Assembly: GCA_032718475.1 (NCBI GenBank)
Contig: JAUCBJ010008826.1
Coordinates: 1 to 64,000, forward strand
Length of the DNA stretch: 64,000 nt
Direction of reading: 5' to 3'
From: Nemertoderma westbladi
Lineage: Eukaryota; Animalia; Xenacoelomorpha
Shown here: one piece after another, positions 1-64,000 of the stretch
How the letters are laid out: every line of letters starts with the position of its first letter
How positions within the stretch are numbered: the first letter of the stretch is position 1
Translations under genes and position numbers: made by a program
The notes under the pieces: generated by a model
Database searches by the model: none
Told to the model about the DNA's origin: nothing
The model's input: the letters and a program-made list of their open reading frames with translations, nothing else

Positions 1-163
1 TTACGGAGGACGATGGTCGTTATATCGAACCGCCGATGTCCCAGGAACAACTTACGCGTGAATTGGACTATAGAAAATTCACCGCTCGCTATACGAATCG
101 TAATGGTACGTATATGGACTTCTTAACTACCGGCCATCCTACCGATTTACATGATATGGAAAT

Positions 164-2425
164 GTGGAGACGTATACCACTCGATACATGAAGTATAGTG
201 ATCTCCCTGACGCTAATCAATGCGCCACCTTGTGGCATCCAGTAGGGATGACCCTCGAGAACGCCACCAAAGAGGGGAATGAAACTCTTAATATCATTGA
301 GATGTATGGCGTTGTTACTTACGATAACGAAGGTAGCGTTCCAATCGGAGAATTAGGAACTACGCGCATGATACACATACGCGGATTAGCTGGTTCCACT
401 CATGTGTTTACGCGAGCGTGTTCCGACGTGATAGATTATTCCTTTGAAACTCTCACCGAAACGCAAAAGAATCTCCGACATGGACAATTCGAACTCGCGC
501 AGCGTTACGTCATTGACACCGAACGCAAACCGGCCATGGGTATCGATGGATCGATGTTACCCCAGCCCGTTCTCGAGATGTTATTCAACGAAAGAATCAT
601 TAAACTCGGCTCAGCTGTTTACGGAGATCTCCAAAACGACTTTCGGAATATGGAAAATATCCCCTATCCTTTCGTGGATACTCAGCTGATAGCTCCTTGG
701 GCCGAAGGCCGAGGTTTCTTTCGCACCATGTATGCTAATGCGTCTAGCAACATTACAAAGGTGCAACGAACTTCCATCGGACATCTTGCTTTTCAGGAAT
801 ACGGATGGAATTTCAAGGTCGGAAATCCCATCAACTATCAACAAGTATACGGAGACCATTATTCTCGATTATACTTTGACGGACCGTTGACCGCACCTGG
901 CGCCGTGTATAGCTTCATGAGTGTTCCACTCCGCCCCTCCTTAGCTATCTACACGATCTTCGAAAACACCGCACTTTCCGGTTGGCTAGCCGATGTGTGC
1001 AGTCGTACTATACGCGCCCATCCATTAATCCTTGGGACCAAACTCGCTAAGCTAGATGAACATAATAAATTCATCCGCTTTGAATGTTTCCGACGATTTT
1101 TAACCCCGTTTCGCAACGTGGATAGCCAATTCAAAGACCGCGCTTTGACCAAGCTCAGCTTAAGAGACTCGGCTGCGGAGAAGTTAGATAGCGCTGGATT
1201 TGCTATTTTCAAAGACATTTGTATAATAAACCTGCACTCCTCTGTTATCCAAAGACCTCGAATCCCCACAGGTTATTCTGTCGTGGAAATTCAGACGGTA
1301 GGTCCACTTGAGGAGACGGCCATGCCTACCTCAACTATACAAGGGGAAGACGAACCCATATGTTTAGAATCTGAAGAGATTCAGCCCCCCACGTCTCGGA
1401 GTAGCGATAGCGACTACATATTGGAATGGTATCAAGGTCCACAGTGTCTTACTGCGTATGATTATCGCCATGCCAGTTATGTTTCTCGACAACGTTGTCG
1501 GCTGTGCGCATCGAGAGACCATATTACGTCTATGGACACCAACGATCTCTGTTCCTATTTCCACGAGCAACCGTCGATGGAAATCTATTGTGCATATTGT
1601 CGGCTTAATAATTTGCACATTTTTGCTGTCTGCCCCCAATTTATGACTCAATGCCATCATTGTCAATTAAAAGGACACGCCAGCTTTGATTGTCCCTTTA
1701 ATCATGATTTAGAGAGCGTAGATGAAATGATTGTACTACGTTATATCAGAGCTTGGGAAGCGAACGCTGATTTACATTGTGATTCACGCCATCGCTATTA
1801 CCCTGGACGCGCTTACGAAGGAGTTTATGCGTTCCATCCTTATTTGTTTGCCTCCGTCGAGCAGAAATCACGCCTATCAAGTTATGAACTACTGAAGCGC
1901 GTTGGAGAATGTATTTCAACCAAATATGTACGCAAATTTCTCAGGAGCATTAATCCGAGTGACATCTATTCTTACAACTTAATAAACTTTATCCGTCAAG
2001 ACCCTGCCTATGGAGACTTATTTGTCAACTCACACCCCGAGTTACAGGAAGTATATCGACGGCCTTACGAGTACCGAGCCTGCGAACGCGAGTTGGAAAG
2101 AACCATTAAACCAAGGAAGTTTCTAACTGCCTATGGTCCACCCACGGCCCTCGTTCAGACCACTCGTACAGGACCCGTAAGAGCGGCTGTCTTGAAACGA
2201 GCTCTCAAAGCCGTTAGACCCCTCTCCCCGGACGTTGATGTCAATCAACCCGGTACTTCGACCGGCGGATATACCGATCGTAATCCCATACCTTCTGATG
2301 CAATCATATTGCACCCTTCACCCAGGAGTTATAGCCCTCCTCGTAAAGTGGCTCGCCCCAAAGAGAAAAGGACTCTTGCTAGCTTTAAAAAACTGCGTAA
2401 ACGCCGTCCACGCAAGAAAGACTAA
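164..2425 (+). CDS. C-terminal half of the retrotransposon extra ORF: DEDDy-like 3'-5' exonuclease-type domain, CCHC zinc knuckles, basic NLS-like tail
   Basis: Motifs VVTYDNEG (ExoI-like), LPQPVLEMLFNERIIKLGSAVYGDL (ExoII-like), FVDTQLIA and PLTAPGAVYSFMS (ExoIII-like). Knuckles CAYC-x5-H-x4-C and CHHC-x4-H-x4-C; tail KKLRKRRPRKKD. It is cut off from its N-terminus (1-160, different frame) by a ~1.7-kb deletion. Confidence 0.7.
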   Translation: METYTTRYMKYSDLPDANQCATLWHPVGMTLENATKEGNETLNIIEMYGVVTYDNEGSVPIGELGTTRMIHIRGLAGSTHVFTRACSDVIDYSFETLTETQKNLRHGQFELAQRYVIDTERKPAMGIDGSMLPQPVLEMLFNERIIKLGSAVYGDLQNDFRNMENIPYPFVDTQLIAPWAEGRGFFRTMYANASSNITKVQRTSIGHLAFQEYGWNFKVGNPINYQQVYGDHYSRLYFDGPLTAPGAVYSFMSVPLRPSLAIYTIFENTALSGWLADVCSRTIRAHPLILGTKLAKLDEHNKFIRFECFRRFLTPFRNVDSQFKDRALTKLSLRDSAAEKLDSAGFAIFKDICIINLHSSVIQRPRIPTGYSVVEIQTVGPLEETAMPTSTIQGEDEPICLESEEIQPPTSRSSDSDYILEWYQGPQCLTAYDYRHASYVSRQRCRLCASRDHITSMDTNDLCSYFHEQPSMEIYCAYCRLNNLHIFAVCPQFMTQCHHCQLKGHASFDCPFNHDLESVDEMIVLRYIRAWEANADLHCDSRHRYYPGRAYEGVYAFHPYLFASVEQKSRLSSYELLKRVGECISTKYVRKFLRSINPSDIYSYNLINFIRQDPAYGDLFVNSHPELQEVYRRPYEYRACERELERTIKPRKFLTAYGPPTALVQTTRTGPVRAAVLKRALKAVRPLSPDVDVNQPGTSTGGYTDRNPIPSDAIILHPSPRSYSPPRKVARPKEKRTLASFKKLRKRRPRKKD

Positions 2426-2503
2426 CTGTTTAGAGTATTTTTATATTTTAGAAACTGTGATTTTGTATATTTTATAGACTTAAATCCCATTTTCTGGGAG
2501 CGG

Positions 2504-3723
2504 TGTAAAAGCTTTTGTGGGATAACTGATTCGTTTGCCTTGCTGGCCAGTTCCCCCCCGGTCGCTAGAATACTCTAAAAGGGATCTATAGCTAAAATAG
2601 TGCAAGCTACCAGCTTATTGGCTGATGGGCTGTACGAAGGTATCTGGGTTCTGTTCGATCGGCCAACCAGCTTAGGGAGGTTGCCTCAGCCCTGCTGTCC
2701 GTATCGGCCAATAGAATTTGAGTGGGCGTTGATTTTGACCTATCCCAGAGCTACTGAACTGAATTTCCTATCTGTATGCTCATCCTCTGTGTTGGACGGG
2801 AGCTTCGGGGAATAAGGGTAGTTGGTATCCTCGTATAGTCAGGTAGTCATATGATTCTTTATATGATTCTGTTGTTGTGTTCCCATTTTTCGCCAGACCA
2901 CCGGCTTTTGGGAAGAACTCTAGTAAAACTGCTTAAATTATCGAAAGTATAACTGTTAACTAACTCAATCAACCAACTGGTCTAATTAACGCACTATTAA
3001 TCATATAATTCTCCCGAACTTTACTTATTAATTATATTGTTTGTACTGTTATTTACCGTCAGTTATTAATTGTATCTATTTGTTGATGAAATATTGACCT
3101 TTGGAGAATACGGATAAATCACCCAAAATTCCCAATTTTCTTGATACACTACAGGTTAGAGAGACAGGCTATATATAACAATTGCGATTTATATCAATGT
3201 GGTGTGTATTGAATCTAATGTTATTTAGCAGACCCTACATGAGTCAATTGCCGCTCTCTTTATGTGTGATCAAATTTACTGACGGTCGGCAGAATAGTGT
3301 GCATGATTGTGATTGGTAACAAAGCATTTCCTAAAGAATGCGCCTTATACTTTAATTATAAGCAGTATCGTTGCGTTTAGTATAAGTCCTAGCTCTGTTT
3401 AAATAGATAGAGCGCCACGTCCTAAAGGAACTGTTAATATTTCCCGAAAGCCAATAATATCTGTCAGAAATTAATTATTAACGATCAATCGAATAATACA
3501 GTAGGTTTACACTGCAACCTTACACTGCAATAATAAAATTTAAGCAGCCGAATTCAGCCTCCCGGGTGTATCCATCGGGTGAATGATCGCGCATGGGCTG
3601 GCTTCGGTTAATGTTTTGTTTATTAGCATAAAATATTGTCGTATGCTAAAGGTGTGTTAATTAACTAAAAGACATATAAATTTTGGCAGGTTAAACTGCT
3701 AAAGGTCTTCAAAAGCGCGAACA
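2504..3723 (+). repeat. 3' LTR of copy 1 (divergent U3 variant)
   Basis: TGT...ACA termini. The 3' ~700 bp is homologous to the other LTRs, while ~2520-2900 is not alignable by eye. Confidence 0.88.
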
Positions 3724-4056
3724 GATGAAGGCGGTTAATGAAATCTAGATTTCATTCCAAAGACGAAAAATAAAGCTGACGGAGGTGGCTAAATATTGCG
3801 AAATAGACGATATTTAACGGCTTGTTGTATCGAAATAGCTCATAAATTAAAAAATCCGGCCAGGCCACCAGTAAGAATAGGTGTCGATCTGTCATCATAC
3901 CAAAAATTTCGTAGCATTTTAATAAAATTTGAAAAAAATTTGGGGGGGGGGGGGGGCTCCGACCCCCTAAAAATGGTTGTTGTATTAAGGGTTATGGTGT
4001 ATATTATACATACACAAACACATCTCTTACATTATAAGGTTTAATTTAACAAAAAG

Positions 4057-7000
4057 GTCAGGTCAGGTCAGGTATTCTAGGTCATTGATCAAGAAAACTT
4101 GCCACCTCCATGCAGCATAAAGGAGGTGCCACCTGTAGCTGCACAGACCCTCTTATTAGGGCAAATCTGGTCCTGTAACTAGGACCCCCTTCGTTCTGGG
4201 ATAAGGACGCCGTTGGTCCTGGATTAAGGACCCATATACTTGGCTGCAGGGGTATATGGCCTGGCCAGGCATATGGTGATCTACCAATGGCTGGTCAGGA
4301 GTAGAGTGTTCTCATGTCCACTCTGAGTACACTTCACTGCGACCTGCACCTGACAGCAGGGGTACAGTGCATGACCCAGCAGATGAGCTGCACAGCCAAT
4401 GGTGGGTCATGTGCGTCAGAGTAGATATGGGTGATTGGCCTCATATCTGACTCCACTGCGACACCCACCCTGTGGAACGGCAAACCAGGGTGTGGTATTT
4501 GCCCCGAGAGCTGACTCGGCAAAAAAGCACCCCCCAACCCCCCACTATGGATTACATTAGTAATGCGGAGGTCCGGCCACTAGAGGCCAGTGGAATTACC
4601 GGACACAATCGGCCTCGCAGGCGTCAGTTATCTCCTGACTGGCTGCCTGTCTCACCCCCTACTGGAGAGAGAGAAGCCAACAATTCTTTGAGTCCCTTTC
4701 ATGATGACCTTTCTGGCCCAAACACTGGATCACCAGGGAGGCCAGATTGTGAGGGGGAGAGGGATTCTGGAGTTGGAGGCTACTCTCATGTTCCACCCCG
4801 ACCAACAAGGCCATTGGTGAATCTGAGGCAAGTCACTAGACTAGCCTCAGTAAACACCCTAACACTCGGTTCCCCAATGCGACAAGGTGAGCTGACTGCC
4901 TTGGCAGATAAGCTTTCTCTTAGCGCAGTGGGTGTTCAAGAGCACCGAATGCAGACTTGACAGACTGATGAGGTTCTGATTAAGGACATGGGGGGCGGTT
5001 GGCGACTCGCCCTCGCGTCAGCAGATGATAGTGGCAATGGTGGTATTGGTCTATTGATGAATCCAACTGCGCATGCAGCATTGGACAAAATAGACCAAAT
5101 CTCTAACCGCATCATCCGTTGCCACTTCTCATGTTCTGGAAGACTGGCTAAGAAGTTTCCTAAGGTGGTTCTGATTGTGTGCTACTCTCCAACTAGGGTT
5201 GCCCCTGTAGAGGAGGTGGAAAATTCCTACCACAATCTACAAGCAGCTACTGATGGAGTGGATCAGCATGCATTCTTAACATTCCTGGGAGACTTTAATG
5301 CAAGTCTGCATCAATCACCTACATCGCCCTGGGTATATAGCAATAGTGTCAACCGAATTTCCGTCCATCTTCAGGATTTTATCTCTGGAAATGGATTGTT
5401 TTCGGCTGGAACCCAGTTCAAGAAGCGAACTGGAAAGCTATGGACTCATAGTGGACCCAGTGGTCACAAGTCCCAGATAGACCATATTATTCTGTTTCGT
5501 AGGAAGTACAGGAGCTCTATACAAGACTGTAATGCATTTACACTTCGACCCTTCTCCAGTGATCACCGACTTATTGTGGCCAAGGTAAGACTTAGTCTGC
5601 GTGCTAGCAGAACAACGAAATCTGCCTTGCCGCGGCATGACTAGTCCTCTCTGTTGCAACAGCCAAGTGTGAGATCCAGCTTCACACTACAGCTGAGCAA
5701 CAGGTATGAGGTTCTTGCCTCTGAGGCGGCAGATCACTGTGAGGGCTATACTGCCTTCACAGAAGCAGTTAAGTTAGCAGCTGCAGAAACAGTTCCTGTA
5801 TACCCTCGAAACAGGAAAAGGGCCCCCTGGACTGAAAACAAAATCCAGAAGTGCCGAAATGACCTATATAAGGCGCAGAAAGAGTCCCGACTCAAACAGA
5901 CTACAGCGGCCAAGAATGCAGTTTAGGCTGCATCTAGGTCCCTGAACAGGCAGTACTCTGTTAATCTACAGGAGCTAATAAACCAACAGGTTGATGCCAT
6001 CAATGATGCTGACGACAGCAGGCAATCATCCCAGATCGATCAACTTGCTTACTGGGCGGAAAAGCCAACCAACCACCAAGGTTAAGGCTGAATCACCAGC
6101 CGATCGCCTCAATGGTTGGAAGGCCCACTTTGAAAAGCTCCTCAATAATGACAGGGTATTGCCTGAAAACTTTATAGTAGTAAAAGTGTCTGAGTCTGTA
6201 CTCCTAGATATTCCCATTGGCGATATCTCCTTTGCAGAAGTGAAGGCTGCTGCAAAGAGCATTAAGACCAATCGTGCCAGTGGAGTAGATGGTGTTCCCC
6301 CTGAGGTCTTTAAAATACCTGAGTGTTTAAAGCTCATCTATCCCATCATAGTAGACATGTACCGTACAACAAGAGTCCCACAAGAAATGAAAACAAATAA
6401 GTTGGTGCCAGTTCCCAAGAAGGGCAACCTAACACTCTATGGTTCTTTTCGGGGAATCTCATTGATCTCGATTGCTGCAAAGCTATACAATAGAATTCTA
6501 TTAAATCGCATCAGGGATCCCATTGAGAGACTGCTCCGTGGAAATCAGAATGGGTTCCGTAAAGGTCGTGGGACCATGGAGCCCATTTTGGCACTTAGAA
6601 GGATAATTGAAGAGTTATCAAAAAAGAAAGACAGGCATCTGGCTGTTATCTTTGTTGACTTCTTCAAAGCCTTTGATTTAGTCTCCCGCTCACGTATGTT
6701 CAGCATACTTTCATTATATGGGATTCCTGATGAAATTATTGCAGCAATCAGATCAGTATACGATGGTTCGACAACATTTGTGTCTACTGTTGATGGTGAC
6801 ACAAACCATTTGAAGTGTTATGGGGCGTCCTCCAGGGAGACACACTTGGACCATTCTTGTTCATAATTGTGGTTGACTATGTCCTTAGATCATCATAATG
6901 ATGATGGGGTGATGATAACTCCACCTACTGGCTCCAGAAGTCGAGGAAATCCTGCCAAGTACCTAACTGATCTAGACTTTGCTGATGACTTAGGAGTACT

Positions 7001-7300
7001 CTCAGAATCACTAGAGGGAGCCCAACGGCTCCTCAGCTCATTAGAACATGCTGCTTCTAGTCTAGGACCAGCCAGTGCATAATCTTGTACTTTGGCAGCC
7101 TCATGGAATGAATAAGCATGGTGGACAGCCCATGACTTTTTTGAGACGCATCTTAAAGGACACTGGCCTTGAAGATGTGGATGATCTAGCAAATGTCATG
7201 GGTGATAGGGAGTTGTGGCGGCGCGATTTTCTCGACAAGCAGGCACAGCATTCTTAAAAATGCAGCTGCAATGCAGCATGCCGATGCTAGTAGTAGTAGT
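4057..7300 (+). mobile_element. RTE-like non-LTR retrotransposon (APE endonuclease + RT), decayed and internally deleted
   Basis: 20-bp TSD AGGTTTAATTTAACAAAAAG (4037-4056 / 7301-7320) and a (TAG)n tail. APE motifs GDFNA, QIDHI and SDHRL; RT motifs QNGFRKGR, FVDFFKAFD and DFADD. Confidence 0.92.
4472..7257 (+). pseudogene. Fragmented APE-RT ORF of the RTE-like LINE
   Basis: ORF pieces 4472-4960, 4988-5644, 5654-5926, 5991-6866, 6867-7082 and 7075-7257 are separated by stops or frameshifts. The sequence jumps from just after FADD to the C-terminal LVLWQP motif. Confidence 0.88.
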
Positions 7301-8147
7301 AGGTTTAATTTAACAAAAAGAAGGAAGATACAATGATGCAGTGGGTATTTCTGGGGCGCTGAGGGCAGTGGGTATTGTTGGTGCGGGTCGCGGGTGTTCT
7401 TTAGTTAACAGTAGTGGTTAACAATTGAGAAATTTTCATCACTATCTCTTCTTAATAAGCTGTGCAGCCCCCACCCCCCCGTTTTAGTTTCCATTCACTC
7501 CCCGAATATTTTATTGCGTTGTTTAAATCATTTAATACCATAGTATGAAAGGGACTGAGATAACATATCTTCAATGTTTCTAATTGTTGAAATTAATTTT
7601 GTACAATGTATTGTTTATGCGAAATAATAAACAATTTTGAATGAATCAATTCCCAGAACATAATAATCAAAATGAGATATGTAACGACGTATGTTTGGAG
7701 AGTATAATTAATTTTGTAGGGATCAGGTGATTTTTAGCAACTTATTAGGAAAGTGACTCATTTTTAGTTGTTGTTTTATTTTTTATTGTGCAAGTGACTC
7801 ATTGGGCAAATGGCATATTGGGCAAGCATCGAAGCTTATTAAGAAGAGATAGTGATGAAAATTTATCAATTGTTAACCACTATTGTTAACTAAAGAACAC
7901 CCGCGACCCGCTCCAACAACAATACCCACTGCCCTCGGCGCCCCAGAAATACACACTTCATCTTTGTATCTTCTTTTTGTTAAATTAAACCTTATAATGT
8001 AAGTGATGTGTTTGTGTATGTATAATATACTGTAATACAGTATTACAATGAATTAACATATTGCCAATATTAAATTTGAACCATTTTAATTGTCTACAAA
8101 CACCTCATTATATTATACACATTAAGCGAAATTGTAGGGGACTAATA

Positions 8148-8935
8148 TATTGGGCAAGTGGCCTAATGGACAAATGGCCTATTGGGCAAGTGACCTAATG
8201 GACAAGTGGCCTATTGGGCAAGTGACCTAATGGACAAGTGGCCTATTGGGCAAGTGACCTAATGGACAAGTGGCCTATTGGGTAAGTTACCTAATGGACA
8301 AGTGGCCTATTGGGCAAGTGACCTATTGGGCAAGTGACCTATTAGGCAAGTGACCTAATGGACAAGTGGCCTATTGGGCAAGTGACCTAATGGACAAGTG
8401 GCCTATTGGGCAAGTGGCCTAATGGACAAGTGGCCTATTGGGCAAGTGACCTAATGGACAAGTGGCCTATTGGGCAAGTGACCTAATGGACAAGTGGCCT
8501 ATTGGGCAAGTGACCAAATGGACAAGTGGCCTATTGGGTAAGTTACCTAATGGACAAGTGGCCTATTGGGAAAGTGACCTAATGGACAAGTGGCCTATTG
8601 GGCAAGTGGCCTAATGGACAAGTGGCCTATTGGGCAAGTGACCTAATGGACAAGTGGCCTATTGGGCAAGTGGCCTAATGGACAAGTGGCCTATTGGGCA
8701 AGTGACCTAATGGACAAGTGGCCTATTGGGCAAGTGACCTAATGGACAAGTGGCCTATTGGGCAAGTGACCTAATGGACAAGTGGCCTATTGGGTAAGTT
8801 ACCTAATGGACAAGTGGCCTATTGGGAAAGTGACCTAATGGACAAGTGGCCTATTGGGAAAGTGACCTAATGGACAAGTGGCCTATTGGGCAAGTGACCT
8901 AATGGACAAGTGGCCTATTGGGCAAGTGGCATTGG
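8148..8935. repeat. Minisatellite of 16-bp monomers in a 32-bp dimer (TGGCCTATTGGGCAAG / TGACCTAATGGACAAG)
   Basis: Tandem array seen directly in the sequence. Confidence 0.95.
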
Positions 8936-9078
8936 GCGAGTGACAGTATACCAACATAACGGTCAGCACGAAATTGGTCAGTAGGTTGGGCAGTCTGTCG
9001 GGTGATTGATTGGGTTGGTTGGTCGATGGTTGTTCGCTCGGTTCTTACATTAATAAAGTCTACGACCTGCTACAATAC

Positions 9079-9177
9079 CTGCTGTTTGATTAATTTATCA
9101 GTTAAAAGTTCATTTTCTGCTTTCATCCGTGACATATCCTCATTCATATGTATCGTAACTTCAGTCAGATCATTTAA
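9079..9177 (-). CDS. Putative host-gene exon 3 (33 aa, coiled-coil-like: LNDLTEVTIHMNEDMSRMKAENELLTDKLIKQQ)
   Basis: Acceptor TTCTATTTTGCAG, donor CAG|GTATTG, 99 bp, open in phase 0. Confidence 0.6.
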
Positions 9178-9671
9178 CTGCAAAATAGAATGAAATAATA
9201 TTATAGATGATATTTTCAATATGATGATTGTATATGATGTAATTTACTCAAAGTTTAAAATAAATAATTGGGTAGTAGGAGTAGCAAGGAAACAAGATTG
9301 CATAATATATCCATCTACAGTAGATATAACTAGACCAATATGAATGCGCCTTTGCTTCGCCTTTGGTACTGAACTGGTATCTCAATGGTTATCAATGATA
9401 AAGTGTTGTTTCGGGTTAATTATACTTTGTTTTTTAGACATAATAAACACAATCTACTGATTATGTTATACTTATATTTGCACACTTATTATACATAAAC
9501 ATACGCCTATGACATCCTATTGTAAATTTTAATCTGTACTATGTAATTGTTAAATTTTAATTTGTATCTCTGAATGTCTTATACCGATTTTAATGTGTCA
9601 ATCTTGTGCACTTTTATTATACATTATGTATGTTCTTGTGCAATTTTATGTCAATTTTATTTGATTAAAAC

Positions 9672-10875
9672 AATGAAATGAAATGAAATGAAATGAAATG
9701 AAATGAAATGAAATGAAATGAAATGAAATGAAATGAAATGAAATGAAATGAAATGAAATGAAATGAAATGAAATGAAATGAAATGAAATGAAATGAAATG
9801 AAATGAAATGAAATGAAATGAAATGAAATGAAATGAAATGAAATGAAATGAAATGAAATGAAATGAAATGAAATGAAATGAAATGAAATGAAATGAAATG
9901 AAATGAAATGAAATGAAATGAAATGAAATGAAATGAAATGAAATGAAATGAAATGAAATGAAATGAAATGAAATGAAATGAAATGAAATGAAATGAAATG
10001 AAATGAAATGAAATGAAATGAAATGAAATGAAATGAAATGAAATGAAATGAAATGAAATGAAATGAAATGAAATGAAATGAAATGAAATGAAATGAAATG
10101 AAATGAAATGAAATGAAATGAAATGAAATGAAATGAAATGAAATGAAATGAAATGAAATGAAATGAAATGAAATGAAATGAAATGAAATGAAATGAAATG
10201 AAATGAAATGAAATGAAATGAAATGAAATGAAATGAAATGAAATGAAATGAAATGAAATGAAATGAAATGAAATGAAATGAAATGAAATGAAATGAAATG
10301 AAATGAAATGAAGTGAAGTGAAGTGAAATGAAATGAAATGAAATGAAATGAAATGAAATGAAATGAAATGAAATGAAATGAAATGAAATGAAATGAAATG
10401 AAATGAAATGAAATGAAATGAAATGAAATGAAATGAAATGAAATGAAATGAAATGAAATGAAATGAAATGAAATGAAATGAAATGAAATGAAATGAAATG
10501 AAATGAAATGAAATGAAATGAAATGAAATGAAATGAAATGAAATGAAATGAAATGAAATGAAATGAAATGAAATGAAATGAAATGAAATGAAATGAAATG
10601 AAATGAAATGAAATGAAATGAAATGAAATGAAATGAAATGAAATGAAATGAAATGAAATGAAATGAAATGAAATGAAATGAAATGAAATGAAATGAAATG
10701 AAATGAAATGAAATGAAATGAAATGAAATGAAATGAAATGAAATGAAATGAAATGAAATGAAATGAAATGAAATTAAATGAAATGAAATGAAATGAAATG
10801 AAATGAAATGAAATGAAATGAAATGAAATGAAATGAAATGAAATGAAATGAAATGAGATGAAATGAAATGAAATG
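9672..10875. repeat. (GAAAT)n pentanucleotide satellite, ~1.2 kb
   Basis: Near-perfect tandem array with rare GAAGT, TAAAT and GAGAT variants. Confidence 0.98.
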
Positions 10876-11387
10876 AGTTCTGACAAACATAATGGTAGAC
10901 CTTACCTAGCACCAGAAGCACTAGTGTCTTGGACTCGTTTTATCATATATATAATATTTATCTATAAATAATTTGATTCTATAAAAAACTGGACAAAATT
11001 GAAGCGTCCATAGAATTTGATCAATTGAATGAAATTCCACAGGGTAATTGAGGTTTTCAGACAAAAAAATTGGAAATTATAGTAGTGGTCAGCTTGTATA
11101 AGTAATACACCAACGTTATCAATCAATTTCCGAATGATATCTAAAATTCCACAATTGTAAAATTAAAAATTTTGAACATATGCTTGTTTAGAATATTCAT
11201 AGAATGTAATGGATAACCTTAACCATTGGAAAGCCAAAAAAGTTTTCCTTTACAAACAAGTCAATTTATATTGTCGTAATTTATTTTATTATGTATTTTA
11301 TTAATTGTTTATGGTATTGAGTAGGTCCATCTGTTGTTTAACTTATAGTTGTTGCACCTTAAATTAAAGAGCAATAATATTGACGAA

Positions 11388-13356
11388 CTACTACTACTAA
11401 GTCGAGCGAACTCGGACAGTGGAAATGAGATCCTTCCAGGCTTCCCGATTCTCCATAGTTGTCGCAATTTCGTTTCTCCCAAGTTCAGTATCCCTTTCAA
11501 GTTGATCTATATATGTTATGGCCGGTCGTCCACGACTACGCTTTCCATGAGTTGGTTGCCAGAGAAGTAGATCTGGTATGACCTCGTCTTTACTTCGCCA
11601 GCAGTGCCCACAGAATCTTAATCTGCGTTCCCGGAGGGTGGTTGATACAGGTGGTATTGTACCATAAAGCTCGGCGTTTGTCATGTGTTGTCTCCAGCTG
11701 ATGTTTAAGGCTGCCCTTAGTAGTCGTGTGTAGCAACCATCAATTCGTTGTTCAAGTGATTTAGTCAGTGTCCAGGTCTCACCCCCGTATAAAAATACAC
11801 TTTCCACTGATGCAATCCAACCTCCTTAGCAGCCCTCTCCACTTTATTTAGTAGAAGCTGTGCATCTGCTAGCGTATTAGAGAGCAGGGCGATGTCATCC
11901 GCAAAGTCGGTGTCTGTGACTGTAGTTGCCGGATTTCTACTACTTCTGCGTTCTTGAAGTGTGAATCCCAGATCTTCACTCTTTGTGGCCGTCCTCATTG
12001 CGTAATCCAGCACAATTACAAATAGTAATGGTGCTAATGTGTCACCTTGCAGTACGCCAGCCAGGATTGAGAAAAACTCAGTTTCACCATCTGGTGAGAG
12101 TACCTGCGCTTCTGTGTCACAATATAACAATCCAATGCCAGCAACAATTACTTCTGGTATTCCATAAGCTCTTAGGATTTCAAGCATTTTACCTCTATGG
12201 ATGGAGTCGAATGCCTTCTTGAAGTCCACAAAAGTCATGACTGCGGGGAGATTCTTTGACTTAATTCCTTCAATCATTCTCCGTAGTGCAAGTATCTGAG
12301 CTATTGTTGAACTACTGTGTCGAAATCCGTTTTGGCTCTTACGCAGTAGTTTCTCTATGTGAGGCCTAATCCTATATAGAATCATTTTATTGTATATTTT
12401 GGCAGCTACCACAAGCAGGCAGATCCCACGATAGTTTGTTGGTATGCTGAGGTCTCCTTTCTTGGGGAGAGGCTTTAGTTGACGTTTAGTCCAAATTGGT
12501 GGTGGCTTTTCCCCTTTTAACATCCGGTTGCAAACATTCAATAATGGTCTGTTTAGCACTCCGGTTTTCCATACCTCAGCTGGGATTTCATCTAATCCAC
12601 TCGCTTTATTATTGGACATGCTTTTAATGCTTCTTTGGAGTTCGGCAGGTGTGAAGTCCCCTGTTTCTATGTCAAATGTCAAATCTATGTTTCTGTTTCT
12701 ATGTTCCCATGTTTCTGTTCCCCTGTGTCTTGTCATATATTTTCCTTGTAGGGCTGACCTCGATGTTTGGTGGCTGCCCAAACAAGTTGCTGAAGTGTTT
12801 TTCCACTTCCCAACACGTTCTTCAGGATTATCGGCTTTGAGGCGCCTCTTTGCACAACTTTTCCGACCAGATACCTCATTTACAGTTTGTCAGGTAGGTC
12901 TTGATTGTTGCTGTATGTGAGCAGTTGTAATTGCTTCAGTTTTATCCTGTATGTACTTTTCCTGGCTGATGTTGTAGGCCAATTTAAGATCGTCCTTAGC
13001 TTTCTCAACCTTGTTAATGTTTTCGGTTGTTCGGTTTTAACTTTGTAGGCTATCTTAAGATCTTCTCTCTTACAAGTAACCTCAGAGTTTTGCCATGGCA
13101 CATACTGTTTTCGTTTGGGTTTCTGGGGGATATGCCTCTTAGCTGATTCCTTGTGGGCTGTTATTATATTCTGGTATATTGAATTGGTGGATTGGTCTTC
13201 ATCCATTGACTGAAGTGCTTCAAAGCGGTTTTGAACTTCTACTGTATAAGCATCCTTTACAGCATTGTCAGTTCTGAGTTTCTCCCAGTCATATTTGATT
13301 TGCTTGCTTGTCCTGGGTTTGCTGGCTCTCAAACTGAGTCTGATCTCTGCAGTCAC
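11388..13356 (-). mobile_element. 5'-truncated RTE-like LINE (RT), decayed
   Basis: RT motifs NYRGICL, QNGFR, FVDFKKAFDSIHR, GVLQGDTLAP and DFADD; C-terminal ESVFLYGGETW...LLWQP...RGRP; (TAG)n tail at 11388-11399; internal deletion near 11790. Confidence 0.92.
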
Positions 13357-13359
13357 AAT

Positions 13360-13482
13360 TCTGTATATACAGTACACTATGTACAGTATGTACGTACAGT
13401 ACAATATGTACAGTACAATATGTACAGTACAATATACAGTACAGTATGTAGACCTTATTACTACTATTTTAGTACTGTATAT
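13360..13482. repeat. Degenerate TACAG/TACAA-type microsatellite
   Basis: Repeated GTACAGTA / TACAATAT units. Confidence 0.6.
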
Positions 13483-13483
13483 A

Positions 13484-13725
13484 AATGGGAGAATCTTTTT
13501 AGACTCGTTAAGCCAAGGAATGCCTGTTCACCACATGGGTGATCTTCCACAGGAAACCCTTCCACTCCGTTTCCCAAGTTGCCTTGGTTCCCATTTATCG
13601 ACTACTGAAGATGAAAGCCGGGGTTGGGCTAGGCTGCAGCATATAAAGCACTGTGCCTTAACAGTGCTGTCCCAACTAGGGATCGAACCAGGGCTCCCTA
13701 ATTGAAAGCCCAGGAATGTCACCAA
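13484..13725 (-). mobile_element. tRNA-derived SINE
   Basis: B-box-like GGTTCGATCCC near the 5' end. A second copy lies on the + strand at ~43363-43566. Confidence 0.75.
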
Positions 13726-13984
13726 GTACTGTATATTCTAAAGTGCAACGTCATGTGAAATTACCACGAATGAATGACTGCATTATTGGATTCTTTCCCT
13801 CAAAGACCACAAGAAACACTGCTAAAGACTCCGGATTACGTCCAGTATAGCAGTATGCTTAATTATAGTTTGACAATAAACTGGCTAAATTTCAGGAAGG
13901 TTAACAATAACAGTACTAATGTAAAATAATTATTGTACCGGTACAAAAAAGTGTACATGCTTAATAGTAAGCCTATAAAGTAAC

Positions 13985-14269
13985 CTTTTTCATGATTGCA
14001 GATAACATTTCAGATTCTCCACTTTGTCTTTCCATTTCTCTTCCTTGTCTCTCCATTTTTTTATCTGATTCTCTTCCTTGAGTCTCTTTTCCGTTATCCA
14101 AAATCCCTTCCTGTGTTTCCATTCCGTTTTCTGAAATAATTTCTTGTGTTTCAATTTTGTTTTCCGATTTACCAATTTGCTCAACATCACAAGTCTTACT
14201 CTCAAGCATTACTTCAACTGATGTAGTTGGATTTAGAGAAACGGCTTGTTCATAGATTGCACCTGATTG
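13985..14269 (-). CDS. Putative host-gene exon 2 (95 aa, E/K-rich short repeats: QSGAIYEQAVSL...MLSAIMKK)
   Basis: Acceptor TTTTATTTTAG, 285 bp open, and a weak donor AAG|GTTACT. Both ends are phase 0, compatible with exons 37941-38207 and 9079-9177. Confidence 0.6.
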
Positions 14270-14764
14270 CTAAAATAAAATGCATAAATATAATTATAAT
14301 ATATATTAAACCGGCACAGCATTCTTAAAAATGCAGCTGCAATGCAGCATTCCGATCCCACTGTAGTACAGTGGTATAATATATAATAAATAATAAACAT
14401 ATACCAGTACACTATACTCACTCACTATAGTATATCAAATTAGACACATGATTTTAGCACCGCCCATTAAACGAATCTGTTTGTAGGTGATCTCCATATT
14501 AAACAAGCTTATTAATTATTCAAAAACTCACCTATGGAATAATAACCCACTACAACACTAACAGTTTGTACTTTGTAGGTTATATTAATAAATTATTTTT
14601 TCATAAGTTATTGTTCAAGATATAGAGGTAAAGGAATCAATTGATGATAACTATATTCAAGTCAAGGATTAATTTGGTAAACTAATTATATACATTCAGG
14701 AATGGCCTAGTCCTAGTACAGTATATTGTTCGGTACCTACTGTATATATTCCTGAATTAGAAAT

Positions 14765-15560
14765 TGTGTACATTTTTGTATCTCCATCTGTTGCAGACAC
14801 AAATATTGAGGAACCATTATACATTCATTTTGATTGCAGCTATTATAAGCCATTCTATAGAATGGTCTCCATGATACTTCTACCTTTTCGGAAACGTTGT
14901 TGTTGTTGGTGTATCCATGATTTTACTTTACCTACTGTATAACTATATATATTTATGCTTTGAGTAATAAAGCCCGCGGGCGAGAATACCGGAAATAAAA
15001 TGAATGAAATGAGTGCCATACAGCACAGGGCGTTTGTAACTTTATTCTGTCAAATAGCTTAGCTGCAATCGAAATCAGTTTGATCGCACAATATGAATCT
15101 ACATAGAGTCATGATTTTCCTTTGACAGCAACCAGCTCGTGATGGATTTAAGAGTTGGATTATTTGTTAGAGAATGAAATGGATTATGATAAATAATTCA
15201 TGGCCCTTGAATCCCTCAGGAGGTGCGCCATCAATACCACTGACTTTATTTGTCTTCATAGAAACTGCGGATTTTTCTACATCACAAATTGTGATATCAC
15301 CTGTGGTAATCTCTTTGAGAACTGTGGGAGACACGTTGTAAAGTGAAGTTACCAGGAAGTACTAGATCATCATTGAGAAGTTTCTCAAAGTGAGCCTTCA
15401 AAATAGCTAGGGATTCCACTGTTGTCTGTTACCCTGGAATTTGGTTTGCTCTTCCTTACAGTTTGCTTCATTAATTGCTTGCTATGCCGCAACAAATTTT
15501 CAACTTTCGATGGATTTCTTTATTGCAACAATCTGCTCACTGACTAGCAATGACTGATTG
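14765..15560 (-). pseudogene. Old, highly decayed RT remnant related to the LINE at 4057-7300
   Basis: The reverse complement contains GAAGGCTCACTTTGAGAAACTTCTCAATGATGA (cf. ~6120) and TTTGTGTCTGCAACAGATGGAGATACA (cf. ~6778). Confidence 0.7.
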
Positions 15561-17201
15561 AAATTAAAGTCACGAAATTATTTTTTATCAATAGAGGTAA
15601 GTTTAACAGGGTAACATTCATGATAACAGGTAGTATCTCATTGTCACCTTTCGAGATTTCCAACTGGAGCTCGCCAGTTAGATCTCGCTTGGGGTGTCCG
15701 GATAATTGCAACCCGGGTCATTGGACCCATGATTTTAGATATACTGTATTTGTTGTATCGCAATTGTCCAGGTCGCAATTGTCCTACTGTAACTTCCACA
15801 CCTGGACGTCAACGCCGACTTTGCTACGAATAATACGTAGTGTACAGTATTGATAGTAGTAGAGTCTTGGGCGGCTCGGCGACAGTTAGACCCCACTCAT
15901 GACACATCGCTTAGGAATGTGACACCTATGGGTGTCATTGGCGCCAGAATGTCTGGGTGACACCTCCTAATTAGGCTAATAAAACCCAAATTTACAGGTG
16001 TCATCAATTAATTAATACACTTAATCCCTAATAGGTGTCTTACGACTCCTAATTAGGGTTTAATTGATTATACTAATTAATCAGACCGAATAGCGCCCTA
16101 ACACCCAATGGCTCATGAGTGTTGTCTAACTGTCACCTAGAGGCCCAAGAGGGTGTCATAAGTGACACCGCGGCTTTTTTATTTATTAATACTTATTTAT
16201 TTGTATTTAATTTTAATTTATTTAATTGTATTTATTTTTACTTTATTTATTTAATTTTAAATTAATTATTTATTTGTACTTTATTTTAAATTAATTAATT
16301 GTATTACTTTTACTTTATATATTGATTTCTATTTTAATATTAATTAGTTTTTATATTACTTACCGCTACTAAATGAGATCACTATGACATAATATCTATA
16401 TTTAGCTCTGTGGTATACAGCTCCTTACTGGCAACTATTTTGGAGTTAATGTTAGCAAAGGGCCTAAACTTAAGACAAGCTATCGCCTAGGTTACCAGTT
16501 ATGCATGAATGAGAAATTTATCAGGGCCCCTCTTAAAATTCTTTGTGCTGCGTCAGCAGCACAAGGAAGCTTAAGGAAGCTGCATCCCTATCGATAATCT
16601 AATTATGGTATCGCTAATCATTTTCAGTATACTGTATAATTAAATAGGGCCCTCAATTAATACATAAGTTTATATATACAGTTTATCTTCAATTTAATTT
16701 GTTTTTATTTACAACCCTAATTGTTCTACTGTATTATAATTTATGTTTTATAATAACAAGCTATATCCGGTTAATCTGTATTAATTTTCTTTGTACTGAG
16801 TTTATCGAGTGCGCTGTTTCCAATGGTCCTATTCTCAAAACGATCTAACCTACTGTATAATTAATTACTTAAGACTGCGATGTATGCGTAATTAACTAAT
16901 CTCGTTTACCAGTTTTCCTTAAAAACTTTGAAGCCATATTGCTTAAGAGTTCTAAGGGGCGAGTCATGAGGCAAGATGTTTGAGACTTATTTAGATATAT
17001 TATTACTTAATTTTGACCCCCCAGTCGGTATCTATTACAATATGGGCTATAACTTTTGTAGAGTCACAGAGTAGTCTGAAGTTCCCCAGTCTGCCGCTAG
17101 AGGGCGAAATGTCTCAAACTAAAAACCATATAGTAGCCATGAATTGGTTACTAGGCAATAATACTGCATTTTGCAAAGTTAGGCCTATTGCTGACCGAAT
17201 G

Positions 17202-17285
17202 AAAACTGCCCTGGTTCATGCGGGGATCGAACCCATGACATACGGGAGATGCGAATTCAACGTAACCACTACACCAAGGTGGAAC
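17202..17285 (-). ncRNA. tRNA-like Pol III cassette in the left TIR
   Basis: On the minus strand: A box TGGTGTAGTGG, B box GGTTCGATCC, then TTTT. No convincing cloverleaf. Confidence 0.45.
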
Positions 17286-17348
17286 CGTAACCTTCGAATT
17301 TGTTCGTTGCCGTTCGAATTTGTAAGACTCTCATTTAAGACCTGATAC

Positions 17349-17597
17349 AGACTATGCCTCACTGTGGCATAGACTATGCCTCACTGAGGTACAGAATATG
17401 TCTCACTGAGGCTCTGAGGCATAGTCTATGCCTCACTGGGGCACTGAGCCACAGACTATGCCTCACTGAGCCGCAGACTATGCCTCACTGAGGCATAGAC
17501 TATGCCTCACTGAGGTACTGAGGCATAGACTATACCTCACTGAGGCATCGACGACTATGCCTCACTATGGCATAGACTATGACTCACTGAGGCATAG
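17349..17597. repeat. Palindromic 22-bp minisatellite (GAC TATGCCTCA C TGAGGCATA) in the left TIR; resumes at 18784-18819
   Basis: Tandem array seen directly; the solo LTR is inserted in it. Confidence 0.9.
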
Positions 17598-18783
17598 TGT
17601 TCGCGCTTTCAGACCTTTAGCAGTTTAACCTGCCAAATTTGGATGTCTTCTAGATTATAAATCGACTTTAGCCTATGACGAGTATTTGTTACACTACATT
17701 AGCCGAAGCCAGTCTATGCGCGACCATTCACCCGCTGGATACACCCGGGAGACTGGATTCGGAAGCTTTGACCTTATTGCGGTGTAGGCCTACTGTATTA
17801 TTCGACTGATCGTTAATATATAATTTCTGACAAATATTATTCACTTTCGGGAAATATTAACAGTTCCTTTAGGACGTGGCGCTCTAAATATGTAAACAGA
17901 GTTATGACTTATACTAGACACAACGGGATAGCTATGGATTCACGTATAAAGCGCATTCTTTAGGAGATGCTTTGTTATCAGTCACAATCATGCACACTAC
18001 CGCACAATGCTGCACACCGATCTGCCGACCTTCACTAATTTTAGTCACATATAAAGAGAACAACAACCGACTCATGTAGTGCCTATGAAATAGCATTAGA
18101 TTCACTCCAAAACCACTTTAATGTAAGTCGCAATTATTGTATGTAACCGGTCTCTCACCTTCAGTATATCAAGAAGATTGGCGGTTTTATGATTATTCAC
18201 CGATATTATCCAAATATAATAATATTCCATCAACTGATATAATTAATAACCGACAGTAAATAGCAGTAAAAATGCGGTGTTTGTAGTTGACAATATGATT
18301 TGACACACTGACTTGTGATTAGTTTGTGTTGCGATAACAGTTATACGTTTCTATGACCAAAGCCTACTAATGTTTGGCTAAAGCCTGAAAACACAGAAAT
18401 TCCAAAGCCGGTCTTATGGGTGTGGACAAAATACACATACTGACTCAATTGCATGAGTTTCTGTATACAATCTCCAACACAGAGTGAAAACCGCTCTGAT
18501 TGGTCGACCGAACAAAGAACGAACAAAGAACAAAGAAAATGTTACATGTGTACATATCAGCTGTTAGATGTCGTCATGGTAACTACACTGTATCAAGAGG
18601 ATTTTGGCTTATTGCGACATAAGATCGCTAGTTATGTCCGCTAAAGTACACATACAGAAGAAATGGCTTTTTATGTCCACTAAAACACCGGTACAGTAAG
18701 GAAACGGCTTTTTATGTCCGTTAAAACACCTACAGAGCACTTTGCGGGAAAAATAACTAGCTAGATCCGCAAAAGCCTTTACA
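17598..18783 (-). mobile_element. Solo LTR of the BEL/Pao family
   Basis: Reverse complement of the LTR with TGT...ACA ends, flanked by the 5-bp TSD CATAG (17593-17597 / 18784-18788). Confidence 0.93.
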
Positions 18784-19347
18784 CATAGACTATGCCCCAC
18801 TGAGCCACTGAGGCATAGTGATGCTGGGGGAATCTGGTTTGCGAGGGATATTTGAATGGTGAGTATAACTATCCTTGAGAGTTAGTGTGATGTTATCTCA
18901 CCATGGATGAGCTTTACCACAGTATTCGCATCTGCTCTTTCATTGGCTGCTCGATGCCTCAGATTAAGGGTCTAAGGCCTTCAAGCTGGTCACTTGCTTA
19001 GTTTTCTAATTAGAAGGTCATGAATTCGAACCCTAGAAGAACATTATTCTTTTTCCTAGCTCTTGGCTGACTCTAGTGTACACTAGCTTTGACTCTCCCA
19101 GCTATAGTGATAGTATGCAACCTTGGGAGTTAATGTGCGGTCTTATGAGTAAAGGCCAAGAGATTAGACTTCAGGTTGCCTCCATTGGTTCACTCTTCTT
19201 AACCTTATAAAATAACTCAACCCTTATTTAAAGTTTTAAAAATTATGACTTAGTCGACTAATTTTCCAAAGTATATTATAAAAACATATAATTGCTTGAA
19301 TAAATAGACCTAATAGTAATAAATATTGTGGGGTAAATACATTTATA

Positions 19348-19495
19348 ATACTAATATAATTATTATGGATAAATAGTCCCAATACTAATATAGGCTAATT
19401 GTTATGGATAAATAGTCCTAATACTAATATAATTGTTATGGATAAATAGTCCTAATACTAATATAATTGTTATGGATAAATAGTCCTAATACTAT
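19348..19495. repeat. AT-rich ~34-38-bp tandem repeat (TAATACTAATATAATTGTTATGGATAAATAGTCC), ~4 copies
   Basis: Tandem copies just downstream of the cargo gene stop codon. Confidence 0.85.
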
Positions 19496-20355
19496 TATGA
19501 AAGGAACTCAAACAAACAAATGTCAATAGCGTCGTCCTGCGCGGGCATATACTGAACGAGAGTTTTTTTTATCATAGGTCTTCGAAAATAAGTAAAAGCT
19601 GGTTGATTTACTTTACTTTCATCTTCCTCATTACCCAACTGTTTCTTAATTTTATTCAATTGTTCATTAATATTCAGTAATTTACTTTTATTTCCCAGAA
19701 CCTGTCTTAATATCTCTTCTCTATTTTCTTCATTTTCTTCCATTTGTTTAATAAACTTCCGCATTTGATTTTTGTTTCCTAATATTTGTCTCAATATCTC
19801 TTCTTTATTTTCATCATTCTCTTCTAAATGTTTAATAAATTTCTGTAATTTAATTTTACTTCCTAGAACTTGGGTCAATGTCGCCTCTTTATTTTCTTCA
19901 TTTTCCTTCAAATGTTTAATAATTTTCCGCAATTGATTCTTATTTCCAAGTAATTGTCTCTTTATTTCCTCATTATCATCATTTTCATCCTCTTCTCCAC
20001 TTTCCTGATCTTCACTTTCTTCACCCTCTTTCTGACCTTCACTTTCTTCATCCTCTTTCCCACCTTCACTTTCTTCATCCTCTTCCCCACCTTCACTTTC
20101 TTCAGCCTCTTCCTGATCTTCATTTTCTTCACCCTCTTTCTGACCTTCACTTTCTTTATCCTCTTCCTCTTCTTCACTTCTTCATCCTCTACCTGTTCTT
20201 CACTTTCTTCATTCTCTTCCTGTCCTTCACTTTCTTCATCCTCTTCCTGATCTTCACTTTCTTCGTCCTCTTCCTGATCTTCACTTTCTTCGTTCTCAAC
20301 TTCACTCTCTTTAACTTCATCCTGACCCTCACTATTTACATTCTCCATCTCATCG
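19495..20355 (-). pseudogene. 3' part of the Polinton-like cargo gene: acidic (EESEDQEED)n tract followed by ~27-aa helical repeats
   Basis: ORFs 19962-20348 and 19495-19932 with a frameshift in the acidic tract. Three repeats of the type KFIKHLEENDENKEEILRQILGNK. Confidence 0.65.
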
Positions 20356-21522
20356 TGTAAAAGCTTTTGCGGAATTAGCCGGTTATTTTCCCCGTAAAGT
20401 ACTCTGTAGTTGGTTTAACAGGCATAAAAGGCCGTATCCTTACTGTACTGGTGTTTTAGTGGACATAAAAAGCCATTTCTTCTGTATGTGTACTTTAGCG
20501 GACATAATTAGCAATTCTATGACGCAAGGCGCTAGATCCTCTTGAAACAGTGTAGTTACTATGACGACAGCTAACAGCTGAGCTGTACACGTGTAGCTTT
20601 TTCCTTGTTCTCTGGTGTTTCTTTGTTCGGTCAACCAATCAGAGCGATTCTCCTGCTTTTTGTACAGAAACCTCCGGGAAATCGCGCAATGCATTATGGG
20701 TCAATGTTTACATTTTGTCCTGAGCCCAGAAGACCGGCTTTTGGAATCTCTGTGTTTTCAGTCTTTAGCCCAACATTAGTAGGCTTAATTATAGAACGTA
20801 TATCTGTTATCTCACTCACCTAATCATATTGTCAACTACAAACACCGCATTTTTACTGCTATTTACTGTCGGTTATTCATTATATCAGTTGATGGAATAT
20901 TATTATATTTGGAATACCGATAAATAATTACAAAACCCTCAATCTTCTTGATATACTGAATGTAAGAGAGACCGGTTACATATAACGATTGCGACTTACA
21001 TTAAAGTGGGTTTGAAGTGAATCTAATGCTATTTCATAGGCACTACATGTATTGGTTGTTGTTCTCTTTATATGTGACTAAAATTAGTGAAGGTCGGCAG
21101 ATCGGTGTGCAGCATTGTGCAGTATTGTGTATGATTGTGACTGATAACAAAGCATCTCCTAAAGAATGCGCCATATACGTGAATCTATAGCCATCCCGTT
21201 GTGTCTAGTTTAAGTCATAACTCTGTTTACATATTTAGAGCGCCACGTCCTAAAGGAACTGTTAATATTTCCCGAAAGTGAATAATATTTGTCAGAGATT
21301 ATATATTACGATCAATTGAATAATACAGTAGGCCTACACCGCAATACGGTTAGGCTTCCGAATCCAGTCTCCCGGGTATATCCAGCGGGTGAATGGTCGT
21401 GCATAGACTGGCTTCGGCTAATGTAGTGTATCAAATACTCGTCATAGGCTAAAGACGATTCATTATCTAGAAGACATCCCAATTTGGCAGGTTAAACTGC
21501 TAAAGGTCTAAAAGCGCGAACA
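20356..21522 (+). repeat. 5' LTR of copy 2
   Basis: TGTAAAAGC...GCGCGAACA, directly repeated at 33338-34503. Confidence 0.96.
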
Positions 21523-21536
21523 ATAACAGATATACG
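21523..21536 (+). promoter_or_regulatory. Non-tRNA primer-binding site complementary to an LTR-internal motif (putative self-priming PBS)
   Basis: ATAACAGATATACG immediately after the LTR is the exact reverse complement of CGTATATCTGTTAT at 20797-20810. It has no TGG start. Confidence 0.7.
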
Positions 21537-21805
21537 CTTCTTTATTGCAACGTAGGCAATAAAGCTGAAGTACCGGCCAACCGGTACCCAATAGGCCTGA
21601 CTACCTAACCACCCGGACCGGTACTTACAGCAGTACAGGTACAGCAGTATTATTTCGATTGTGATATTGTATACCGGTAGGCTGTTTAAGAGATTAGGGA
21701 CTGTACACCCCTTGTTTCTTTTGGAGCTTACTTATTTCTGTCAGGTTTTATTTATTTGTAGGTTAATATTGAGCAGAAGACGTGTAAGCCTGCTCAGATT
21801 ATACA

Positions 21806-22385
21806 GATAATTTGTAGGCTGGACTGTTGTCTGACTGTTGTTAAGTCTGAAGGGACTGTAGTGTGTGTAGAGTGTATGTCCGATAAAGTGCCAGTTGGGA
21901 ACGTAGGGGCTTCCAGTGCTGTGAGGTAAACCCCCTCGAAAGAATAAGTCGTACTACTCGGTTAGAACGCATACTAACTAACCATTTTGGAGTCTGCATA
22001 TACTGTAGTTTATTTAGGCTTGATAGTAGTCTGCCAGCGTTTGGTCTGTACTTTGTTTGTGTAGTCTGTACGGGTAGCGTAATATTTCTTATTTAGATAA
22101 TTTGTAGGCTGGATTGTTGTCTGGCTGTTGTTAGGTCTGAAGAAATTTCGGTGTGTGTAGAGTGTATGTCCGATAAAGTGCCAGTTGGGAACGTAGGGGC
22201 TTCCAGTGCTGTGAGGTAAACCCCCTCGAAAGAATAAGTCGTACTACTCGGTTAGAACGCATACTAACTAACCATTTCGGAGTCTGCATATACCGTAGTT
22301 TGTTTAGGCTTGATAGTAGTCTGTCAGTATTTGGTCTGCATTTTGTTTGAGTAGTCTGTACGCGTAGCGTAATATTTATTATTCA
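21806..22385 (+). repeat. ~289-bp direct tandem duplication in the 5' leader of copy 2
   Basis: The block starting AGATAATTTGTAGGCTGG occurs at ~21806 and ~22095. Confidence 0.9.
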
Positions 22386-24084
22386 GAGTTTATGCGATTA
22401 TTCGCAACATTCATATCCCCAAGTTTATTCCTACAGTAATTGTGCTTGTTATATATACCGTTATAGTTAAACTAACCCCGGTACTACATCAGGGCTGCTT
22501 GGCGTAGGTAAAGACTGGTGATTTTGTGCCCCGGTCACTCCAGCAGATACCGTGGTTCTTTTAGCTGTACAAGTATTTCTAACTACTGATTATTTGTTGT
22601 ATAAGTACTTGTACCTAATTTAGGGTTTAGTGTACAGTGCTTTCCGAGGGTAATTAGTGTGTAGGCAGTATAATTGTGTTGTAAAGTGGATAATAGGCAC
22701 GTTGATTCTGGTAGACCGCGGTAATTAACTTCTAGGTAGGAACACTCCGTGATACATAACGTAGTACTTATAGCGATACGGCTATAAGTCGTCAGACGGT
22801 GGTATTTTCCTATCTGGACAACGCAATATATTTACTACTGCTTGTTATTTTCAAATACCGTAGTACCCTGTCCGTTGTAATAACCAGATATTCTAACCCT
22901 TTGTTAGGCTGGTTTGCAGACTTCTTGTAAAATTACCCTAAAAATTCATACGTGTAATTTTTGTGTTTATTTAGAGATTGTAATCTCACCCCGAATTGTA
23001 TGTAATTTGTAGTATTAAGTAACTTAGGTAAATTAGAATTATTTGTTTTAGTGTCCAACAAGTAGCACTTCACTGATAGCGCACAGCTTCTGTGTAGTGA
23101 CTCCTTCCCAGAAATAATAACATTTATTTCAAATATTGACAAAACCCATTATACGGGTATATATATATTATAAATCAACTCAAACCGATTTATAAATAGT
23201 AGGCCTGCCATACAACAATTAGGTCTCAATATCAGTTGGACTACTGCTCAAATAACGGTAATAAAGTAAGTTAAAGTAACCAAGTAACCCCTAAAATTCA
23301 GAAATTCAATAATTCTAAAATAATTGATATACCGGTATTTATAATAGGCTTATTATATTTATTTCTATAAATTTAGGCTGAAATTATACCGGTATTCTGT
23401 AATTAATTCTAGTCTGTAATTATACTTATATATATACATTATAAGTATAAGCTGTATACCGGTATTCACGATAGGCCTATTATATATATTTATATATTTG
23501 TGCTAAAATTATATACTGGTATTCTGTGACAAACCTAGTCTGTAATAATACTTATATATATACTATAAGCATACCGGTATTCTAATATATTATATATATA
23601 TATCACGCTACACTGAGTAGCAGTATCGGTAATTAATTACTAGGCTAACAGTTGATACTGAATTACTAGACTTGCTTTAACTGTAATATAGCAGTAGGCA
23701 TTCAACTGTACAAACAAACATGTCTGACACAAAGCAAAACCTGTCAGACAGCCTCCTAGATACAACCATCTGTGACCAAGAGCGGACGTCCGAGAATGGC
23801 TTCAGTTTTGACCTTCTTGATAAATATTTCTTTCAAAATTGTGATATCAATCTAAACAACTTGAGAATTCTAAGCATTTTGAGCTAAATAAATGAACTCT
23901 AAATATTCACTAGCACCAAATTGCCCACCCACCCTGTACAGCTGTAACAACGTTCTGGAACAAATAAATCATAATCTAAACATGTAGCCCCGGTGGTCTT
24001 CTAATCGTTCCTAAAAATAATTGGTAGATTCGAATTCGCATTGTACAATTAAACATTTCGGAAATAAACGTTTCGGATTATTTA

Positions 24085-24690
24085 CTTAAATAGTTAAATT
24101 TATAAACTTTTTAATTATAAATAAATTAGTTATAAATAAAATCAAAATTTTATTCCACCGATGGGCTACGTGGATGATTATCTACAACTTTGAGTTTCAT
24201 CATTTTCCCGTAGGACCTATAGTTTTCTTAAATAGCGAAATTTATTACCTTTTTAATTATAAATATATTAGTTATAAATAAAGTCAACATTTTATTCCCC
24301 CGATGGGCTACGCGGATGATTATCTACAACTTTGAATTTCATCATTTTCCCGTAGGACCTATAGTTTTCTTAAATAGCGAAATTTATTACCTTTTTAATT
24401 ATAAATATATTAGTTATAAATAAAGTCAACATTTTATTCCCCCGATGGGCTATGCGGATGATTATCTACAACTTTGAATTTCATCATTTTCCCGTAGGAC
24501 CTATAGTTTTCTTAAATAGCGAAATTTATTACCTTTTTAATTATAAATATATTAGTTATAAATAAAGTCAACATTTTATTCCCCCGATGGGCTACGCGGA
24601 TGATTATCTACAACTTTGAATTTCATCACTTTCCCGTAGGACCTATAGTTTTCTTAAATAGCGAAATTTATTACCTTTTTAATTATAATA
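24085..24690. repeat. ~138-bp tandem repeat (~4.5 copies) in the leader of copy 2
   Basis: Repeated CCGATGGGCTACGCGGATGATTATCTACAACTTTG...CCCGTAGGACCTATAG. Confidence 0.92.
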
Positions 24691-25238
24691 TTAGTAATAA
24701 ATTGATCAATTTACTTGAAATTTGGTACACGTATTTCTGGTACCCCCCCTTCATATTGTGTGCAAATTAAAAAAAAAATCGTATCTGCAGTTCCTGAGAT
24801 CGACTGATTTTGGACTAGAGTGTACATATATACTGCTTTGCCACTACCATTATAATTCGCATCATTTACCCACTACTGATTAGCCCCATTCAATAGATTA
24901 ACTGTAAACATTGTTCATATAGTGGATATGTGTATTGCTGGGCAGACTGGCTATAGTATAACATCCGTCATTAAACAACCCCAGTAGTCAGACACTGTGG
25001 TTATCATTAAATCAAATTGTCTATAAATAGTACACATTAGATGGCGGCCATATTACTACTGAGATAACGGCATACTAGCAGCTCTACCTACCTACTGTGG
25101 TTGCCAAGCCAACTCTGAATTAATTCTACCAGCGAACTGCCTTGGTGCTCTTCCCAATCAGATATCGGCAAGATTTATTTCTAATAGTTTTAATTAATTT
25201 TTAATAACTTTAAAACATTCTCACTCGGCCCCTAATTT

Positions 25239-26852
25239 ATGAATTTGGGACGGCGCTTTATCTTGGTAGCTACTGCGCCGGTTTTCTTGCAGGGAAAGGG
25301 CCCTCTCCACCCAGACAGGAGTGTGGAACGTGTGAGACCGAAGTTCAACTCACCTCCTACTGTAAGAAAGATCATCCCTCCAGTAGTAATATCAGACCCT
25401 AGGCTAGTCCAACATCGTAGGTCTATCATAGGCACTCGAGCTCAGGTCAAGCGAGACCAAGAAGCAGCGGAACAGCAGCAACACTCGAGCCGAGAACTTA
25501 TTTCGCAGCGGCCCGACAGCTCCAGTAGTGAGGATACTGTAGAGCTGACACCCGAGCACGGAGCAAAGATGACAGATGCGGTTTATTCGGATCCCCTTCT
25601 CATCCTTCCTGCAGCCGTACTCACTAGGGTATTGATTGCGGTGGAGGAACACCAGATTGATTGGGCGAGAAGTAAGCGATCGACTAAGGATAGTTATGCG
25701 GGATACACAAGGGAAGAACTGAAGTCTATTGTCGAGTCGCAATGGAACTTCCCCGGACCCAGACTCCCGCTTGACTTATCGGAAGCTGCCTGGGAAGACA
25801 TACACAGGATGGGAGTAACCAAGGAAACCATCGATCCAGCTGTGTGGAAGAGGTCCGCAGCAGGATACGTACAGGGATTCTTCAGCTCCATGGAGCGATT
25901 AGAGGAACAATTGTTTAGACAACCACAAGGACCTCAAGAGCAGGGAGAGCTGCTTTATCAAGTTCGAGAAAGAATTCTAAGAATCAGACTAATCCTATCG
26001 GCCTTTGAGGAGGCTTCGAAAAGAAAACAAGGCACGTCGTTGCAAGTTGCCGTAAAGACTTGGTTTCAGCGAGTGAGTCTCAAAGTTCAAGGAACTGCCC
26101 AGTGGAAATCTCAGCTGGCTGAGCGCTCAACTCATGGAGAATCAACAGACGCTACCTTTTCCCAAGTGGAAAGCGAAGCGACAGCAGAGAAACCGCATAA
26201 GAGGGATGCTATTGACATCTATCTGTCAGACTATCAACGCTTTGTAGGTGATGAAGAGTTGAGGAGAAGGCTGGAGGGACTTAGCCCTAATAGTGAAGGA
26301 GCCAAGCTTGTGTTGGACGCAATCGATGCGGATATGAGAGCTGCGAACCAAGCTAAATTTGATGAACGCCTCCACATCACTAGAGTCCAAGAAGAACAAG
26401 TAAAGAAAAAACGTATAGAAGTCAGAAAGACAGCGGCAGTGGCAGCAGCAGTGGCAGCGGCAGAAGCGGAAAGAAAAGCGACAGCGGCAGCGGCAGAGGT
26501 AGAAGCGGAAAGAAAGGCGGTAGAAATGGAAAGAAAAGCGGCGGCGGCGGCAGCGGCAGCGGCAGAGGCAGAAGCGGAAAGAAAGGCGGTAGAAGTGGAA
26601 AGAAAAGCGGCAGTGGCAGCGGCCGAAGCGGAAAGAAAGGCGGCAGTGGCAGCGGCAGAGGCAGTGGCAGAAGCAGAAAGGAGAGCGTCTGAAGAAACCA
26701 CCCAACTAGAATTGGAAAACATTCAGGAGAATCAAGACTGCATAAATAAACAGTTAACAGCTAGTCAAATGCAGATGATGGGTGGATCAACTCCCAAAAG
26801 ACAGGGATATACATCATCTGAGGAAGGCGATACCACCGATCTTGAAGGCTGA
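25239..26852 (+). CDS. Long N-terminal Gag extension with Ala/Glu/Lys (EAERKAA)n coiled coil
   Basis: 537-aa ORF directly upstream of gag. Copy 3 reads openly through the region homologous to ~26900-27050, suggesting an originally continuous ORF. Confidence 0.65.
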   Translation: MNLGRRFILVATAPVFLQGKGPLHPDRSVERVRPKFNSPPTVRKIIPPVVISDPRLVQHRRSIIGTRAQVKRDQEAAEQQQHSSRELISQRPDSSSSEDTVELTPEHGAKMTDAVYSDPLLILPAAVLTRVLIAVEEHQIDWARSKRSTKDSYAGYTREELKSIVESQWNFPGPRLPLDLSEAAWEDIHRMGVTKETIDPAVWKRSAAGYVQGFFSSMERLEEQLFRQPQGPQEQGELLYQVRERILRIRLILSAFEEASKRKQGTSLQVAVKTWFQRVSLKVQGTAQWKSQLAERSTHGESTDATFSQVESEATAEKPHKRDAIDIYLSDYQRFVGDEELRRRLEGLSPNSEGAKLVLDAIDADMRAANQAKFDERLHITRVQEEQVKKKRIEVRKTAAVAAAVAAAEAERKATAAAAEVEAERKAVEMERKAAAAAAAAAEAEAERKAVEVERKAAVAAAEAERKAAVAAAEAVAEAERRASEETTQLELENIQENQDCINKQLTASQMQMMGGSTPKRQGYTSSEEGDTTDLEG

Positions 26853-27048
26853 GGAAATAGATCTCGTCTAAGCAGACGTAGAAGAATGTCCCACCGTCAG
26901 AAATTGCCTGATTTGCACCCAGCTGTTAGAAGGCAACTAACTAACACAAATTTAGGTAGTACAGAACCCACAGACCAAATAATTAACATAGAAAGACATA
27001 GTAGATGAGCCCGAAATAATTAGGCCTGTTCTCGAAGCCACCCCTTCG

Positions 27049-30000
27049 GTGATAGAGACACCTGTACTCCCTGAACCTATCTCTAAATTCCCCCTGCACA
27101 GCATTAAGCTACCTGTGCCCAGCAGAACAGCCCATGAGACAGTTCATGTCCTGGACTCCGAGCGAAATATTAATGATTTGTCGCCCATTGTCCCTCGTCC
27201 GCCCGCTACAACGTTGGCGACTCCCGCTTCGGCGGTCGAGTGGGTGGATGAGAGACGGCGGGGGATGGATCTCCTGCTCGGGCAGATGCAGGAGACTGTT
27301 AAGCAGTTCAAGGGCACAGTAAGGGAAAGTAGGTTAGAGTTGCAAGAAGTGCAGCAAAGTATCGCGTTAGAACGCGATAAATTAGTAAATACACAAAAGG
27401 GTATACCACCACCCCCTGTAACAATGTGTCAACCTGTTAGGTCTGAAGTATTTCATGCGCAAGGTGTGGAGCCTACATGCATCTATACTGCTAGCGAAGT
27501 GGAAACTCCTATAGTAAACCCTATTAAGGGTAATTATAAACCTGTTGACAATGATATTCCATATAGACTTGATAATAATCCGAGAAATTTATATACCGAT
27601 AACTCGATATTAAATAACACGATGGCCCAAGAAAGTTTTACGCGTCAAATGGCTAGAACCGAAGCCCGTCAAGCGGTAAAGATGGGAGAGATCGTCAAGT
27701 TCAATGGAGATGAGATGAAATGGTTACCTTTTAATGAATATTACAAAGATAACATACAGAACTCTGTGCTATCTAACGGAGAGAAACTTAGATTCCTCAT
27801 CGAGTGCTTGGAAGGATCTCCCAAGTTAATGGCGTTAAAGTTTATTGGACATCCCGATGGATTAAGACAAGTTTGGGATACCCTAAACATCAGGTATGGT
27901 AATAGGAATAACATAGCTAGGTATTTATATGCAAAATTGGTAGCGCCCCGAAAGTTCATTAGCAGCGGGATAATAGAGTTTTCCGATGAGATTCAAGAGA
28001 TCTGTAGACAATTAGATTGGCTAGGTAAGTCTCATGAATATCAGAGTTCTATGGTTATTGGAGCTGTGGCTTCTACCTTACCGAAGGGTGGAGTAGGTAC
28101 ACGCTGGGATAAGAAAGTGTTATATATGATGGAACAGCAACGACGAGACCCTACCATGGCTGATCTCATGTCATTCTTAGATGGAGAAGTGAAATTACAG
28201 CTCCTAAAGCAGTCCAGAGAGAAGACACCGGAAAACAAGGTAAGTGAGAAACCCGTTTCTAGGAGAAAGGTAACCCCAGTGTGTTATACCGACGACGGCG
28301 AAAGCCAGGCTTCTCAAGGAGAGGACAGCGGGAAAGACACTGAAAGATCTTATTATGTCAATAAAACGCCTAAAGAACAGGTAAGTAAATTCAAGTCTCG
28401 AACCAAAGACAGGAGAGAACAGGTAAGAAAAACTCCTCCTACTTCTCCTAAGAGAATTCAGGTAAGAAAGCCCGAAGAAAGAACGAGTGTGCACAATGTT
28501 ATTCAAAATAAGGTAAGTAACATCAAACCGAAATGTGTGCTATGTGACGGGACCCATCGTTTGAATATGTGTGATGAATTCCTAAAGAAATCATTAACGG
28601 AGAGACGGGAAGTCATGTGGGATAAGCGGTTGTGTTATAATTGCCTCAGACAAGGACACCAACGGCGAACCTGTTACTCCGACACAAGGTGTGCAAAGTG
28701 CGGTGCGAAACATCATATCTTGTTGCACACTGAATTCGAACGAAACAGCCCGAGTCAGGTAAGTGATTCCGAACTACATGTCCAATTCAGTGATGTGAAC
28801 GACACTGACCAAAGTTCTGAGATGGAAGGATTCTATACGGATGAATTCTCCGACGAAGATGAATCCTGTTACATGATAAATACCGCAGTGTATCGAGCAC
28901 TTACGTATGAAAAAGACACAGACAGCGAGCTCACCCTAACTACTTCTGATCGACAACCATCTTGGAAAGCACTAACTTCCAATGTAGGAATCTGAGAATT
29001 TCCTGTAGTACAGTTAAGGGTCCACGGACCTAAGAGGAGTTATATAGTGAACGCCCTCCTTGACTCCGGTAGCACAGGAACATTCATCGACAAAGAACTA
29101 GCCGAAGACATCTTTGCTGGACAACACAAGTTCCGAACTAAGCTAAACATGTCAGGAATTATGCAGGTTTGGAAATCTACAGTAATAGCGGATTATTATG
29201 TAGGTGCGTTGTCCACCCCCCAGGATGAACTAGGAGAACACAGCATAAGGTCAGTAAAAATGGTGGCGATAAAGAACTTCGCTACCAGCCAAGTAGAACC
29301 TTATAACTGGGATGAGGACGATTTCACCCAGCAGTTTGATATACCTAGATTCAACACCGATTACCCTGGAGTGCAAATACTCATCGGTCAAAATGCGCAC
29401 GAGGCGCTCGAGACATTGGAGAAACGGCCTGCTCAACCGCAACCACTACAAGCTTATGCGGGAAGAACTAGAGTGGGTTGGTACTTTACTGGCCCTTCCC
29501 GTAGAACTCTCATGGAAAGATTACCGAAAGATCAGGTATATCAAGTAAGAGAATGGGAAGCGGAGAGCAGTGAGGTAGACGACCCAACTGAGGGAACACC
29601 ATACTCCTCAGATAATGACGATATTAACTCCAATGTAGATCAATGGAGACATTGCCCCAAGACGATTAATCTGGCCGACATCGCTTCCAGAGGAGCAACT
29701 CCTCAAGAACTGACAGATACTCCAGACAGGTTAGGTGGACCCGATTTCCTAAGTAGAGAAGATGAATGGCCTCCTCATCTTACCACGGCTGAGATTAGAC
29801 AAGCCAAGGGAGCGGAGAAAGTCAAACCTAAAACCCGGACGAGTAAATCAAGGTTATTTAAACCCGTGATAGATCTGTCTGTACTACACATTGCCAGGGA
29901 CGACGCTGTGGATCTAAACTCCCCCACCACGAACCGATCTGTTGTGGAGATCAGAGAGAGAGACTGGAGATCTGGAACACCAGACGTCTCGCCGGGACTC

Positions 30001-30273
30001 TCACCTCTCCTGCCGGGAGCGATGGACCACTATAGATCCTGGAATCGGCTTTGTAAGGCCGTCGTGTATTTGAAGCGATGTTTCTATCGTCACTATTCCA
30101 GGACGAAGAGGAAACCTGGAATTGTCTTCGAGATACAGCAGCTCAATCGCCCAGTTGGTCGTTTATGTTTACTGGAAAGAGACCGAGAACTGTCCGGAAA
30201 CTATGGAAGGCAAGATACTCTTCCCACGACCACCTCCCTAATCCAACAAACATCTAGGGACTCCCCAACGTAA
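27049..30273 (+). pseudogene. BEL/Pao gag + aspartic protease + fused pol remnants
   Basis: KFNGDEMKWLPF...EKLRFLIECLEG (DUF1759-like); triple knuckle CVLCDGTH..C, CYNCLRQGH..C, CAKCGAKHHILLH; LLDSGS. Stop at 28993. Deletions near 29625 and 30110 keep the frame open. Confidence 0.9.
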
Positions 30274-31902
30274 CATCGTCTGGAGTGGGTGTGTGACTAT
30301 ATTATTTTATATTCTTATTATTTTATATTTATGTATGTATTATTATGTAATTTTATTATAATCATTTTCTTTAATTTTATTTAGTAGAATGTTATTTTAG
30401 CGATTATTTAGTAGATTAGTGCAATATATATTAGTGTTTATTACTTAATTACTTATATATTATATATTTACAGCGACGGCGAGAAATAATTCTTTTTCTC
30501 TTTCCTTACTGTCCGTGTTACATTACAAATACGTAACTACAGTAAGATGAAATATCCGTACTTATTAAAGTACAATAAAGCCACTACTATATTCAAGTAT
30601 TATTGGTAGGCAGAGTATTAGGAATGCAAAGTTCAGATCCTCGTGTCTCGGCTAAACCAAGCTCTGGGTAGACCTTGGAAACGACTTGCCTCTTCACACT
30701 GACATTGCTTCGTGCGATATTGCTCTTCTACTTTATATTAAATAATACATATAGTAGCGTGATGTCCCTCTAACAGTAGCGTGAAACGCAAATAAATCTG
30801 TTAAACCTTTTGACCATCTGTAATTCTAGTCGATTAAGATATCGCGGCACCCACCGATATACTTGAAAGACAAATTCTAGAATCAGTGGTTAACGTCCCC
30901 AGACAAGTTCTGGAATAAACTGGTGCCCATCCTAAATATTAATTATTAATATTTACAAAATCTGTCAAATTTTAGATCCTTTAAAATTCTAGTCTATTAA
31001 GATATCGTAGCACTTACCGATATTCTTAAAAAGACCAATTTCCTAGAATCAAGGATCCTAGTCCCCAGACATGTTCTGGAATAAAATTGTGTCTATTTAA
31101 TATTAAATAATAAAATTTACGGGAATAAATTTAAATTCATATTTTAATGAATTTGATAAATTGTCATTTTTATGCAATTTATAACATTCCCAAAATTCCA
31201 TAAATTAATAGATCATGGGAGCGGAGATTCACCCTATTAAGTATATTAGTGTGCGAGAATCTCCAATATGTAGTCAATAGCCGATAAAATTCATAAAATC
31301 ATGTATAGAGAGGATATTGACCATTAAAGAATTACTATTAAATAGCATCCCAGATCTGTATGCATGAGAATTACCCTAATTCTACCGCTAGCTTTCCATA
31401 ATGTCACCATGGCAACAACCACGCTAGAATTAGAAGTGAGTCCAAAGAACAATAAAGCTTGCCCATTGAATAGCATAAGGAATAAAATAGCACACTACTA
31501 GTATCCCAGGATACCCAATAATAACGTGGCATTCTGGAAGGCACTGACTAATGGACAAATGGCCCGAATGTGTGCGATTTGTGACAGTTGTGTGGATTTT
31601 GTGCGTTTATAGGTGAATGTTACTACTAAAGTGTGTTTACAGTAGCGAGTCGCAATTGTGAAAGTAGCCCTAACTCTCCAGTAAGAACCTGAAGTAAATC
31701 TAAGCCTTTGGGACGGACGGTGGAGTGACTCGCGCTGGTTGTTGTAGTCGTTGTGCAGCTACGACGTTGGCGATAGGCACATCGGCGAAAGTACACCAGC
31801 GCTGAGGATCTTGCGCTGTCCGGGGGCTGAGAGGGGTAGGCAGCGACGCTCGCTAGCCTAAATATAAACTCATTATAATATTGATAAACTCATATAGCAG
31901 AT

Positions 31903-33259
31903 ATGACTGAGTTGATAGAAGATGATCTTGGTATCAGGGAGCGATATACTCTACCTTTACAAACGTTTGTTGATAGCTTGATATGCGGCGACGCTGGTCC
32001 AACTACTACAGAGGACGATGGTCGTTATATCGAACCGCCAATGTCCCAGGAGCAACTTACGCGTGAATTGGACTATAGAAACTTCACCGCTCGCTATACG
32101 CATCGTAATGGTATGCATATGGACTTCTTAACTACTGGTCATCCTATCGATTTACACGATATGGACGATGTCGACACCGAAAGGGAAATGGTACTGTTTG
32201 AGTATCCTACCCAGCGGAGTCGGAATGATAAACTGAAAATCGAATGCGAAAATTCTATTCGAAATCGACTCGAAAGAGAAGACATTAAAGAACCGGATAA
32301 ACGCGGTAACTCCAACGTATATTTGGAATTCTTGAGAGAAACATTGTAAAACCGAATAAATATCACCCGCGTTTCCCCTACAAGATGTGCGTCTTTGGTA
32401 TTATTGCAATGAATGCCCAAGACCCAACCAACAAACGGAAAGACATAAACATCCGTAGAGACGTTGCTTTAAACACGGTTACTCGCTATATTTACGGGAG
32501 TTTCGAGCGAAACTTGTTCGATGTATCACCTACGCTCGCTCGATTCAAACAATCCTTAAATAAACCTATGATCAGAGTTCCGGAATACTCGGTCAGACCT
32601 CCTCATTCCCTAGTTAGACCTCAGACTCTTGATCCTAATAGTATCATGGATCCTCCCGAACTGTACTCACTGTTCAAAGATCTAGTGCTACCCGAACAGT
32701 TAGTCGGTGGCACTCCGGTTGTGGGCTCCCTAAATATTCGCCCATCTTACCTAGTCGGATTGGGACGCGGACATCTAATATCGTCATTCAACCGTATCAT
32801 CGTCCCTGTTTAACCCGATACAACCTGTCACCGAAGCGGAGGAAAGAGTTGTACGAAACGCGTTGGACACTATTCGTCAAAAGATCGGAAAATGAACCTA
32901 CAATTGTTTAGAGAAACGTAAATTGCAGCAGCAAGTCCAAGCAGTAAACGAATTAATTTTATCTCAGTTCGATCAGGAAATTCAGAATCTCTAAGAAGAT
33001 ATCGAACTTGGACGACCCTATTCTCTGCAAGAGTTTTGGACAAACGCATCCAACGATAAGCAGAGGAAAATCAGCTCGAGGAGAAGCATATCGAAATGGA
33101 CGAGACATCGACCGTAACCCTAAACCTTCAGATGCAATTGTATTGCACCCTTTACCCAGGAGTTATAGCCCTCCTAGTAAAGTGGCTCGCCCCAAAGAGA
33201 AAAGGACTCTTGCTAGCCTCAAAAAACTGCGTAAACGCCGTCCGCGTAAGAAAGACTAA
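31903..33259 (+). pseudogene. Deleted remnant of the extra ORF in copy 2
   Basis: Same start (MTELIEDDLGIRERY) and end (KKLRKRRPRKKD) as copy 3. Deletions near 32345 and 33108 remove the exonuclease and knuckle region. Confidence 0.88.
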
Positions 33260-33337
33260 CTGTTTAGAGTATTTTTATATTTTAGAAACTGTGATTTTTT
33301 ATATTTTATAGACTTAAATCCCATTTTCTGGGAGCGG

Positions 33338-34503
33338 TGTAAAAGCTTTTGCGGAATTAGCCAGTTATTTTCCCCGTAAAGTACTCTGTAGTTGGTTTAA
33401 CAGGCAAAAAAGGCCGTATCCTTACTGTACTGGTGTTTTAGTGGACATAAAAAGCCATTTATTCTGTATGTGTACTTTAGCGGACATAATTAGCAATTCT
33501 ATGACGCAATGCGCTAGATCCTCTTGAAACAGTGTAGTTACTATGACGACAGCTAACAGCTGAGCTGTACACGTGTAGCTTTTTCCTTGTTCTCTGGTGT
33601 TTCTTTGTTCGGTCAACCAATCAGAGCGATTCTCCTGCTTTTTGTACAGAAACCTCCGGGAAATCGCGCAATGCATTATGGGTCAATGTTTACATTTTGT
33701 CCTGAGCCCAGAAGACCGGCTTTTGGAATCTCTGTGTTTTCAGTCTTTAGCCCAACATTAGTAGGCTTAATTATAGAACGTATATCTGTTATCTCACTCA
33801 CCTAATCATATTGTCAACTACAAACACCGCATTTTTACTGCTATTTACTGTCGGTTATTCATTATATCAGTGATGGAATATTATTATATTTGGAATACCG
33901 ATAAATAATTACAAAACCCTCAATCTTCTTGATATACTGAAGGTAAGAGAGACCGGTTACATATAACGATTGCGACTTACATTAAAGTGGTTTTGAAGTG
34001 AATCTAATGCTATTTCATAGGCACTACATGTATTGGTTGTTGTTCTCTTTATATGTGACTAAAATTAGTGAAGGTCGGCAGATCGGTGTGCAGCATTGTG
34101 CAGTATTGTGTGTGATTGTGACTGATAACAAAGCATCTCCTAAAGAATGCGCCATATACGTGAATCTATAGCCATCCCGTTGTGTCTAGTTTAAGTCATA
34201 ACTCTGTTTACATATTTAGAGCGCCACGTCCTAAAGGAACTGTTAATATTTCCTGAAAGTGAATAATATTTGTCAGAGATTATATATTACGATCAATCGA
34301 ATAATACAGTAGGCCTACACCGCAATACGGTTAGGCTTCCGAATCCAGTCTCCCGGGTATATCCAGCGGGTGAATGGTCGCGCATAGACTGGCTTTGGCT
34401 AATGTAGTGTATGAAATACTCGTCATAGGCTAAAGACGATTCATTATCTAGGAGACATCCCAATTTGGCAGGTTAAACTGCTAAAGGTCTAAAAGCGCGA
34501 ACA
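33338..34503 (+). repeat. 3' LTR of copy 2
   Basis: Preceded by TTTTCTGGGAGCGG and followed by the TSD CATCG. Confidence 0.96.
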
Positions 34504-34723
34504 CATCGTCCTCTTCTTCTTCATCTTTTTCACTCAGATTTTCCTCATTTTCTAGAGGTAACTGTTTTTGTATCCCTTTCAAAATATTCATAACTTTATG
34601 AAATTTATTTTCCATTGTCTGTTTTACCTTATCTTTAATATATCAGGCTGCATCTCTCTTTTTCTTTTCATCTTCACTAAAAATATCTTCGGATTTTTTA
34701 AATTTTTTTGATAACGGATCCAT
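34504..34723 (-). pseudogene. 5' part of the Polinton-like cargo gene (MDPLSKKFKKSEDIFSEDEKKKRDAA*YIKDK...EKDEEEEDD)
   Basis: Removing copy 2 and one TSD joins it in frame to E-MENVNSEG (ORF 19962-20348). It has one internal TGA. Confidence 0.7.
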
Positions 34724-34980
34724 TAGTTTTCCCTTCTATGTGTTTCCATATCACGAGATAGATTGCCTTGTCTCATTTCTTTATTACAAACCATACAACT
34801 TTCATGTCTATGCATTATATAGCAATGTCAATTGATAGTATTGAATTTTAGCTAAATGATTTTACAAAATTTTAAATAAATAAAGCTTTTGTGAAAATAA
34901 ATAAATCTTTTTAAAATAAAAATTAGAGAATGAATGGGAATGCGGTGATGTCCGTATTATAGAGGGAGGCTAGAAAGGAA

Positions 34981-35055
34981 TATCCAATCAGAGTGCGAGG
35001 GTGAGTTAGGCAGCCAATCAGGACTCGAGGGAGGAAAGTTAGGCAGCCAATGAGA
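34981..35055. promoter_or_regulatory. Three phased CCAAT boxes upstream of the cargo gene
   Basis: ATCCAATCAG, AGCCAATCAG and AGCCAATGAG about 30-32 bp apart, ~260-330 bp upstream of the ATG at 34723. Confidence 0.55.
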
Positions 35056-35298
35056 GAGCAGATGCGAGTACAGTGGTAAAGCTCATCCATGGTGAGATAA
35101 CGTCACACTAACTCTCAAGGATAGTTATACTCACCATTCAAATATCCCTCGCAAACCAGATTCCCCCAGCATCTAAAGTATTCCACTTCAAAGCAAAATA
35201 TATAGAGCTTTAGTTGGATTTGAACCTGTGCTTGTAAACTCTTTTGTGCTCGTATATTGAAATTTATTGTTCATATAATGCAATATAACTCGGCTATT

Positions 35299-36410
35299 TA
35301 GTCTGTGCTTCAGTGAGGCATAGTCTATGCCTCAGTGCCTCAGTGAGGCCTAGTCTATGCCTCAGTGCCTCAGTGAGGCATAGTCTATGCCTCAGTGAGG
35401 CATAGTCTGTGCCTCAGTGAGGCATAGTCTATGCCTCAGTGAGGCTTAGTCTCTGCCTCAGTGAGGCATAGTCTTTGCCTCAGTGAGGCATAGTCTGTGC
35501 CTCAGTGAGGCATAGTCTGTGCCTCAGTGAGGCATAGTCTATCCCTCAATGAGGCATGGACTATGCCACAGTGAGTCATAGTCTATGCCTCAGTGAGTCA
35601 TAGTCTATGCCTCAGTGACTCAGTGAGGCATAGTCTATGCCTCAGTGCCTCAGTGAGGCATAGTCTATGCCTCAGTGCCTCAGTGAGGCATAGTCTGTGC
35701 CTCAGTGCCTCAGTGAGGCATAGTCTGTGCCTCAGTGAGGCATAGTCTGTGCCTCAGTGCCTCAGTGAGGCATAGTCTGTGCCTCAGTGCCTCAGTGAGG
35801 CATAGTCTGTATCAGGTCTGAAATGAGAGTCTTACAAATTCGAATGGCAACGAACAAATTCGAAGGTTACTGTTCCACCTTGGTGTAGTGGTTGCGTTGA
35901 ATTCACATCTCTCTCCCGTATGTCATGGGTTCGATCCCTGCATGAACCAGGGCAGTTTTCGTTCTCAGTGTCTCGTTCAGTGCCTCAGTGAGGCATAGTC
36001 TATGCCTCAGTGAGGCATAGTCTGTGCCTCAGTGAGGCATAGTCTATGCCTCAGTGAGGCTTAGTCTCTGCCTCAGTGAGGCATAGTCTTTGCCTCAGTG
36101 AGGCATAGTCTGTGCCTCAGTGAGGCATAGTCTGTGCCTCAGTGAGGCATAGTCTATCCCTCAATGAGGCATGGACTATGCCTCAGTGAGTCATAGTCTA
36201 TGCCTCAGTGAGTCATAGTCTATGCCTCAGTGACTCAGTGAGGCATAGTCTATGCCTCAGTGCCTCAGTGAGGCATAGTCTATGCCTCAGTGAGGCATAG
36301 TCTGTGCCTCAGTGCCTCAGTGAGGCATAGTCTGTGCCTCAGTGAGGCATAGTCTGTGCCTCAGTGAGGCATAGTCTGTGCCTCAGTGCCTCAGTGAGGC
36401 ATAGTCTGTA
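35299..36410. repeat. Palindromic 22-bp minisatellite in the right TIR, including a ~599-bp tandem duplication
   Basis: (TATGCCTCAGTGAGGCATAGTC)n with 9-bp partial units. The block at ~35810-35962 recurs 599 bp later. Confidence 0.92.
35872..35959 (+). ncRNA. tRNA-like Pol III cassette in the right TIR (duplicate at 36470-36558)
   Basis: TGGTGTAGTGGTT ... GGGTTCGATCCC ... TTTT. Confidence 0.45.
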
Positions 36411-37940
36411 TCAGGTCTGAAATGAGAGTCTTACAAATTCGAATGGCAACGAACAAATTCGAAGGTTACTGTTCCACCTTGGTGTAGTGGTTGCGTTGAA
36501 TTCACATCTCTCTCCCGTATGTCATGGGTTCGATCCCTGCATGAACCAGGGCAGTTTTCGTTCGGTCAGCAATAGGCCTAACTTTGCAAAATGCACTATT
36601 ATTGCCTAGTAACCAATTCATGGCTACTATATGGTTTTCACTTTGAGACATTTCGCCCTCTAGCAGCAGACTGGGGAACTGGGGATAATATATCTAAATA
36701 AGTCTCAAACCTCTTGCCTCATGGCTCGCCCCTTAGAACTCTTACGCAATATGGCTTAAAGTTTTTAAGGAACACTGGTAAACGAGATTTGTTAATTACG
36801 TATACCTCGCAGTCTTAAGTAATTAATTATACAGTAGGTTAGATCGTTTTGAGAATAGGACCATTGGAAACAGCACCCTCGATAACCTCAGTACAAAGAA
36901 AATTAATACAGATTAACCGGATATAGCTTGTTATTATAAAACATAAATTATAATACAGAACAATTAGGGTTGTAAATAAAAACAAATTAAATTGAAGATA
37001 AACTGTATATATAAACTTATGTATTAATTGAGGGCCCTATTTAATTATACAGTATACTGAAAATGATTAGCGATACCAAAATTAGATTATCGATAGGGAT
37101 GTGGCTTCCTTAAATGAGGCAATGCTGACGCAGCACAAAGAATTTTAAGAGGGGCCCTGATAAATTGCTTTTCATGCGTAACTGGTAACCTAGGCGATAG
37201 CTTGTGTTAAGTTTAGGCCCTTTGCTAACATTAACTCCAAAATAGTTGCCAGTAAGGGAGCTGTATACCATAGAACTATATAGATATTGTGTCATGGTGA
37301 TCTCATTTAGTAGCGGTAAGTAATATAAAAACTAATTAATATTAAAATAGAAATCAATATATAAAGTAAAAGTAATACATTTAATTAATTTACAATAAAG
37401 TACAAATAAATAATTAATTTAAAATTAAATAAATAAAGTAAAAATAAATACAATTAAATAAATTAAAATTAAATACAAATAAATAAGTATTAATAAATAA
37501 AAGAGCTGCGGTGTCACTTATGACACCCTCTTGAGCCTCTAGGTGACAGTTAGACAACACTCATGACCCATTGGGTGTTAGGGCGCTATTCGGTCTGATT
37601 AATTAGGATATTCAATTAAACCCTAATTAGGAGTCGTAAGACACCTATTAGGGATTAAATGTATTAATTAATTGATGACACCTGTCAAGTAGGGTCTTAT
37701 TAGCCTAATTAGGAGGTGTCATCCAGACAGTCTGGTGCCAATGACACCCAATGATACCCATAGGTGTCACATTCCTAAGCGATGAGTCATGAGTGGGGAC
37801 TAACTGTCGCCGAGCCGCCCAAGACCCTACTACTATTAATTTTGGTACCAGTACAATAAAATGAGATCAAAATTGAAAGGGCAAAACTGGTCGATATAAA
37901 TAACAGTTTTAGATGTAAAGTAAAAGAGATAATTACTTAC

Positions 37941-38207
37941 AGTGTTAAAATCGTCATAGTCTTTAGGTTTGATGAGAAAGCCTGTACTTTCTTCCATGCC
38001 AATTTCCTTGCGTCCATTTGATCCATGCACTGCACTATCTCCAATAGGCCAACCGATATCAGGAGGATCTTCATTGATGTTAATGAAGGATTCTCCACCA
38101 TCACTTTCACTACAACCTTCGATAGTAACATTTTCAGCAACACCAAGTTCTTTGTTATCACCAGATTCTATATCTCCTCCTTTCGTAAAATTATCTGGAT
38201 TATCCAT
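37941..38207 (-). CDS. Putative first coding exon of a host gene (MDNPDNFTKGG...KDYDDFNT)
   Basis: ATG in AAGATGG context, 89 codons, consensus donor ACT|GTAAGT in phase 0. Confidence 0.6.
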
Positions 38208-38869
38208 CTTGAGTCTGTCAATGCCTCACCTAAGTGTATCTAACTTTGCCACATCAGTTGTCGCTGAGGCTATAGGCCCCTAGTTGTTCTTGATATGCAA
38301 TATAGTAGTGTTTTTCTTATCTTCGATAAGTTAGTAATACGGGTAATCTGATAATTTATTGATGTAGGAGAGACATTATATCTACAATGACATAAGACTT
38401 AGAAACTGCGTTGGTACTGTAGCCGTGATGTAGCGTATATTTCGTTCAGTTTTTAGTTTAGTTCGTAAAGGTCGGCTAATAAAAGAATAAAAATGTGCTT
38501 CCCCAGACAATGAGGGCGTAATTTAAGTGTATAATATACATATATATATATTATATATATATATATCCTGTACCGAAATATAGAAATATCCAACATAATT
38601 ACCGGATAATAAAATATTGCCAAACTAACATAAAGCACTTATTGGATTGTAAAGAAATTAACTGAGTTGACAATAAATTTACAGGATAGTGATAAATGTA
38701 CCGGTACTGAACTGACAACGAAATTGACAGGAACCAAAAATGTATCCAACTGACAACATTTTGACGGACGGACAAAAATTATCCTAAAGTAGTTTACAAA
38801 AACGAAAGAAAATAAGTTTCTAAACTAAATATTAGCCTAAAAAGCAAGTCAGGTGACCTAGCCGGATAT

Positions 38870-39574
38870 ATAGGGAACGCCCATTGCACCATTCTAACTC
38901 GAGTAAGTCGCAATTTTTTTCATATTTTATGAGTAAGTAGTGATTATTTTCTTATTGGCTAATAGTAAGTAGCGGTTTTTTCTTATTGGTCAAGACTAAG
39001 TAGTGATTTTTTCTTTTTGGCTAGAGTAAGTTGCGATTTTTTCTTATTGGTCAACAGTAAGTAAGTGATCTTTTCTTATTACTGGCTAGAGTAAGTAGCG
39101 ATTTTTTCTTATTGATTAATAAATAAGTAGCAATTTTTGTCTTATTGGTCTAGAGTAAGTAATGATTTTTTCTTATTGGCGATTAGTAAGTAGCGATTTT
39201 TTCTTATTGGTCAAGAGTAAGTAAGTGATTTTTTTTTATTGGCTAGAGTAAGTAGCGATTTTTTCTTATTGATTAATAAATAAGTAGCAATTTTTTTCTT
39301 ATTGGTCTAGAGTAAGTAGTGATTTTTTCTTATTGGCTAGAGTAAGTAGTGATATTTTCTTATTGGTCAAGAGTAAGTAAGTGATTTTTTCTTATTGGCT
39401 AGAGTAAGTAGCGATTTTTTCTTATTGATTAATAAATAAGTAGCGATTTTTTTCTTATTGGCTAGAGTAAGTAGTGATTTTTTGCTTATTGGATAAGAGT
39501 AAGAAACGATTTTTTAAATTTCTCTGCACCAAGAGTAGATAGTAGTCGTGGAATGGCGCTAATGGCGTTCCATA
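38870..39574. mobile_element. MITE-like element with an internal ~30-bp minisatellite (AGAGTAAGTAGCGATTTTTTCTTATTGGCT)
   Basis: Imperfect terminal inverted repeats GGAACGCCCATTGCACCATTC / GAATGGCGCTAATGGCGTTCC around a tandem array at 38900-39510. Confidence 0.7.
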
Positions 39575-40379
39575 GATATAAACCAACTGTCCGAAGATAA
39601 GTGTTTTTTTATGTGGGGCGAGTCACGTAAGTCCAGGACCCAGGTGAGCCTTTAGCGTAGGGGTACAATTAGTGGACCCGTCTGTCGTCATCATTGTTGT
39701 CGTCATTGTCGAAAATGTTTGAACGCTAATAAGTTGGTCAATCAGGGATAAAATGAAACCAAACTTGGTACACATGTAGTCAATCAAAAGTTTAGAAACT
39801 ATACACAGAGACAGACTTCTGTACTTCATCTGTTTGCCACTAAGGCAGTAGGGGGCGAATTGACAGAAACGTAGAAGTATTGAATTCTATTTCATTTATT
39901 AAGAATGAAATATAATATTTTAATTATTATATGTAAATCGCAAGGACGACCTTAACACAACAACAATTAACAATCAATACATACATATTTGTACATTTGC
40001 AGTTATTGGAGTTTATGACCCTGGCAAACCGGCACCATCGTCCATTCCGAGTCCAGAGCGCCACTTGATACGGGATCCACGAACGCAGGAGAAGCGCCTC
40101 GGATTATAGCGAACTGGATTCGCGTCTAACCCACCCCATTACCACGCTGTATGGCTGCGCCCATACCTGACTCAGACGGCAAACAAAGACACGAAGCAGC
40201 TGGTTGCCGTTGAGGTGCAATAAGCCCATCACAAGATACTACAAATGGGGCAAAGTCACGTCATCGCATCTCCACTGCTGCTTAATAGAGTTGCCTTTTC
40301 ACTTCATGTTTTCAGTTCTTTCTAGGAATGTCATTGGGGTGCGTCCCGTATATACGTATACTCATCAGCGAACCAGTTT

Positions 40380-41260
40380 TGGTACACTGAGGGGATCTTA
40401 GGAGTTGGATCAATGGGAGAACTCTGGCGGCATAAAACAGCATTGCCAAAGTATCTCCCTGCATCACTCACTCCTCCCTAAATAACACAGTATTCGTTCC
40501 CCAAATTGTCAGGATACTGTAACCACGGTAGTAATTTAACAGGAATGTTGAGCACTGCGGCCACAACCAACTCACATTCCAAAGTGTAGCGGTCCTATTG
40601 AATGCATTCGCCGCATCCACGAGCAGCACTCCCCCGCCGTACTCAGATCGGTTTTCAAACAAAGGGGTCATGGAGTGGACTGCGACCTCAACCCCAGCTG
40701 ACATCCTGGCAGAGATTTGTTACTCACTACAGGTGGCAGTCATGTCAGTACCAAGTGGCAAGCACCATCGCATGGCAGATAATTCGGTGCAGTATATCAT
40801 CTATACCAATGGGTTGTACCCCTGGACACTTGTCCAGAGCAATTAGTCTACCATACATGAGGGCCCTCACTACTTACCATGGAGCTACCTTTTTGGCGAG
40901 CAATCTGGTGATGCTAGCAACTGCAGTGCACAGTACAATTGGCAATTCAGTGACAATTGTAACTCCACTTCCATGAACCTTCCGTGCAACCATTGCTATA
41001 TGTGCGGCTGTAATATCCACCTCAACGAACTATGGCATATCTTCAGCGATGGAGTAGGAGTAGGGCTCTTGGATAAGGGGTGGAAACTGTGAGATGTTTG
41101 GCCTTTAGTGAATCAACCAATCAAAAACGGATGCCTGATGTCCAGCTACTGTTGTAGACTCCCCTGGATCAAGTACTCCCCTGGTTTCTCTCCCTGTGAC
41201 CCATCGAACCACACTCCTAACTTTACCCTTAAGCAGACGAAGGTAAACAAACACTCGAAC
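40380..41260 (-). pseudogene. Decayed RT of a CRE-like (RLE-type) non-LTR retrotransposon
   Basis: GVEVAVHSM...VLLVDAANAFN...WP...FLLNYYRG, followed in a shifted frame by an EGVMQGDTLAM-like motif. Confidence 0.65.
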
Positions 41261-42949
41261 AGTCTGTTCTTTCTCCGCGGCTGAATTGGAGTTTCAGTGG
41301 CAAGGCAATGATTAACGCCAAAAACACAGACAGACAGACGAAAGGTTGGCAGTCAATGATAGGAGGACTGGTGATAATTGGAAATTTATCTGGAATTACT
41401 AACTACCCCGCTCCGCGTATACTCTGCCTGTCTTACCGTGAGAAAAACTGCCGCCGTTGCCGATGATCACATTGACGTGTGTGTGTATGTCGCCACTTGC
41501 TAACTTGAGTGTCCTGAAAACGGAAAAACCCCGCGGCTTTGCCGGGAGAACGTCCTCTCTGGTATCGAAGGGTCTAATTGATATGTAATATCTGAATATA
41601 TCAGCTAGCAGTAGCGGTACAGCAGTATCAGACGTTTAGTAACCAGTGCAGTGTTCTCATTTTTACATTATTAAATTCTTAATTTCTTATTAAATTCTTA
41701 ATAAATTTTACATTCCTCCGTCTGCCGCTAGCGCGCTAGGGGGAGAATGACTAGGTCCACTCATTGTACCTCTGCGCAAAGGCTCATCTGGACTTACGTG
41801 CTGCGCGAAGTCCCCACGTACATGTTTTTACAACTGAAATTAGGACATTTGCAAATTATGTAATAACTTTGCTTTCGTCGGGATAACGGATAGAAGTTAA
41901 TTCGATTAGTTTATGTAACTCGTGGGACAGATTGGTTAATGGTTCCCGTAGACCGTGAATTAATTAATATATAATGTTTGCACGCCGAATATTCTGATTA
42001 CACACAAACCCCAAAACCCCGAAGGATTTTATCTGAATTGGCCCCTGCAGGTAGGCTATACTCATATACAGTGCAGTGGTGGCAATCCCATCAGGCAGTC
42101 AGGATAGTATAAATTCCTGTAATTTAAATATTAAATAGCACAATGGTTAATAAATATAATGGTGTAGGCTACAATATGGTAAGCTCTTAATGTTTGTAAA
42201 CCTAAAATATATGGCTGCATGATATATTTTGAATTGACCTTTATATAAAGTAAACCGGATCAAAGCTATTTTTCAGTTTTCAATTTCCACTAAAATTCTA
42301 TAGAAATTCCTAAAAGCTCCAACTTACTGCAGTGAATGATCCATTCCTGAGTAATAGGAGAGAGGGCTGTTGCGCTGTCAGTCAGAGAGGTAACAGCCTG
42401 TGGGGTAAGGATTTACCCCTGGGACCTGTATTAGGCAAAATAGCAGTAGCTGTGTAGGCCCACCAGTACTGTGCACGGTACAAGACCCGAAATTGAGCCT
42501 ACATCTGTAAATAATACACGGTTTCGCGGTACAAGACCATATAAATTAGACCACCATCTGTAAAATGCTCGCGTGAGTTCAGGAGTTGCACAGATGTCAG
42601 GATGTGCTGATTATATATCATGCATTAGGCCTAACGGATTCTGGTAGCCTGGAACTAGACCACCTGACCACTACAAAAACTGATGCGACAGAGCGAGGTG
42701 CCGTTAGCCTAACATTTCTCGGAGGCTGGTCCGATAACACTCAACGGTCAACGCATTGTTTGGTTGGACATTGACATTACCGGTATTGCATTACCTGATT
42801 ACAGTGTACATTACTGCATTATTACATACGGATTAGTATGGATTGAGAAATTGGATATATTTGACGTCAATGGAGGTTTGGTTTGAGAAATTAATACAGT
42901 AATATCACGTAGGCCTACCTAATCATATCTTTGCGTTAATTATTACTAG

Positions 42950-43278
42950 ATCCACTGGCCCCCAGCCACCTTCAACAAACCATCATTGCCGAGAGGCACT
43001 CAGCTAAGGGGGCGGAGCGCATTAAAAACTCTAAGTATCGCGACCAAATGGACCGGGGCCATTTATTTCACCCCGTGGCCTTTGAGACCTTTGGCCGCCC
43101 TGGTCCAGAGACACCCACCTTCCTCCGGGAGATCGGGGCTCGTCTCCACAGTGCCACCCACGAACCGCGGTCACACCAGTTTCTGCTCCAACGCCTGGAG
43201 ATGGCAATTTTGGTTGGTAATGCAGCCTCAGTCATGGGGACAGCAACCACGCCGACCATCGGTCTATTCGGGGACTGA
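42950..43278 (+). pseudogene. 3' end (restriction-like endonuclease C-terminus) of a CRE-like LINE
   Basis: FHPVAFETFGRPG...FLLQRLEMAILVGNAASVMGT matches the C-terminal pattern of CRE-clade elements. Confidence 0.7.
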
Positions 43279-43362
43279 AGAGCCGAAACCAATCGAAACT
43301 GTCGAGACGGCCGAAGATATTCAATACTCTATCTTATGCATTATGCAATCTCAAATATTCAA

Positions 43363-43566
43363 TGTTCGATCCCTAGATGGGGCAGTACTGTTTGGGCACA
43401 GTGCTTTAAATGCTGCAGCCTAGCCCAACCCCGGCTGTCATCCTTCAGTGGTCGATTGGGAACCAAGGCAACTTGGGAAACAGAGTGGAAGGGTTTACTG
43501 TGGAAGATCACCCATGGTGGTGAACAGGCATTCCTTGGCTTAACGAGCCTAAAAGATTCTCCCATT
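43363..43566 (+). mobile_element. 5'-truncated copy of the tRNA-derived SINE
   Basis: Homologous to the reverse complement of 13484-13690. Confidence 0.8.
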
Positions 43567-44457
43567 CAAATATTCAATTCGGTACTGTACCTTCAATTAA
43601 ATATTCAATCTTAGTATTATTTCTGTGCTTCGTTATTTAATAATGTGATTAGATAAAAAAAATAAATTAATGAAATATAATTCATCTGTTAATTACTACA
43701 AAAAAAAATCCAACATTATATTAACATTTATATAGTTTTGAATTAAATGTTTCGAAATCAACAGTCATTCAATGAACTTATACAGCAGTGTCATATATCG
43801 TGTATCCCTTGGCTGCTTGGTTTAATCACTATTCTTTATTCAAGTATAACTGAATCCTGGCCCGGCGCCTTCACCCTCCACTGATAATTTAAAATCGTAA
43901 CTTATTCAATCTTTGACTAAATTATACCAAACTTGGTAAACATGTAATCTTGTCTATCGGCTAAAATAAACACAACTTGCTAAAGTTTCCCCTATAATGT
44001 TTTTTCCTATAGAACAGGATGCAGTTTTATTTTAGTAGTAAACAAGCTGTTATTTGCGTCGATTTTCACCTGGAGAGGGAAGAATATTGATTGCACCCCC
44101 CCCCCCCCCCCCCCCCTGCAGTTAAGTAAGTGAAAATATGGCACCATTTAATTTTATTATCACGGTCGCACATCAAGTAGTCTGTCAAAAGATACAATTC
44201 ATTATAAACATAACAAAATTAATTATAATAATTCTAAAAATATAAGGCAGATCTTCCTAAAGTTAGCTCTTTAGTCTTTAGCAATCTTATCCATAAGATT
44301 AAAATATATTATTAGGAATTCGAAGAAAGCAAATTGTATTGAGTTAGTATTGGCAAGTTAATCTCACAAACCAGTCTAGTCTAACCTTAGAGTAGCCTTG
44401 CTCGCATTGTTCCAGGTTTAGGCCTATAGATTCCACCGTCTTCGTTCCAGGTTTAAT

Positions 44458-44760
44458 TCTGTAATAGACTCCGTTATCCGTCTCGATCGCTTCGCTATGC
44501 ACCATCTTACTGGGTTTAATAAACTCCATCGCCTTCCTGTCGTTCTCTGTTTTGTAGATTACTTCGCCATCGTCTGATCGCTTTGGTTGCGTGTTTAATA
44601 CTGTAATAGACTCCGTTGTCCGTCTCGATCGCTTCGCTATGCACATCTTACTGGGTTTAATAAACTCCATCGCCTTCCTGTCGTTCTCTGTGTTGTAGAT
44701 TACTTCGCCATCATCTGATCGCTTTGGTTGCGTGTTTAATACTGTAATAGACTCCACCGC
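44458..44760. repeat. ~141-bp tandem duplication (2+ copies)
   Basis: CTGTAATAGACTCC...ATCTTACTGGGTTTAATAAACTCCATCGCC...GCGTGTTTAATA is repeated. Confidence 0.85.
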
Positions 44761-45364
44761 CATCGTATCGTTCTGGATACATTGAATAGACTCCATCAGT
44801 CCATTGTCCATCGCGATCGTTTCATTGTTACGTTTAATTGACTCCGTCGCCTCCTCGGATTAGGAATCCGACCGGGTTTCGTAGATTCCGCCATCGTTCA
44901 GCAGTTCAGTGTTTTTAATCAAAGCCAGAATTCCGGCACCGGCACCACGATCAACGATTTCGGAAGTAACAGACTCCGTTAACAACACTCGGGGTTTAAA
45001 AAATACAACTATTGGGCAACTTGTAACTGGGCGATCATCAGATCATCTATCTGATAGTTGAAAAAGACTCTCTGACAGTTGGTATCAGACTATCTGATAG
45101 TTAGCGCCCCATGGGTAAATCCTTACCCCATGGGCTGTTACCTCTCTGACTGACAGAGCAACAGCCCCTATAGAGTAATAGTGTATATTAGTCAGGTGAT
45201 TGGTTCATTGGTTGCCAAGTAGCCTAGGCCCTACAGTAATTTTTACAGTAGAGTAGGTTAATGCTACTGTATATGTTCGTAATATGACATATTAGCGTAG
45301 CCCTAATGAAATATACTCGATACTGTTATGAGAATTTTTAGAGACTTCAGATACCATCAGTTCA

Positions 45365-45955
45365 ACAATCTCCCACTAGAGGGCTACATGTCTTAACATT
45401 AAATGTCCTCCAATTTCTTTGCTTTTAATTCGTTCAAGCTGAAACTTGGCAGATGTTTGCGAGGCCATCATCTGTTTCATTCACAGTTATCTAGTCTGCC
45501 GCTAGAGAGTGAAATGTCTGAAAGTGAAATCCTTTACCCATTCTGTTATTTAGATTAAGATCCGTTCAAGATGAAACTTGTCAGATATGTGATAGAACAC
45601 ATCTTTTCTCTTTGTGGGGTCGGAAATCGGTATGCAGTTCTCCAGTCTGCCGCTAGTGGGCGACATATCTGAAAGTGAAAACCTTCCTCGTTTCCTTGAT
45701 TTTAATCCGTTTAAGCTGAAACTTAGCATATGTACTACAGTAGAAAACTGGTGCTTCTTTGTGGGATGGTACTCCATCTACACTTCTACAGTTTGCCGCT
45801 AGAGGTCGAAATGTCTGAAAGTGAAAGTCTTCTCTCATTTCGTTATTTGTTATCCGTTCAAGGTGAACTTTGAGACCATACATACACCTTCCTGTGTCTT
45901 TGTTGGCACGGTAATCCCTCAGCAGTTCTCCAGTCTACCGCTAATGGGCTGAAAT
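45365..45955. repeat. Degenerate ~125-150-bp tandem repeats with a GCCGCTAGAGGGCG-like core
   Basis: Five diverged units of the form TCTGCCGCTAG....AAATGTCTGAAAGTGAAA...CGTTCAAG.TGAAACTT. Confidence 0.65.
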
Positions 45956-46201
45956 TAAAACATTTTAGAAATATGTTAAATAAAAACCTTCAGCCATTTC
46001 GTATTATTGTTAATAAACCTTTCCTTCTGATTGATATCTGGTATTGTGAGGTGTTAATCGAATGCAGTGTACATTCTGCCTCTTGTGTTACAGTGATTAG
46101 AGAGGACATATGCCTAGATTTTGCTAATAATTATTCTGAGTTGACACATAACATAAGTATATATTACGTGCTGCGCGAAGGCCCCACTTCGTGTAGGAAT
46201 A

Positions 46202-48077
46202 CAGTCGGGGTCTCAAAGTGCATCTGTTCTTTGAGATTTTCTCAAAGAACTAAAAGTGTCTCAAATTTCTAAAAGTGGTCCAAGAAAATGACAAAGTGTC
46301 CTCAAAGATTTCAAAGTAGTACTGTCAGTCATTTCACACAGTCCTGCCTGAAGCTGGCTATGGTATGGGGTATATTGACTTTGACTACTATAGGGTAAAA
46401 TATAAGTAATAAAAACCTCTATAAAACAATAAAGATGCCTCCAAAAAATACTGCAGTAATAAATATTTGTTACTGAAAGTAAGAATTAAACTTACTGCAG
46501 TAATAAAAAATTGTCTTTTTCTGCAGTAACAAATAATTTGTTACTGCAGTAGAATTTTTTATTCAATTATTTATTAATATTGATTACTGCAGTATAAATT
46601 TTTATTCAATTATTAAATTATTAATATTGATTATTGCAGTAATAAATATTTATTACTGCAGTAATAAATATTTGTTACTGCAATAATTGTTATATGTTAC
46701 TGCAGTAACTAATATTTAATACAGCAGTATTTTTTGCAGGTATTTTTATTGTTTCATAGAGGATTTTATTAATTTATATTTTGACTCTTTAGAGACGCCA
46801 TAATTGCGGGCTATCGGAATGTGTTGGTATTTGTGTAATAGACAGTTTGTCTGTTGCCCTATCTATATTAATGTATAGTGCTAAAACTGTACTGTTTAAA
46901 TTTGTTTAGCCCACGTGAACGCCGAATACCTTTACCAATGCATTTCAATGGTCAACCAGCCATACCTTGCCGCACTGTAAATTGTGTTATACAAAGTAAA
47001 GAATAACGATAGAGGCAGGAATAAAGATAAATGATTCAAGCGCGCTAATTGGCTGTTCCCATAGATGTTTTAGTTTTAGGCATTGTTGGTGCGCAATGCA
47101 TATATGGTCAGAGCGACCGCCCAGTCTGCCAAAATCTATTATGTAATCAAATGGTACCACAAGCCAAGCAAAGCATGTGACAGTTCTTTCCGACTCTGCA
47201 CCTGTTTGTTTGAAGGTCGCCGTCCGTGGGTCGCTACTCGCTAGCTGTGATTGATAGTTTAAACTTCCTTCTGGCAAAGCGGCATGCCAGAAGGCGGTAC
47301 ACATCAATTGAATATGAGGCAAACATTTAAAATATGCTCAAATATAAACGCCAGGGGCAGGGGATATTTTAATATCTCTATTAAGCTAAAACAACACAAG
47401 ATTGTAGCCGTTCTATCGTACTTGAAAGTCGAAAGCCTTTCTTAGTTTTTAAGAAGGAATTCTCGCGCTCTCGTCAACATAGTTATCATATTAATTAAAC
47501 AGTTAAGGTAGTACGGTTTGACCTGAGGTGACTAATGAAATGAATAACAAATGTTATTACAAGCTTTCTCCCAACAGGGCTTCTTTAGGTCATTATAATG
47601 AAACTGCATATACACAGAGATACTACAGTGCAGTTTCTCTTAGGGTGACGTAAATTCAATTTGTACTTGCGACCGAAAACCCATTCCGTAATGACCTCAG
47701 GAACCTCAATTTGATAAATTAATGGGAATATAGCTTCTATGCAACAACTGGCCAGCACACAAGTATCACTTTGTTGCCCGCATAATATTGTTCCCCGAGA
47801 ATGCCTCTGCCTCTCAGTTAACTTACCACGAGCTGTCAATCAGGAATACCTCAGAGTTTATTTTCTCAAAGAATTAAAAGTGCCGCAAACTACCTCAAAG
47901 TGACATTTCTCAAAGAATTCAAAGTGCCTAAAAGCAGGAAATCACTTTGAGATTCCCAACTAAAAGTGTCTACAAGAATTCAAAGCGACCGTTGGGAGTA
48001 ATGTAATGACTTTTAGACACTTTTAGAAAAACTTTGAGAAAATCTCAAAGAACAGATGCACTTTGAGACCCCGACTG
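46202..48077. mobile_element. Tc1/mariner-type non-autonomous element (TA TSD, 46-bp perfect TIR)
   Basis: TA|CAGTCGGGGTCTCAAAGTGCATCTGTTCTTTGAGATTTTCTCAAAG and its exact inverse ending GACTG|TA. Confidence 0.88.
46390..46791. mobile_element. Nested fold-back MITE with TACTGCAGTA palindromic repeats
   Basis: The ends are imperfect inverted copies (AAAACCTCTATAAAACAATAAA / TTTATTGTTTCATAGAGGATTTT), with many internal TACTGCAGTA units. Confidence 0.7.
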
Positions 48078-49074
48078 TATATGGGGCCTAATATTGATGG
48101 TAGAGAAACAAATTAGTTTGATTAGGGCATTTCCTATCGGTTGTTCGTGTGTAGTGATTGGATATCGTACTTGGCGCGGTTCTGTGTTACCGTATGAAGT
48201 ATAGCTCTATAGTGAGACAGGGGGAAAACTGGACGCGAATCCCATCTTGGCGAATTAATATTCCGCTTCAATGTTGAATTCTCAATTTTGGGAAAGGAGC
48301 AGGTTACAGTGGCACGTTATTTTAACCAAAACTATAAACTAAACACAATAGAAGGATGAATTTTTACTACGTTTACGTTTACTACGTTTATTATAGTATT
48401 AATAACGAACCTGTCTTTGGACTGAGTAGTTCTTGTCGAGAGTTGAGCCGTTCAAAAACACGGGGTGGTGGGGTGTGAGGGGGTGTTTGTAAAACCTCTA
48501 CAGGTCTAACTACACAGCAGCTTTTTAGGCTAAAGTGCTAACTTTTTAAAGTGCTAACTTAAAGTGCTAACCAAACCTGTCAAATGAATTTTAAAGCCAT
48601 GATTGGTCCAAATTTGCTTTCAGTTTGGCTGTTAGCACTTTAAAGTTTTAGCAAACTCGGACATGTGTATGTGTAAATTGCGATGCGCCCCCTAGCGTCT
48701 CATGTGTGCATTACTATATTGGCTGAATCCTCTGTAGTGCTAACTTTGTGTGTAAATGTTAGCAGTATAACATTTTGATAGTAAAGTTAATATAGTGCTA
48801 ACTGCGCTGTGTAAATGTTAGTAGTATAATATTTTAAAAGTAAATTGAATATACTGAAGTGCTAACCTAGTATGAAAATGATGGCAGTCATAATGAACTA
48901 ATTGATTGCTTTTTATAAGACGTTATTATTTCGTCGAGTTAGCACTTTATAATTTCTGCCATGGCAAAATATTTATCACAAACACACTTTCCAATGTTTT
49001 GCAAATCAGACAACATAAAGTAAGGCAATGCTTTTTTTATTAACAATAAAATGTCTGGAGTTAGGACGGTGTTC

Positions 49075-49172
49075 GGACACTTCCCCCCCGTTCAAGTAGG
49101 ACACTTCCCCCCCGGACACTTCCCCCCGGACACTTCCCCCCCAGACACTTCCCCCCGGACACTTCCCCCCCG
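49075..49172. repeat. GGACACTTCCCCCC minisatellite
   Basis: About 6 tandem copies. Confidence 0.85.
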
Positions 49173-49909
49173 ACTGTTCTTAACTTTGCACATTCGTATT
49201 TTTCATTTTGTAAGGTAAACGGACCGCTTGTATCCAGATAAGTTGTATCCAATTTTCTTTTCGTAGCTCAGAAAGTGATCTTTTGCATCCCGATTTTACA
49301 TTTTATATCCAAGTTTTATTTATGGGTTTTATCAATGCAATTACATCGTATTGTTGGCTAATCTTTAAACAATTAATTAGATGACCTATAAATTCCATCC
49401 CCCGAATGATATACTGTTTTTATTAACTATAGAATTATAATAATTAATTGTTTTAATTATAAGTATTATTATCCCATATTAGTTAGCTTATTATTATCTT
49501 CCCACATTCCCATCTTCCCACATTCCCATCTTCCGACATTCCCACCTTCCCAACCACCTTCCCATCTCCCCACCTTCCCACCCTCCCACCTTCCTACCAT
49601 CCCAGCTTCCCTCCGACCGACCGACCAACCCACCGTCCGACCAAGCCACCCACCCACCTACCCACCCCTTTAAACAAATGTTGACCCATTTTATTTCGAC
49701 TTTCCTGGGCACTCTGGGAAAGTTCACACGGGCCGGGGTTTGGGGGTGGCAGCCCCCAACAAAAGAAACGGGGGTTTGGGGGCGGTAGCCCCCAATTAAA
49801 AGAAAAACAAATAAAATTTGAATATAAAAATATTTCTTTTATAATTTTGAAAAAACTTCTCTAGATACAACTTGTCCTGTAACCATCTTTAACTTTTGTT
49901 TATTGCTTT

Positions 49910-51062
49910 TGTTCGCGCTTTTAGACCTTTAGCAGTTTAACCTGCCAAATTTAGGTGTCTTTTAGGTTATAAATCGACTTTAGCCTATGACGAGTATTTG
50001 ATACACTACATTAGCCGAAGCCAGTCTATGCGCGACCATTCACCCGCTGGATATACCCGGGAGACTGGATTCGGAAGCTCTGACCTTATTGCGGTGTAGG
50101 CCTACTGTATTATTCGACTGATCGTTAATATATAATCTCTGACAAATATTATTCACTTTCGGGAAATATCAACAGTTCCTTTGGGACGTGGCGCTCTAAG
50201 TATGTAAACAGAGTTATGACTTACACTAAACACAACGGGATGGCTAATGATTCACGTATAAAGCGCATTCTTTAGGAGATGCTTTGTTATCTGTCACAGT
50301 CATGCACACTACCGCACAATGCTGCACACCGATCTGCCGACCTTGACTAATTTTAGTCACATATAAAGAGAACAGCAACTGACACATGTAGTGCCTATGA
50401 AATAGCATTAGATTCATTCAAAACCAATATAATGTAAGTCGCAATTGCTATATGTAACCGGTCTCTTACCTTCAGTATATCAAGAAGATTGGGGTTTTAT
50501 GATTATTTATCGATATTATCCAAATATAATAATATTCCATCAACTGATACAATTAATAACCGACAGTAAATAGCAGTAAATAATGCGGTGTTTGTAGGTG
50601 ACAATATGATTTGAGCATGTACTGGTTTGATATGGTTTGATTTGCAGTGTGATAGGATAACAGTTATACGTTTCTATGATCAAAGCCTACTAATGTTTGG
50701 CTAAAGCCTGAAACACAGAATAATTCTAAAGCCGGTCTTCTGGCATCAGGAAAAAAGGTAAACATAAACCGTAATGCATTGCGCGATTTCCCGGAGGTTT
50801 CTGTACAAAGAACATGAGAATCGCTCTGATTGGTTGACCGAACAAAGAAACAAAGGAAAAGTTACACGTGTACATATCAGCTGATAGATGTCGTCATAGT
50901 AACTACACTGTATCAAGAGGATTTTGGCTTATTGCGACATAAAATCGCTAGTTATGTCCGCTAAATTACACATACAGAAGAAATGGCTTTTTATGTCCGT
51001 TAAAACACCTACAGAGTACTTTGCGGGGAAAATAACCAGCTAATTCCGCAAAAGCCTTTACA
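49910..51062 (-). repeat. 3' LTR of copy 3
   Basis: Reverse complement of TGTAAAGGC...GCGCGAACA, adjacent to CCGCTCCCAGAAAATGGG. Confidence 0.95.
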
Positions 51063-51140
51063 CCGCTCCCAGAAAATGGGATTTAATTCTATAAAATATA
51101 AAAAATCACAGTTTCTAAAATATAAAAATACTCTAAACAG

Positions 51141-54100
51141 TTAGTCTTTCTTGCGCGGACGGCGTTGACGCAGTTTTTTGAGGCTAGCAAGAGTCCTTTT
51201 CTCTTTGGGGCGAGCCACTTTACTAGGAGGGCTATAACTCCTGGGTGAAGGGTGCAATACAATTGCATCAGAAGGTTTAGGATTACGGTCGGTGTATCCG
51301 CCGGTCGAGGTACCTGGTTGATCGATATCAACTTCAGAGGAGCGAGGTCTAACGGCCTTTAGGGCGTGTCTTAGGACAGCAGCTCCTACTGGTCCCTGAC
51401 GAGTCATCTGGACGATAGTGGTAGGTGGACCGTGAGTGGTGAGAAACTTCCTCGGTTTAATGGTTCTTTCCAGCTCGCGTTCTCAGGCTCGATATTCGTA
51501 GGGCCATCGATGTACTTCCTGTAACTCAGGGTGCAAGTTGATAAATAAATCGCCATACTCAGGGTCTTGACGGATGAAATTGATCAAATGGTATGAATTA
51601 ATATCGTTAGGATTGACGTTCCTGAGATATTTTCGAACAAATTTGGTGGAAATACACTCACCAACACACTTCATTAGTTCGTAACTCGGTGTGCGTGTTT
51701 TTTGTTCAACAGACGCGAATAGATAAGGATGGAACGCGTAAACTCCTTCGTAGGCGCGTCCAGGGTAATAGCGATGGCGGGACTCACAATGTAAATCCGC
51801 ATTCGCTTCCCAAGCTCGGATGTAGCGCAGGGTAATCATCTCATCTACGCTTTCCAGATCGCGGTTAAAAGGGCAATCATAACTGGCATGTCCTTTAAGT
51901 TGACAGTGGTGGCATTGAGTCATAAATTGGGGGCAGACTGCGAAAATGTGCGAGTTATTGAGTCTGCAATACGCACAATAGATCTCCATCATCGGTTGTT
52001 CATGGAAATAGGAGCAGGGTACGTCTGAGTCCATAGGGGTGAAATGATCTCTCTATGCGCATAATCGGCAACGTTTTCGAGAAACATAGTTGGCGTGCCG
52101 ATAATCATATGCGGTGAGACATTGTGGACCTTGATACCATTCCAAGACGTAGTCGTTATCGCTGCTCCGGGGCGCTGTAGGCTGAATCTCCTCAGATTCT
52201 AAGCATATTGGTTCGTCTTCCAATTGCATAGCTGAGGTAGGTGCGGCTGTCTCCGCAAGCGAACCCACTGTCTGAACTTCCACGACGGAATAACCCGTGG
52301 GTATTCGAGGTCTTTGTATAACAGATGAATGTAAGTTCTGTATACAAACGTCCTTGAAAAGGGCGAATCCTGCGCTGTCTAACTTCTCTGCAGCTGAGTC
52401 TCTTAGGCTGAGTTTGGTCAGAGCGCGGTCCTTGAACTGACTATCAACGTTACGGAACGGAGTCAGAAAGCGCCTGAAACATTCGAAGCGGATGAATTTA
52501 TTGTGTTCATCTAGCTTGGCGATTTTGGTTCCAAGTATTAAGGGATGGGCGCGTATGGTACGACTGCACACATCGGCTAGCCAACCAGCAAGTGCGGCAT
52601 TTTCAAAGATCATGTATATAGCTAAGGAGGGACGAAGTGGAACGCTCATAAAGCTATACACGGCGCCAGGTGCGGTCAATGGTCTGTCAAAGTATAATCG
52701 AGAATAATGATCTCCATATACTTGTTGGTAGTTGATAGGATTTCCAACCTTGAAATTCCATCCGTATTCTTGAAAGGCAAGATGTCCGATGGAGGTTCGT
52801 TGTACTTTAGTAATGCCGCTGGGTGTATTTGCATACATAGTGCAGAAGAAACCTCAGCCTTCTGCCCAGGGAGCAATCAGCTGAGTATCGACGAAAGGGT
52901 ATGGAATGTTCTCCATGTTCCGAAAGTCGTTTTGGAGATCTCTGTAAACAGCTGAGCCGATTTTAAGGATTCTTTCTTTAAACAACATCTCGAGCACGGG
53001 CTGGGGTAACATCGATCCATCGATACCCATGGCCGATTTGCGCTCGGTGTCGGTGACGTAACGCTGCGCGATTTCGAATTGTCCATGTCGGAGTTTCTTT
53101 TGTATCTCGGTAAGGGTCTCAAAAGAATAATCAATCACATCGGAACACGCTCGAGTAAATACGTGGGTAGAACCAGGTAGTCCTCGTATATGTATCATGC
53201 GCGTAGTTCCCAGTTCTCCAACCGGAACGCTACCTTCGTTATCGTAAGTGACAACTCCATACATCTCGATAACGTTAAGAGTCTCATTCCACTCTTTAGA
53301 GGCGTTTTCTAGAGTCATTCCCACTGGATGCCACAAGGTAGTGCATTCGCTAGCATTAGGTAGATCTCTATACTTTAAATATTGTGTAGTATATGTTTCT
53401 ACATCTCCATATCGTTGTATTCTTTCCTCCTCGGATAACACGTCGAGATTCCAGTGTACTAATCGAGTTTTGATGAATCCATCAAGATTATACGGAGGTA
53501 TTGTCTCTTTCTCTATTCTGGAAACATTATAGGGTTTTCGAAATGAGTTTACTTTGACTAACTGATCCAGATGTTTCTGCAGTTGTTCGACTTCGACAAG
53601 ATCGAGAGGATTTATTAGTGGTAGAAACCTCAGACTATGTGTAGGATCTTCCGGTTTTACCATGTAATATTGCATTAGATTGACATAATAAGGGTGATCT
53701 TTGATCCCATAAAACGAGTTCAGTAAAGGTCTAGCGCGTATGTTAACCTCGTGTACCATACGACGGACAAGATCCGCTCTATTGTCCGGAGGTTCAACGA
53801 GTATACCATCGACACGAGCGGCCTCGATTGGCGGACGTTGCAACATGGGAGCGTCAGTGATAAGATCTCGAGATCTTAGGTTGATATCAACCGGTTGAGG
53901 CTGTGCCGTGGCGAAGAGTTTGTCTCTGAAATGGGGAACCATCGAAGGATGGATGATGGTTTTAGAATAGAGATCCGTCATAAGGATTTGAGCTTCTGGC
54001 TGGGCTAAAGCTGCTTCTTCTCTCTCATCCATTTCTATGTGTTTCTCCTCGAGCTGATTTTCCTCAGCTTGTTGTTGTAAACGCTCGTCTAGGAACTCTT

Positions 54101-55394
54101 GTAGAGAGTAGGTTCGTCCACGTTCGATGTCTTCCTCGAGATTCTGGATTTCTCTATCGAACTGAGGTAAAGCTAATTCTTTCACCGCTTGGACTTGTTG
54201 CTGCAATTTGCGTTTCTCTAAACAATCGTAAGTTCCTTTTCCGATCTTCTGCCGAATAGCGTCTAACGCGTTTCGTACAACGCTCTCTTCGACTTCGGAA
54301 ACGGGTTGTATCGGGGTTAAGCCTGGACGGTTGTACGGGTTAAACGGCGATATTAGATGACCGCGTCCTAATCCGGCTAGGTAGGGTTGGCGAATATCTA
54401 GAGAGCCCACTACCGGAGTGCCACCGATTAATTGTTCGGGTAACACAAGATCTTTAAATAGTGAGTACAGTTCAGGGGGATCCGTTATACTATTAGGATC
54501 AAGCGTTTGAGGTCTCACTGAGGAATGAGGAGGTCTGACCGAGTATTCCGGAACTCTGATCATCGGTTTATTTAAGGATTGTTTGAGTCGAGCGAGCGTA
54601 GGTGATACGTCGAACAGGTTTCGCTCGAAACTCCCATAAGTATATCGTGTAAAACTGTGTTTAGCGCAACGTCTCCGCGGATGTTTATGTCTTTCCGTTT
54701 GCTGATTGGGTCTAGGGCATTCATCACAGTAATACCAAAGACGCACGTCCTGCAGGGGAAACGCGGGTGATCGTTCTCCAGTTTTACAATATTCCTCCAT
54801 CTGCTCGAAGCTATCTGGGACGACAGGTAGCGGTCGATCGGCGGTAAGATACATCATAGTAAAATAGAGTCGTTTGAGTTCTATCATAGGGTCATGATGT
54901 ATACCTTGAGGATATCGAGTTTCTAGATTTTGTTGACTGGCAATATTGAGATATGTTTCTCTCAGGAATTCCAGATAATCGTTGAAGTCGCTGCGTTTAT
55001 CCGGCTCTTCAACGTCTTCCCTTTCGAGTCTGTTTCGAATAGAATTCTCGTGTTCTATTCTCGGTTTATCGTTCCGACTCCGCTGGGTATGATATTTAAA
55101 TAAAACCATTTCCCTTTCGGTGTCTACATCGTCCGTATCGTGTAAATCGATAGGATGGCCAGTAGTTAAGAAGTCCATATACGTACCATTACGATGCGTA
55201 TAGCGAGCGGTGAATTTTCTATAGTCCAATTCACACGTAAGTTGCTCCTGGGACATTGGCGGTTCGATATAACGACCATCATCCTCTGTAGTAGTTGGAC
55301 CAGCGTCGCCGCGTATCAAGCTATCAACAAACGCTTGTAAAGGTAGAGTATATCGCTCCCTGATACCAAGATCATCTTCTATCAACTCAGTCAT
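51141..55394 (-). pseudogene. Full-span extra ORF (~1400 aa): N-terminal Cys/His motif, coiled coil, DEDDy-like exonuclease domain, CCHC knuckles, basic tail
   Basis: Collinear pieces 52854-55394, 52053-52838, 51483-52034 and 51141-51407 are separated by point stops. The 3' half matches the open ORF 164-2425. Confidence 0.85.
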
Positions 55395-57032
55395 ATCTGC
55401 TATATGAGTTTATCGATATTATAATGAGTTTATATTTAGGCTAGCGGGCGTCGCTGCCTACCCCTCTCTGCCCCCGGACAGTGCAAGATCCTCAGCGCCG
55501 ATGTACCGTCGTCGCTGTGTTTTTCGCCAATGTAGTAGCTACACAACGACAACGATAACCGGCACAAGTCACTCCACTGTCCGTCCCAAAGGCTTAGATT
55601 TACTTCAGGTTCTTGCTACAGAGTTAGGGCTACTTTCACAATTGCGACTCGCTACTGTAAACACACTTTAGTAGTAACATTCACCTATAAACGCACAAAT
55701 TCCACACAACTGTCACAAATTGTACACATCCGGGCCATTTGTCCGTTAGTCAGTGCCTTCCAGAATGCCACGTTATTATTATGTATCCTTGGATACTAGC
55801 AGTGTGCTATTTACTCGATATGCTATTCAATGGGGCAAGCTTTCTATTGTTCTTTTAACTCACTTCTAATTCTAGCGTGGTTGTTGCTATGGTGACATTA
55901 TGGAAAGCTAGCGGTAGAATTAGGGTAATTCTCATGCATACAGATCTGGGATGCTATTTAATAGTAATTCTTTAATTGTCGATATCCCCTTTATACATGA
56001 TTTTATGAATTTTATCGGCTATTGACTATATATTGGAGATTCTCGCACACTAATACACTTAATAGGGTGAATCTCCGCTCCCATGATCTATTAATTTATG
56101 GAATTTTGGGAATATTATAAATTGTATAAAAATAACAATTTATAAAATTCATTAAAAGATGAATTTAAATTTATTCCCGTAAATTTTATTATTTAATATT
56201 AAATAGACACAATTTTATTCCAGAACATGTCTGGGGACTAGGATCCTTGATTCTAGGAAATTGGTCTTTTTAAGAATATCGGTAAGTGCTACGATATCTT
56301 AATAGACTAGAATTTTAAAGGATCTAAAATTTGACAGATTTTATAAATATTAATAATTAATATTTAAGATGGGCACCGGTTTATTCCAGAACATGTCTGG
56401 GGACGTTAACCATTGATTCTAGAATTTTGTCTTTCAAGTATATCGGTGGGTGCCGCGATATCTTAATCGAATAGAATTACAGATGGTCAAAGGGTTTAAC
56501 AGATTTATTTTGCGTTTTACGCTACTGTTAAAGGGACATCACGCTACTATATGTATTATTTAATATACGGTATGAGAGCAATATCGTAAGAAGCAATGTC
56601 AGTGAGAAGAGGCAAGTCGTTTCCAAGGTCTACCCAGAGCTTGGTTTAGCCGAGACACGAGGATCTGAATTTTGCATTCCTAATACTCTACTTACCAATA
56701 ATACTTGAATATAGTAGGAGCTTTATTGTACTTTAATAAGTACGGATATTTCATCTTACTGTAGTCACGTATTTATAATGTAATACGAACAGTAAGGAAA
56801 GAGAAAAAGAATTATTTCTCGCCGTCGCACTAAATATATAATATATAAGTAATTAAGTAATAAACGCGAATATATATATGGCACTAATCTACTAAATAAT
56901 CGCTAAAATAACATTCTACTAAATAAAATTAAAGAAAACGATTATAATAAAATTACATAATAATACATACATAAATATAAAATAATGAAACAAATATAAA
57001 ATAGTATACTCATACACCCACTCCAGATGCTG

Positions 57033-60000
57033 TTATGTTGGGGAGTCCCTAGATGTTTGTTGGATTAGGGAGGTGGTCATGGGAAGAGTATCTTGCCTTC
57101 CATAGTTTCCGGAGAGTTCTCTGTCTCTTTCCAGTAAACATAAACGACCAACTGGGCGATTGAGCTGCTGTGTCTCGAAGACAATTCCCGGTTTCTTAAA
57201 GTTACGTCGCATGACGACGAGTTCTACCGATCGCACTAAACCATCATCCGAGATGTGAGTCTCGATGATACGACCTGTCTGCCACCGCTTACGTGGAAGA
57301 TCTGAATCCACAATAAGGACCATGTCTCCAGCGCTGACGTTTTCTTGCTGCTCAAACCACTTAGTTCGAAGTTGTAGATAATGTGTGTAATTTGCAGATA
57401 ATGTTTTTCGAAATGGTCAGCGAAACGACGGGATAACAACTGCATAAGTTGCCAAGTTTGCCGGCAGTATTCGTCTCCGTCTGTGATTTCCGATCGTGGG
57501 AGCATGGCTACAGGTTTCTTCAGTAGGAAGTGCGCGGGTGTTAGCGCTTCCAGGGAATCGGGACTCGATGAGACTGGCATAAGCGGTCTCTCGTTGAGAT
57601 AGGCGGCGATTTCCTCCATTAACGTCCGCAAAAGTTCGTCGGTGAGATACGCGCGGCACGGCACTATGAAGTGAAATGCGGTCTTCACGCTCCTGATTAA
57701 TCTCTCCCAACTTCCTCCCCACCAAGGGGCGTCGGCGGCGTTGAAGGTTCAGCTAGACGCTGTTACCCTTAGCTGATCGTCCACCTGTCTTTGGTTCCAA
57801 TCTTTGACGTAAGCCTTGATTTCATTGTTGGCACCAATGAAGTTCGTTCCCTTATCAGATCTCATCGTGTTACTAGTTCCAAAGCGAGCGATCTGTTGTC
57901 GTAAGCTCAATAGGAAGCTGTTGGTAGATAAATCGTTCACCATATCGAGATGGATAGCTCTACAAGTCATACAAACAAAGATGACACACCATCTCTTGAC
58001 TATAGTCCTAGCACGATATACTTCAATAGGGCCAAATAAATCTACACCGGTATTAGTAAAAGGTGGTTCATAGAAGCTTACTCGTTCCCTAGGTAATTCT
58101 GCCTCTCGCTGTGTTAAAGGCCTACTGAATGCTTTCCTACAGGGTATGCAGTTCCTAAGAACTTGGTTCAGAGCTCTACGGGGTTTATAAAAATAATAGC
58201 GAGTTCGAATTTCGCTAAGAACTCGTTCTCTACCAGCATGATAAAGATTGCTGTGAACATCTACAATCATCTTGATTTGTATTTCCAGATTTCTAATGAG
58301 TATGGGAAACTTAGTATCAAAGGATAATGGAGCATTAATTAATCTTCCTCCAACACGTATCAACCCATCTATCATTGTGCTAGAGAAACGATCCCTTAAG
58401 CGCATCTGTGGATTTCTCAACAACAGGAAGTACTTATCGGAATCCTCATAGCATTGCAGGAGTCTCAGCATCTGCTTATTGGTTTCTTCATGCTCCTGAT
58501 AACTGATCTTCTCCTTCAGAAACCTGTCGGATATCTTATATTTGGGAAGATCTTTAACAACATGAACCTGCACAGATGTCAGTGGAGCGGTATCACTAGT
58601 GGTCTTCGTCCTGGAGTAGTGATGATGAAAACATCGCTTTAAATATGTAATGGCTTTACAGAGCCGATTCCAGGAACTATAATGATGTATCGCTCTCTGC
58701 AGAAGAGGTGAGAGTCCTTGCGAGACGTCTGGTATTCCAGATTTCCAATCCCTCTCTCTGATTTCCACAACAGACTTATTTGTAGCTGTGGGTTTTGGAT
58801 CCAAAGCGTCGTCTCCGGAAGTGTGTAGTACAGACAGATCTACCACGGGTTTAAATAACTTCGATTTACTCGCCCGAGTTTTAGGTTTGACTTTCCCCGC
58901 TCCCTTGGCCTGTCTAATCTCCGCCGTAGTAAGATGAGGAGGCCATTCATCCACTTCTTTGCTTAGGAAGTCGGGTCCACCTAACCAGTATGGAGTATCT
59001 ATCAGTTCTTGTGGAGTTGCTCCCCTGGATGCGATGTCTGCTGGATTAATCGTTCCGGGGCAATGTCTCCATTGATCCATCTTCGTGCGACTAAGTATAA
59101 TGGCTACTCTGTTGGTAACGAAGACGCTGAACTGACAGACTTCATTGGTTATATACTCCAACACGAGTAAAGCATCGGTCCAATAGACAGTTTTCTCCAG
59201 TGGATATTCGATCTGTTCTGTTACATTCCGGCCGATGGCTGTAGCGTATAGAGCCGCTTTTAACTCCGCTCGAGGAACTTTCAACTTGTTGTTTATCAAT
59301 GCCTTAGAGGTAACCAAGGCGACTTTGATTCCATCTGGAGTTTCCACTCTCAGGTAGGCTACTATACCTATTCACATGTCGCTGGCGTCTCCAAACACAT
59401 GGAGTTGATAGGAATACGTAGGGAGAACATGACCAAAATATGAACGGGAAATTATAAAGTTCTCGATGGCTGGTAGAGAATCTTCCCATTTCATCCACTT
59501 CTTTAATAGTTCTCCCTTAAGTGGATCGTCCCATGAGTGGTTTTCAAGCCACATTTGTTGTACTAAACTCCGAGCAATCAATATAACTGGGCTAATAAAT
59601 CCCAATGGATCGAAATAAGTGCTCAGGATACTTAAACAAATCCGTTTAGTCCGAACTGGATTATCTCGCTGTTTGAGCTGGAAAAACAGGATATCTCTCT
59701 CTGTGTCCCATTTCAAACCAAGTGTTTTGGTTTCTGGAAGATCGTCTTTGATTAGGTCTAGATCTTTCGCTCCTCGATCTTCTACCGGAATCGATTCCAG
59801 AAACTCACGGGAGTTGCTGGTGAATTTAGTTAATCGAAATCCACCTCTTTTTAAGCACTCTACCGTTCCTTTGGCGACATCAATGGCTTCTTCCACCGAT
59901 GGAAGGGACTTTAAATTGTCGTCCATGTATATATCCCGTTTGATGTTGTCGATCACCTCTTTAGAGAAGGCGTCCCGGTTGTCATCAGCAGTGGTGCGCA

Positions 60001-63000
60001 CCACTGAGCAGGCGTTTGAAGGGCTTGAGATGATCCCAAAAGCCTGGATGGTCATCCAATACTCCACCGGTTTCTGGTTGAGGTCTCCTTCAGGCCACCA
60101 CAGAAATCGTAGGCTGTCTCGATCCCTATCCAGCGCCTTGACTTGTAAGAACATGCCTTCTATATCGGAGGCAGAAACGATTTAATATTGTCGTAATCTT
60201 AAGAATATTCCCAACAAGGATTGGAGTAAGTTGGGTCCTGATAACAACTCGGAATTAAGGGATTGGCCCATGTAGAGGGCGGAGCCGTCAAATACTACCC
60301 GTACTTCATGGGGTTTACCGGGTTTGGGAACGTAATGATGTGTTAGATAGTACGTTCTCTCAGTTATGGTGTTTCTTCCGGTACTCGCTCCGCATATCCC
60401 TTGTTAATAAATTTCTTCAACTGAGTCTGGTACATTTCTTTAGCTGAAGCATTTGCCGTAAGGCATCGATGTAGTTGAGCAATTCTTTTCTCCGCCAAGG
60501 GTCGGTTGTTTATGAATTTTGGTTCTTGCTTTCGGAATGGTAGACCGATTTCATATCTACCTTGATCTTTAAGAAAACGTGTAGTTGTCTCCTGGATCTG
60601 CTTGGCTCTTTCTTCTTCTACCAATAGGGCCTTATCGTAGGAATTGGGCTCTACAGCCTCTTGAGTAAAGAATCGCACGGTGTGTTCATCCCGAGTCTTC
60701 ACGTTATAGCGCTCTATTACGTCATTCAGTTCGTCGTTATAGTCGACTTGTCCTGATGGACGAATGTGTTGACATAGGTTCACTTGGTTTTGCCAAGTCT
60801 CGTTTTCCGTAAGGAGGTTGATGGTATTCTCCTCGTCGAAGAGTTGGTGGATATCGTCATTATCTGAGGAGTATGGTGTTCCCTCAGTTGGGTCGTCTAC
60901 CTCACTGATCTCCGCTTCCCATTCACTTACTTGGTATACCCGTTCTTTTGGTAACCTTTCCATGAGAGTTCTACGGGAAGGGCCAGTAAATTACCAACCT
61001 ACTCTAGTTCTTCCCGCATAGGCTTGTAGTGGTTGCGGTTGAGCAGGCCGTTTCTCCAATGTCTCAAGCGCCTCATGCGCATTTTGGCCGATGAGTATTT
61101 GCACTCCAGGGTAATATGTGTTGAATCTAGGTATATTAAGCTGCTGGGTGAAATCGTCCTCATCCCAGTTATAAGGTTCTACTTCGCTGGTAGCGAAGTT
61201 CTTTATCGCCACCATTTTTACTGACCTTATACTGTGTTCTCCTAGTTCATCCTGGGGGGTGGACAACACACCTACATAATAATCCGCTATTACTGTAGAT
61301 TTCCAAACCTGCATAATTCCTGACATGTTTAACTTAGTTCGGAACTTGGGTTGTCCAGCAAAGATGTCTTCGGCAGTTCTTTGTCGATGAATGTCCCTGT
61401 GCTACCGGAGTCAAGTAGGGCGTTCACTATATAACTCCTTTCAGGTCCGTGGACCCTCAACTGCACTACGGGAAATTCTCGGATTCCTACATTGGAAGTT
61501 GGCGCATCTAGGTATATTAAGCTGCTGGGTGAAGTCGTCCTCATCCCAGTTATAAGGTTCTACTTCGCTGGTAGCGAAGTTCTTTATCGCCACCATTTTT
61601 ACTGACCTTATACTGTGTTCTCCTAGTTCATCCTGGGGGGTGGACAACACACCTACATAATAATCCGCTATTACTGTAGATTTCCAAACCTGCATAATTC
61701 CTGACATGTTTAACTTAGTTCGGAACTTGGGTTGTCCAGCAAAGATGTCTTCGGCTAGTTCTTTGTCGATGAATGTCCCTGTGCTACCGGAGTCAAGTAG
61801 GGCGTTCACTATATAACTCCTTTCAGGTCCGTGGACCCTCAACTGCACTACGGGAAATTCTCGGATTCCTACATTGGAAGTTGGTGCTTTCCAAGATGGT
61901 TGTCGGTCAGAAGTAGTTAGGGGGGGCTCGCTGTCGGTGTCCTTTTCGTACGTAAGTGCTTGATACACTGCGGTATTTATCAGGTAACAGGATTCGTTTT
62001 CGTCGGAGAATTCGTCCGTATAGAATCCTTCCATCTCAGAACTTTGGTCAGTGTCGTTCACATCACTGAATTGGACATGTAGTTCGGACTCACTTACCTG
62101 ACTCGGGCTGTTTCGTTCGAATTCAGTGTGCAACAAGATATGATGTTTTGCGCCGCACTTTGCACACCTTGCGTCGGAGTAACAGGTTCGCCGTTGGTGT
62201 CCTTGTCTGAGGCAATTATAACACAACCGCTTATCCCACATGACTTCCCGTCTATCCTTTAATGATTTCGTTAGGAATTCATCACACACATTCAAACGGT
62301 GGGGCCCGTCACACAGCGCACATTTCGATTTGATGTTACTTACCTTATTTTGAGTGACGTTGTGCACACTCGTTCTTTCTTCGGGCTTTCTTACATGAAT
62401 TCTCTTAGGAGACGTAGGAGGAGTTTTTCTTACCTGTTCTCTCCTGTCATTGGTTCGAGACTTGAATTTACTTACGTCTTTAGGCGTTTTGTTGACATAA
62501 TAAGATCTTTCAGTGTCTTTCCCGCTGTCCTCTTCTTGAGAAGCCTGGCTTTCACCGTCGTCGGTATAACACACTGGTGTTACCTTTCTCCTAGAAACGG
62601 GTTTCTCACTTACCTTATTTTCCGGTGTCTTCTCTCTGGACTGCTTTAGGAGCTGTAATTTTACTTCTCCATCTAAGAATGACATGAGATCAGCCATGGT
62701 AGGGTCTCGTCGTTGTTGTTCCATCATATATAACACTTTCTTATCCCAGTGAGTACCTACTCCACCCTTCGGTAAAGTAGAGGCCACGGCTCCAATAACC
62801 ATAGAACTCTGATATTCATGAGACTTACCTAGCCAATCTAATTGTCTACAGATCTCCTGAATCTCATCAGAAAACTCTATAATCCCGCTGCTAATGAACT
62901 TTCGGGGGGCTACCAATTTTGCATAGAAATACCTAGCTATGTTATTCCTATTACCATACCTGATGTTTAGTGTATCCCAAACTTGTCTTAATCCATCTGG

Positions 63001-63998
63001 ATGTCCAATAAACTTTAACGCCATTAACTTGGAGATCCTTCCAAGCACTCGATGAGGAATCTAAGTTTCTCTCCGTTAGATAGCACAGAGTTCTGTATGT
63101 TATCTTTGTAGTATTCATTAAAAGGTAACCATTTCATCTCATCTCCATTGAACTTGACGATCTCTCCCACCTTTACCGCTTGACGGGCTTCGGTTCTAGC
63201 CATTTGACGTGTAAAACTTTCTTGGGCCATCGTATTATTTAATATCGAGTTATCGGTATATAAATTTCTCGGATTATTATCAGGTCTATATGGAATATCA
63301 TTGTCAACAGGTTTATAATTACCCTTAATAGGGTTTTCTATAGGAGTTTCTACTTCACTAGCAGTATAGATGTGTGTAGGCTCCACACCTTGCACATGAA
63401 ATACTTCAGACCTAACAGGTTGACACATTGTTACTGGGGTTGGTGGTATACCCCTTTGGGTATTTACTAATTTATCTCTCTCTAATGCGATACTCTGCTG
63501 CACTTCTTGCAACTCTAACCTACTTTCCCTTACCGTGCCCTTGAACTGCTGAACAGTTCCTTCCATCTCCCGGACCTGCTGAGAGGAGCACTTACGGTGT
63601 TCCATCAGCTGCCCGAGCAGGAGACCCATCTCCCGTCGTCCCTCAGCTACCCACTCGACCGCCGAAGCGGGAGTCGCCAACGTAGTAGCGGGCGAGCGAG
63701 AGACGACGGGCGATAAATTCTTGATATCTCGCTCAGCGTCCAGGACGGGTTCGGACTCGTGAACAGTCCTACTGGGCATAGGTAGTTTAGTACTGTGCAA
63801 AGGGAATTTAGAGGTAGGTTCTGGGAGTACAGGTGTCTCTATCACCGAAGGGGTGGCTTCGAGAACAGGCCTAATTATTTCAGGCTCATCTACTATAGTA
63901 GGGAGTCTTTCTATTTTAATTATTTGGTCTATGGGTTCTGTACTACCTAAGTCTGTGCAAGCTAGTTGCCTTCTAACAGCTGGGGGCAAGTCAGGCAA
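57033..63998 (-). pseudogene. BEL/Pao gag-pol (Gag, protease, RT, RNase H, integrase) with stops and frameshifts
   Basis: BEL triple knuckle; LLDSGS; RT MFLQV..LRFLW..IYMDDNL; RNase H LHVFGDAS, VPRAELKAA, YWTDA, QWRHCPGTINPADIASRG; integrase H..LYHAG..CIPC, TGVDLFGP, RSDKGTNF; C-terminal WQTGRI...DGLVRSVEL. Confidence 0.95.
61125..61885 (-). repeat. ~380-bp tandem duplication of the protease region in copy 3
   Basis: 61125-61504 is nearly identical to 61506-61885, and LLDSGS occurs twice. Confidence 0.92.
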
Positions 63999-64000
63999 TT

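Follow-up and report, generated by a model that had tools for sequence, protein, structure and literature searches.

The window, that is the whole 64,000-nucleotide stretch of Nemertoderma westbladi DNA analysed here, contains three copies of a BEL/Pao LTR retrotransposon and a solo LTR of the same family. The element, whose length we estimate at ~20 kb, has gag-pol domains matching DUF1759 (gag; E 1.7e-11), Peptidase_A17 (E 8e-22) and Integrase_H2C2 (E 4e-7), arranged in the order gag-PR-RT-RH-IN with a YMDD motif in the RT, as well as 1.17-kb LTRs of the TG...CA type and a 3.7-kb leader. An extra gene, ORF3, follows pol and precedes the 3' LTR.

Copy 3, on the minus strand, comprises gag-pol (57033..64000; DUF1759, Asp protease, RT with YMDD, Peptidase_A17/RNase H and integrase), which is interrupted by stops and frameshifts and cut by the end of the window, an AT-rich non-coding spacer of ~1.64 kb from the pol stop to the ORF3 ATG (55395..57032), ORF3 and a 3' LTR (49910..51062). 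Copy 1, on the plus strand, ends in a TG...CA 3' LTR (2504..3723) that follows a short purine-rich tract and whose 3' 700 bp are ~75% identical to the other LTRs. Copy 2 (20356..34503, plus strand) retains both LTRs (20356-21522 and 33338-34503; 98.9% identical) and is flanked by a 5-bp target duplication, CATCG; deletions have taken out most of its RT, its integrase and the exonuclease/knuckle part of its ORF3. The solo LTR (17598..18783, minus strand) is likewise flanked by a 5-bp duplication, CTATG. Rfam gave no match, and no loci related to a pol piece were found in metagenome contigs.

ORF3 is a conserved third gene without a membrane segment

The whole of ORF3 is seen in copy 3 (51141..55394, minus strand), where it runs for 1,417 codons from an ATG, with three in-frame stops, one inside the exonuclease domain described below (52856) and two downstream (52055 and 51485). 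Copy 1 retains the C-terminal 756 codons as an open frame (155..2425, plus strand), the start having been lost by a deletion of ~1.72 kb. This deletion is out of frame and joins the 3' part to a remnant of the N-terminal part that lies in a different frame (2..160, plus strand); accordingly, positions 2-160 match 55290-55132 of copy 3, and 153-2523 match 53413-51043. The ORF at 164-2425, which the first-pass annotation had taken as the gene, is thus only its 3' portion. That annotation made no mention of the 660-residue N-terminal part, nor of the three zinc knuckles. Copy 2 holds an N-terminal remnant and the last codons (31903..33259, plus strand). Since ORF3 is partly deleted in copies 1 and 2 and carries stops in copy 3, the window contains no intact copy; the gene is intronless and occupies the same place in all three.

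The extra ORFs known in BEL/Pao elements, those of nematodes, encode env glycoproteins. ORF3 does occupy the env position, in the slot between pol and the 3' LTR, as first proposed, but we rejected its identification as env because it lacks a membrane-spanning segment: the highest 19-residue hydropathy over the 1,417 aa was 1.33 and corresponded to the ExoIII helix. No Pfam family was found for the whole ORF pieces, and in PDB sequence searches the N-terminal 661 aa matched only a coiled coil (E 0.97) and aa 289-756 matched nothing.

The exonuclease block of copy 1 is 92% identical to that of copy 3 (53336-52548, minus strand) over aa 26-268, and the differences over aa 26-290 fall 20/4/74 on codon positions 1/2/3. 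Over the latter range, dS was 0.60 and dN 0.039, giving a dN/dS of 0.066 (bootstrap CI 0.036-0.102), and copies 2 and 3 gave a ratio of 0.15 over 397 codons. ORF3 is therefore under strong purifying selection between subfamilies at dS 0.6-0.8, and the near-identity through mostly synonymous changes that had been read from the letters was confirmed.

The central domain resembles RNase D and is followed by zinc-knuckle-like motifs

Profile homology, motifs and alignments all pointed to a DEDDy/RNase D-like 3'-5' exonuclease domain at aa 26-288 (230..1018, plus strand), with two insertions of ~30 and 25 aa that bacterial members lack. The individual matches, from unguided searches, are weak and lie below all curated cut-offs, yet they name the same family. 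NCBIfam rnd matched the window domain (E 0.004), Pfam PF01612 matched the domain of a remote homologue, P0001 (E 0.04), and a PDB search with profile A1 had E. coli RNase D as its sole sequence match (E 0.89), the window domain alone giving none. In the Atlas, 30 of 30 named clusters were PF01612 (top score 0.92, 163 shared features); without filtering, unnamed clusters took ranks 1 and 2, and rank 3 was a viral cluster, 41% PF01612. Profile A1 found matches in 67 of 301 proteobacterial genomes, and ORFs at 29 of the 30 loci fetched contained the RNase D-type motif D-[TS]-E-[FY]. When aligned by hhalign with an RNase D set selected independently of A1, the score was 41.8 (probability 82%, E 1e-5), as compared with at most 22.0 for 60 column shuffles, and shuffled and reversed controls were negative; the significant local match spans only ~48 columns around ExoII. 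A short bacterial set of NrnC-like and WRN-like proteins matched weakly (probability 7%). Identity to the PF01612 group (RNase D, NrnC, Rrp6, WRN, EXD2, Mut-7/Nibbler) was 12-20%.

Word-index protein searches returned nothing with the window domain or A1, and only P0001 itself with P0001. No loci related to the domain were found in metagenome contigs, none related to P0001 in viral contigs, and plasmids and phages matched at chance level only.

Folded as a single sequence, the domain reached a pLDDT of 31. A model guided by 52 bacterial DEDDy rows reached 62 (pTM 0.65), with a Z of 12.6 (rmsd 3.5, 158 aligned), but its structural scores are not independent, since the guidance makes them circular; RNase D, WRN, family A polymerase and the EXD2/Mut-7 group lay within ~2 Z units of one another. 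The proposed DEDDy/DnaQ-type nature of the domain thus stood, whereas a particular closeness to WRN/EXD/Mut-7 was not borne out, because the sequence matches are to RNase D and the structural scores tie. In a tree that included no eukaryotic sequences, the window domain and P0001 joined on very long branches, possibly by long-branch attraction, so that the subfamily within the PF01612 group cannot be placed. On account of a Glu at ExoIII (see below), we file the domain as a D-E-D-E variant of the DEDDy/RNase D-like type, not as a canonical member.

About 160 aa after the domain lie three Cys/His zinc-knuckle-like motifs (1496..1693, plus strand; zf-CCHC_3 E 0.008, below cut-off), with the patterns C-x2-C-x4-H-x9-C, C-x2-C-x5-H-x4-C and the canonical C-x2-C-x4-H-x4-C. 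The protein ends in a basic tail (2387..2422, plus strand) that may be NLS-like or RNA-binding. The same layout of exonuclease, linker, three Cys/His knuckles and basic tail is found in P0001, which was compared here as a protein sequence and was recovered among 1.84 billion proteins at E 2.6e-6 with 30% identity. The knuckles of the two proteins aligned with a score of 67, reached by none of 300 shuffles, and the segment of ORF3 after the knuckles had no match in P0001 above shuffles.

All four metal-ligand positions are acidic in the better-supported register

The five motif blocks listed by the first-pass annotation, VVTYDNEG, LPQPVLEMLFNERIIKLGSAVYGDL, FVDTQLIA, TSIGHLAFQEYGWNFK and PLTAPGAVYSFMS, are all present in this order in the frame 155-2425. 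ExoI corresponds to D57-x-E59 (323..331, plus strand), which was aligned in all three MAFFT runs and which the guided model places on its first long strand; its pairwise score against P0001 was no better than shuffles (21 versus a shuffle mean of 22.7), so that its assignment depends on the motif and the multiple alignment. ExoII is D158 (626..628, plus strand), supported by alignments and profile matches, with an Asp then DTQ as in the PF01612 group.

The last motif had been placed at YSFMS, within PLTAPGAVYSFMS (884..922, plus strand), and its Asp considered replaced, with YSFMS aligned to YAAxD and the protein accordingly viewed as a possible pseudo-nuclease. A better register was found 14 residues downstream, at Y266-T-I-F-E270 (950..964, plus strand), which ends just past the interval 230..960. 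In a bacteria-only ExoIII profile, Y266 was the best of 150 positions and Y252 fell outside the top five; against P0001, whose motifs are clearer and whose ExoIII region reads W-x-x-PL-x3-Q-x2-Y-x3-E, the two registers scored +18 and -12, respectively. Two of three MAFFT runs also chose Y266-x3-E270, the E-INS-i run placing YSFMS at ExoIII. Copies 1 and 3 and P0001 all have the Tyr, and among common variants at 885-1000 (many copies, three samples) 10 of 12 were synonymous and none affected Y266 or E270. The earlier candidate more likely belongs to a loop inserted ahead of the ExoIII helix (pLDDT 31-42 in the guided model). With ExoIII at Y266-x3-E270, all four metal-ligand positions would be acidic (D57, E59, D158 and E270), which weakens the pseudo-nuclease reading. 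The strict Tyr-x3-Asp motif is nevertheless replaced by Tyr with a Glu, also found in P0001, so that the domain may or may not be active. Replacing Asp by Glu at the fourth ligand site reportedly cripples the Klenow exonuclease. The DEDD residues have been described as strictly conserved (PMC11706625).

Discussion

From its observed position, size, selection, motifs and homology, we propose that ORF3 is a third gene whose central DEDDy-like domain would be an active two-metal 3'-5' exoribonuclease guided by the knuckles, a reading to which we give about even credence as a whole. By analogy with RNase D, D57, E59, D158 and E270 would bind two metals and Y266 would orient the water; catalytic activity as such seems somewhat more probable than its absence. 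The three knuckles would grip single-stranded RNA and guide its 3' end to the active site, raising RNA binding and setting preference as in trypanosome RND, and the protein would likely be made from its own message, spliced or internally initiated.

We considered the possibility that the fold binds RNA without cutting it, like Egalitarian, EXD1 and Maelstrom, and carries or shields the element's RNA or sequesters small-RNA factors. This would agree with a fourth ligand that is non-Asp in both registers (Ser256 or Glu270), with two large insertions near the site and with guided-model scores of Egl and EXD1 that come within ~2 Z units of the best one, and an RNA binder fits the purifying selection equally well. 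Yet dead DEDD members usually lose acidic ligands, and in the better-supported register the four acidic positions and the Tyr are shared by copies 1 and 3 and by P0001, at 30% identity, so that we regard this explanation as possible but rather unlikely. A loss of acidic ligands is what would be seen under the E-INS-i register.

We think it less probable still that an active exonuclease assists replication in the particle, acting on DNA or a replication intermediate by trimming cDNA ends or a primer, or by proofreading, with the knuckles as a second nucleocapsid-like module. DNA is among the substrates of DEDDy members, the guided-model scores of family A polymerase and WRN domains are on a par with those of RNases, the P0001 knuckles match retroviral nucleocapsid (E 1e-4), the element is unusually long and no TGG-type primer site was found in the 78 bases after the 5' LTR of copy 2. 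Against this, RNase D is a better sequence match than polymerase domains, ORF3 stands apart from the polyprotein as a gene of its own 1.6 kb after pol, and to our knowledge ordinary BEL/Pao elements replicate without such an ORF3. Finally, a conserved domain of some unrelated kind might resemble these motifs by chance, or ORF3 might be a host gene carried along without serving the element, as the failure of every match to pass a curated cut-off and the poor single-sequence fold might suggest. This appears very improbable, given that independent weak matches name one family while shuffled and reversed controls fail, that the motifs are clearer in P0001, and that an intronless ORF3 is found at the same site in three copies and selected between subfamilies.

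If ORF3 is the proposed exoribonuclease, an anti-silencing role would be plausible. The target we favour, tentatively and with more doubt than confidence, is host silencing, through trimming of the small guide RNAs of the element or of the U-rich tails by which RNAs are flagged for decay; the main alternative for such an enzyme would be trimming of the element's own RNA or primer. In its boldest form, which we consider unlikely, the proposal is that BEL/Pao elements encode a counter-silencing ribonuclease, an active D-E-D-E-y family with triple knuckles (ORF3 and P0001) that destroys piRNAs and siRNAs or strips decay tails. Such enzymes would be to retrotransposons what immune-evasion exonucleases are to viruses, and would be one reason for the abundance of this 20-kb family in its host.

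What DEDDy ORF3s do for retroelements has been a question ever since their description in rotifers, and the present data extend the arrangement to BEL/Pao, with strong purifying selection. Copy 1 supplies a naturally uninterrupted domain with its knuckles, which can be expressed and assayed. Should the exonuclease cut RNA, the element would gain a tool for RNA processing or for resisting host silencing; should small RNAs be degraded, it would be a rare transposon-encoded silencing suppressor in animals; and should a Glu at ExoIII work, the DEDD signature would be widened. Our literature search found no paper on a DEDD-type ORF3 in BEL/Pao, nor on one of this size or of this architecture, though Repbase, subscription papers and supplements, which were outside the search, could hold one.

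Comparison with known systems

With other BEL/Pao elements (Belpaoviridae), the present family shares the gag-pol domains, TG...CA LTRs and 5-bp duplications, and differs by its ~20-kb length, 1.17-kb LTRs, 3.7-kb leader and a non-env ORF3 of predicted enzymatic activity.

The rotifer precedent invoked by the first-pass annotation is published: DEDDy ORF3s occur in the Juno, Vesta and Athena/Terminon elements of bdelloid rotifers (PMC5408684, PMC6431247). As described in the accessible parts of these papers, these ORF3s too follow pol, encode an RNase D-like domain and lack a membrane segment, and roles in silencing and in the processing of 3' ends were suggested for them (PMC5408684). The carriers are dUTPase-bearing rotifer lineages rather than BEL/Pao, and the signature is DEED, by published description, as against D-E-D-E here; the 1,417-aa size and the three knuckles also set the present ORF3 apart from the rotifer proteins as described there. 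The selection tests in the accessible part of that report covered only env and GDSL ORF3s, which were near neutrality (PMC5408684), and it gives no selection or activity test for the DEDDy ORF3s, whereas purifying selection is strong here. Our protein searches gave no rotifer match. PMC6338049, PMC3985635 and PMC3870282, in their accessible parts, only cite the rotifer case or general motifs.

With the PF01612 group, and best with RNase D, the domain shares the ExoI D-x-E, the ExoII Asp then DTQ and an ExoIII Tyr in register, and departs from it by two large insertions, a Glu for the last Asp and scores below all curated cut-offs. Egalitarian, EXD1 and Maelstrom, which are catalytically dead, have the same fold, but the ORF3 domain, in the preferred register, keeps acids at all four positions; dead DEDD proteins bind RNA in small-RNA or transport pathways (partly from PMC5408684).

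A similar architecture is that of TbRND, the Trypanosoma brucei RNase D (PDB 7C42 group; Z 10.2-10.8 to the guided model), in which tandem CCHC knuckles likewise come after a DEDDy exonuclease, and in which deletion of the knuckles lowers RNA binding and cleavage, according to the accessible part of PMC7797062. TbRND is described there as a mitochondrial enzyme of the host whose DEDD site is canonical and whose four knuckles stand 28 aa from the domain, whereas ORF3 has three knuckles ~160 aa away, a Glu at ExoIII and long uncharacterised flanks. We view the likeness as an analogy of design, confined to architecture.

A BEL/Pao retrotransposon with an extra ORF

Self-comparison of the window, which is repeat-rich eukaryotic DNA, revealed one LTR retrotransposon present in three copies and one solo LTR. 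Its gag-pol belongs to BEL/Pao, as judged from Pfam matches to DUF1759 (E 1.7e-11), an aspartyl protease, Peptidase_A17 (E 8e-22) and an integrase zinc finger, and a YMDD motif is present in the RT region. The LTRs are about 1.17 kb long with TG...CA ends, and 5-bp target duplications flank copy 2 (CATCG) and the solo LTR (CTATG). Copies 2 and 3 overlap, and adding up their coordinates puts the element at an estimated 20 kb or so, in the order LTR, 3.7-kb leader, gag-pol, 1.64-kb spacer, ORF3 (the extra third ORF), about 80 bp, LTR. Contigs from four public runs covered positions 1-3800 in 30 of 30 bins, with variant pieces in the hundreds to thousands (134 to 23,644 per run), as expected for an abundant family; these depths do not equate to copy numbers.

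The leader (21523-25235) contains internal tandem repeats (290 bp x2 and 142 bp x4.4), and in the spacer ahead of ORF3 a block of about 165 bp is duplicated. No TGG-type primer-binding site was found in the 78 bases past the 5' LTR of copy 2 (21523-21600); priming may be unusual in this element, or copy 2 may have been altered. The gag region (25236-28995) is unusually long, with about 1,200 codons across two frames; it contains an Ala/Glu/Arg-rich repeat (26430-26720), and the part upstream of DUF1759 matched nothing in Pfam. Copy 2 (20356-34503) is devoid of most of the RT, integrase and exonuclease despite LTRs that are 98.9% identical, reflecting either deletions soon after insertion or mobilisation in trans. 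The protease region of copy 3 carries a 381-bp direct duplication (61125-61887, 99%). In the copy 1 LTR, roughly the first 500 bp (2504-3040) could not be aligned to the other four LTRs and the 3' 700 bp are 75% identical, which marks this LTR either as recombinant or as a member of a separate subfamily. Past it, 3724-3800 has an 11-base word in common with the start of the copy 2 leader, probably by chance; no wider homology between the two was found.

Among the other repeats are two non-LTR (LINE) elements (4451-6866, plus strand; 11765-13527, minus strand), which are broken but have endonuclease and RT domains, an AATGA satellite of 241 copies (9672-10876), a minisatellite array with a 32-bp unit (8148-8928), and a further repeated element whose inverted copies (15849-17597 and 35299-37840) are 94% identical and contain arrays of palindromic 22-bp subrepeats. 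The edge of this last element is the insertion site of the solo LTR.

ORF3 encodes a protein of 1,417 codons

In copy 3, ORF3 extends on the minus strand over 1,417 codons, from an ATG at 55394 to a stop at 51141, with three in-frame stops. Bases 2-160 of copy 1 match the start region of this ORF and bases 153-2523 its last 756 codons; about 1.72 kb has thus been deleted from copy 1, and its two remaining parts are in different frames. The copy 1 frame (155-2425, plus strand), which the first-pass annotation had taken for the gene, is thus a remnant. Copy 2 has kept only the first 460 codons or so and the tail. ORF3 lies in a position that env may occupy. No 19-residue window in the whole frame exceeds a hydropathy of 1.33, and ORF3 is therefore not an envelope gene.

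In the N-terminal part (about 685 residues), which has no assigned function, a Cys/His cluster lies near residues 228-252, and the region near 400-460 is likely to form a coiled coil. The cluster (C-x2-C ... H ... C-x2-H, 54640-54715, minus strand) has no family match and is possibly another zinc-binding site. There follow the exonuclease-like domain (residues 26-288 in the numbering of the copy 1 ORF, used hereafter), an acidic linker, three Cys/His knuckles (zf-CCHC_3, E 0.008), about 140 conserved residues without a match, and a basic tail.

The domain resembles RNase D

By itself, the exonuclease-like domain matched neither a Pfam family nor a PDB chain. Among 1.84 billion proteins scanned, a single relative emerged (E 2.6e-6), P0001, an unannotated 648-aa singleton from a 9,449-bp ENA metagenome contig, 30% identical to the domain over 171 columns. 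Its parts follow the same order as in ORF3 (exonuclease-like domain, low-complexity linker, three knuckles, basic tail). Its knuckles match retroviral nucleocapsid and also those of the window, with a score reached in 0 of 300 shuffles; ExoI had no pairwise support by itself.

The P0001 domain matched PF01612 (E 0.04), a family carried by all 30 named Atlas clusters. With a profile built from the window copies and P0001, the sole match among PDB sequences at E up to 10 was E. coli RNase D (E 0.89). For the window domain, NCBIfam returned rnd (E 0.004); PHROGs gave an exonuclease (E 0.23, the second of two weak matches). The profile also matched 67 of 301 proteobacterial genomes (E up to 0.05 per genome) at one place each, and 29 of the 30 loci retrieved lie in RNase D-type ORFs, the remaining one being unrelated. 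In hhalign, the domain scored 41.8 over 48 columns against enterobacterial RNase D sequences picked without this profile, as compared with 13.6 ± 2.3 (maximum 22.0) for 60 shuffles and 14.7 for the reversed query; significance was confined to the ExoII region. A short NrnC/WRN-like set matched poorly (probability 7%). The DEDDy-type domain of the first-pass annotation was thereby borne out, and the fold is very probably of the RNase D/DEDDy type.

A single-sequence structure model failed (pLDDT 31); a model guided by a 56-row alignment reached a pLDDT of 62 (pTM 0.65). The latter begins with three strands and has a core predicted with confidence (84-91 per block); Y266 and E270 sit on its long final helix (67-80), and YSFMS falls in a loop that is modelled poorly (31-42). 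Its best matches are the DEDDy enzymes diDNase (Z 12.6, rmsd 3.5, 158 aligned), NrnC and RNase D, followed by Nibbler (11.5), WRN (10.9), EXD1 (10.9) and TbRND (10.8); giant-virus 3'-5' exonucleases also matched. Because the guiding alignment is mostly RNase D-like, the model indicates only compatibility with a DEDDy fold and cannot name the subfamily.

The predicted active site reads D-E-D-E with a tyrosine

The 56 rows, including 52 bacterial DEDDy domains, were aligned in three MAFFT runs (--auto, L-INS-i, E-INS-i), all of which placed D57, E59 and D158 in catalytic columns. Two ExoIII candidates lie 14 residues apart, both P-L-x6-Y. E-INS-i chose Y252/S256, the YSFMS site that the first-pass annotation had read as a degenerate YAAxD and hence as the mark of a possible pseudo-nuclease; --auto, L-INS-i and the tool's own alignment chose Y266/E270. 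The ExoIII of P0001 is canonical (W-x-x-P-L-x3-Q-x2-Y-x3-E) and fell on YAAxD in every run, and its YIYCENT aligns with YTIFENT of the window (score 83, reached in 0 of 300 shuffles). P0001 thus resolves the register in favour of Y266/E270. A score derived from 53 bacterial ExoIII segments ranked Y266 first of 150 positions, with Y252 outside the top five, and ungapped scores against P0001 were +18 for the Y266 register and -12 for that of Y252. Prolines also occur past Y252, a stretch that would fit a long helix poorly. Among common variants at 885-1000 in three samples, 10 of 12 are synonymous and none affects Y266, E270, Y252 or S256, which shows constraint without choosing a register, since both sites are untouched.

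The predicted signature is therefore D-E-D-E with Tyr rather than the strict DEDD described in PMC11706625, and the first-pass annotation's argument for a pseudo-nuclease falls away. In TbRND, alanine at the fourth Asp reportedly left trace activity (PMC7797062). That two proteins of only 30% identity share the Glu speaks for its retention as a ligand, and we lean towards a catalytically active domain.

ORF3 is under purifying selection

Between copies 1 and 3, the protein is 87% identical over 753 codons (dS 0.79, dN 0.065, dN/dS 0.08). For residues 26-290, dN/dS is 0.066 (bootstrap 0.036-0.102) and third positions account for 74 of the 98 differences, in agreement with the purifying selection first suspected from synonymous changes. 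The region past the domain (0.035) and the knuckles (0.053) are as constrained as the domain, the linker (0.17) and tail (0.24) less so; the N-terminal part gave 0.15 (copies 2 and 3, 397 codons). As post-insertion decay can only raise dN/dS, the whole protein was maintained in the active lineages.

Possible function and comparison with known ORF3s

The BEL/Pao group normally has no such accessory gene. A large one with a dN/dS below 0.1 fits host conflict, and for this reason our preferred candidates for the target are small silencing RNAs or decay tails; alternatively, the target would be the element's own RNA, primer or cDNA. The length of the spacer and the separate frame suggest that ORF3 has a message of its own; rotifer ORF3s are described as spliced units (PMC5408684).

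Among solved structures, TbRND comes closest in design: behind its RNase D domain lie four CCHC knuckles, compared with three here, which its authors describe as a very unusual arrangement; its knuckles bind U-rich RNA and raise cleavage (PMC7797062). By analogy, the ORF3 knuckles would hold single-stranded RNA while the domain would shorten it in the 3'-5' direction by two-metal catalysis. DEDDy ORF3s have been published for the rotifer elements Juno and Vesta and for Terminons, without demonstrated function (PMC5408684; PMC6431247). The rotifer signature is DEED, in contrast to D-E-D-E in the present ORF3. We found no BEL/Pao case of a DEDD-type ORF3 in the open literature (Repbase, subscription papers and supplements being outside this scope). 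The novelty here lies in the BEL/Pao carrier, in the 1,417-aa architecture and its triple knuckles, in the ExoIII Glu common to ORF3 and one remote homologue, and in the measured selection.

Follow-up and report, generated by a model that had tools for sequence, protein, structure and literature searches.

Background

To our knowledge, priming of reverse transcription by an element's own RNA has been proven only for Tf1, and has been proposed for the Tf1 group and a few plant lineages. In Tf1 and Tf2 of Schizosaccharomyces pombe, in Tj1, in Tosmo and in the Tf1/sushi group there is no tRNA site; the bases after the LTR complement a primer stretch of the LTR that is freed by cleavage (excerpts of PMC10085805, PMC5341516 and PMC4600332). 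The earlier note on this DNA placed self-priming in the Tf1/sushi chromoviruses. The idea has also been put forward outside them: an excerpt of PMC6317226 lists, besides Tf1/sushi, the plant lineages Tcn1 (gypsy) and TAR, Houba and Osr-1 (Copia), and offers a sequence criterion, namely at least 10 bp of complementarity starting 0-5 bp after the LTR. For the BEL/Pao elements, the ICTV description of Belpaoviridae names tRNA-Arg or tRNA-Gly as the primer, with a site of 18 nt, and puts genome length at 4.2-10 kb (PMC8742986).

The literature that we searched, which lies mostly outside subscription journals, Repbase Reports and GyDB, holds no precedent for self-priming in a BEL element, as the earlier note had supposed. 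It is unmentioned in the excerpts of PMC554778, PMC3118150, PMC8220671 and PMC2774666, and likewise in those of PMC6238403, PMC3601003, PMC6934838 and PMC5443660.

Here we describe a BEL/Pao family in a 64,000-nucleotide stretch of Nemertoderma westbladi DNA (the window). In our opinion its best explanation, to which we give a probability of about 0.75, is that the element primes reverse transcription with RNA of its own LTR, in the manner of Tf1, and not with a tRNA. The site after the 5' LTR is complementary to a segment of the LTR, as in Tf1/sushi (14 of 14 bases, offset 0), and it falls within the criterion used for plant Tcn1 and TAR. The likeness ends there in several respects. The Tf1/sushi elements are Ty3/gypsy chromoviruses, unlike this one; the candidate primer lies about 710 nt from its site and has a co-varying internal decoy; and in the relatives of the element the primer spans a splice junction. 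Tcn1, TAR, Houba and Osr-1 belong to other superfamilies and hosts, and the excerpted text describes neither a decoy nor a splice-junction primer for them.

The element

One LTR family is represented in the window by three copies and one solo LTR (Table 1). Copy 2 is flanked by a 5-bp target duplication, CATCG, at 20351-20355 and 34504-34508, and its two LTRs are 98.8% alike; it has lost RT, most of RNase H and the integrase core, and the element is now 14.1 kb long. The 5' ends of copies 1 and 3 lie outside the window. In the host the family has a high copy number, with 11,735 contigs of run X1 matching LTR and leader.

Table 1. Coordinates of the features discussed, in window positions
Feature	Positions	Strand	Remarks
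Extra ORF, C-terminal part, copy 1	155-2425	+	Candidate DEDDy exonuclease-like domain and CCHC knuckles
LTR E (3' LTR, copy 1)	2504-3723	+	Divergent subfamily; motif variant at 2945-2959
LTR C (solo LTR)	17598-18783	-	Target duplication CTATG; motif variant at 18334-18347
Copy 2	20356-34503	+	Both LTRs present
LTR A (5' LTR, copy 2)	20356-21522	+	1167 bp, TGT...ACA
Upstream arm	20781-20795	+	Predicted to pair with 21184-21192 and lengthen the decoy helix; in five LTRs, with different letters
Candidate self-primer (motif)	20797-20810	+	Exact reverse complement of 21523-21536
Splice-donor-like site	20962-20967	+	Putative; AG/GT-purine-AGA in LTRs B-D, GTTAGA in E, T before GT in A
Internal anti-primer (decoy)	21143-21180	+	21143-21149 and 21173-21180 form a split copy of the primer site
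Small hairpin splitting the decoy halves	21152-21169	+	Predicted fold
Hairpin near the LTR end	21483-21504	+	Invariant in five LTRs; acceptor-like AG/GTTA at 21489-21494
Candidate primer-binding site, lacking TGG	21523-21536	+	Directly after the 5' LTR
9-bp hairpin	21540-21564	+	Adjoins the primer-binding site
Gag-protease region, copy 2	25236-30273	+	In pieces; DUF1759, zinc knuckles
Extra ORF, copy 2	31888-33259	+	After the integrase region
Polypurine tract	33330-33337	+	Directly before LTR B
LTR B (3' LTR, copy 2)	33338-34503	+	Motif at 33779-33792
LTR D (3' LTR, copy 3)	49910-51062	-	Motif variant at 50657-50670
Extra ORF, copy 3	51483-55409	-	About 1300 codons counted across stops
Pol, copy 3	57236-60990	-	RT with YMDD, Pao RNase H, integrase; stops and frameshifts

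The earlier assignment of the family to BEL/Pao is borne out by its Pao-type gag and RT/RNase H domains. Pfam matches include DUF1759 (E 1.7e-11), Peptidase_A17 (E 8e-22) and Integrase_H2C2, and the pol order, read from the ORFs of copy 3, is PR-RT-RH-IN between LTRs that come with a polypurine tract and a target duplication, as expected of BEL/Pao. There are 340 RT relatives at E<=1e-30, and PF05380 occurs in 119 of the 120 matches listed; among those same 120 of 340 the nearest RTs are 38-48% alike, the named ones coming from cnidarians, fishes, echinoderms and a priapulid. The Pfam matches contain no chromodomain, and the element does not fall in the Ty3/gypsy chromovirus lineage.

The element is thus a member of BEL/Pao (Belpaoviridae), filed there on its proteins. 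It agrees with the ICTV description of the family (Semotivirus) in the order of Pao-type gag, RT/RNase H and integrase, in an LTR of about 1.2 kb, in the polypurine tract and in the 5-bp target duplication. It departs from that description in its primer site, which is not a tRNA site, in the length of even the deleted copy, and in having an additional ORF, for which our searches showed no likeness to env. The leader (21523-25236) is very long, 3.7 kb before gag, and has tandem repeats of 290 and 142 nt as well as several strong hairpins directly after the primer site.

The primer site and its match in the LTR

The earlier note described a perfect 14-nt reverse complementarity between 21523-21536 and 20797-20810, and we find it in every coordinate. 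The LTR ends ...AACA at 21522, and 20810 pairs with the first base after it, so that the 3' end of the would-be primer abuts the LTR end. No TGG follows the 5' LTR directly. In the predicted fold the helix is extended by 4 bp over one bulge, with 20793-20796 pairing with 21538-21541 and 21537 bulged.

Such a match is not what the composition of the LTR would produce. From its dinucleotide make-up, 1.9e-5 exact matches are expected in the LTR by chance; none of 60 shuffled LTRs reached 14 nt, the best giving 9; and a comparison of the LTR with the 300 nt that follow shows no other inverted match of 9 nt or more. The possibility that we see a chance match, or a recent local inverted duplication without function, could draw on there being a single primer site in the window, in a copy without RT, but it is already largely refuted by this expectation, by matched variants in independent contigs and by the same design in unrelated letters in the relatives (below), and we regard it as scarcely credible.

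The motif is also kept, identical at 33779-33792, with one base different at 18334-18347 and 50657-50670, and as a core at 2947-2958. Taken by itself this retention is no proof of selection on the primer site, since another stretch of the LTR, unnoticed in the earlier note, can pair with the motif and varies together with it (see below), which also explains the conservation. The site of copy 2 fits its own LTR variant best, as the note had observed: 14 of 14 bases pair, at -16.9 kcal/mol, against 13 of 14 and -12.2 kcal/mol with the variants of LTRs C and D, and a still poorer -10.9 kcal/mol with that of E. The window holds only this one primer site, the remaining LTRs being 3' or solo LTRs. 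A reading of the motif as a TATA box was considered and rejected, since it would not explain matching variants at the site. A search of 20300-22500 against Rfam gave a single chance match (snR75, E 3) and no known ribozyme or RNA family, and there is no tRNA gene within the window.

Variants of the site in public contigs

Contigs of four runs, at least 80% alike, were matched to 21490-21560, and substitutions present at 1% or more were tabulated. Three substitutions are listed across this interval, and all of them fall inside the site. The first, 21530 A>T, is the compensatory base that the earlier note had predicted for another copy. It occurs in 21 contigs of X1, 14 of X3 and 1 of X5, at about 20-25% of summed depth (which is not copy number), and it restores the pair with LTR variants C, D and E, the contig variants being unphased with those of the LTRs. 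The second, 21523 A>T (15 and 17 contigs; 4-6% of summed depth), restores the pair with variant E; the two-base insertion of E at 21509 has a like share, 2-4% of depth. With the third, 21527 C>T, seen in 22 and 12 contigs (7%), the position can still pair as G-U. No substitution is listed for the hairpin 21483-21504 in the contigs covering 21490-21560.

Just after 21534 the cover in X1 falls from 56,940 to 3,046, about 19-fold, and indels are clustered at 21534-21537; conservation therefore ends where the pairing ends. Among the loose ends listed, those at 21522 agree poorly with one another (0.41-0.52), as would be expected if they were the unrelated flanks of 3' and solo LTRs.

Each round of replication of a self-primed element copies the site anew from the primer, and hence a match between site and motif is to be expected. 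Selection on an RNA helix would also give such a match.

BEL/Pao relatives

About half of a collection of metagenome contigs was searched with an RT alignment; it gave 551 relatives, and the best 80 of them led to 79 loci. Upstream sequence was present at 55 loci, and in 9 of these a first scan showed that the site could pair, for 11 nt or more, with a GT-AG junction in the LTR; 0 of 165 shuffles did so. After one locus, L072, had been inspected by eye, the scan was widened from offset 4 to offset 6 and the 3' LTR was added as a source; it then gave 15 of 57 loci pairing over 11-15 nt across GT-AG junctions in the LTR, against 0 of 162 shuffles. Eleven of these 15 come from the 5' region, the part that the shuffle control mimics; in the other four (L035, L047, L049 and L068) the source is the 3' LTR, and there the second copy of the LTR defines its end. 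The remaining loci of the 57, many of which are short of a full LTR, gave no spliced match.

The 15 loci represent 10 families with different letters, and each site matches its own LTR; L037/L040 and L006 add two further families, with 11 and 10 nt. Written by family, the loci whose site pairs solely across a canonical LTR intron are L005, L018, L035/L036, L037/L040, L043/L063, L047, L049/L050/L064, L053, L066/L068, L070 and L072. Their donors are GTAAGT, GTGAGT or GTACGT (the scan took only donor-like sites as donors), the acceptors follow pyrimidine tracts, and the introns measure 66-426 nt. The junction divides the paired stretch into 4-8 plus 4-9 nt, and the helix ends within 0-5 nt of the LTR boundary in all 15. 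A poly(A) signal follows the acceptor by 17-86 nt in each of the four junction loci examined. In the separate tabulation of the junctions between LTR end and primer site, the row of L052 was excluded as lying in coding sequence, which leaves 17 of 18 rows.

Contiguous pairing occurs as well. L076, in which a second copy defines where the LTR ends, pairs over 11 nt (0 of 200 shuffles), and matches of 11-12 nt are found in L022, L029, L065, L060 and L008, the LTR ends of which are not fixed. Contiguous matches in L012 and L018 were rejected as lying in gag, L018 later giving a spliced match, and so was one in L047, in gag and 2.7 kb from the RT. In the RT tree the spliced and contiguous forms are interleaved. 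Contiguous matches appear in kin of spliced-primer families (L022 beside L037; L076; L029 and L065), and L022 and L037 have the last seven primer bases in common, which suggests that LTR introns have been lost or gained. As a separate observation, L039/L040 is a head-to-tail tandem array of a 6138-nt element in which single LTRs are shared.

The earlier note suggested that self-priming may have evolved independently in this family. We hold this to be unlikely. RT relatives that are 38-46% alike carry the same signature, mostly across a splice junction, and TGG is found in the first 8 bases at 0 of their 17 usable LTR-end junctions. Self-priming stands as the best reading, but the trait is likely to be old and clade-wide and not an invention of the window family. 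The RT of the window forms a long branch outside all 79 unlabelled relatives, and such a branch makes its placement unsure. An exact-pattern scan of metagenome contigs for the LTR end of the window family gave 0 matches, and a pattern scan of viral contigs gave 82 pattern matches and no relative.

The transcription start near 20793-20797 that the earlier note put forward is a prediction. In the relatives 130-370 nt of LTR precede the paired stretch, and a primer may therefore come from some way inside the transcript and not from its extreme 5' end. A cut a few bases into exon 2 may leave the intron to be copied from the unspliced 3' LTR; alternatively, a short spliced RNA may prime in trans.

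A second partner of the motif inside the LTR

Leader folding indicates that the motif 20797-20810 can instead pair inside the LTR, with 21143-21149 and 21173-21180. This decoy helix is predicted in all five LTRs and is recovered by RNAalifold, with 108 of 110 cells paired. Two of its pairs are changed on both sides, 20803:21173 in C, D and E and 20797:21179 in E. Among 500 shuffles, 5 reached the paired share, 13 the covariation score and 134 the number of changed pairs. Given these counts and the kinship of the five LTRs, the co-variation, with its two changed pairs, is suggestive and not proof. With that reservation, a second, split and co-varying partner of the primer motif inside the LTR appears to be the new feature here.

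The change of LTR E at 20810 breaks the decoy helix (A-G) but is matched by the variant at 21523; therefore the site follows the motif in its own right.

The decoy and primer helices are mutually exclusive and, in predicted folds, close in energy. Which of them forms is predicted to depend on the 5' end of the RNA. The primer helix has a probability of 0.96-1.0 for 5' ends from 20765 to 20797 and of 0 for ends at or before 20761, while the decoy helix has a probability of 1.0 for 5' ends at 20757 and 20761, and also in the 3' LTR. When either fold is forced, the decoy is favoured by 6.1 kcal/mol at 5' end 20757 and the primer helix by 1.6-2.1 kcal/mol at 20781 and 20793, differences that are within the error of an 800-nt fold. 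As such a fold is unreliable at differences of this size, it is the co-variation, not the energy, that we take as evidence that both helices are used.

Eleven relatives were examined for a stretch 45-77 nt ahead of the LTR end that could pair with the primer segment; in 5 of them at most 10 of 200 shuffles did better, and the other 6 did not stand out from the shuffles. The count of five may be too low, since the duplex test misses split partners (the decoy of the window scored 157 of 200 in it). Near-copies of the primer site in the LTR ends of L036, L053, L005, L066 and L037 could act as decoys.

Alternative explanations

Is the LTR of the window spliced, as those of some relatives seem to be? 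A form of our reading, which takes a share of its probability and which we hold to be unlikely, is that self-priming is gated by splicing, the primer becoming available, or being reassembled, solely in RNA that has been spliced. In one version the intron is 20806-21490, and its removal would recreate 13 paired bases at the joint, in the manner of the relatives; in the other the intron begins at the 20962 donor and takes the decoy out. Both candidate introns contain the decoy. The first, of 685 nt, would begin with the GT at 20806 and end with the AG at 21489-21490, and its junction would pair over 4+9 nt at offset 1 (0 of 60 shuffles), a split resembling the 4-8 plus 4-9 nt of the relatives; in L072 exon 2 starts with GTTAT and pairs with the ATAAC core, as it would in the window; and the donor-like site at 20962 is kept in LTRs B-E. 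On the other hand, the donor at 20806 reads GTTAT or GTTAA and not one of the three donors found in all 15 relatives, with the reminder that no other kind of donor was accepted in the scan. The pyrimidine tract of the acceptor is poor, and the acceptor is part of the hairpin near the LTR end, which itself explains its invariance. Moreover, unspliced RNA already pairs at 14 of 14 bases, and neither AATAAA nor ATTAAA, needed for strand transfer from a 28-nt strong-stop DNA, occurs after 21490. Stronger acceptors at 21744 and 21761, downstream of the site, could serve the 20962 donor, the better of the two, in making an mRNA without the site. The joints of run X5 include neither 20805-21491 nor 20961-21491; this run is only guessed to be RNA, with a small share, and speaks neither way.

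It is less probable still, in our opinion, that the helix acts at long range as a switch in the RNA, controlling translation, packaging or the formation of dimers, and that priming is by a protein, a nick or an unrecognised RNA. A motif with two mutually exclusive partners does bear the mark of a switch, and an internal partner recurs in 5 of the 11 relatives examined for it. Against this, a primer has to end at the LTR boundary, and that is where the helix stops in the window element and, to within 0-5 nt, in 15 relatives; nor is any other primer site visible.

The site could also bind a host RNA, such as an internal tRNA fragment or a small RNA, its match with the LTR being a by-product or a mimic. 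Half-tRNA primers of Copia elements (excerpt of PMC6317226) and the tRNA priming that ICTV gives for the family (PMC8742986) lend this some plausibility. But within a single species 3 of the 14 positions of the site are variable, and they change together with the LTR variants; across at least 10 related families the site is different each time and fits the LTR of its own family. No host RNA of fixed sequence can keep up with such variation, and we consider the idea very improbable.

Proposed mechanism and implications

Self-priming by LTR RNA draws its support from the complementarity, the register with the LTR end, the missing TGG, the matched variants, the second partner and the signature in relatives. 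At the level of sequence this signature is real and well supported; the mechanism of priming is a prediction.

By analogy with Tf1, transcription would start upstream of 20797, and the 5' segment of the RNA would fold onto 21523-21536. The RNA would then be cut just 3' of 20810, probably by the RNase H of the element, to leave a 3'-OH, from which the RT would copy about 710 nt back to 20811 before jumping to the 3' LTR. The two 'pretzel' side helices of Tf1 are not predicted around the window site, bases 20811-20829 being predicted to pair with 21129-21144 and not with sequences beside the site; the cut may for that reason be set up differently from that in Tf1. With less assurance, we suggest that the decoy serves as the alternative partner, which would mask the motif of the 3' LTR and also that of any RNA whose 5' end is longer. 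The motif might then be free only in a 5' end short enough to have lost the upstream arms, and priming might be gated by an RNA switch.

If self-priming is correct, tRNA-free priming would have arisen independently, or survived, in a third superfamily of LTR elements. It would explain why many aquatic BEL elements come out of annotation pipelines without a primer site, and tRNA fragments could no longer control a self-priming BEL branch. Together, the co-varying decoy and the candidate primers across splice junctions in the relatives make the question of how and when the 3'-OH forms directly testable.

A broader proposal is one that we advance tentatively and would sooner bet against than for: a large marine branch of BEL/Pao may have dropped tRNA priming for a gated self-primer, which in most families would be assembled when the host splices out an LTR intron and in the window family would be continuous but held by the anti-primer until start-site choice or splicing releases it, with a captured exonuclease-like ORF that could help to finish the primer end. 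Should the gated reading be true, RNA processing would license reverse transcription, a kind of control that is not known from LTR elements.

The extra ORF and other observations

The ORF that follows the integrase has no homologs in the searches run, and no Pfam or PDB match apart from a weak CCHC. For residues 35-290 of the copy 1 part, ESM language-model features lie near those of DEDDy 3'-5' exonucleases (0.92; 25 of 30 matches are PF01612), the shared features numbering 160, below the 170 typical of true DEDDy members. The CCHC knuckles after this region are a weak match, and a single-sequence fold is unusable (pLDDT 30). By eye, the first two of what we take to be the DEDDy motifs are recognisable and the third is incomplete. 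As a lead only, there is a likeness to the Juno and Vesta LTR elements of bdelloid rotifers, which have a DEDDy exonuclease ORF3 after pol but belong to other LTR lineages (excerpt of PMC5408684). That the ORF acts in processing the primer is a speculative idea. The stretch that separates it from pol, 30273-31888, comprises about 1.6 kb without a long ORF and with a 163-nt internal repeat; it may hold a promoter or a splice acceptor for the extra ORF.

Other repeats are present in the window. The protease region of copy 3 contains a 381-nt tandem duplication (60851-61887). Two decayed non-LTR retroelements, with endonuclease and RT matches, lie at 4451-6866 and 11765-13527 and are separated by 10-nt and 16/32-nt tandem arrays at about 8000-10900. 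A second repeat, with 22-nt minisatellite ends, is present in two inverted copies at 15849-17597 and 35299-37840, and solo LTR C sits in one of them.

Follow-up and report, generated by a model that had tools for sequence, protein, structure and literature searches.

The window analysed here, a stretch of 64,000 nt of the Nemertoderma westbladi genome to whose positions all coordinates refer, holds three copies of one family of long terminal repeat (LTR) elements, designated el0, el1 and el2, and a solo LTR. The el1 copy occupies 20356-34503 on the forward strand and is bounded by TG...CA LTRs at 20356-21522 (1167 bp) and 33338-34503, which are 98.8% identical to each other, with the 5-bp target site duplication (TSD) CATCG just before the 5' LTR and after the 3' LTR. 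Its gag, with a DUF1759 domain and three zinc knuckles, and its protease lie at 25236-29624; RT, RNase H and most of the integrase have been deleted, and an extra ORF persists as remnants of its N-terminal part and C-terminal tip (31888-33259), the exonuclease and knuckles being absent. The el2 copy lies on the reverse strand and comprises a gag-pol at 57033-64000 in the order PR-RT-RNase H-IN, with stops, frameshifts and a 5' end beyond the window, an extra ORF, and a 3' LTR at 49910-51062 that is 84.6% identical to the el1 LTR. The two copies are placed in the same family because they are 85-95% identical at the DNA level. The el0 copy, on the forward strand, is represented by 756 open codons of the extra ORF (155-2425), in which both exonuclease and knuckle motifs occur, and by the 3' LTR (2505-3723) of the most divergent subfamily, and the solo LTR (17598-18783, reverse strand) is flanked by the TSD CTATG. 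Summing segment lengths gives an estimate of about 20 kb for a complete element, including a repeat-rich leader of 3.7 kb.

On its gag and pol domains the family is filed under BEL/Pao (Belpaoviridae), with profile matches to DUF1759 (E 1.7e-11), Peptidase_A17 (E 8.2e-22) and Integrase_H2C2 (E 3.8e-7), a BEL-type order of the pol motifs (PR-RT-RH-IN) and RNase H motifs in el2. The TG...CA LTRs of about 1.2 kb, the three-knuckle DUF1759 gag, the Peptidase_A17 protease and the 5-bp TSD are likewise as in Belpaoviridae. The ICTV profile of that family describes an 18-nt PBS for tRNA-Arg or tRNA-Gly, a length of 4.2-10 kb and no third gene beyond an env-like one (PMC8742986), and terms BEL/Pao replication poorly understood while assuming that it is tRNA-primed. 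The present family lacks the typical tRNA-Arg/Gly PBS and length, and differs from the profile in a self-complementary PBS without TGG, a size of about 20 kb and a third ORF of non-membrane type.

This third ORF, which follows the integrase, spans about 1,417 codons in el2 (51141-55394, reverse strand) and consists of an N-terminal part of no assigned domain, a DEDD-like domain, two tandem CCHC zinc knuckles (51873-51977) and a basic tail. An RNase D-like 3'-5' exonuclease domain is predicted at 52557-53290, with motifs ExoI at 53246-53232, ExoII at 52970-52935 and ExoIII at 52619-52599. Of the three in-frame stops in the el2 ORF (52854-52856, 52053-52055 and 51483-51485), the first interrupts the exonuclease domain, and the region from 54023 to 51298, containing both the exonuclease and the knuckles, is without counterpart in el1. 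The extra ORF is under strong purifying selection: its dN/dS is 0.082 across 756 codons, and that of the exonuclease part is 0.07. No membrane span was predicted in it, and an env role is unlikely, the highest 19-residue hydropathy values being only 1.07 and 1.37.

The first-pass annotation had described the product as a 3'-5' exonuclease-like/CCHC protein, a description that the D-x-E, ExoII-like and Y-x3-E motifs and the two knuckles uphold, although no curated cut-off is reached directly. Visual inspection finds D-x-E, D and Y-x3-E in el0, in el2 and in the homolog P0001, the fourth catalytic position being E (Y-x3-E) as against the canonical ExoIII Y-x3-D; ExoII and ExoIII align with P0001, and ExoI is out of register in the MAFFT alignment. 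The exonuclease domain had no Pfam match, including none at the curated profile cut-off of PF01612 (RNase D/WRN); the match to the NCBIfam RNase D model (E 0.0038, 16.5 bits) covers the ExoII region only and lies below the curated cut-off, and that to RNase D in PDB has an E-value of 0.88. A word-index protein search with the exonuclease region gave zero matches, and among 1.84 billion representative proteins P0001 was the single homolog, further protein searches returning only the same protein. P0001 retains the pairing of exonuclease and knuckles; its knuckles resemble those of retroviral nucleocapsid, and the knuckles of the extra ORF match them. Structure predictions of the exonuclease-like domain are of low confidence (pLDDT 32 and 30) and an Atlas search with the window's own domain gave no usable match, whereas P0001 reached 0.94 with PF01612 clusters (the family being on 34% of members) in 25 of 30 matches. 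Through this one homolog there is a weak indication that the extra ORF holds an RNase D-like DEDD domain, for which RNase D is the nearest named family by sequence and which is best called exonuclease-like rather than a filed member.

The PBS (21523-21536) adjoins the 5' LTR of el1, does not start with TGG and is the exact reverse complement of the LTR segment 20797-20810, the candidate self-primer, which lies about 712 nt away. The match is contiguous over 14 bp at offset 0, so that DNA synthesis from a primer whose last base is 20810 would begin at the LTR end. It goes no further than these 14 bp, and a primer assembled by splicing need not be invoked. Shuffling the LTR 5000 times with dinucleotides preserved never produced a match of this length (shuffle maximum 13), and among 11,775 internal positions only 21523 shows a 14-bp match to the LTR. 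The complementarity thus exceeds chance, and the self-complementary PBS of the first-pass annotation is confirmed. Neither a TGG-type site adjoining the LTR nor a tRNA gene in the window was found.

The core of the primer segment is conserved in all five LTR copies of the window, with identities of 13/14, 13/14 and 11/14 in three other subfamilies; the el0 LTR has A, not T, at the last primer position. The position matching 20803 is A in three of the five LTRs, those of el2 and the solo LTR among them, and A21530T, which is the most frequent variant of the PBS among public contigs, pairs with an LTR A at 20803, the two being unphased. This variant is the deepest among the listed PBS substitutions in two sequencing runs, X1 with 26 contigs and X3 with 16, and occurs in the one X5 contig as well, position 20803 being absent from the 40 of 234 substitutions listed for the runs. 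Among the listed PBS changes C21527T and C21535T retain G-U pairs, A21532T and A21534T from public contigs would disrupt pairs, and indels concentrate at 21534-21537, so that a core of some 11 nt remains, which is the Tf1 length. A PBS that is self-complementary and co-varies with the LTR points towards priming without a tRNA in this BEL family, which, to judge from its sequence, likely self-primes from its own terminal repeat.

A match to TATAWAWR with one mismatch lies inside the primer segment (20799-20806). Each of these AT-rich LTRs contains 9-12 such matches; this is the only one common to all five, the one co-varying base sits on a W position of the consensus, and YCA occurs 27-30 nt downstream in each of the four subfamilies. 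The TATA-like match and the downstream YCA fit a location of the primer segment in U3. The identity of the el0 LTR rises from 46% upstream of the primer segment to 81% from the equivalent of 20851 onward, as expected near a U3/R border. Directly 3' of the segment lies an A/C-rich, G-poor linker of variable length (20811-20850), unpaired in the consensus fold, followed by a predicted splice-donor-like site (20959-20967) found in four of the five LTR copies, the el1 5' LTR having a rare letter at 20961 within it. A predicted U5 hairpin (21483-21504) is invariant across the five copies, and a 9-bp hairpin is predicted directly after the PBS (21540-21564; mean pair probability 0.93). The primer-PBS duplex is predicted for RNAs starting at 20770-20797 (mean pair probability 0.96-0.99) and not for those starting at 20700-20760 (0.0), in folds of 760-900 nt, lengths at which such predictions are unreliable. 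The R-U5 consensus fold showed no covariation support (term +0.7; double change in 6 of 200 pairs), and 20300-25300 gave no Rfam match.

A self-complementary PBS and a selected DEDD-like/CCHC ORF occur in one BEL family. That this family has both traits, as had been claimed, is thus upheld, but no single copy of the window shows the two together: el1, with the PBS, is without the exonuclease domain, and the 5' ends of the domain-bearing el2 and el0 lie outside the window. The sample of BEL loci from metagenomes comprised 117 loci, 42 of them of at least 4 kb, of which 19 were dropped as truncated and 23 had both ends readable; some of the latter repeat one family (L070/L108/L115, L112/L114/L118, L135/L138), and their PBS types are TGG motifs assigned by a pattern written after viewing the sequences, not tRNA matches. 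All 23 of these distant loci carry neither trait, which speaks neither for nor against a coupling, and the extra ORF was found in none of the 117. Viral contigs contained no relatives of the RT piece or of P0001, genome contigs no match to P0001 and metagenomes no match to the LTR-end pattern. Sixty viral matches to a loose integrase pattern are attributed to chance, none matching pol, and a stricter pattern had no match in viral or genome contigs.

Tf1 offers the closest comparison for the priming site. Its self-primer is released by an RNase H cut according to the excerpted text of PMC7175516, in agreement with the first-pass annotation, and the Tf1-type complementarity of PBS and LTR, as defined in an excerpt of PMC6317226, is found here (14 bp, offset 0). 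Shared with Tf1/Tf2 of Schizosaccharomyces pombe, Tj1 and the Tf1/sushi group are a PBS that adjoins the 5' LTR and pairs with at least 11 nt of the LTR, the lack of a tRNA site and a U5 hairpin near the LTR end. Unlike Tf1/sushi, with its Ty3/gypsy chromovirus pol, the present family is BEL/Pao by its domains, and it departs from the Tf1 group in the primer-to-PBS distance of about 712 nt, in its ~1,417-codon extra ORF and with regard to the Tf1 'pretzel', whose two flanking duplexes were not found (21% and 48% of shuffles had equally good energies), local predicted hairpins flanking the PBS instead. The family may thus work like Tf1, to judge from sequence features, without being a Tf1/sushi member.

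For the extra ORF, the comparison is with the DEDDy ORF3 of the bdelloid rotifer LTR retrotransposons Vesta and Juno and of Athena/Terminon elements (PMC5408684), also an RNase D-like exonuclease in an extra ORF after the integrase. One acidic residue is altered in both, to DEED in the rotifers and, read by eye, to E at the fourth position here. The rotifer ORFs belong to another retrotransposon lineage, and the present protein is far longer and carries tandem CCHC knuckles. Rotifer LTR elements acquired DEDDy ORFs on at least two occasions, and the Penelope-like Athena has them as well; a role in RNA 3'-end processing was proposed for these ORFs, and neither PBS, tRNA nor primer binding is mentioned (PMC5408684).

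The reading that we favour, at a probability of roughly 0.55, is a Tf1-like self-priming by 11-14 nt of the element's own LTR RNA, freed by its own RNase H, alongside an independently captured accessory protein, a predicted RNA-binding 3'-5' exonuclease, acting elsewhere. Transcription would start at or just before 20797, making the primer segment the 5' end of the RNA; the fold-back duplex would form between the U5 hairpin and the hairpin after the PBS, and an endonucleolytic cut at 20810/20811, by RNase H as in Tf1, would give the 3'-OH. Where the primer is the genomic RNA's own 5' terminus, an exonuclease does not suffice to release it, and its role is likely at another step than priming; as proposed for the rotifer DEDDy ORF3s, the exonuclease-knuckle protein might trim the 3' termini of small silencing RNAs, or of the element's RNA, in the particle.

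The first-pass annotation had instead proposed a coupled system in which the exonuclease makes the primer or the protein chaperones it. The occurrence of both traits in one family and the strong selection on the ORF agree with such a possible coupling, and the analysis found nothing that shows the ORF to be primer maker or chaperone. In one route, with the segment in U3, its 3' copy (33779-33792) in a co-packaged genomic or spliced RNA would pair with the PBS, the knuckles would aid annealing and the DEDD domain would remove poly(A) and R up to the duplex, so that strand transfer would need R from a second RNA; in another, a loose cut in the linker 20811-20850 would be followed by trimming to 20810. 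RNase D, the nearest named family, trims single-stranded 3' trailers of structured RNA (PMC5408684), the linker is variable in length and unpaired, and the only homolog found retains an exonuclease with matching, nucleocapsid-like knuckles. On the other hand, gag already carries three zinc knuckles, Tf1 manages without such an enzyme in the account excerpted from PMC7175516, DEDDy ORFs occur also on Penelope-like elements (PMC5408684; excerpt of PMC6431247), and only one family shows the traits, with no match to the ORF in the metagenome loci. The copy with a PBS and without the domain counts little against it, as the domain can be supplied in trans and the deletion may be younger than the insertion. 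Overall, an exonuclease-made primer appears unlikely. It depends on where transcription starts, for the primer site, followed by YCA at +27 to +30, is also TATA-like: were the start downstream of that site, only an RNA 3' end could supply the primer, and trimming would be a fitting step there. The specific version in which the segment is the LTR TATA box in U3 and the RNA 3' end is annealed by the knuckles and trimmed by the DEDD exonuclease is quite improbable; if true, it would constitute a third LTR priming route, by neither tRNA nor RNase H cut. BEL elements of the C. elegans Cer7/Cer13 type, reportedly treated by Malik and co-workers in 2000 and Ganko and co-workers in 2001, are said to carry an RNase D-like domain and an element-encoded tRNA-like primer; if so, both a BEL exonuclease and an element-supplied primer would have a precedent, lowering the novelty and raising the odds of a coupling.

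A further reading, with a possible parallel in the exonucleases of large RNA viruses, is that the domain proofreads or polishes the cDNA 3' ends of an unusually long genome, unrelated to priming. The ~20-kb element is twice the 4.2-10 kb of the ICTV profile (PMC8742986), DEDDy ORFs occur on Terminons of 40 kb (excerpt of PMC6431247) and some enzymes of the PF01612 family have single-stranded DNA as substrate (PMC5408684); with RNase D as the closest named match, and with much of the extra length made up by the ORF itself and the 3.7-kb repeat-rich leader, we consider it very unlikely. Least credible is a purely structural pairing of LTR and PBS (RNA circularisation, or a translation/packaging switch) with priming by other means such as a tRNA fragment. 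Half-tRNA primers are known in other LTR elements (excerpt of PMC6317226), but here the pairing stops precisely where the LTR does, a PBS copied from host tRNA in each cycle would not track the LTR variant, and no TGG-type site adjoins the LTR.

Literature searches found no account of tRNA-free priming in this BEL/Pao family. With self-priming and a separately acting exonuclease as the favoured reading, the family, about twice as large as described for BEL/Pao, has an exonuclease-like gene that is strongly conserved, and the position of its transcription start would separate the ordinary Tf1-like route from what would be a new, exonuclease-made primer.

Four insertions of one LTR retrotransposon family were identified within the 64-kb window. 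These include el1 (20356-34503, plus strand), which carries two LTRs (1167 bp, 98.8% identical) with TG...CA ends and a 5-bp TSD; el2 (49910-64000, minus strand), the 5' end of which lies beyond the window; el0 (1-3723, plus strand), a 3' remnant; and a solo LTR (17598-18783, minus strand) with its own TSD. The family shows Pfam matches to DUF1759, Peptidase_A17 and Integrase_H2C2, and the motifs of its pol follow the order PR-RT-RH-IN; it was therefore assigned to BEL/Pao. The el1 and el2 copies are 85-95% identical across their overlapping parts, with RT, RNase H, most of the integrase and the counterpart of el2 54023-51298 absent from el1. With the missing lengths added, a complete element would sum to ~20 kb, whereas the ICTV profile of BEL/Pao gives 4.2-10 kb (PMC8742986). 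A 3.7-kb leader (21537-25235) separates the primer binding site (PBS) from gag; it contains tandem repeats in three sets (21799-22387, 23328-23603 and 24081-24702) and has no Rfam match. The protease region of el2 carries a 379-bp tandem duplication (61125-61884, minus strand), the copies of which are 99.5% identical.

The el1 copy is inserted in a simple-repeat stretch, the minus strand of which reads as a Glu/Asp-rich frame at 19962-20355 and resumes past 34503. Two inverted copies of another repeat (15849-17597 and 35299-37840; 88-94% identical) contain palindromic tandem arrays, the solo LTR lying at the edge of one of the copies. Fragments of two non-LTR retrotransposons (4451-6866, plus strand; 11765-13527, minus strand) show Pfam endonuclease and RT matches.

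The family probably primes itself from a segment of its own LTR, a reading to which we assign a probability of roughly 0.85-0.9 on the basis of sequence. The PBS of el1, which lacks TGG, begins at the first base past the 5' LTR (20356-21522); its 14 bases (21523-21536) are perfectly reverse-complementary to LTR 20797-20810, with no further match at either end. A 14-base match was not reached in any of 5000 dinucleotide-shuffled LTRs, and among 11,775 internal positions only 21523 has one. The primer segment is a conserved island, of which the three other subfamilies retain 13, 13 and 11 of the 14 bases; its last position is A instead of T in the el0 LTR. T20803 of el1 is replaced by A in all three, which predicts the PBS variant A21530T. 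Public contigs were aligned over 21496-21565, with three sequencing runs (X1, X3 and X5) contributing and a fourth (X4) yielding none. A21530T is the deepest substitution listed in X1 (depth 17,153 of 68,839; 26 contigs) and in X3 (14,485 of 72,817; 16 contigs) and is carried by the single X5 contig. In all these runs contig depth does not equal copy number, LTR and PBS variants are unphased, and some of the contigs beyond 21522 represent flanks of 3' LTRs or solo LTRs. Among the five other substitutions listed, C21527T and C21535T preserve G-U pairs, and A21532T, A21534T and T21531C (the last seen only in X5) would disrupt pairing in the absence of a matching LTR change. Indels are concentrated at 21534-21537.

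The ORF following the integrase likely holds an RNase D-like domain, as judged from sequence comparison. In el2 it forms one frame of ~1,417 codons from ATG 55394 to the stop at 51141, interrupted by three in-frame stops, and 756 codons are still open in el0. Comparison of el0 and el2 gave dS 0.79 and dN 0.065, and the ratio of 0.082 (0.07 in the exonuclease part) indicates that the protein mattered to the element. Annotated directly, the domain scores weakly: it has no Pfam match, RNase D was matched in NCBIfam at E 0.0038 (ExoII region) and in PDB at E 0.88, and the Atlas gave no usable match for the window's own domain. A scan of 1.84 billion representatives yielded a single homologue, P0001 (E 5.7e-6, ~30-32% identity), from one ENA contig of 9449 bases. 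It has the same layout, an exonuclease-like domain followed by two tandem knuckles, and at least one further lineage thus possesses the module. The knuckle region of P0001 gave a match to retroviral nucleocapsid (E 1e-4), and in the Atlas its first domain reaches a score of 0.94 with PF01612 clusters. Visual inspection of el0, el2 and P0001 shows the acidic residues as D-x-E, D and Y-x3-E. The N-terminal ~660 residues (53420-55394, minus strand) are without a Pfam match and include, by eye, a Cys/His cluster and a Q/E-rich stretch predicted to be coiled-coil-like; no membrane span was predicted in the ORF.

A splice-donor-like AG/GT at 20959-20967 (junction 20961/20962) is kept in four of the five LTR copies, down to 75% identity. 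The el1 5' LTR carries a rare letter at 20961, where ~99.5% of X1 contig depth is G. The initial ATG of the extra ORF (55394 in el2; 31903 in el1) comes just after an AG, and RNA spliced from this donor would be without the PBS. A primer assembled by splicing need not be invoked for this family.

Cer7 and Cer13 of C. elegans reportedly combine an RNase D-like domain with a self-encoded tRNA-like primer. DEDDy ORF3s were acquired at least twice by the rotifer elements Vesta and Juno and are also common to the Penelope-like Athena elements; a role in RNA 3'-end processing or silencing was proposed there, activity was not demonstrated, and PBS and tRNA are unmentioned (PMC5408684). The words 'primer', 'tRNA' and 'exonuclease' appear nowhere in the main text of a survey of 7,861 BEL elements (PMC3118150). 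Our literature search, mostly short of full text, found nothing joining LTR retrotransposons, self-priming and DEDDy, and no self-primed or exonuclease-bearing BEL element named.

An exonuclease requires a free 3' end. Under a Tf1-like geometry, the primer segment would form the 5' end of the genomic RNA with its 3' side continuous with the template, so that an endonucleolytic cut would be required; RNase H motifs are present in the element, and trimming would at most tidy a loose cut within the variable linker 20811-20850. In line with this geometry, the LTR-PBS duplex is predicted only with an RNA start at 20770 or later, and LTR identity to el0 climbs from 46% to 81% across the primer-segment region. 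The pretzel duplexes of the Tf1 structure (PMC10085805) are absent from the BEL family, which counts against it, although predicted hairpins bracket the duplex, an invariant one in U5 and another just past the PBS. The alternative geometry places the segment in U3, where it would be found only near RNA 3' ends. With TATAWAWR and YCA taken as consensus motifs, the segment contains the only one-mismatch TATAWAWR match common to all five LTRs, the co-varying base sits at a W position and every subfamily has a YCA 27-30 bases farther downstream; such one-mismatch matches are frequent (9-12 per LTR), which makes this a weak sign. By our judgement the Tf1 geometry is favoured over U3 by about two to one, and with this weighting any role of the extra ORF in priming appears unlikely.

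The first-pass annotation had placed a self-complementary PBS and an exonuclease-like/CCHC ORF in one family, and had proposed that the ORF's protein could trim or chaperone an LTR-derived RNA annealed to the PBS. Both traits are real at the family level, but they are not seen together in any single copy of the window: the exonuclease-like domain is lost from el1, the copy with the PBS, and el0 and el2 have the domain with no PBS visible. Across families, 117 metagenome loci picked by one BEL integrase motif were sampled, of which 42 are at least 4 kb long and 23 of these have both ends readable. None of the 117 matched the extra ORF or P0001 (E 1e-3). All 23 scorable loci have a TGG-type PBS, none has an 11-base self-complement there, and 13-508 bases separate pol from the 3' LTR. 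The sample is distant (RT pieces mostly 25-38% identical) and partly redundant; it shows that neither trait is the BEL default and does not address coupling. In one distant BEL element (L094, oriented by pol), with a leader of >3 kb, TGG-type PBS-like sites occur twice, at ~8016 and ~8058 (a spacing of 42 bases), each preceded by the same short LTR-end motif.

Both traits of this oversized BEL family are real and unusual, and their coupling is a testable hypothesis for which the analysis gave no positive evidence. If the primer segment does lie in U3, trimming through poly(A) and R as far as the duplex would be the natural primer-making route, with R supplied by a second RNA.
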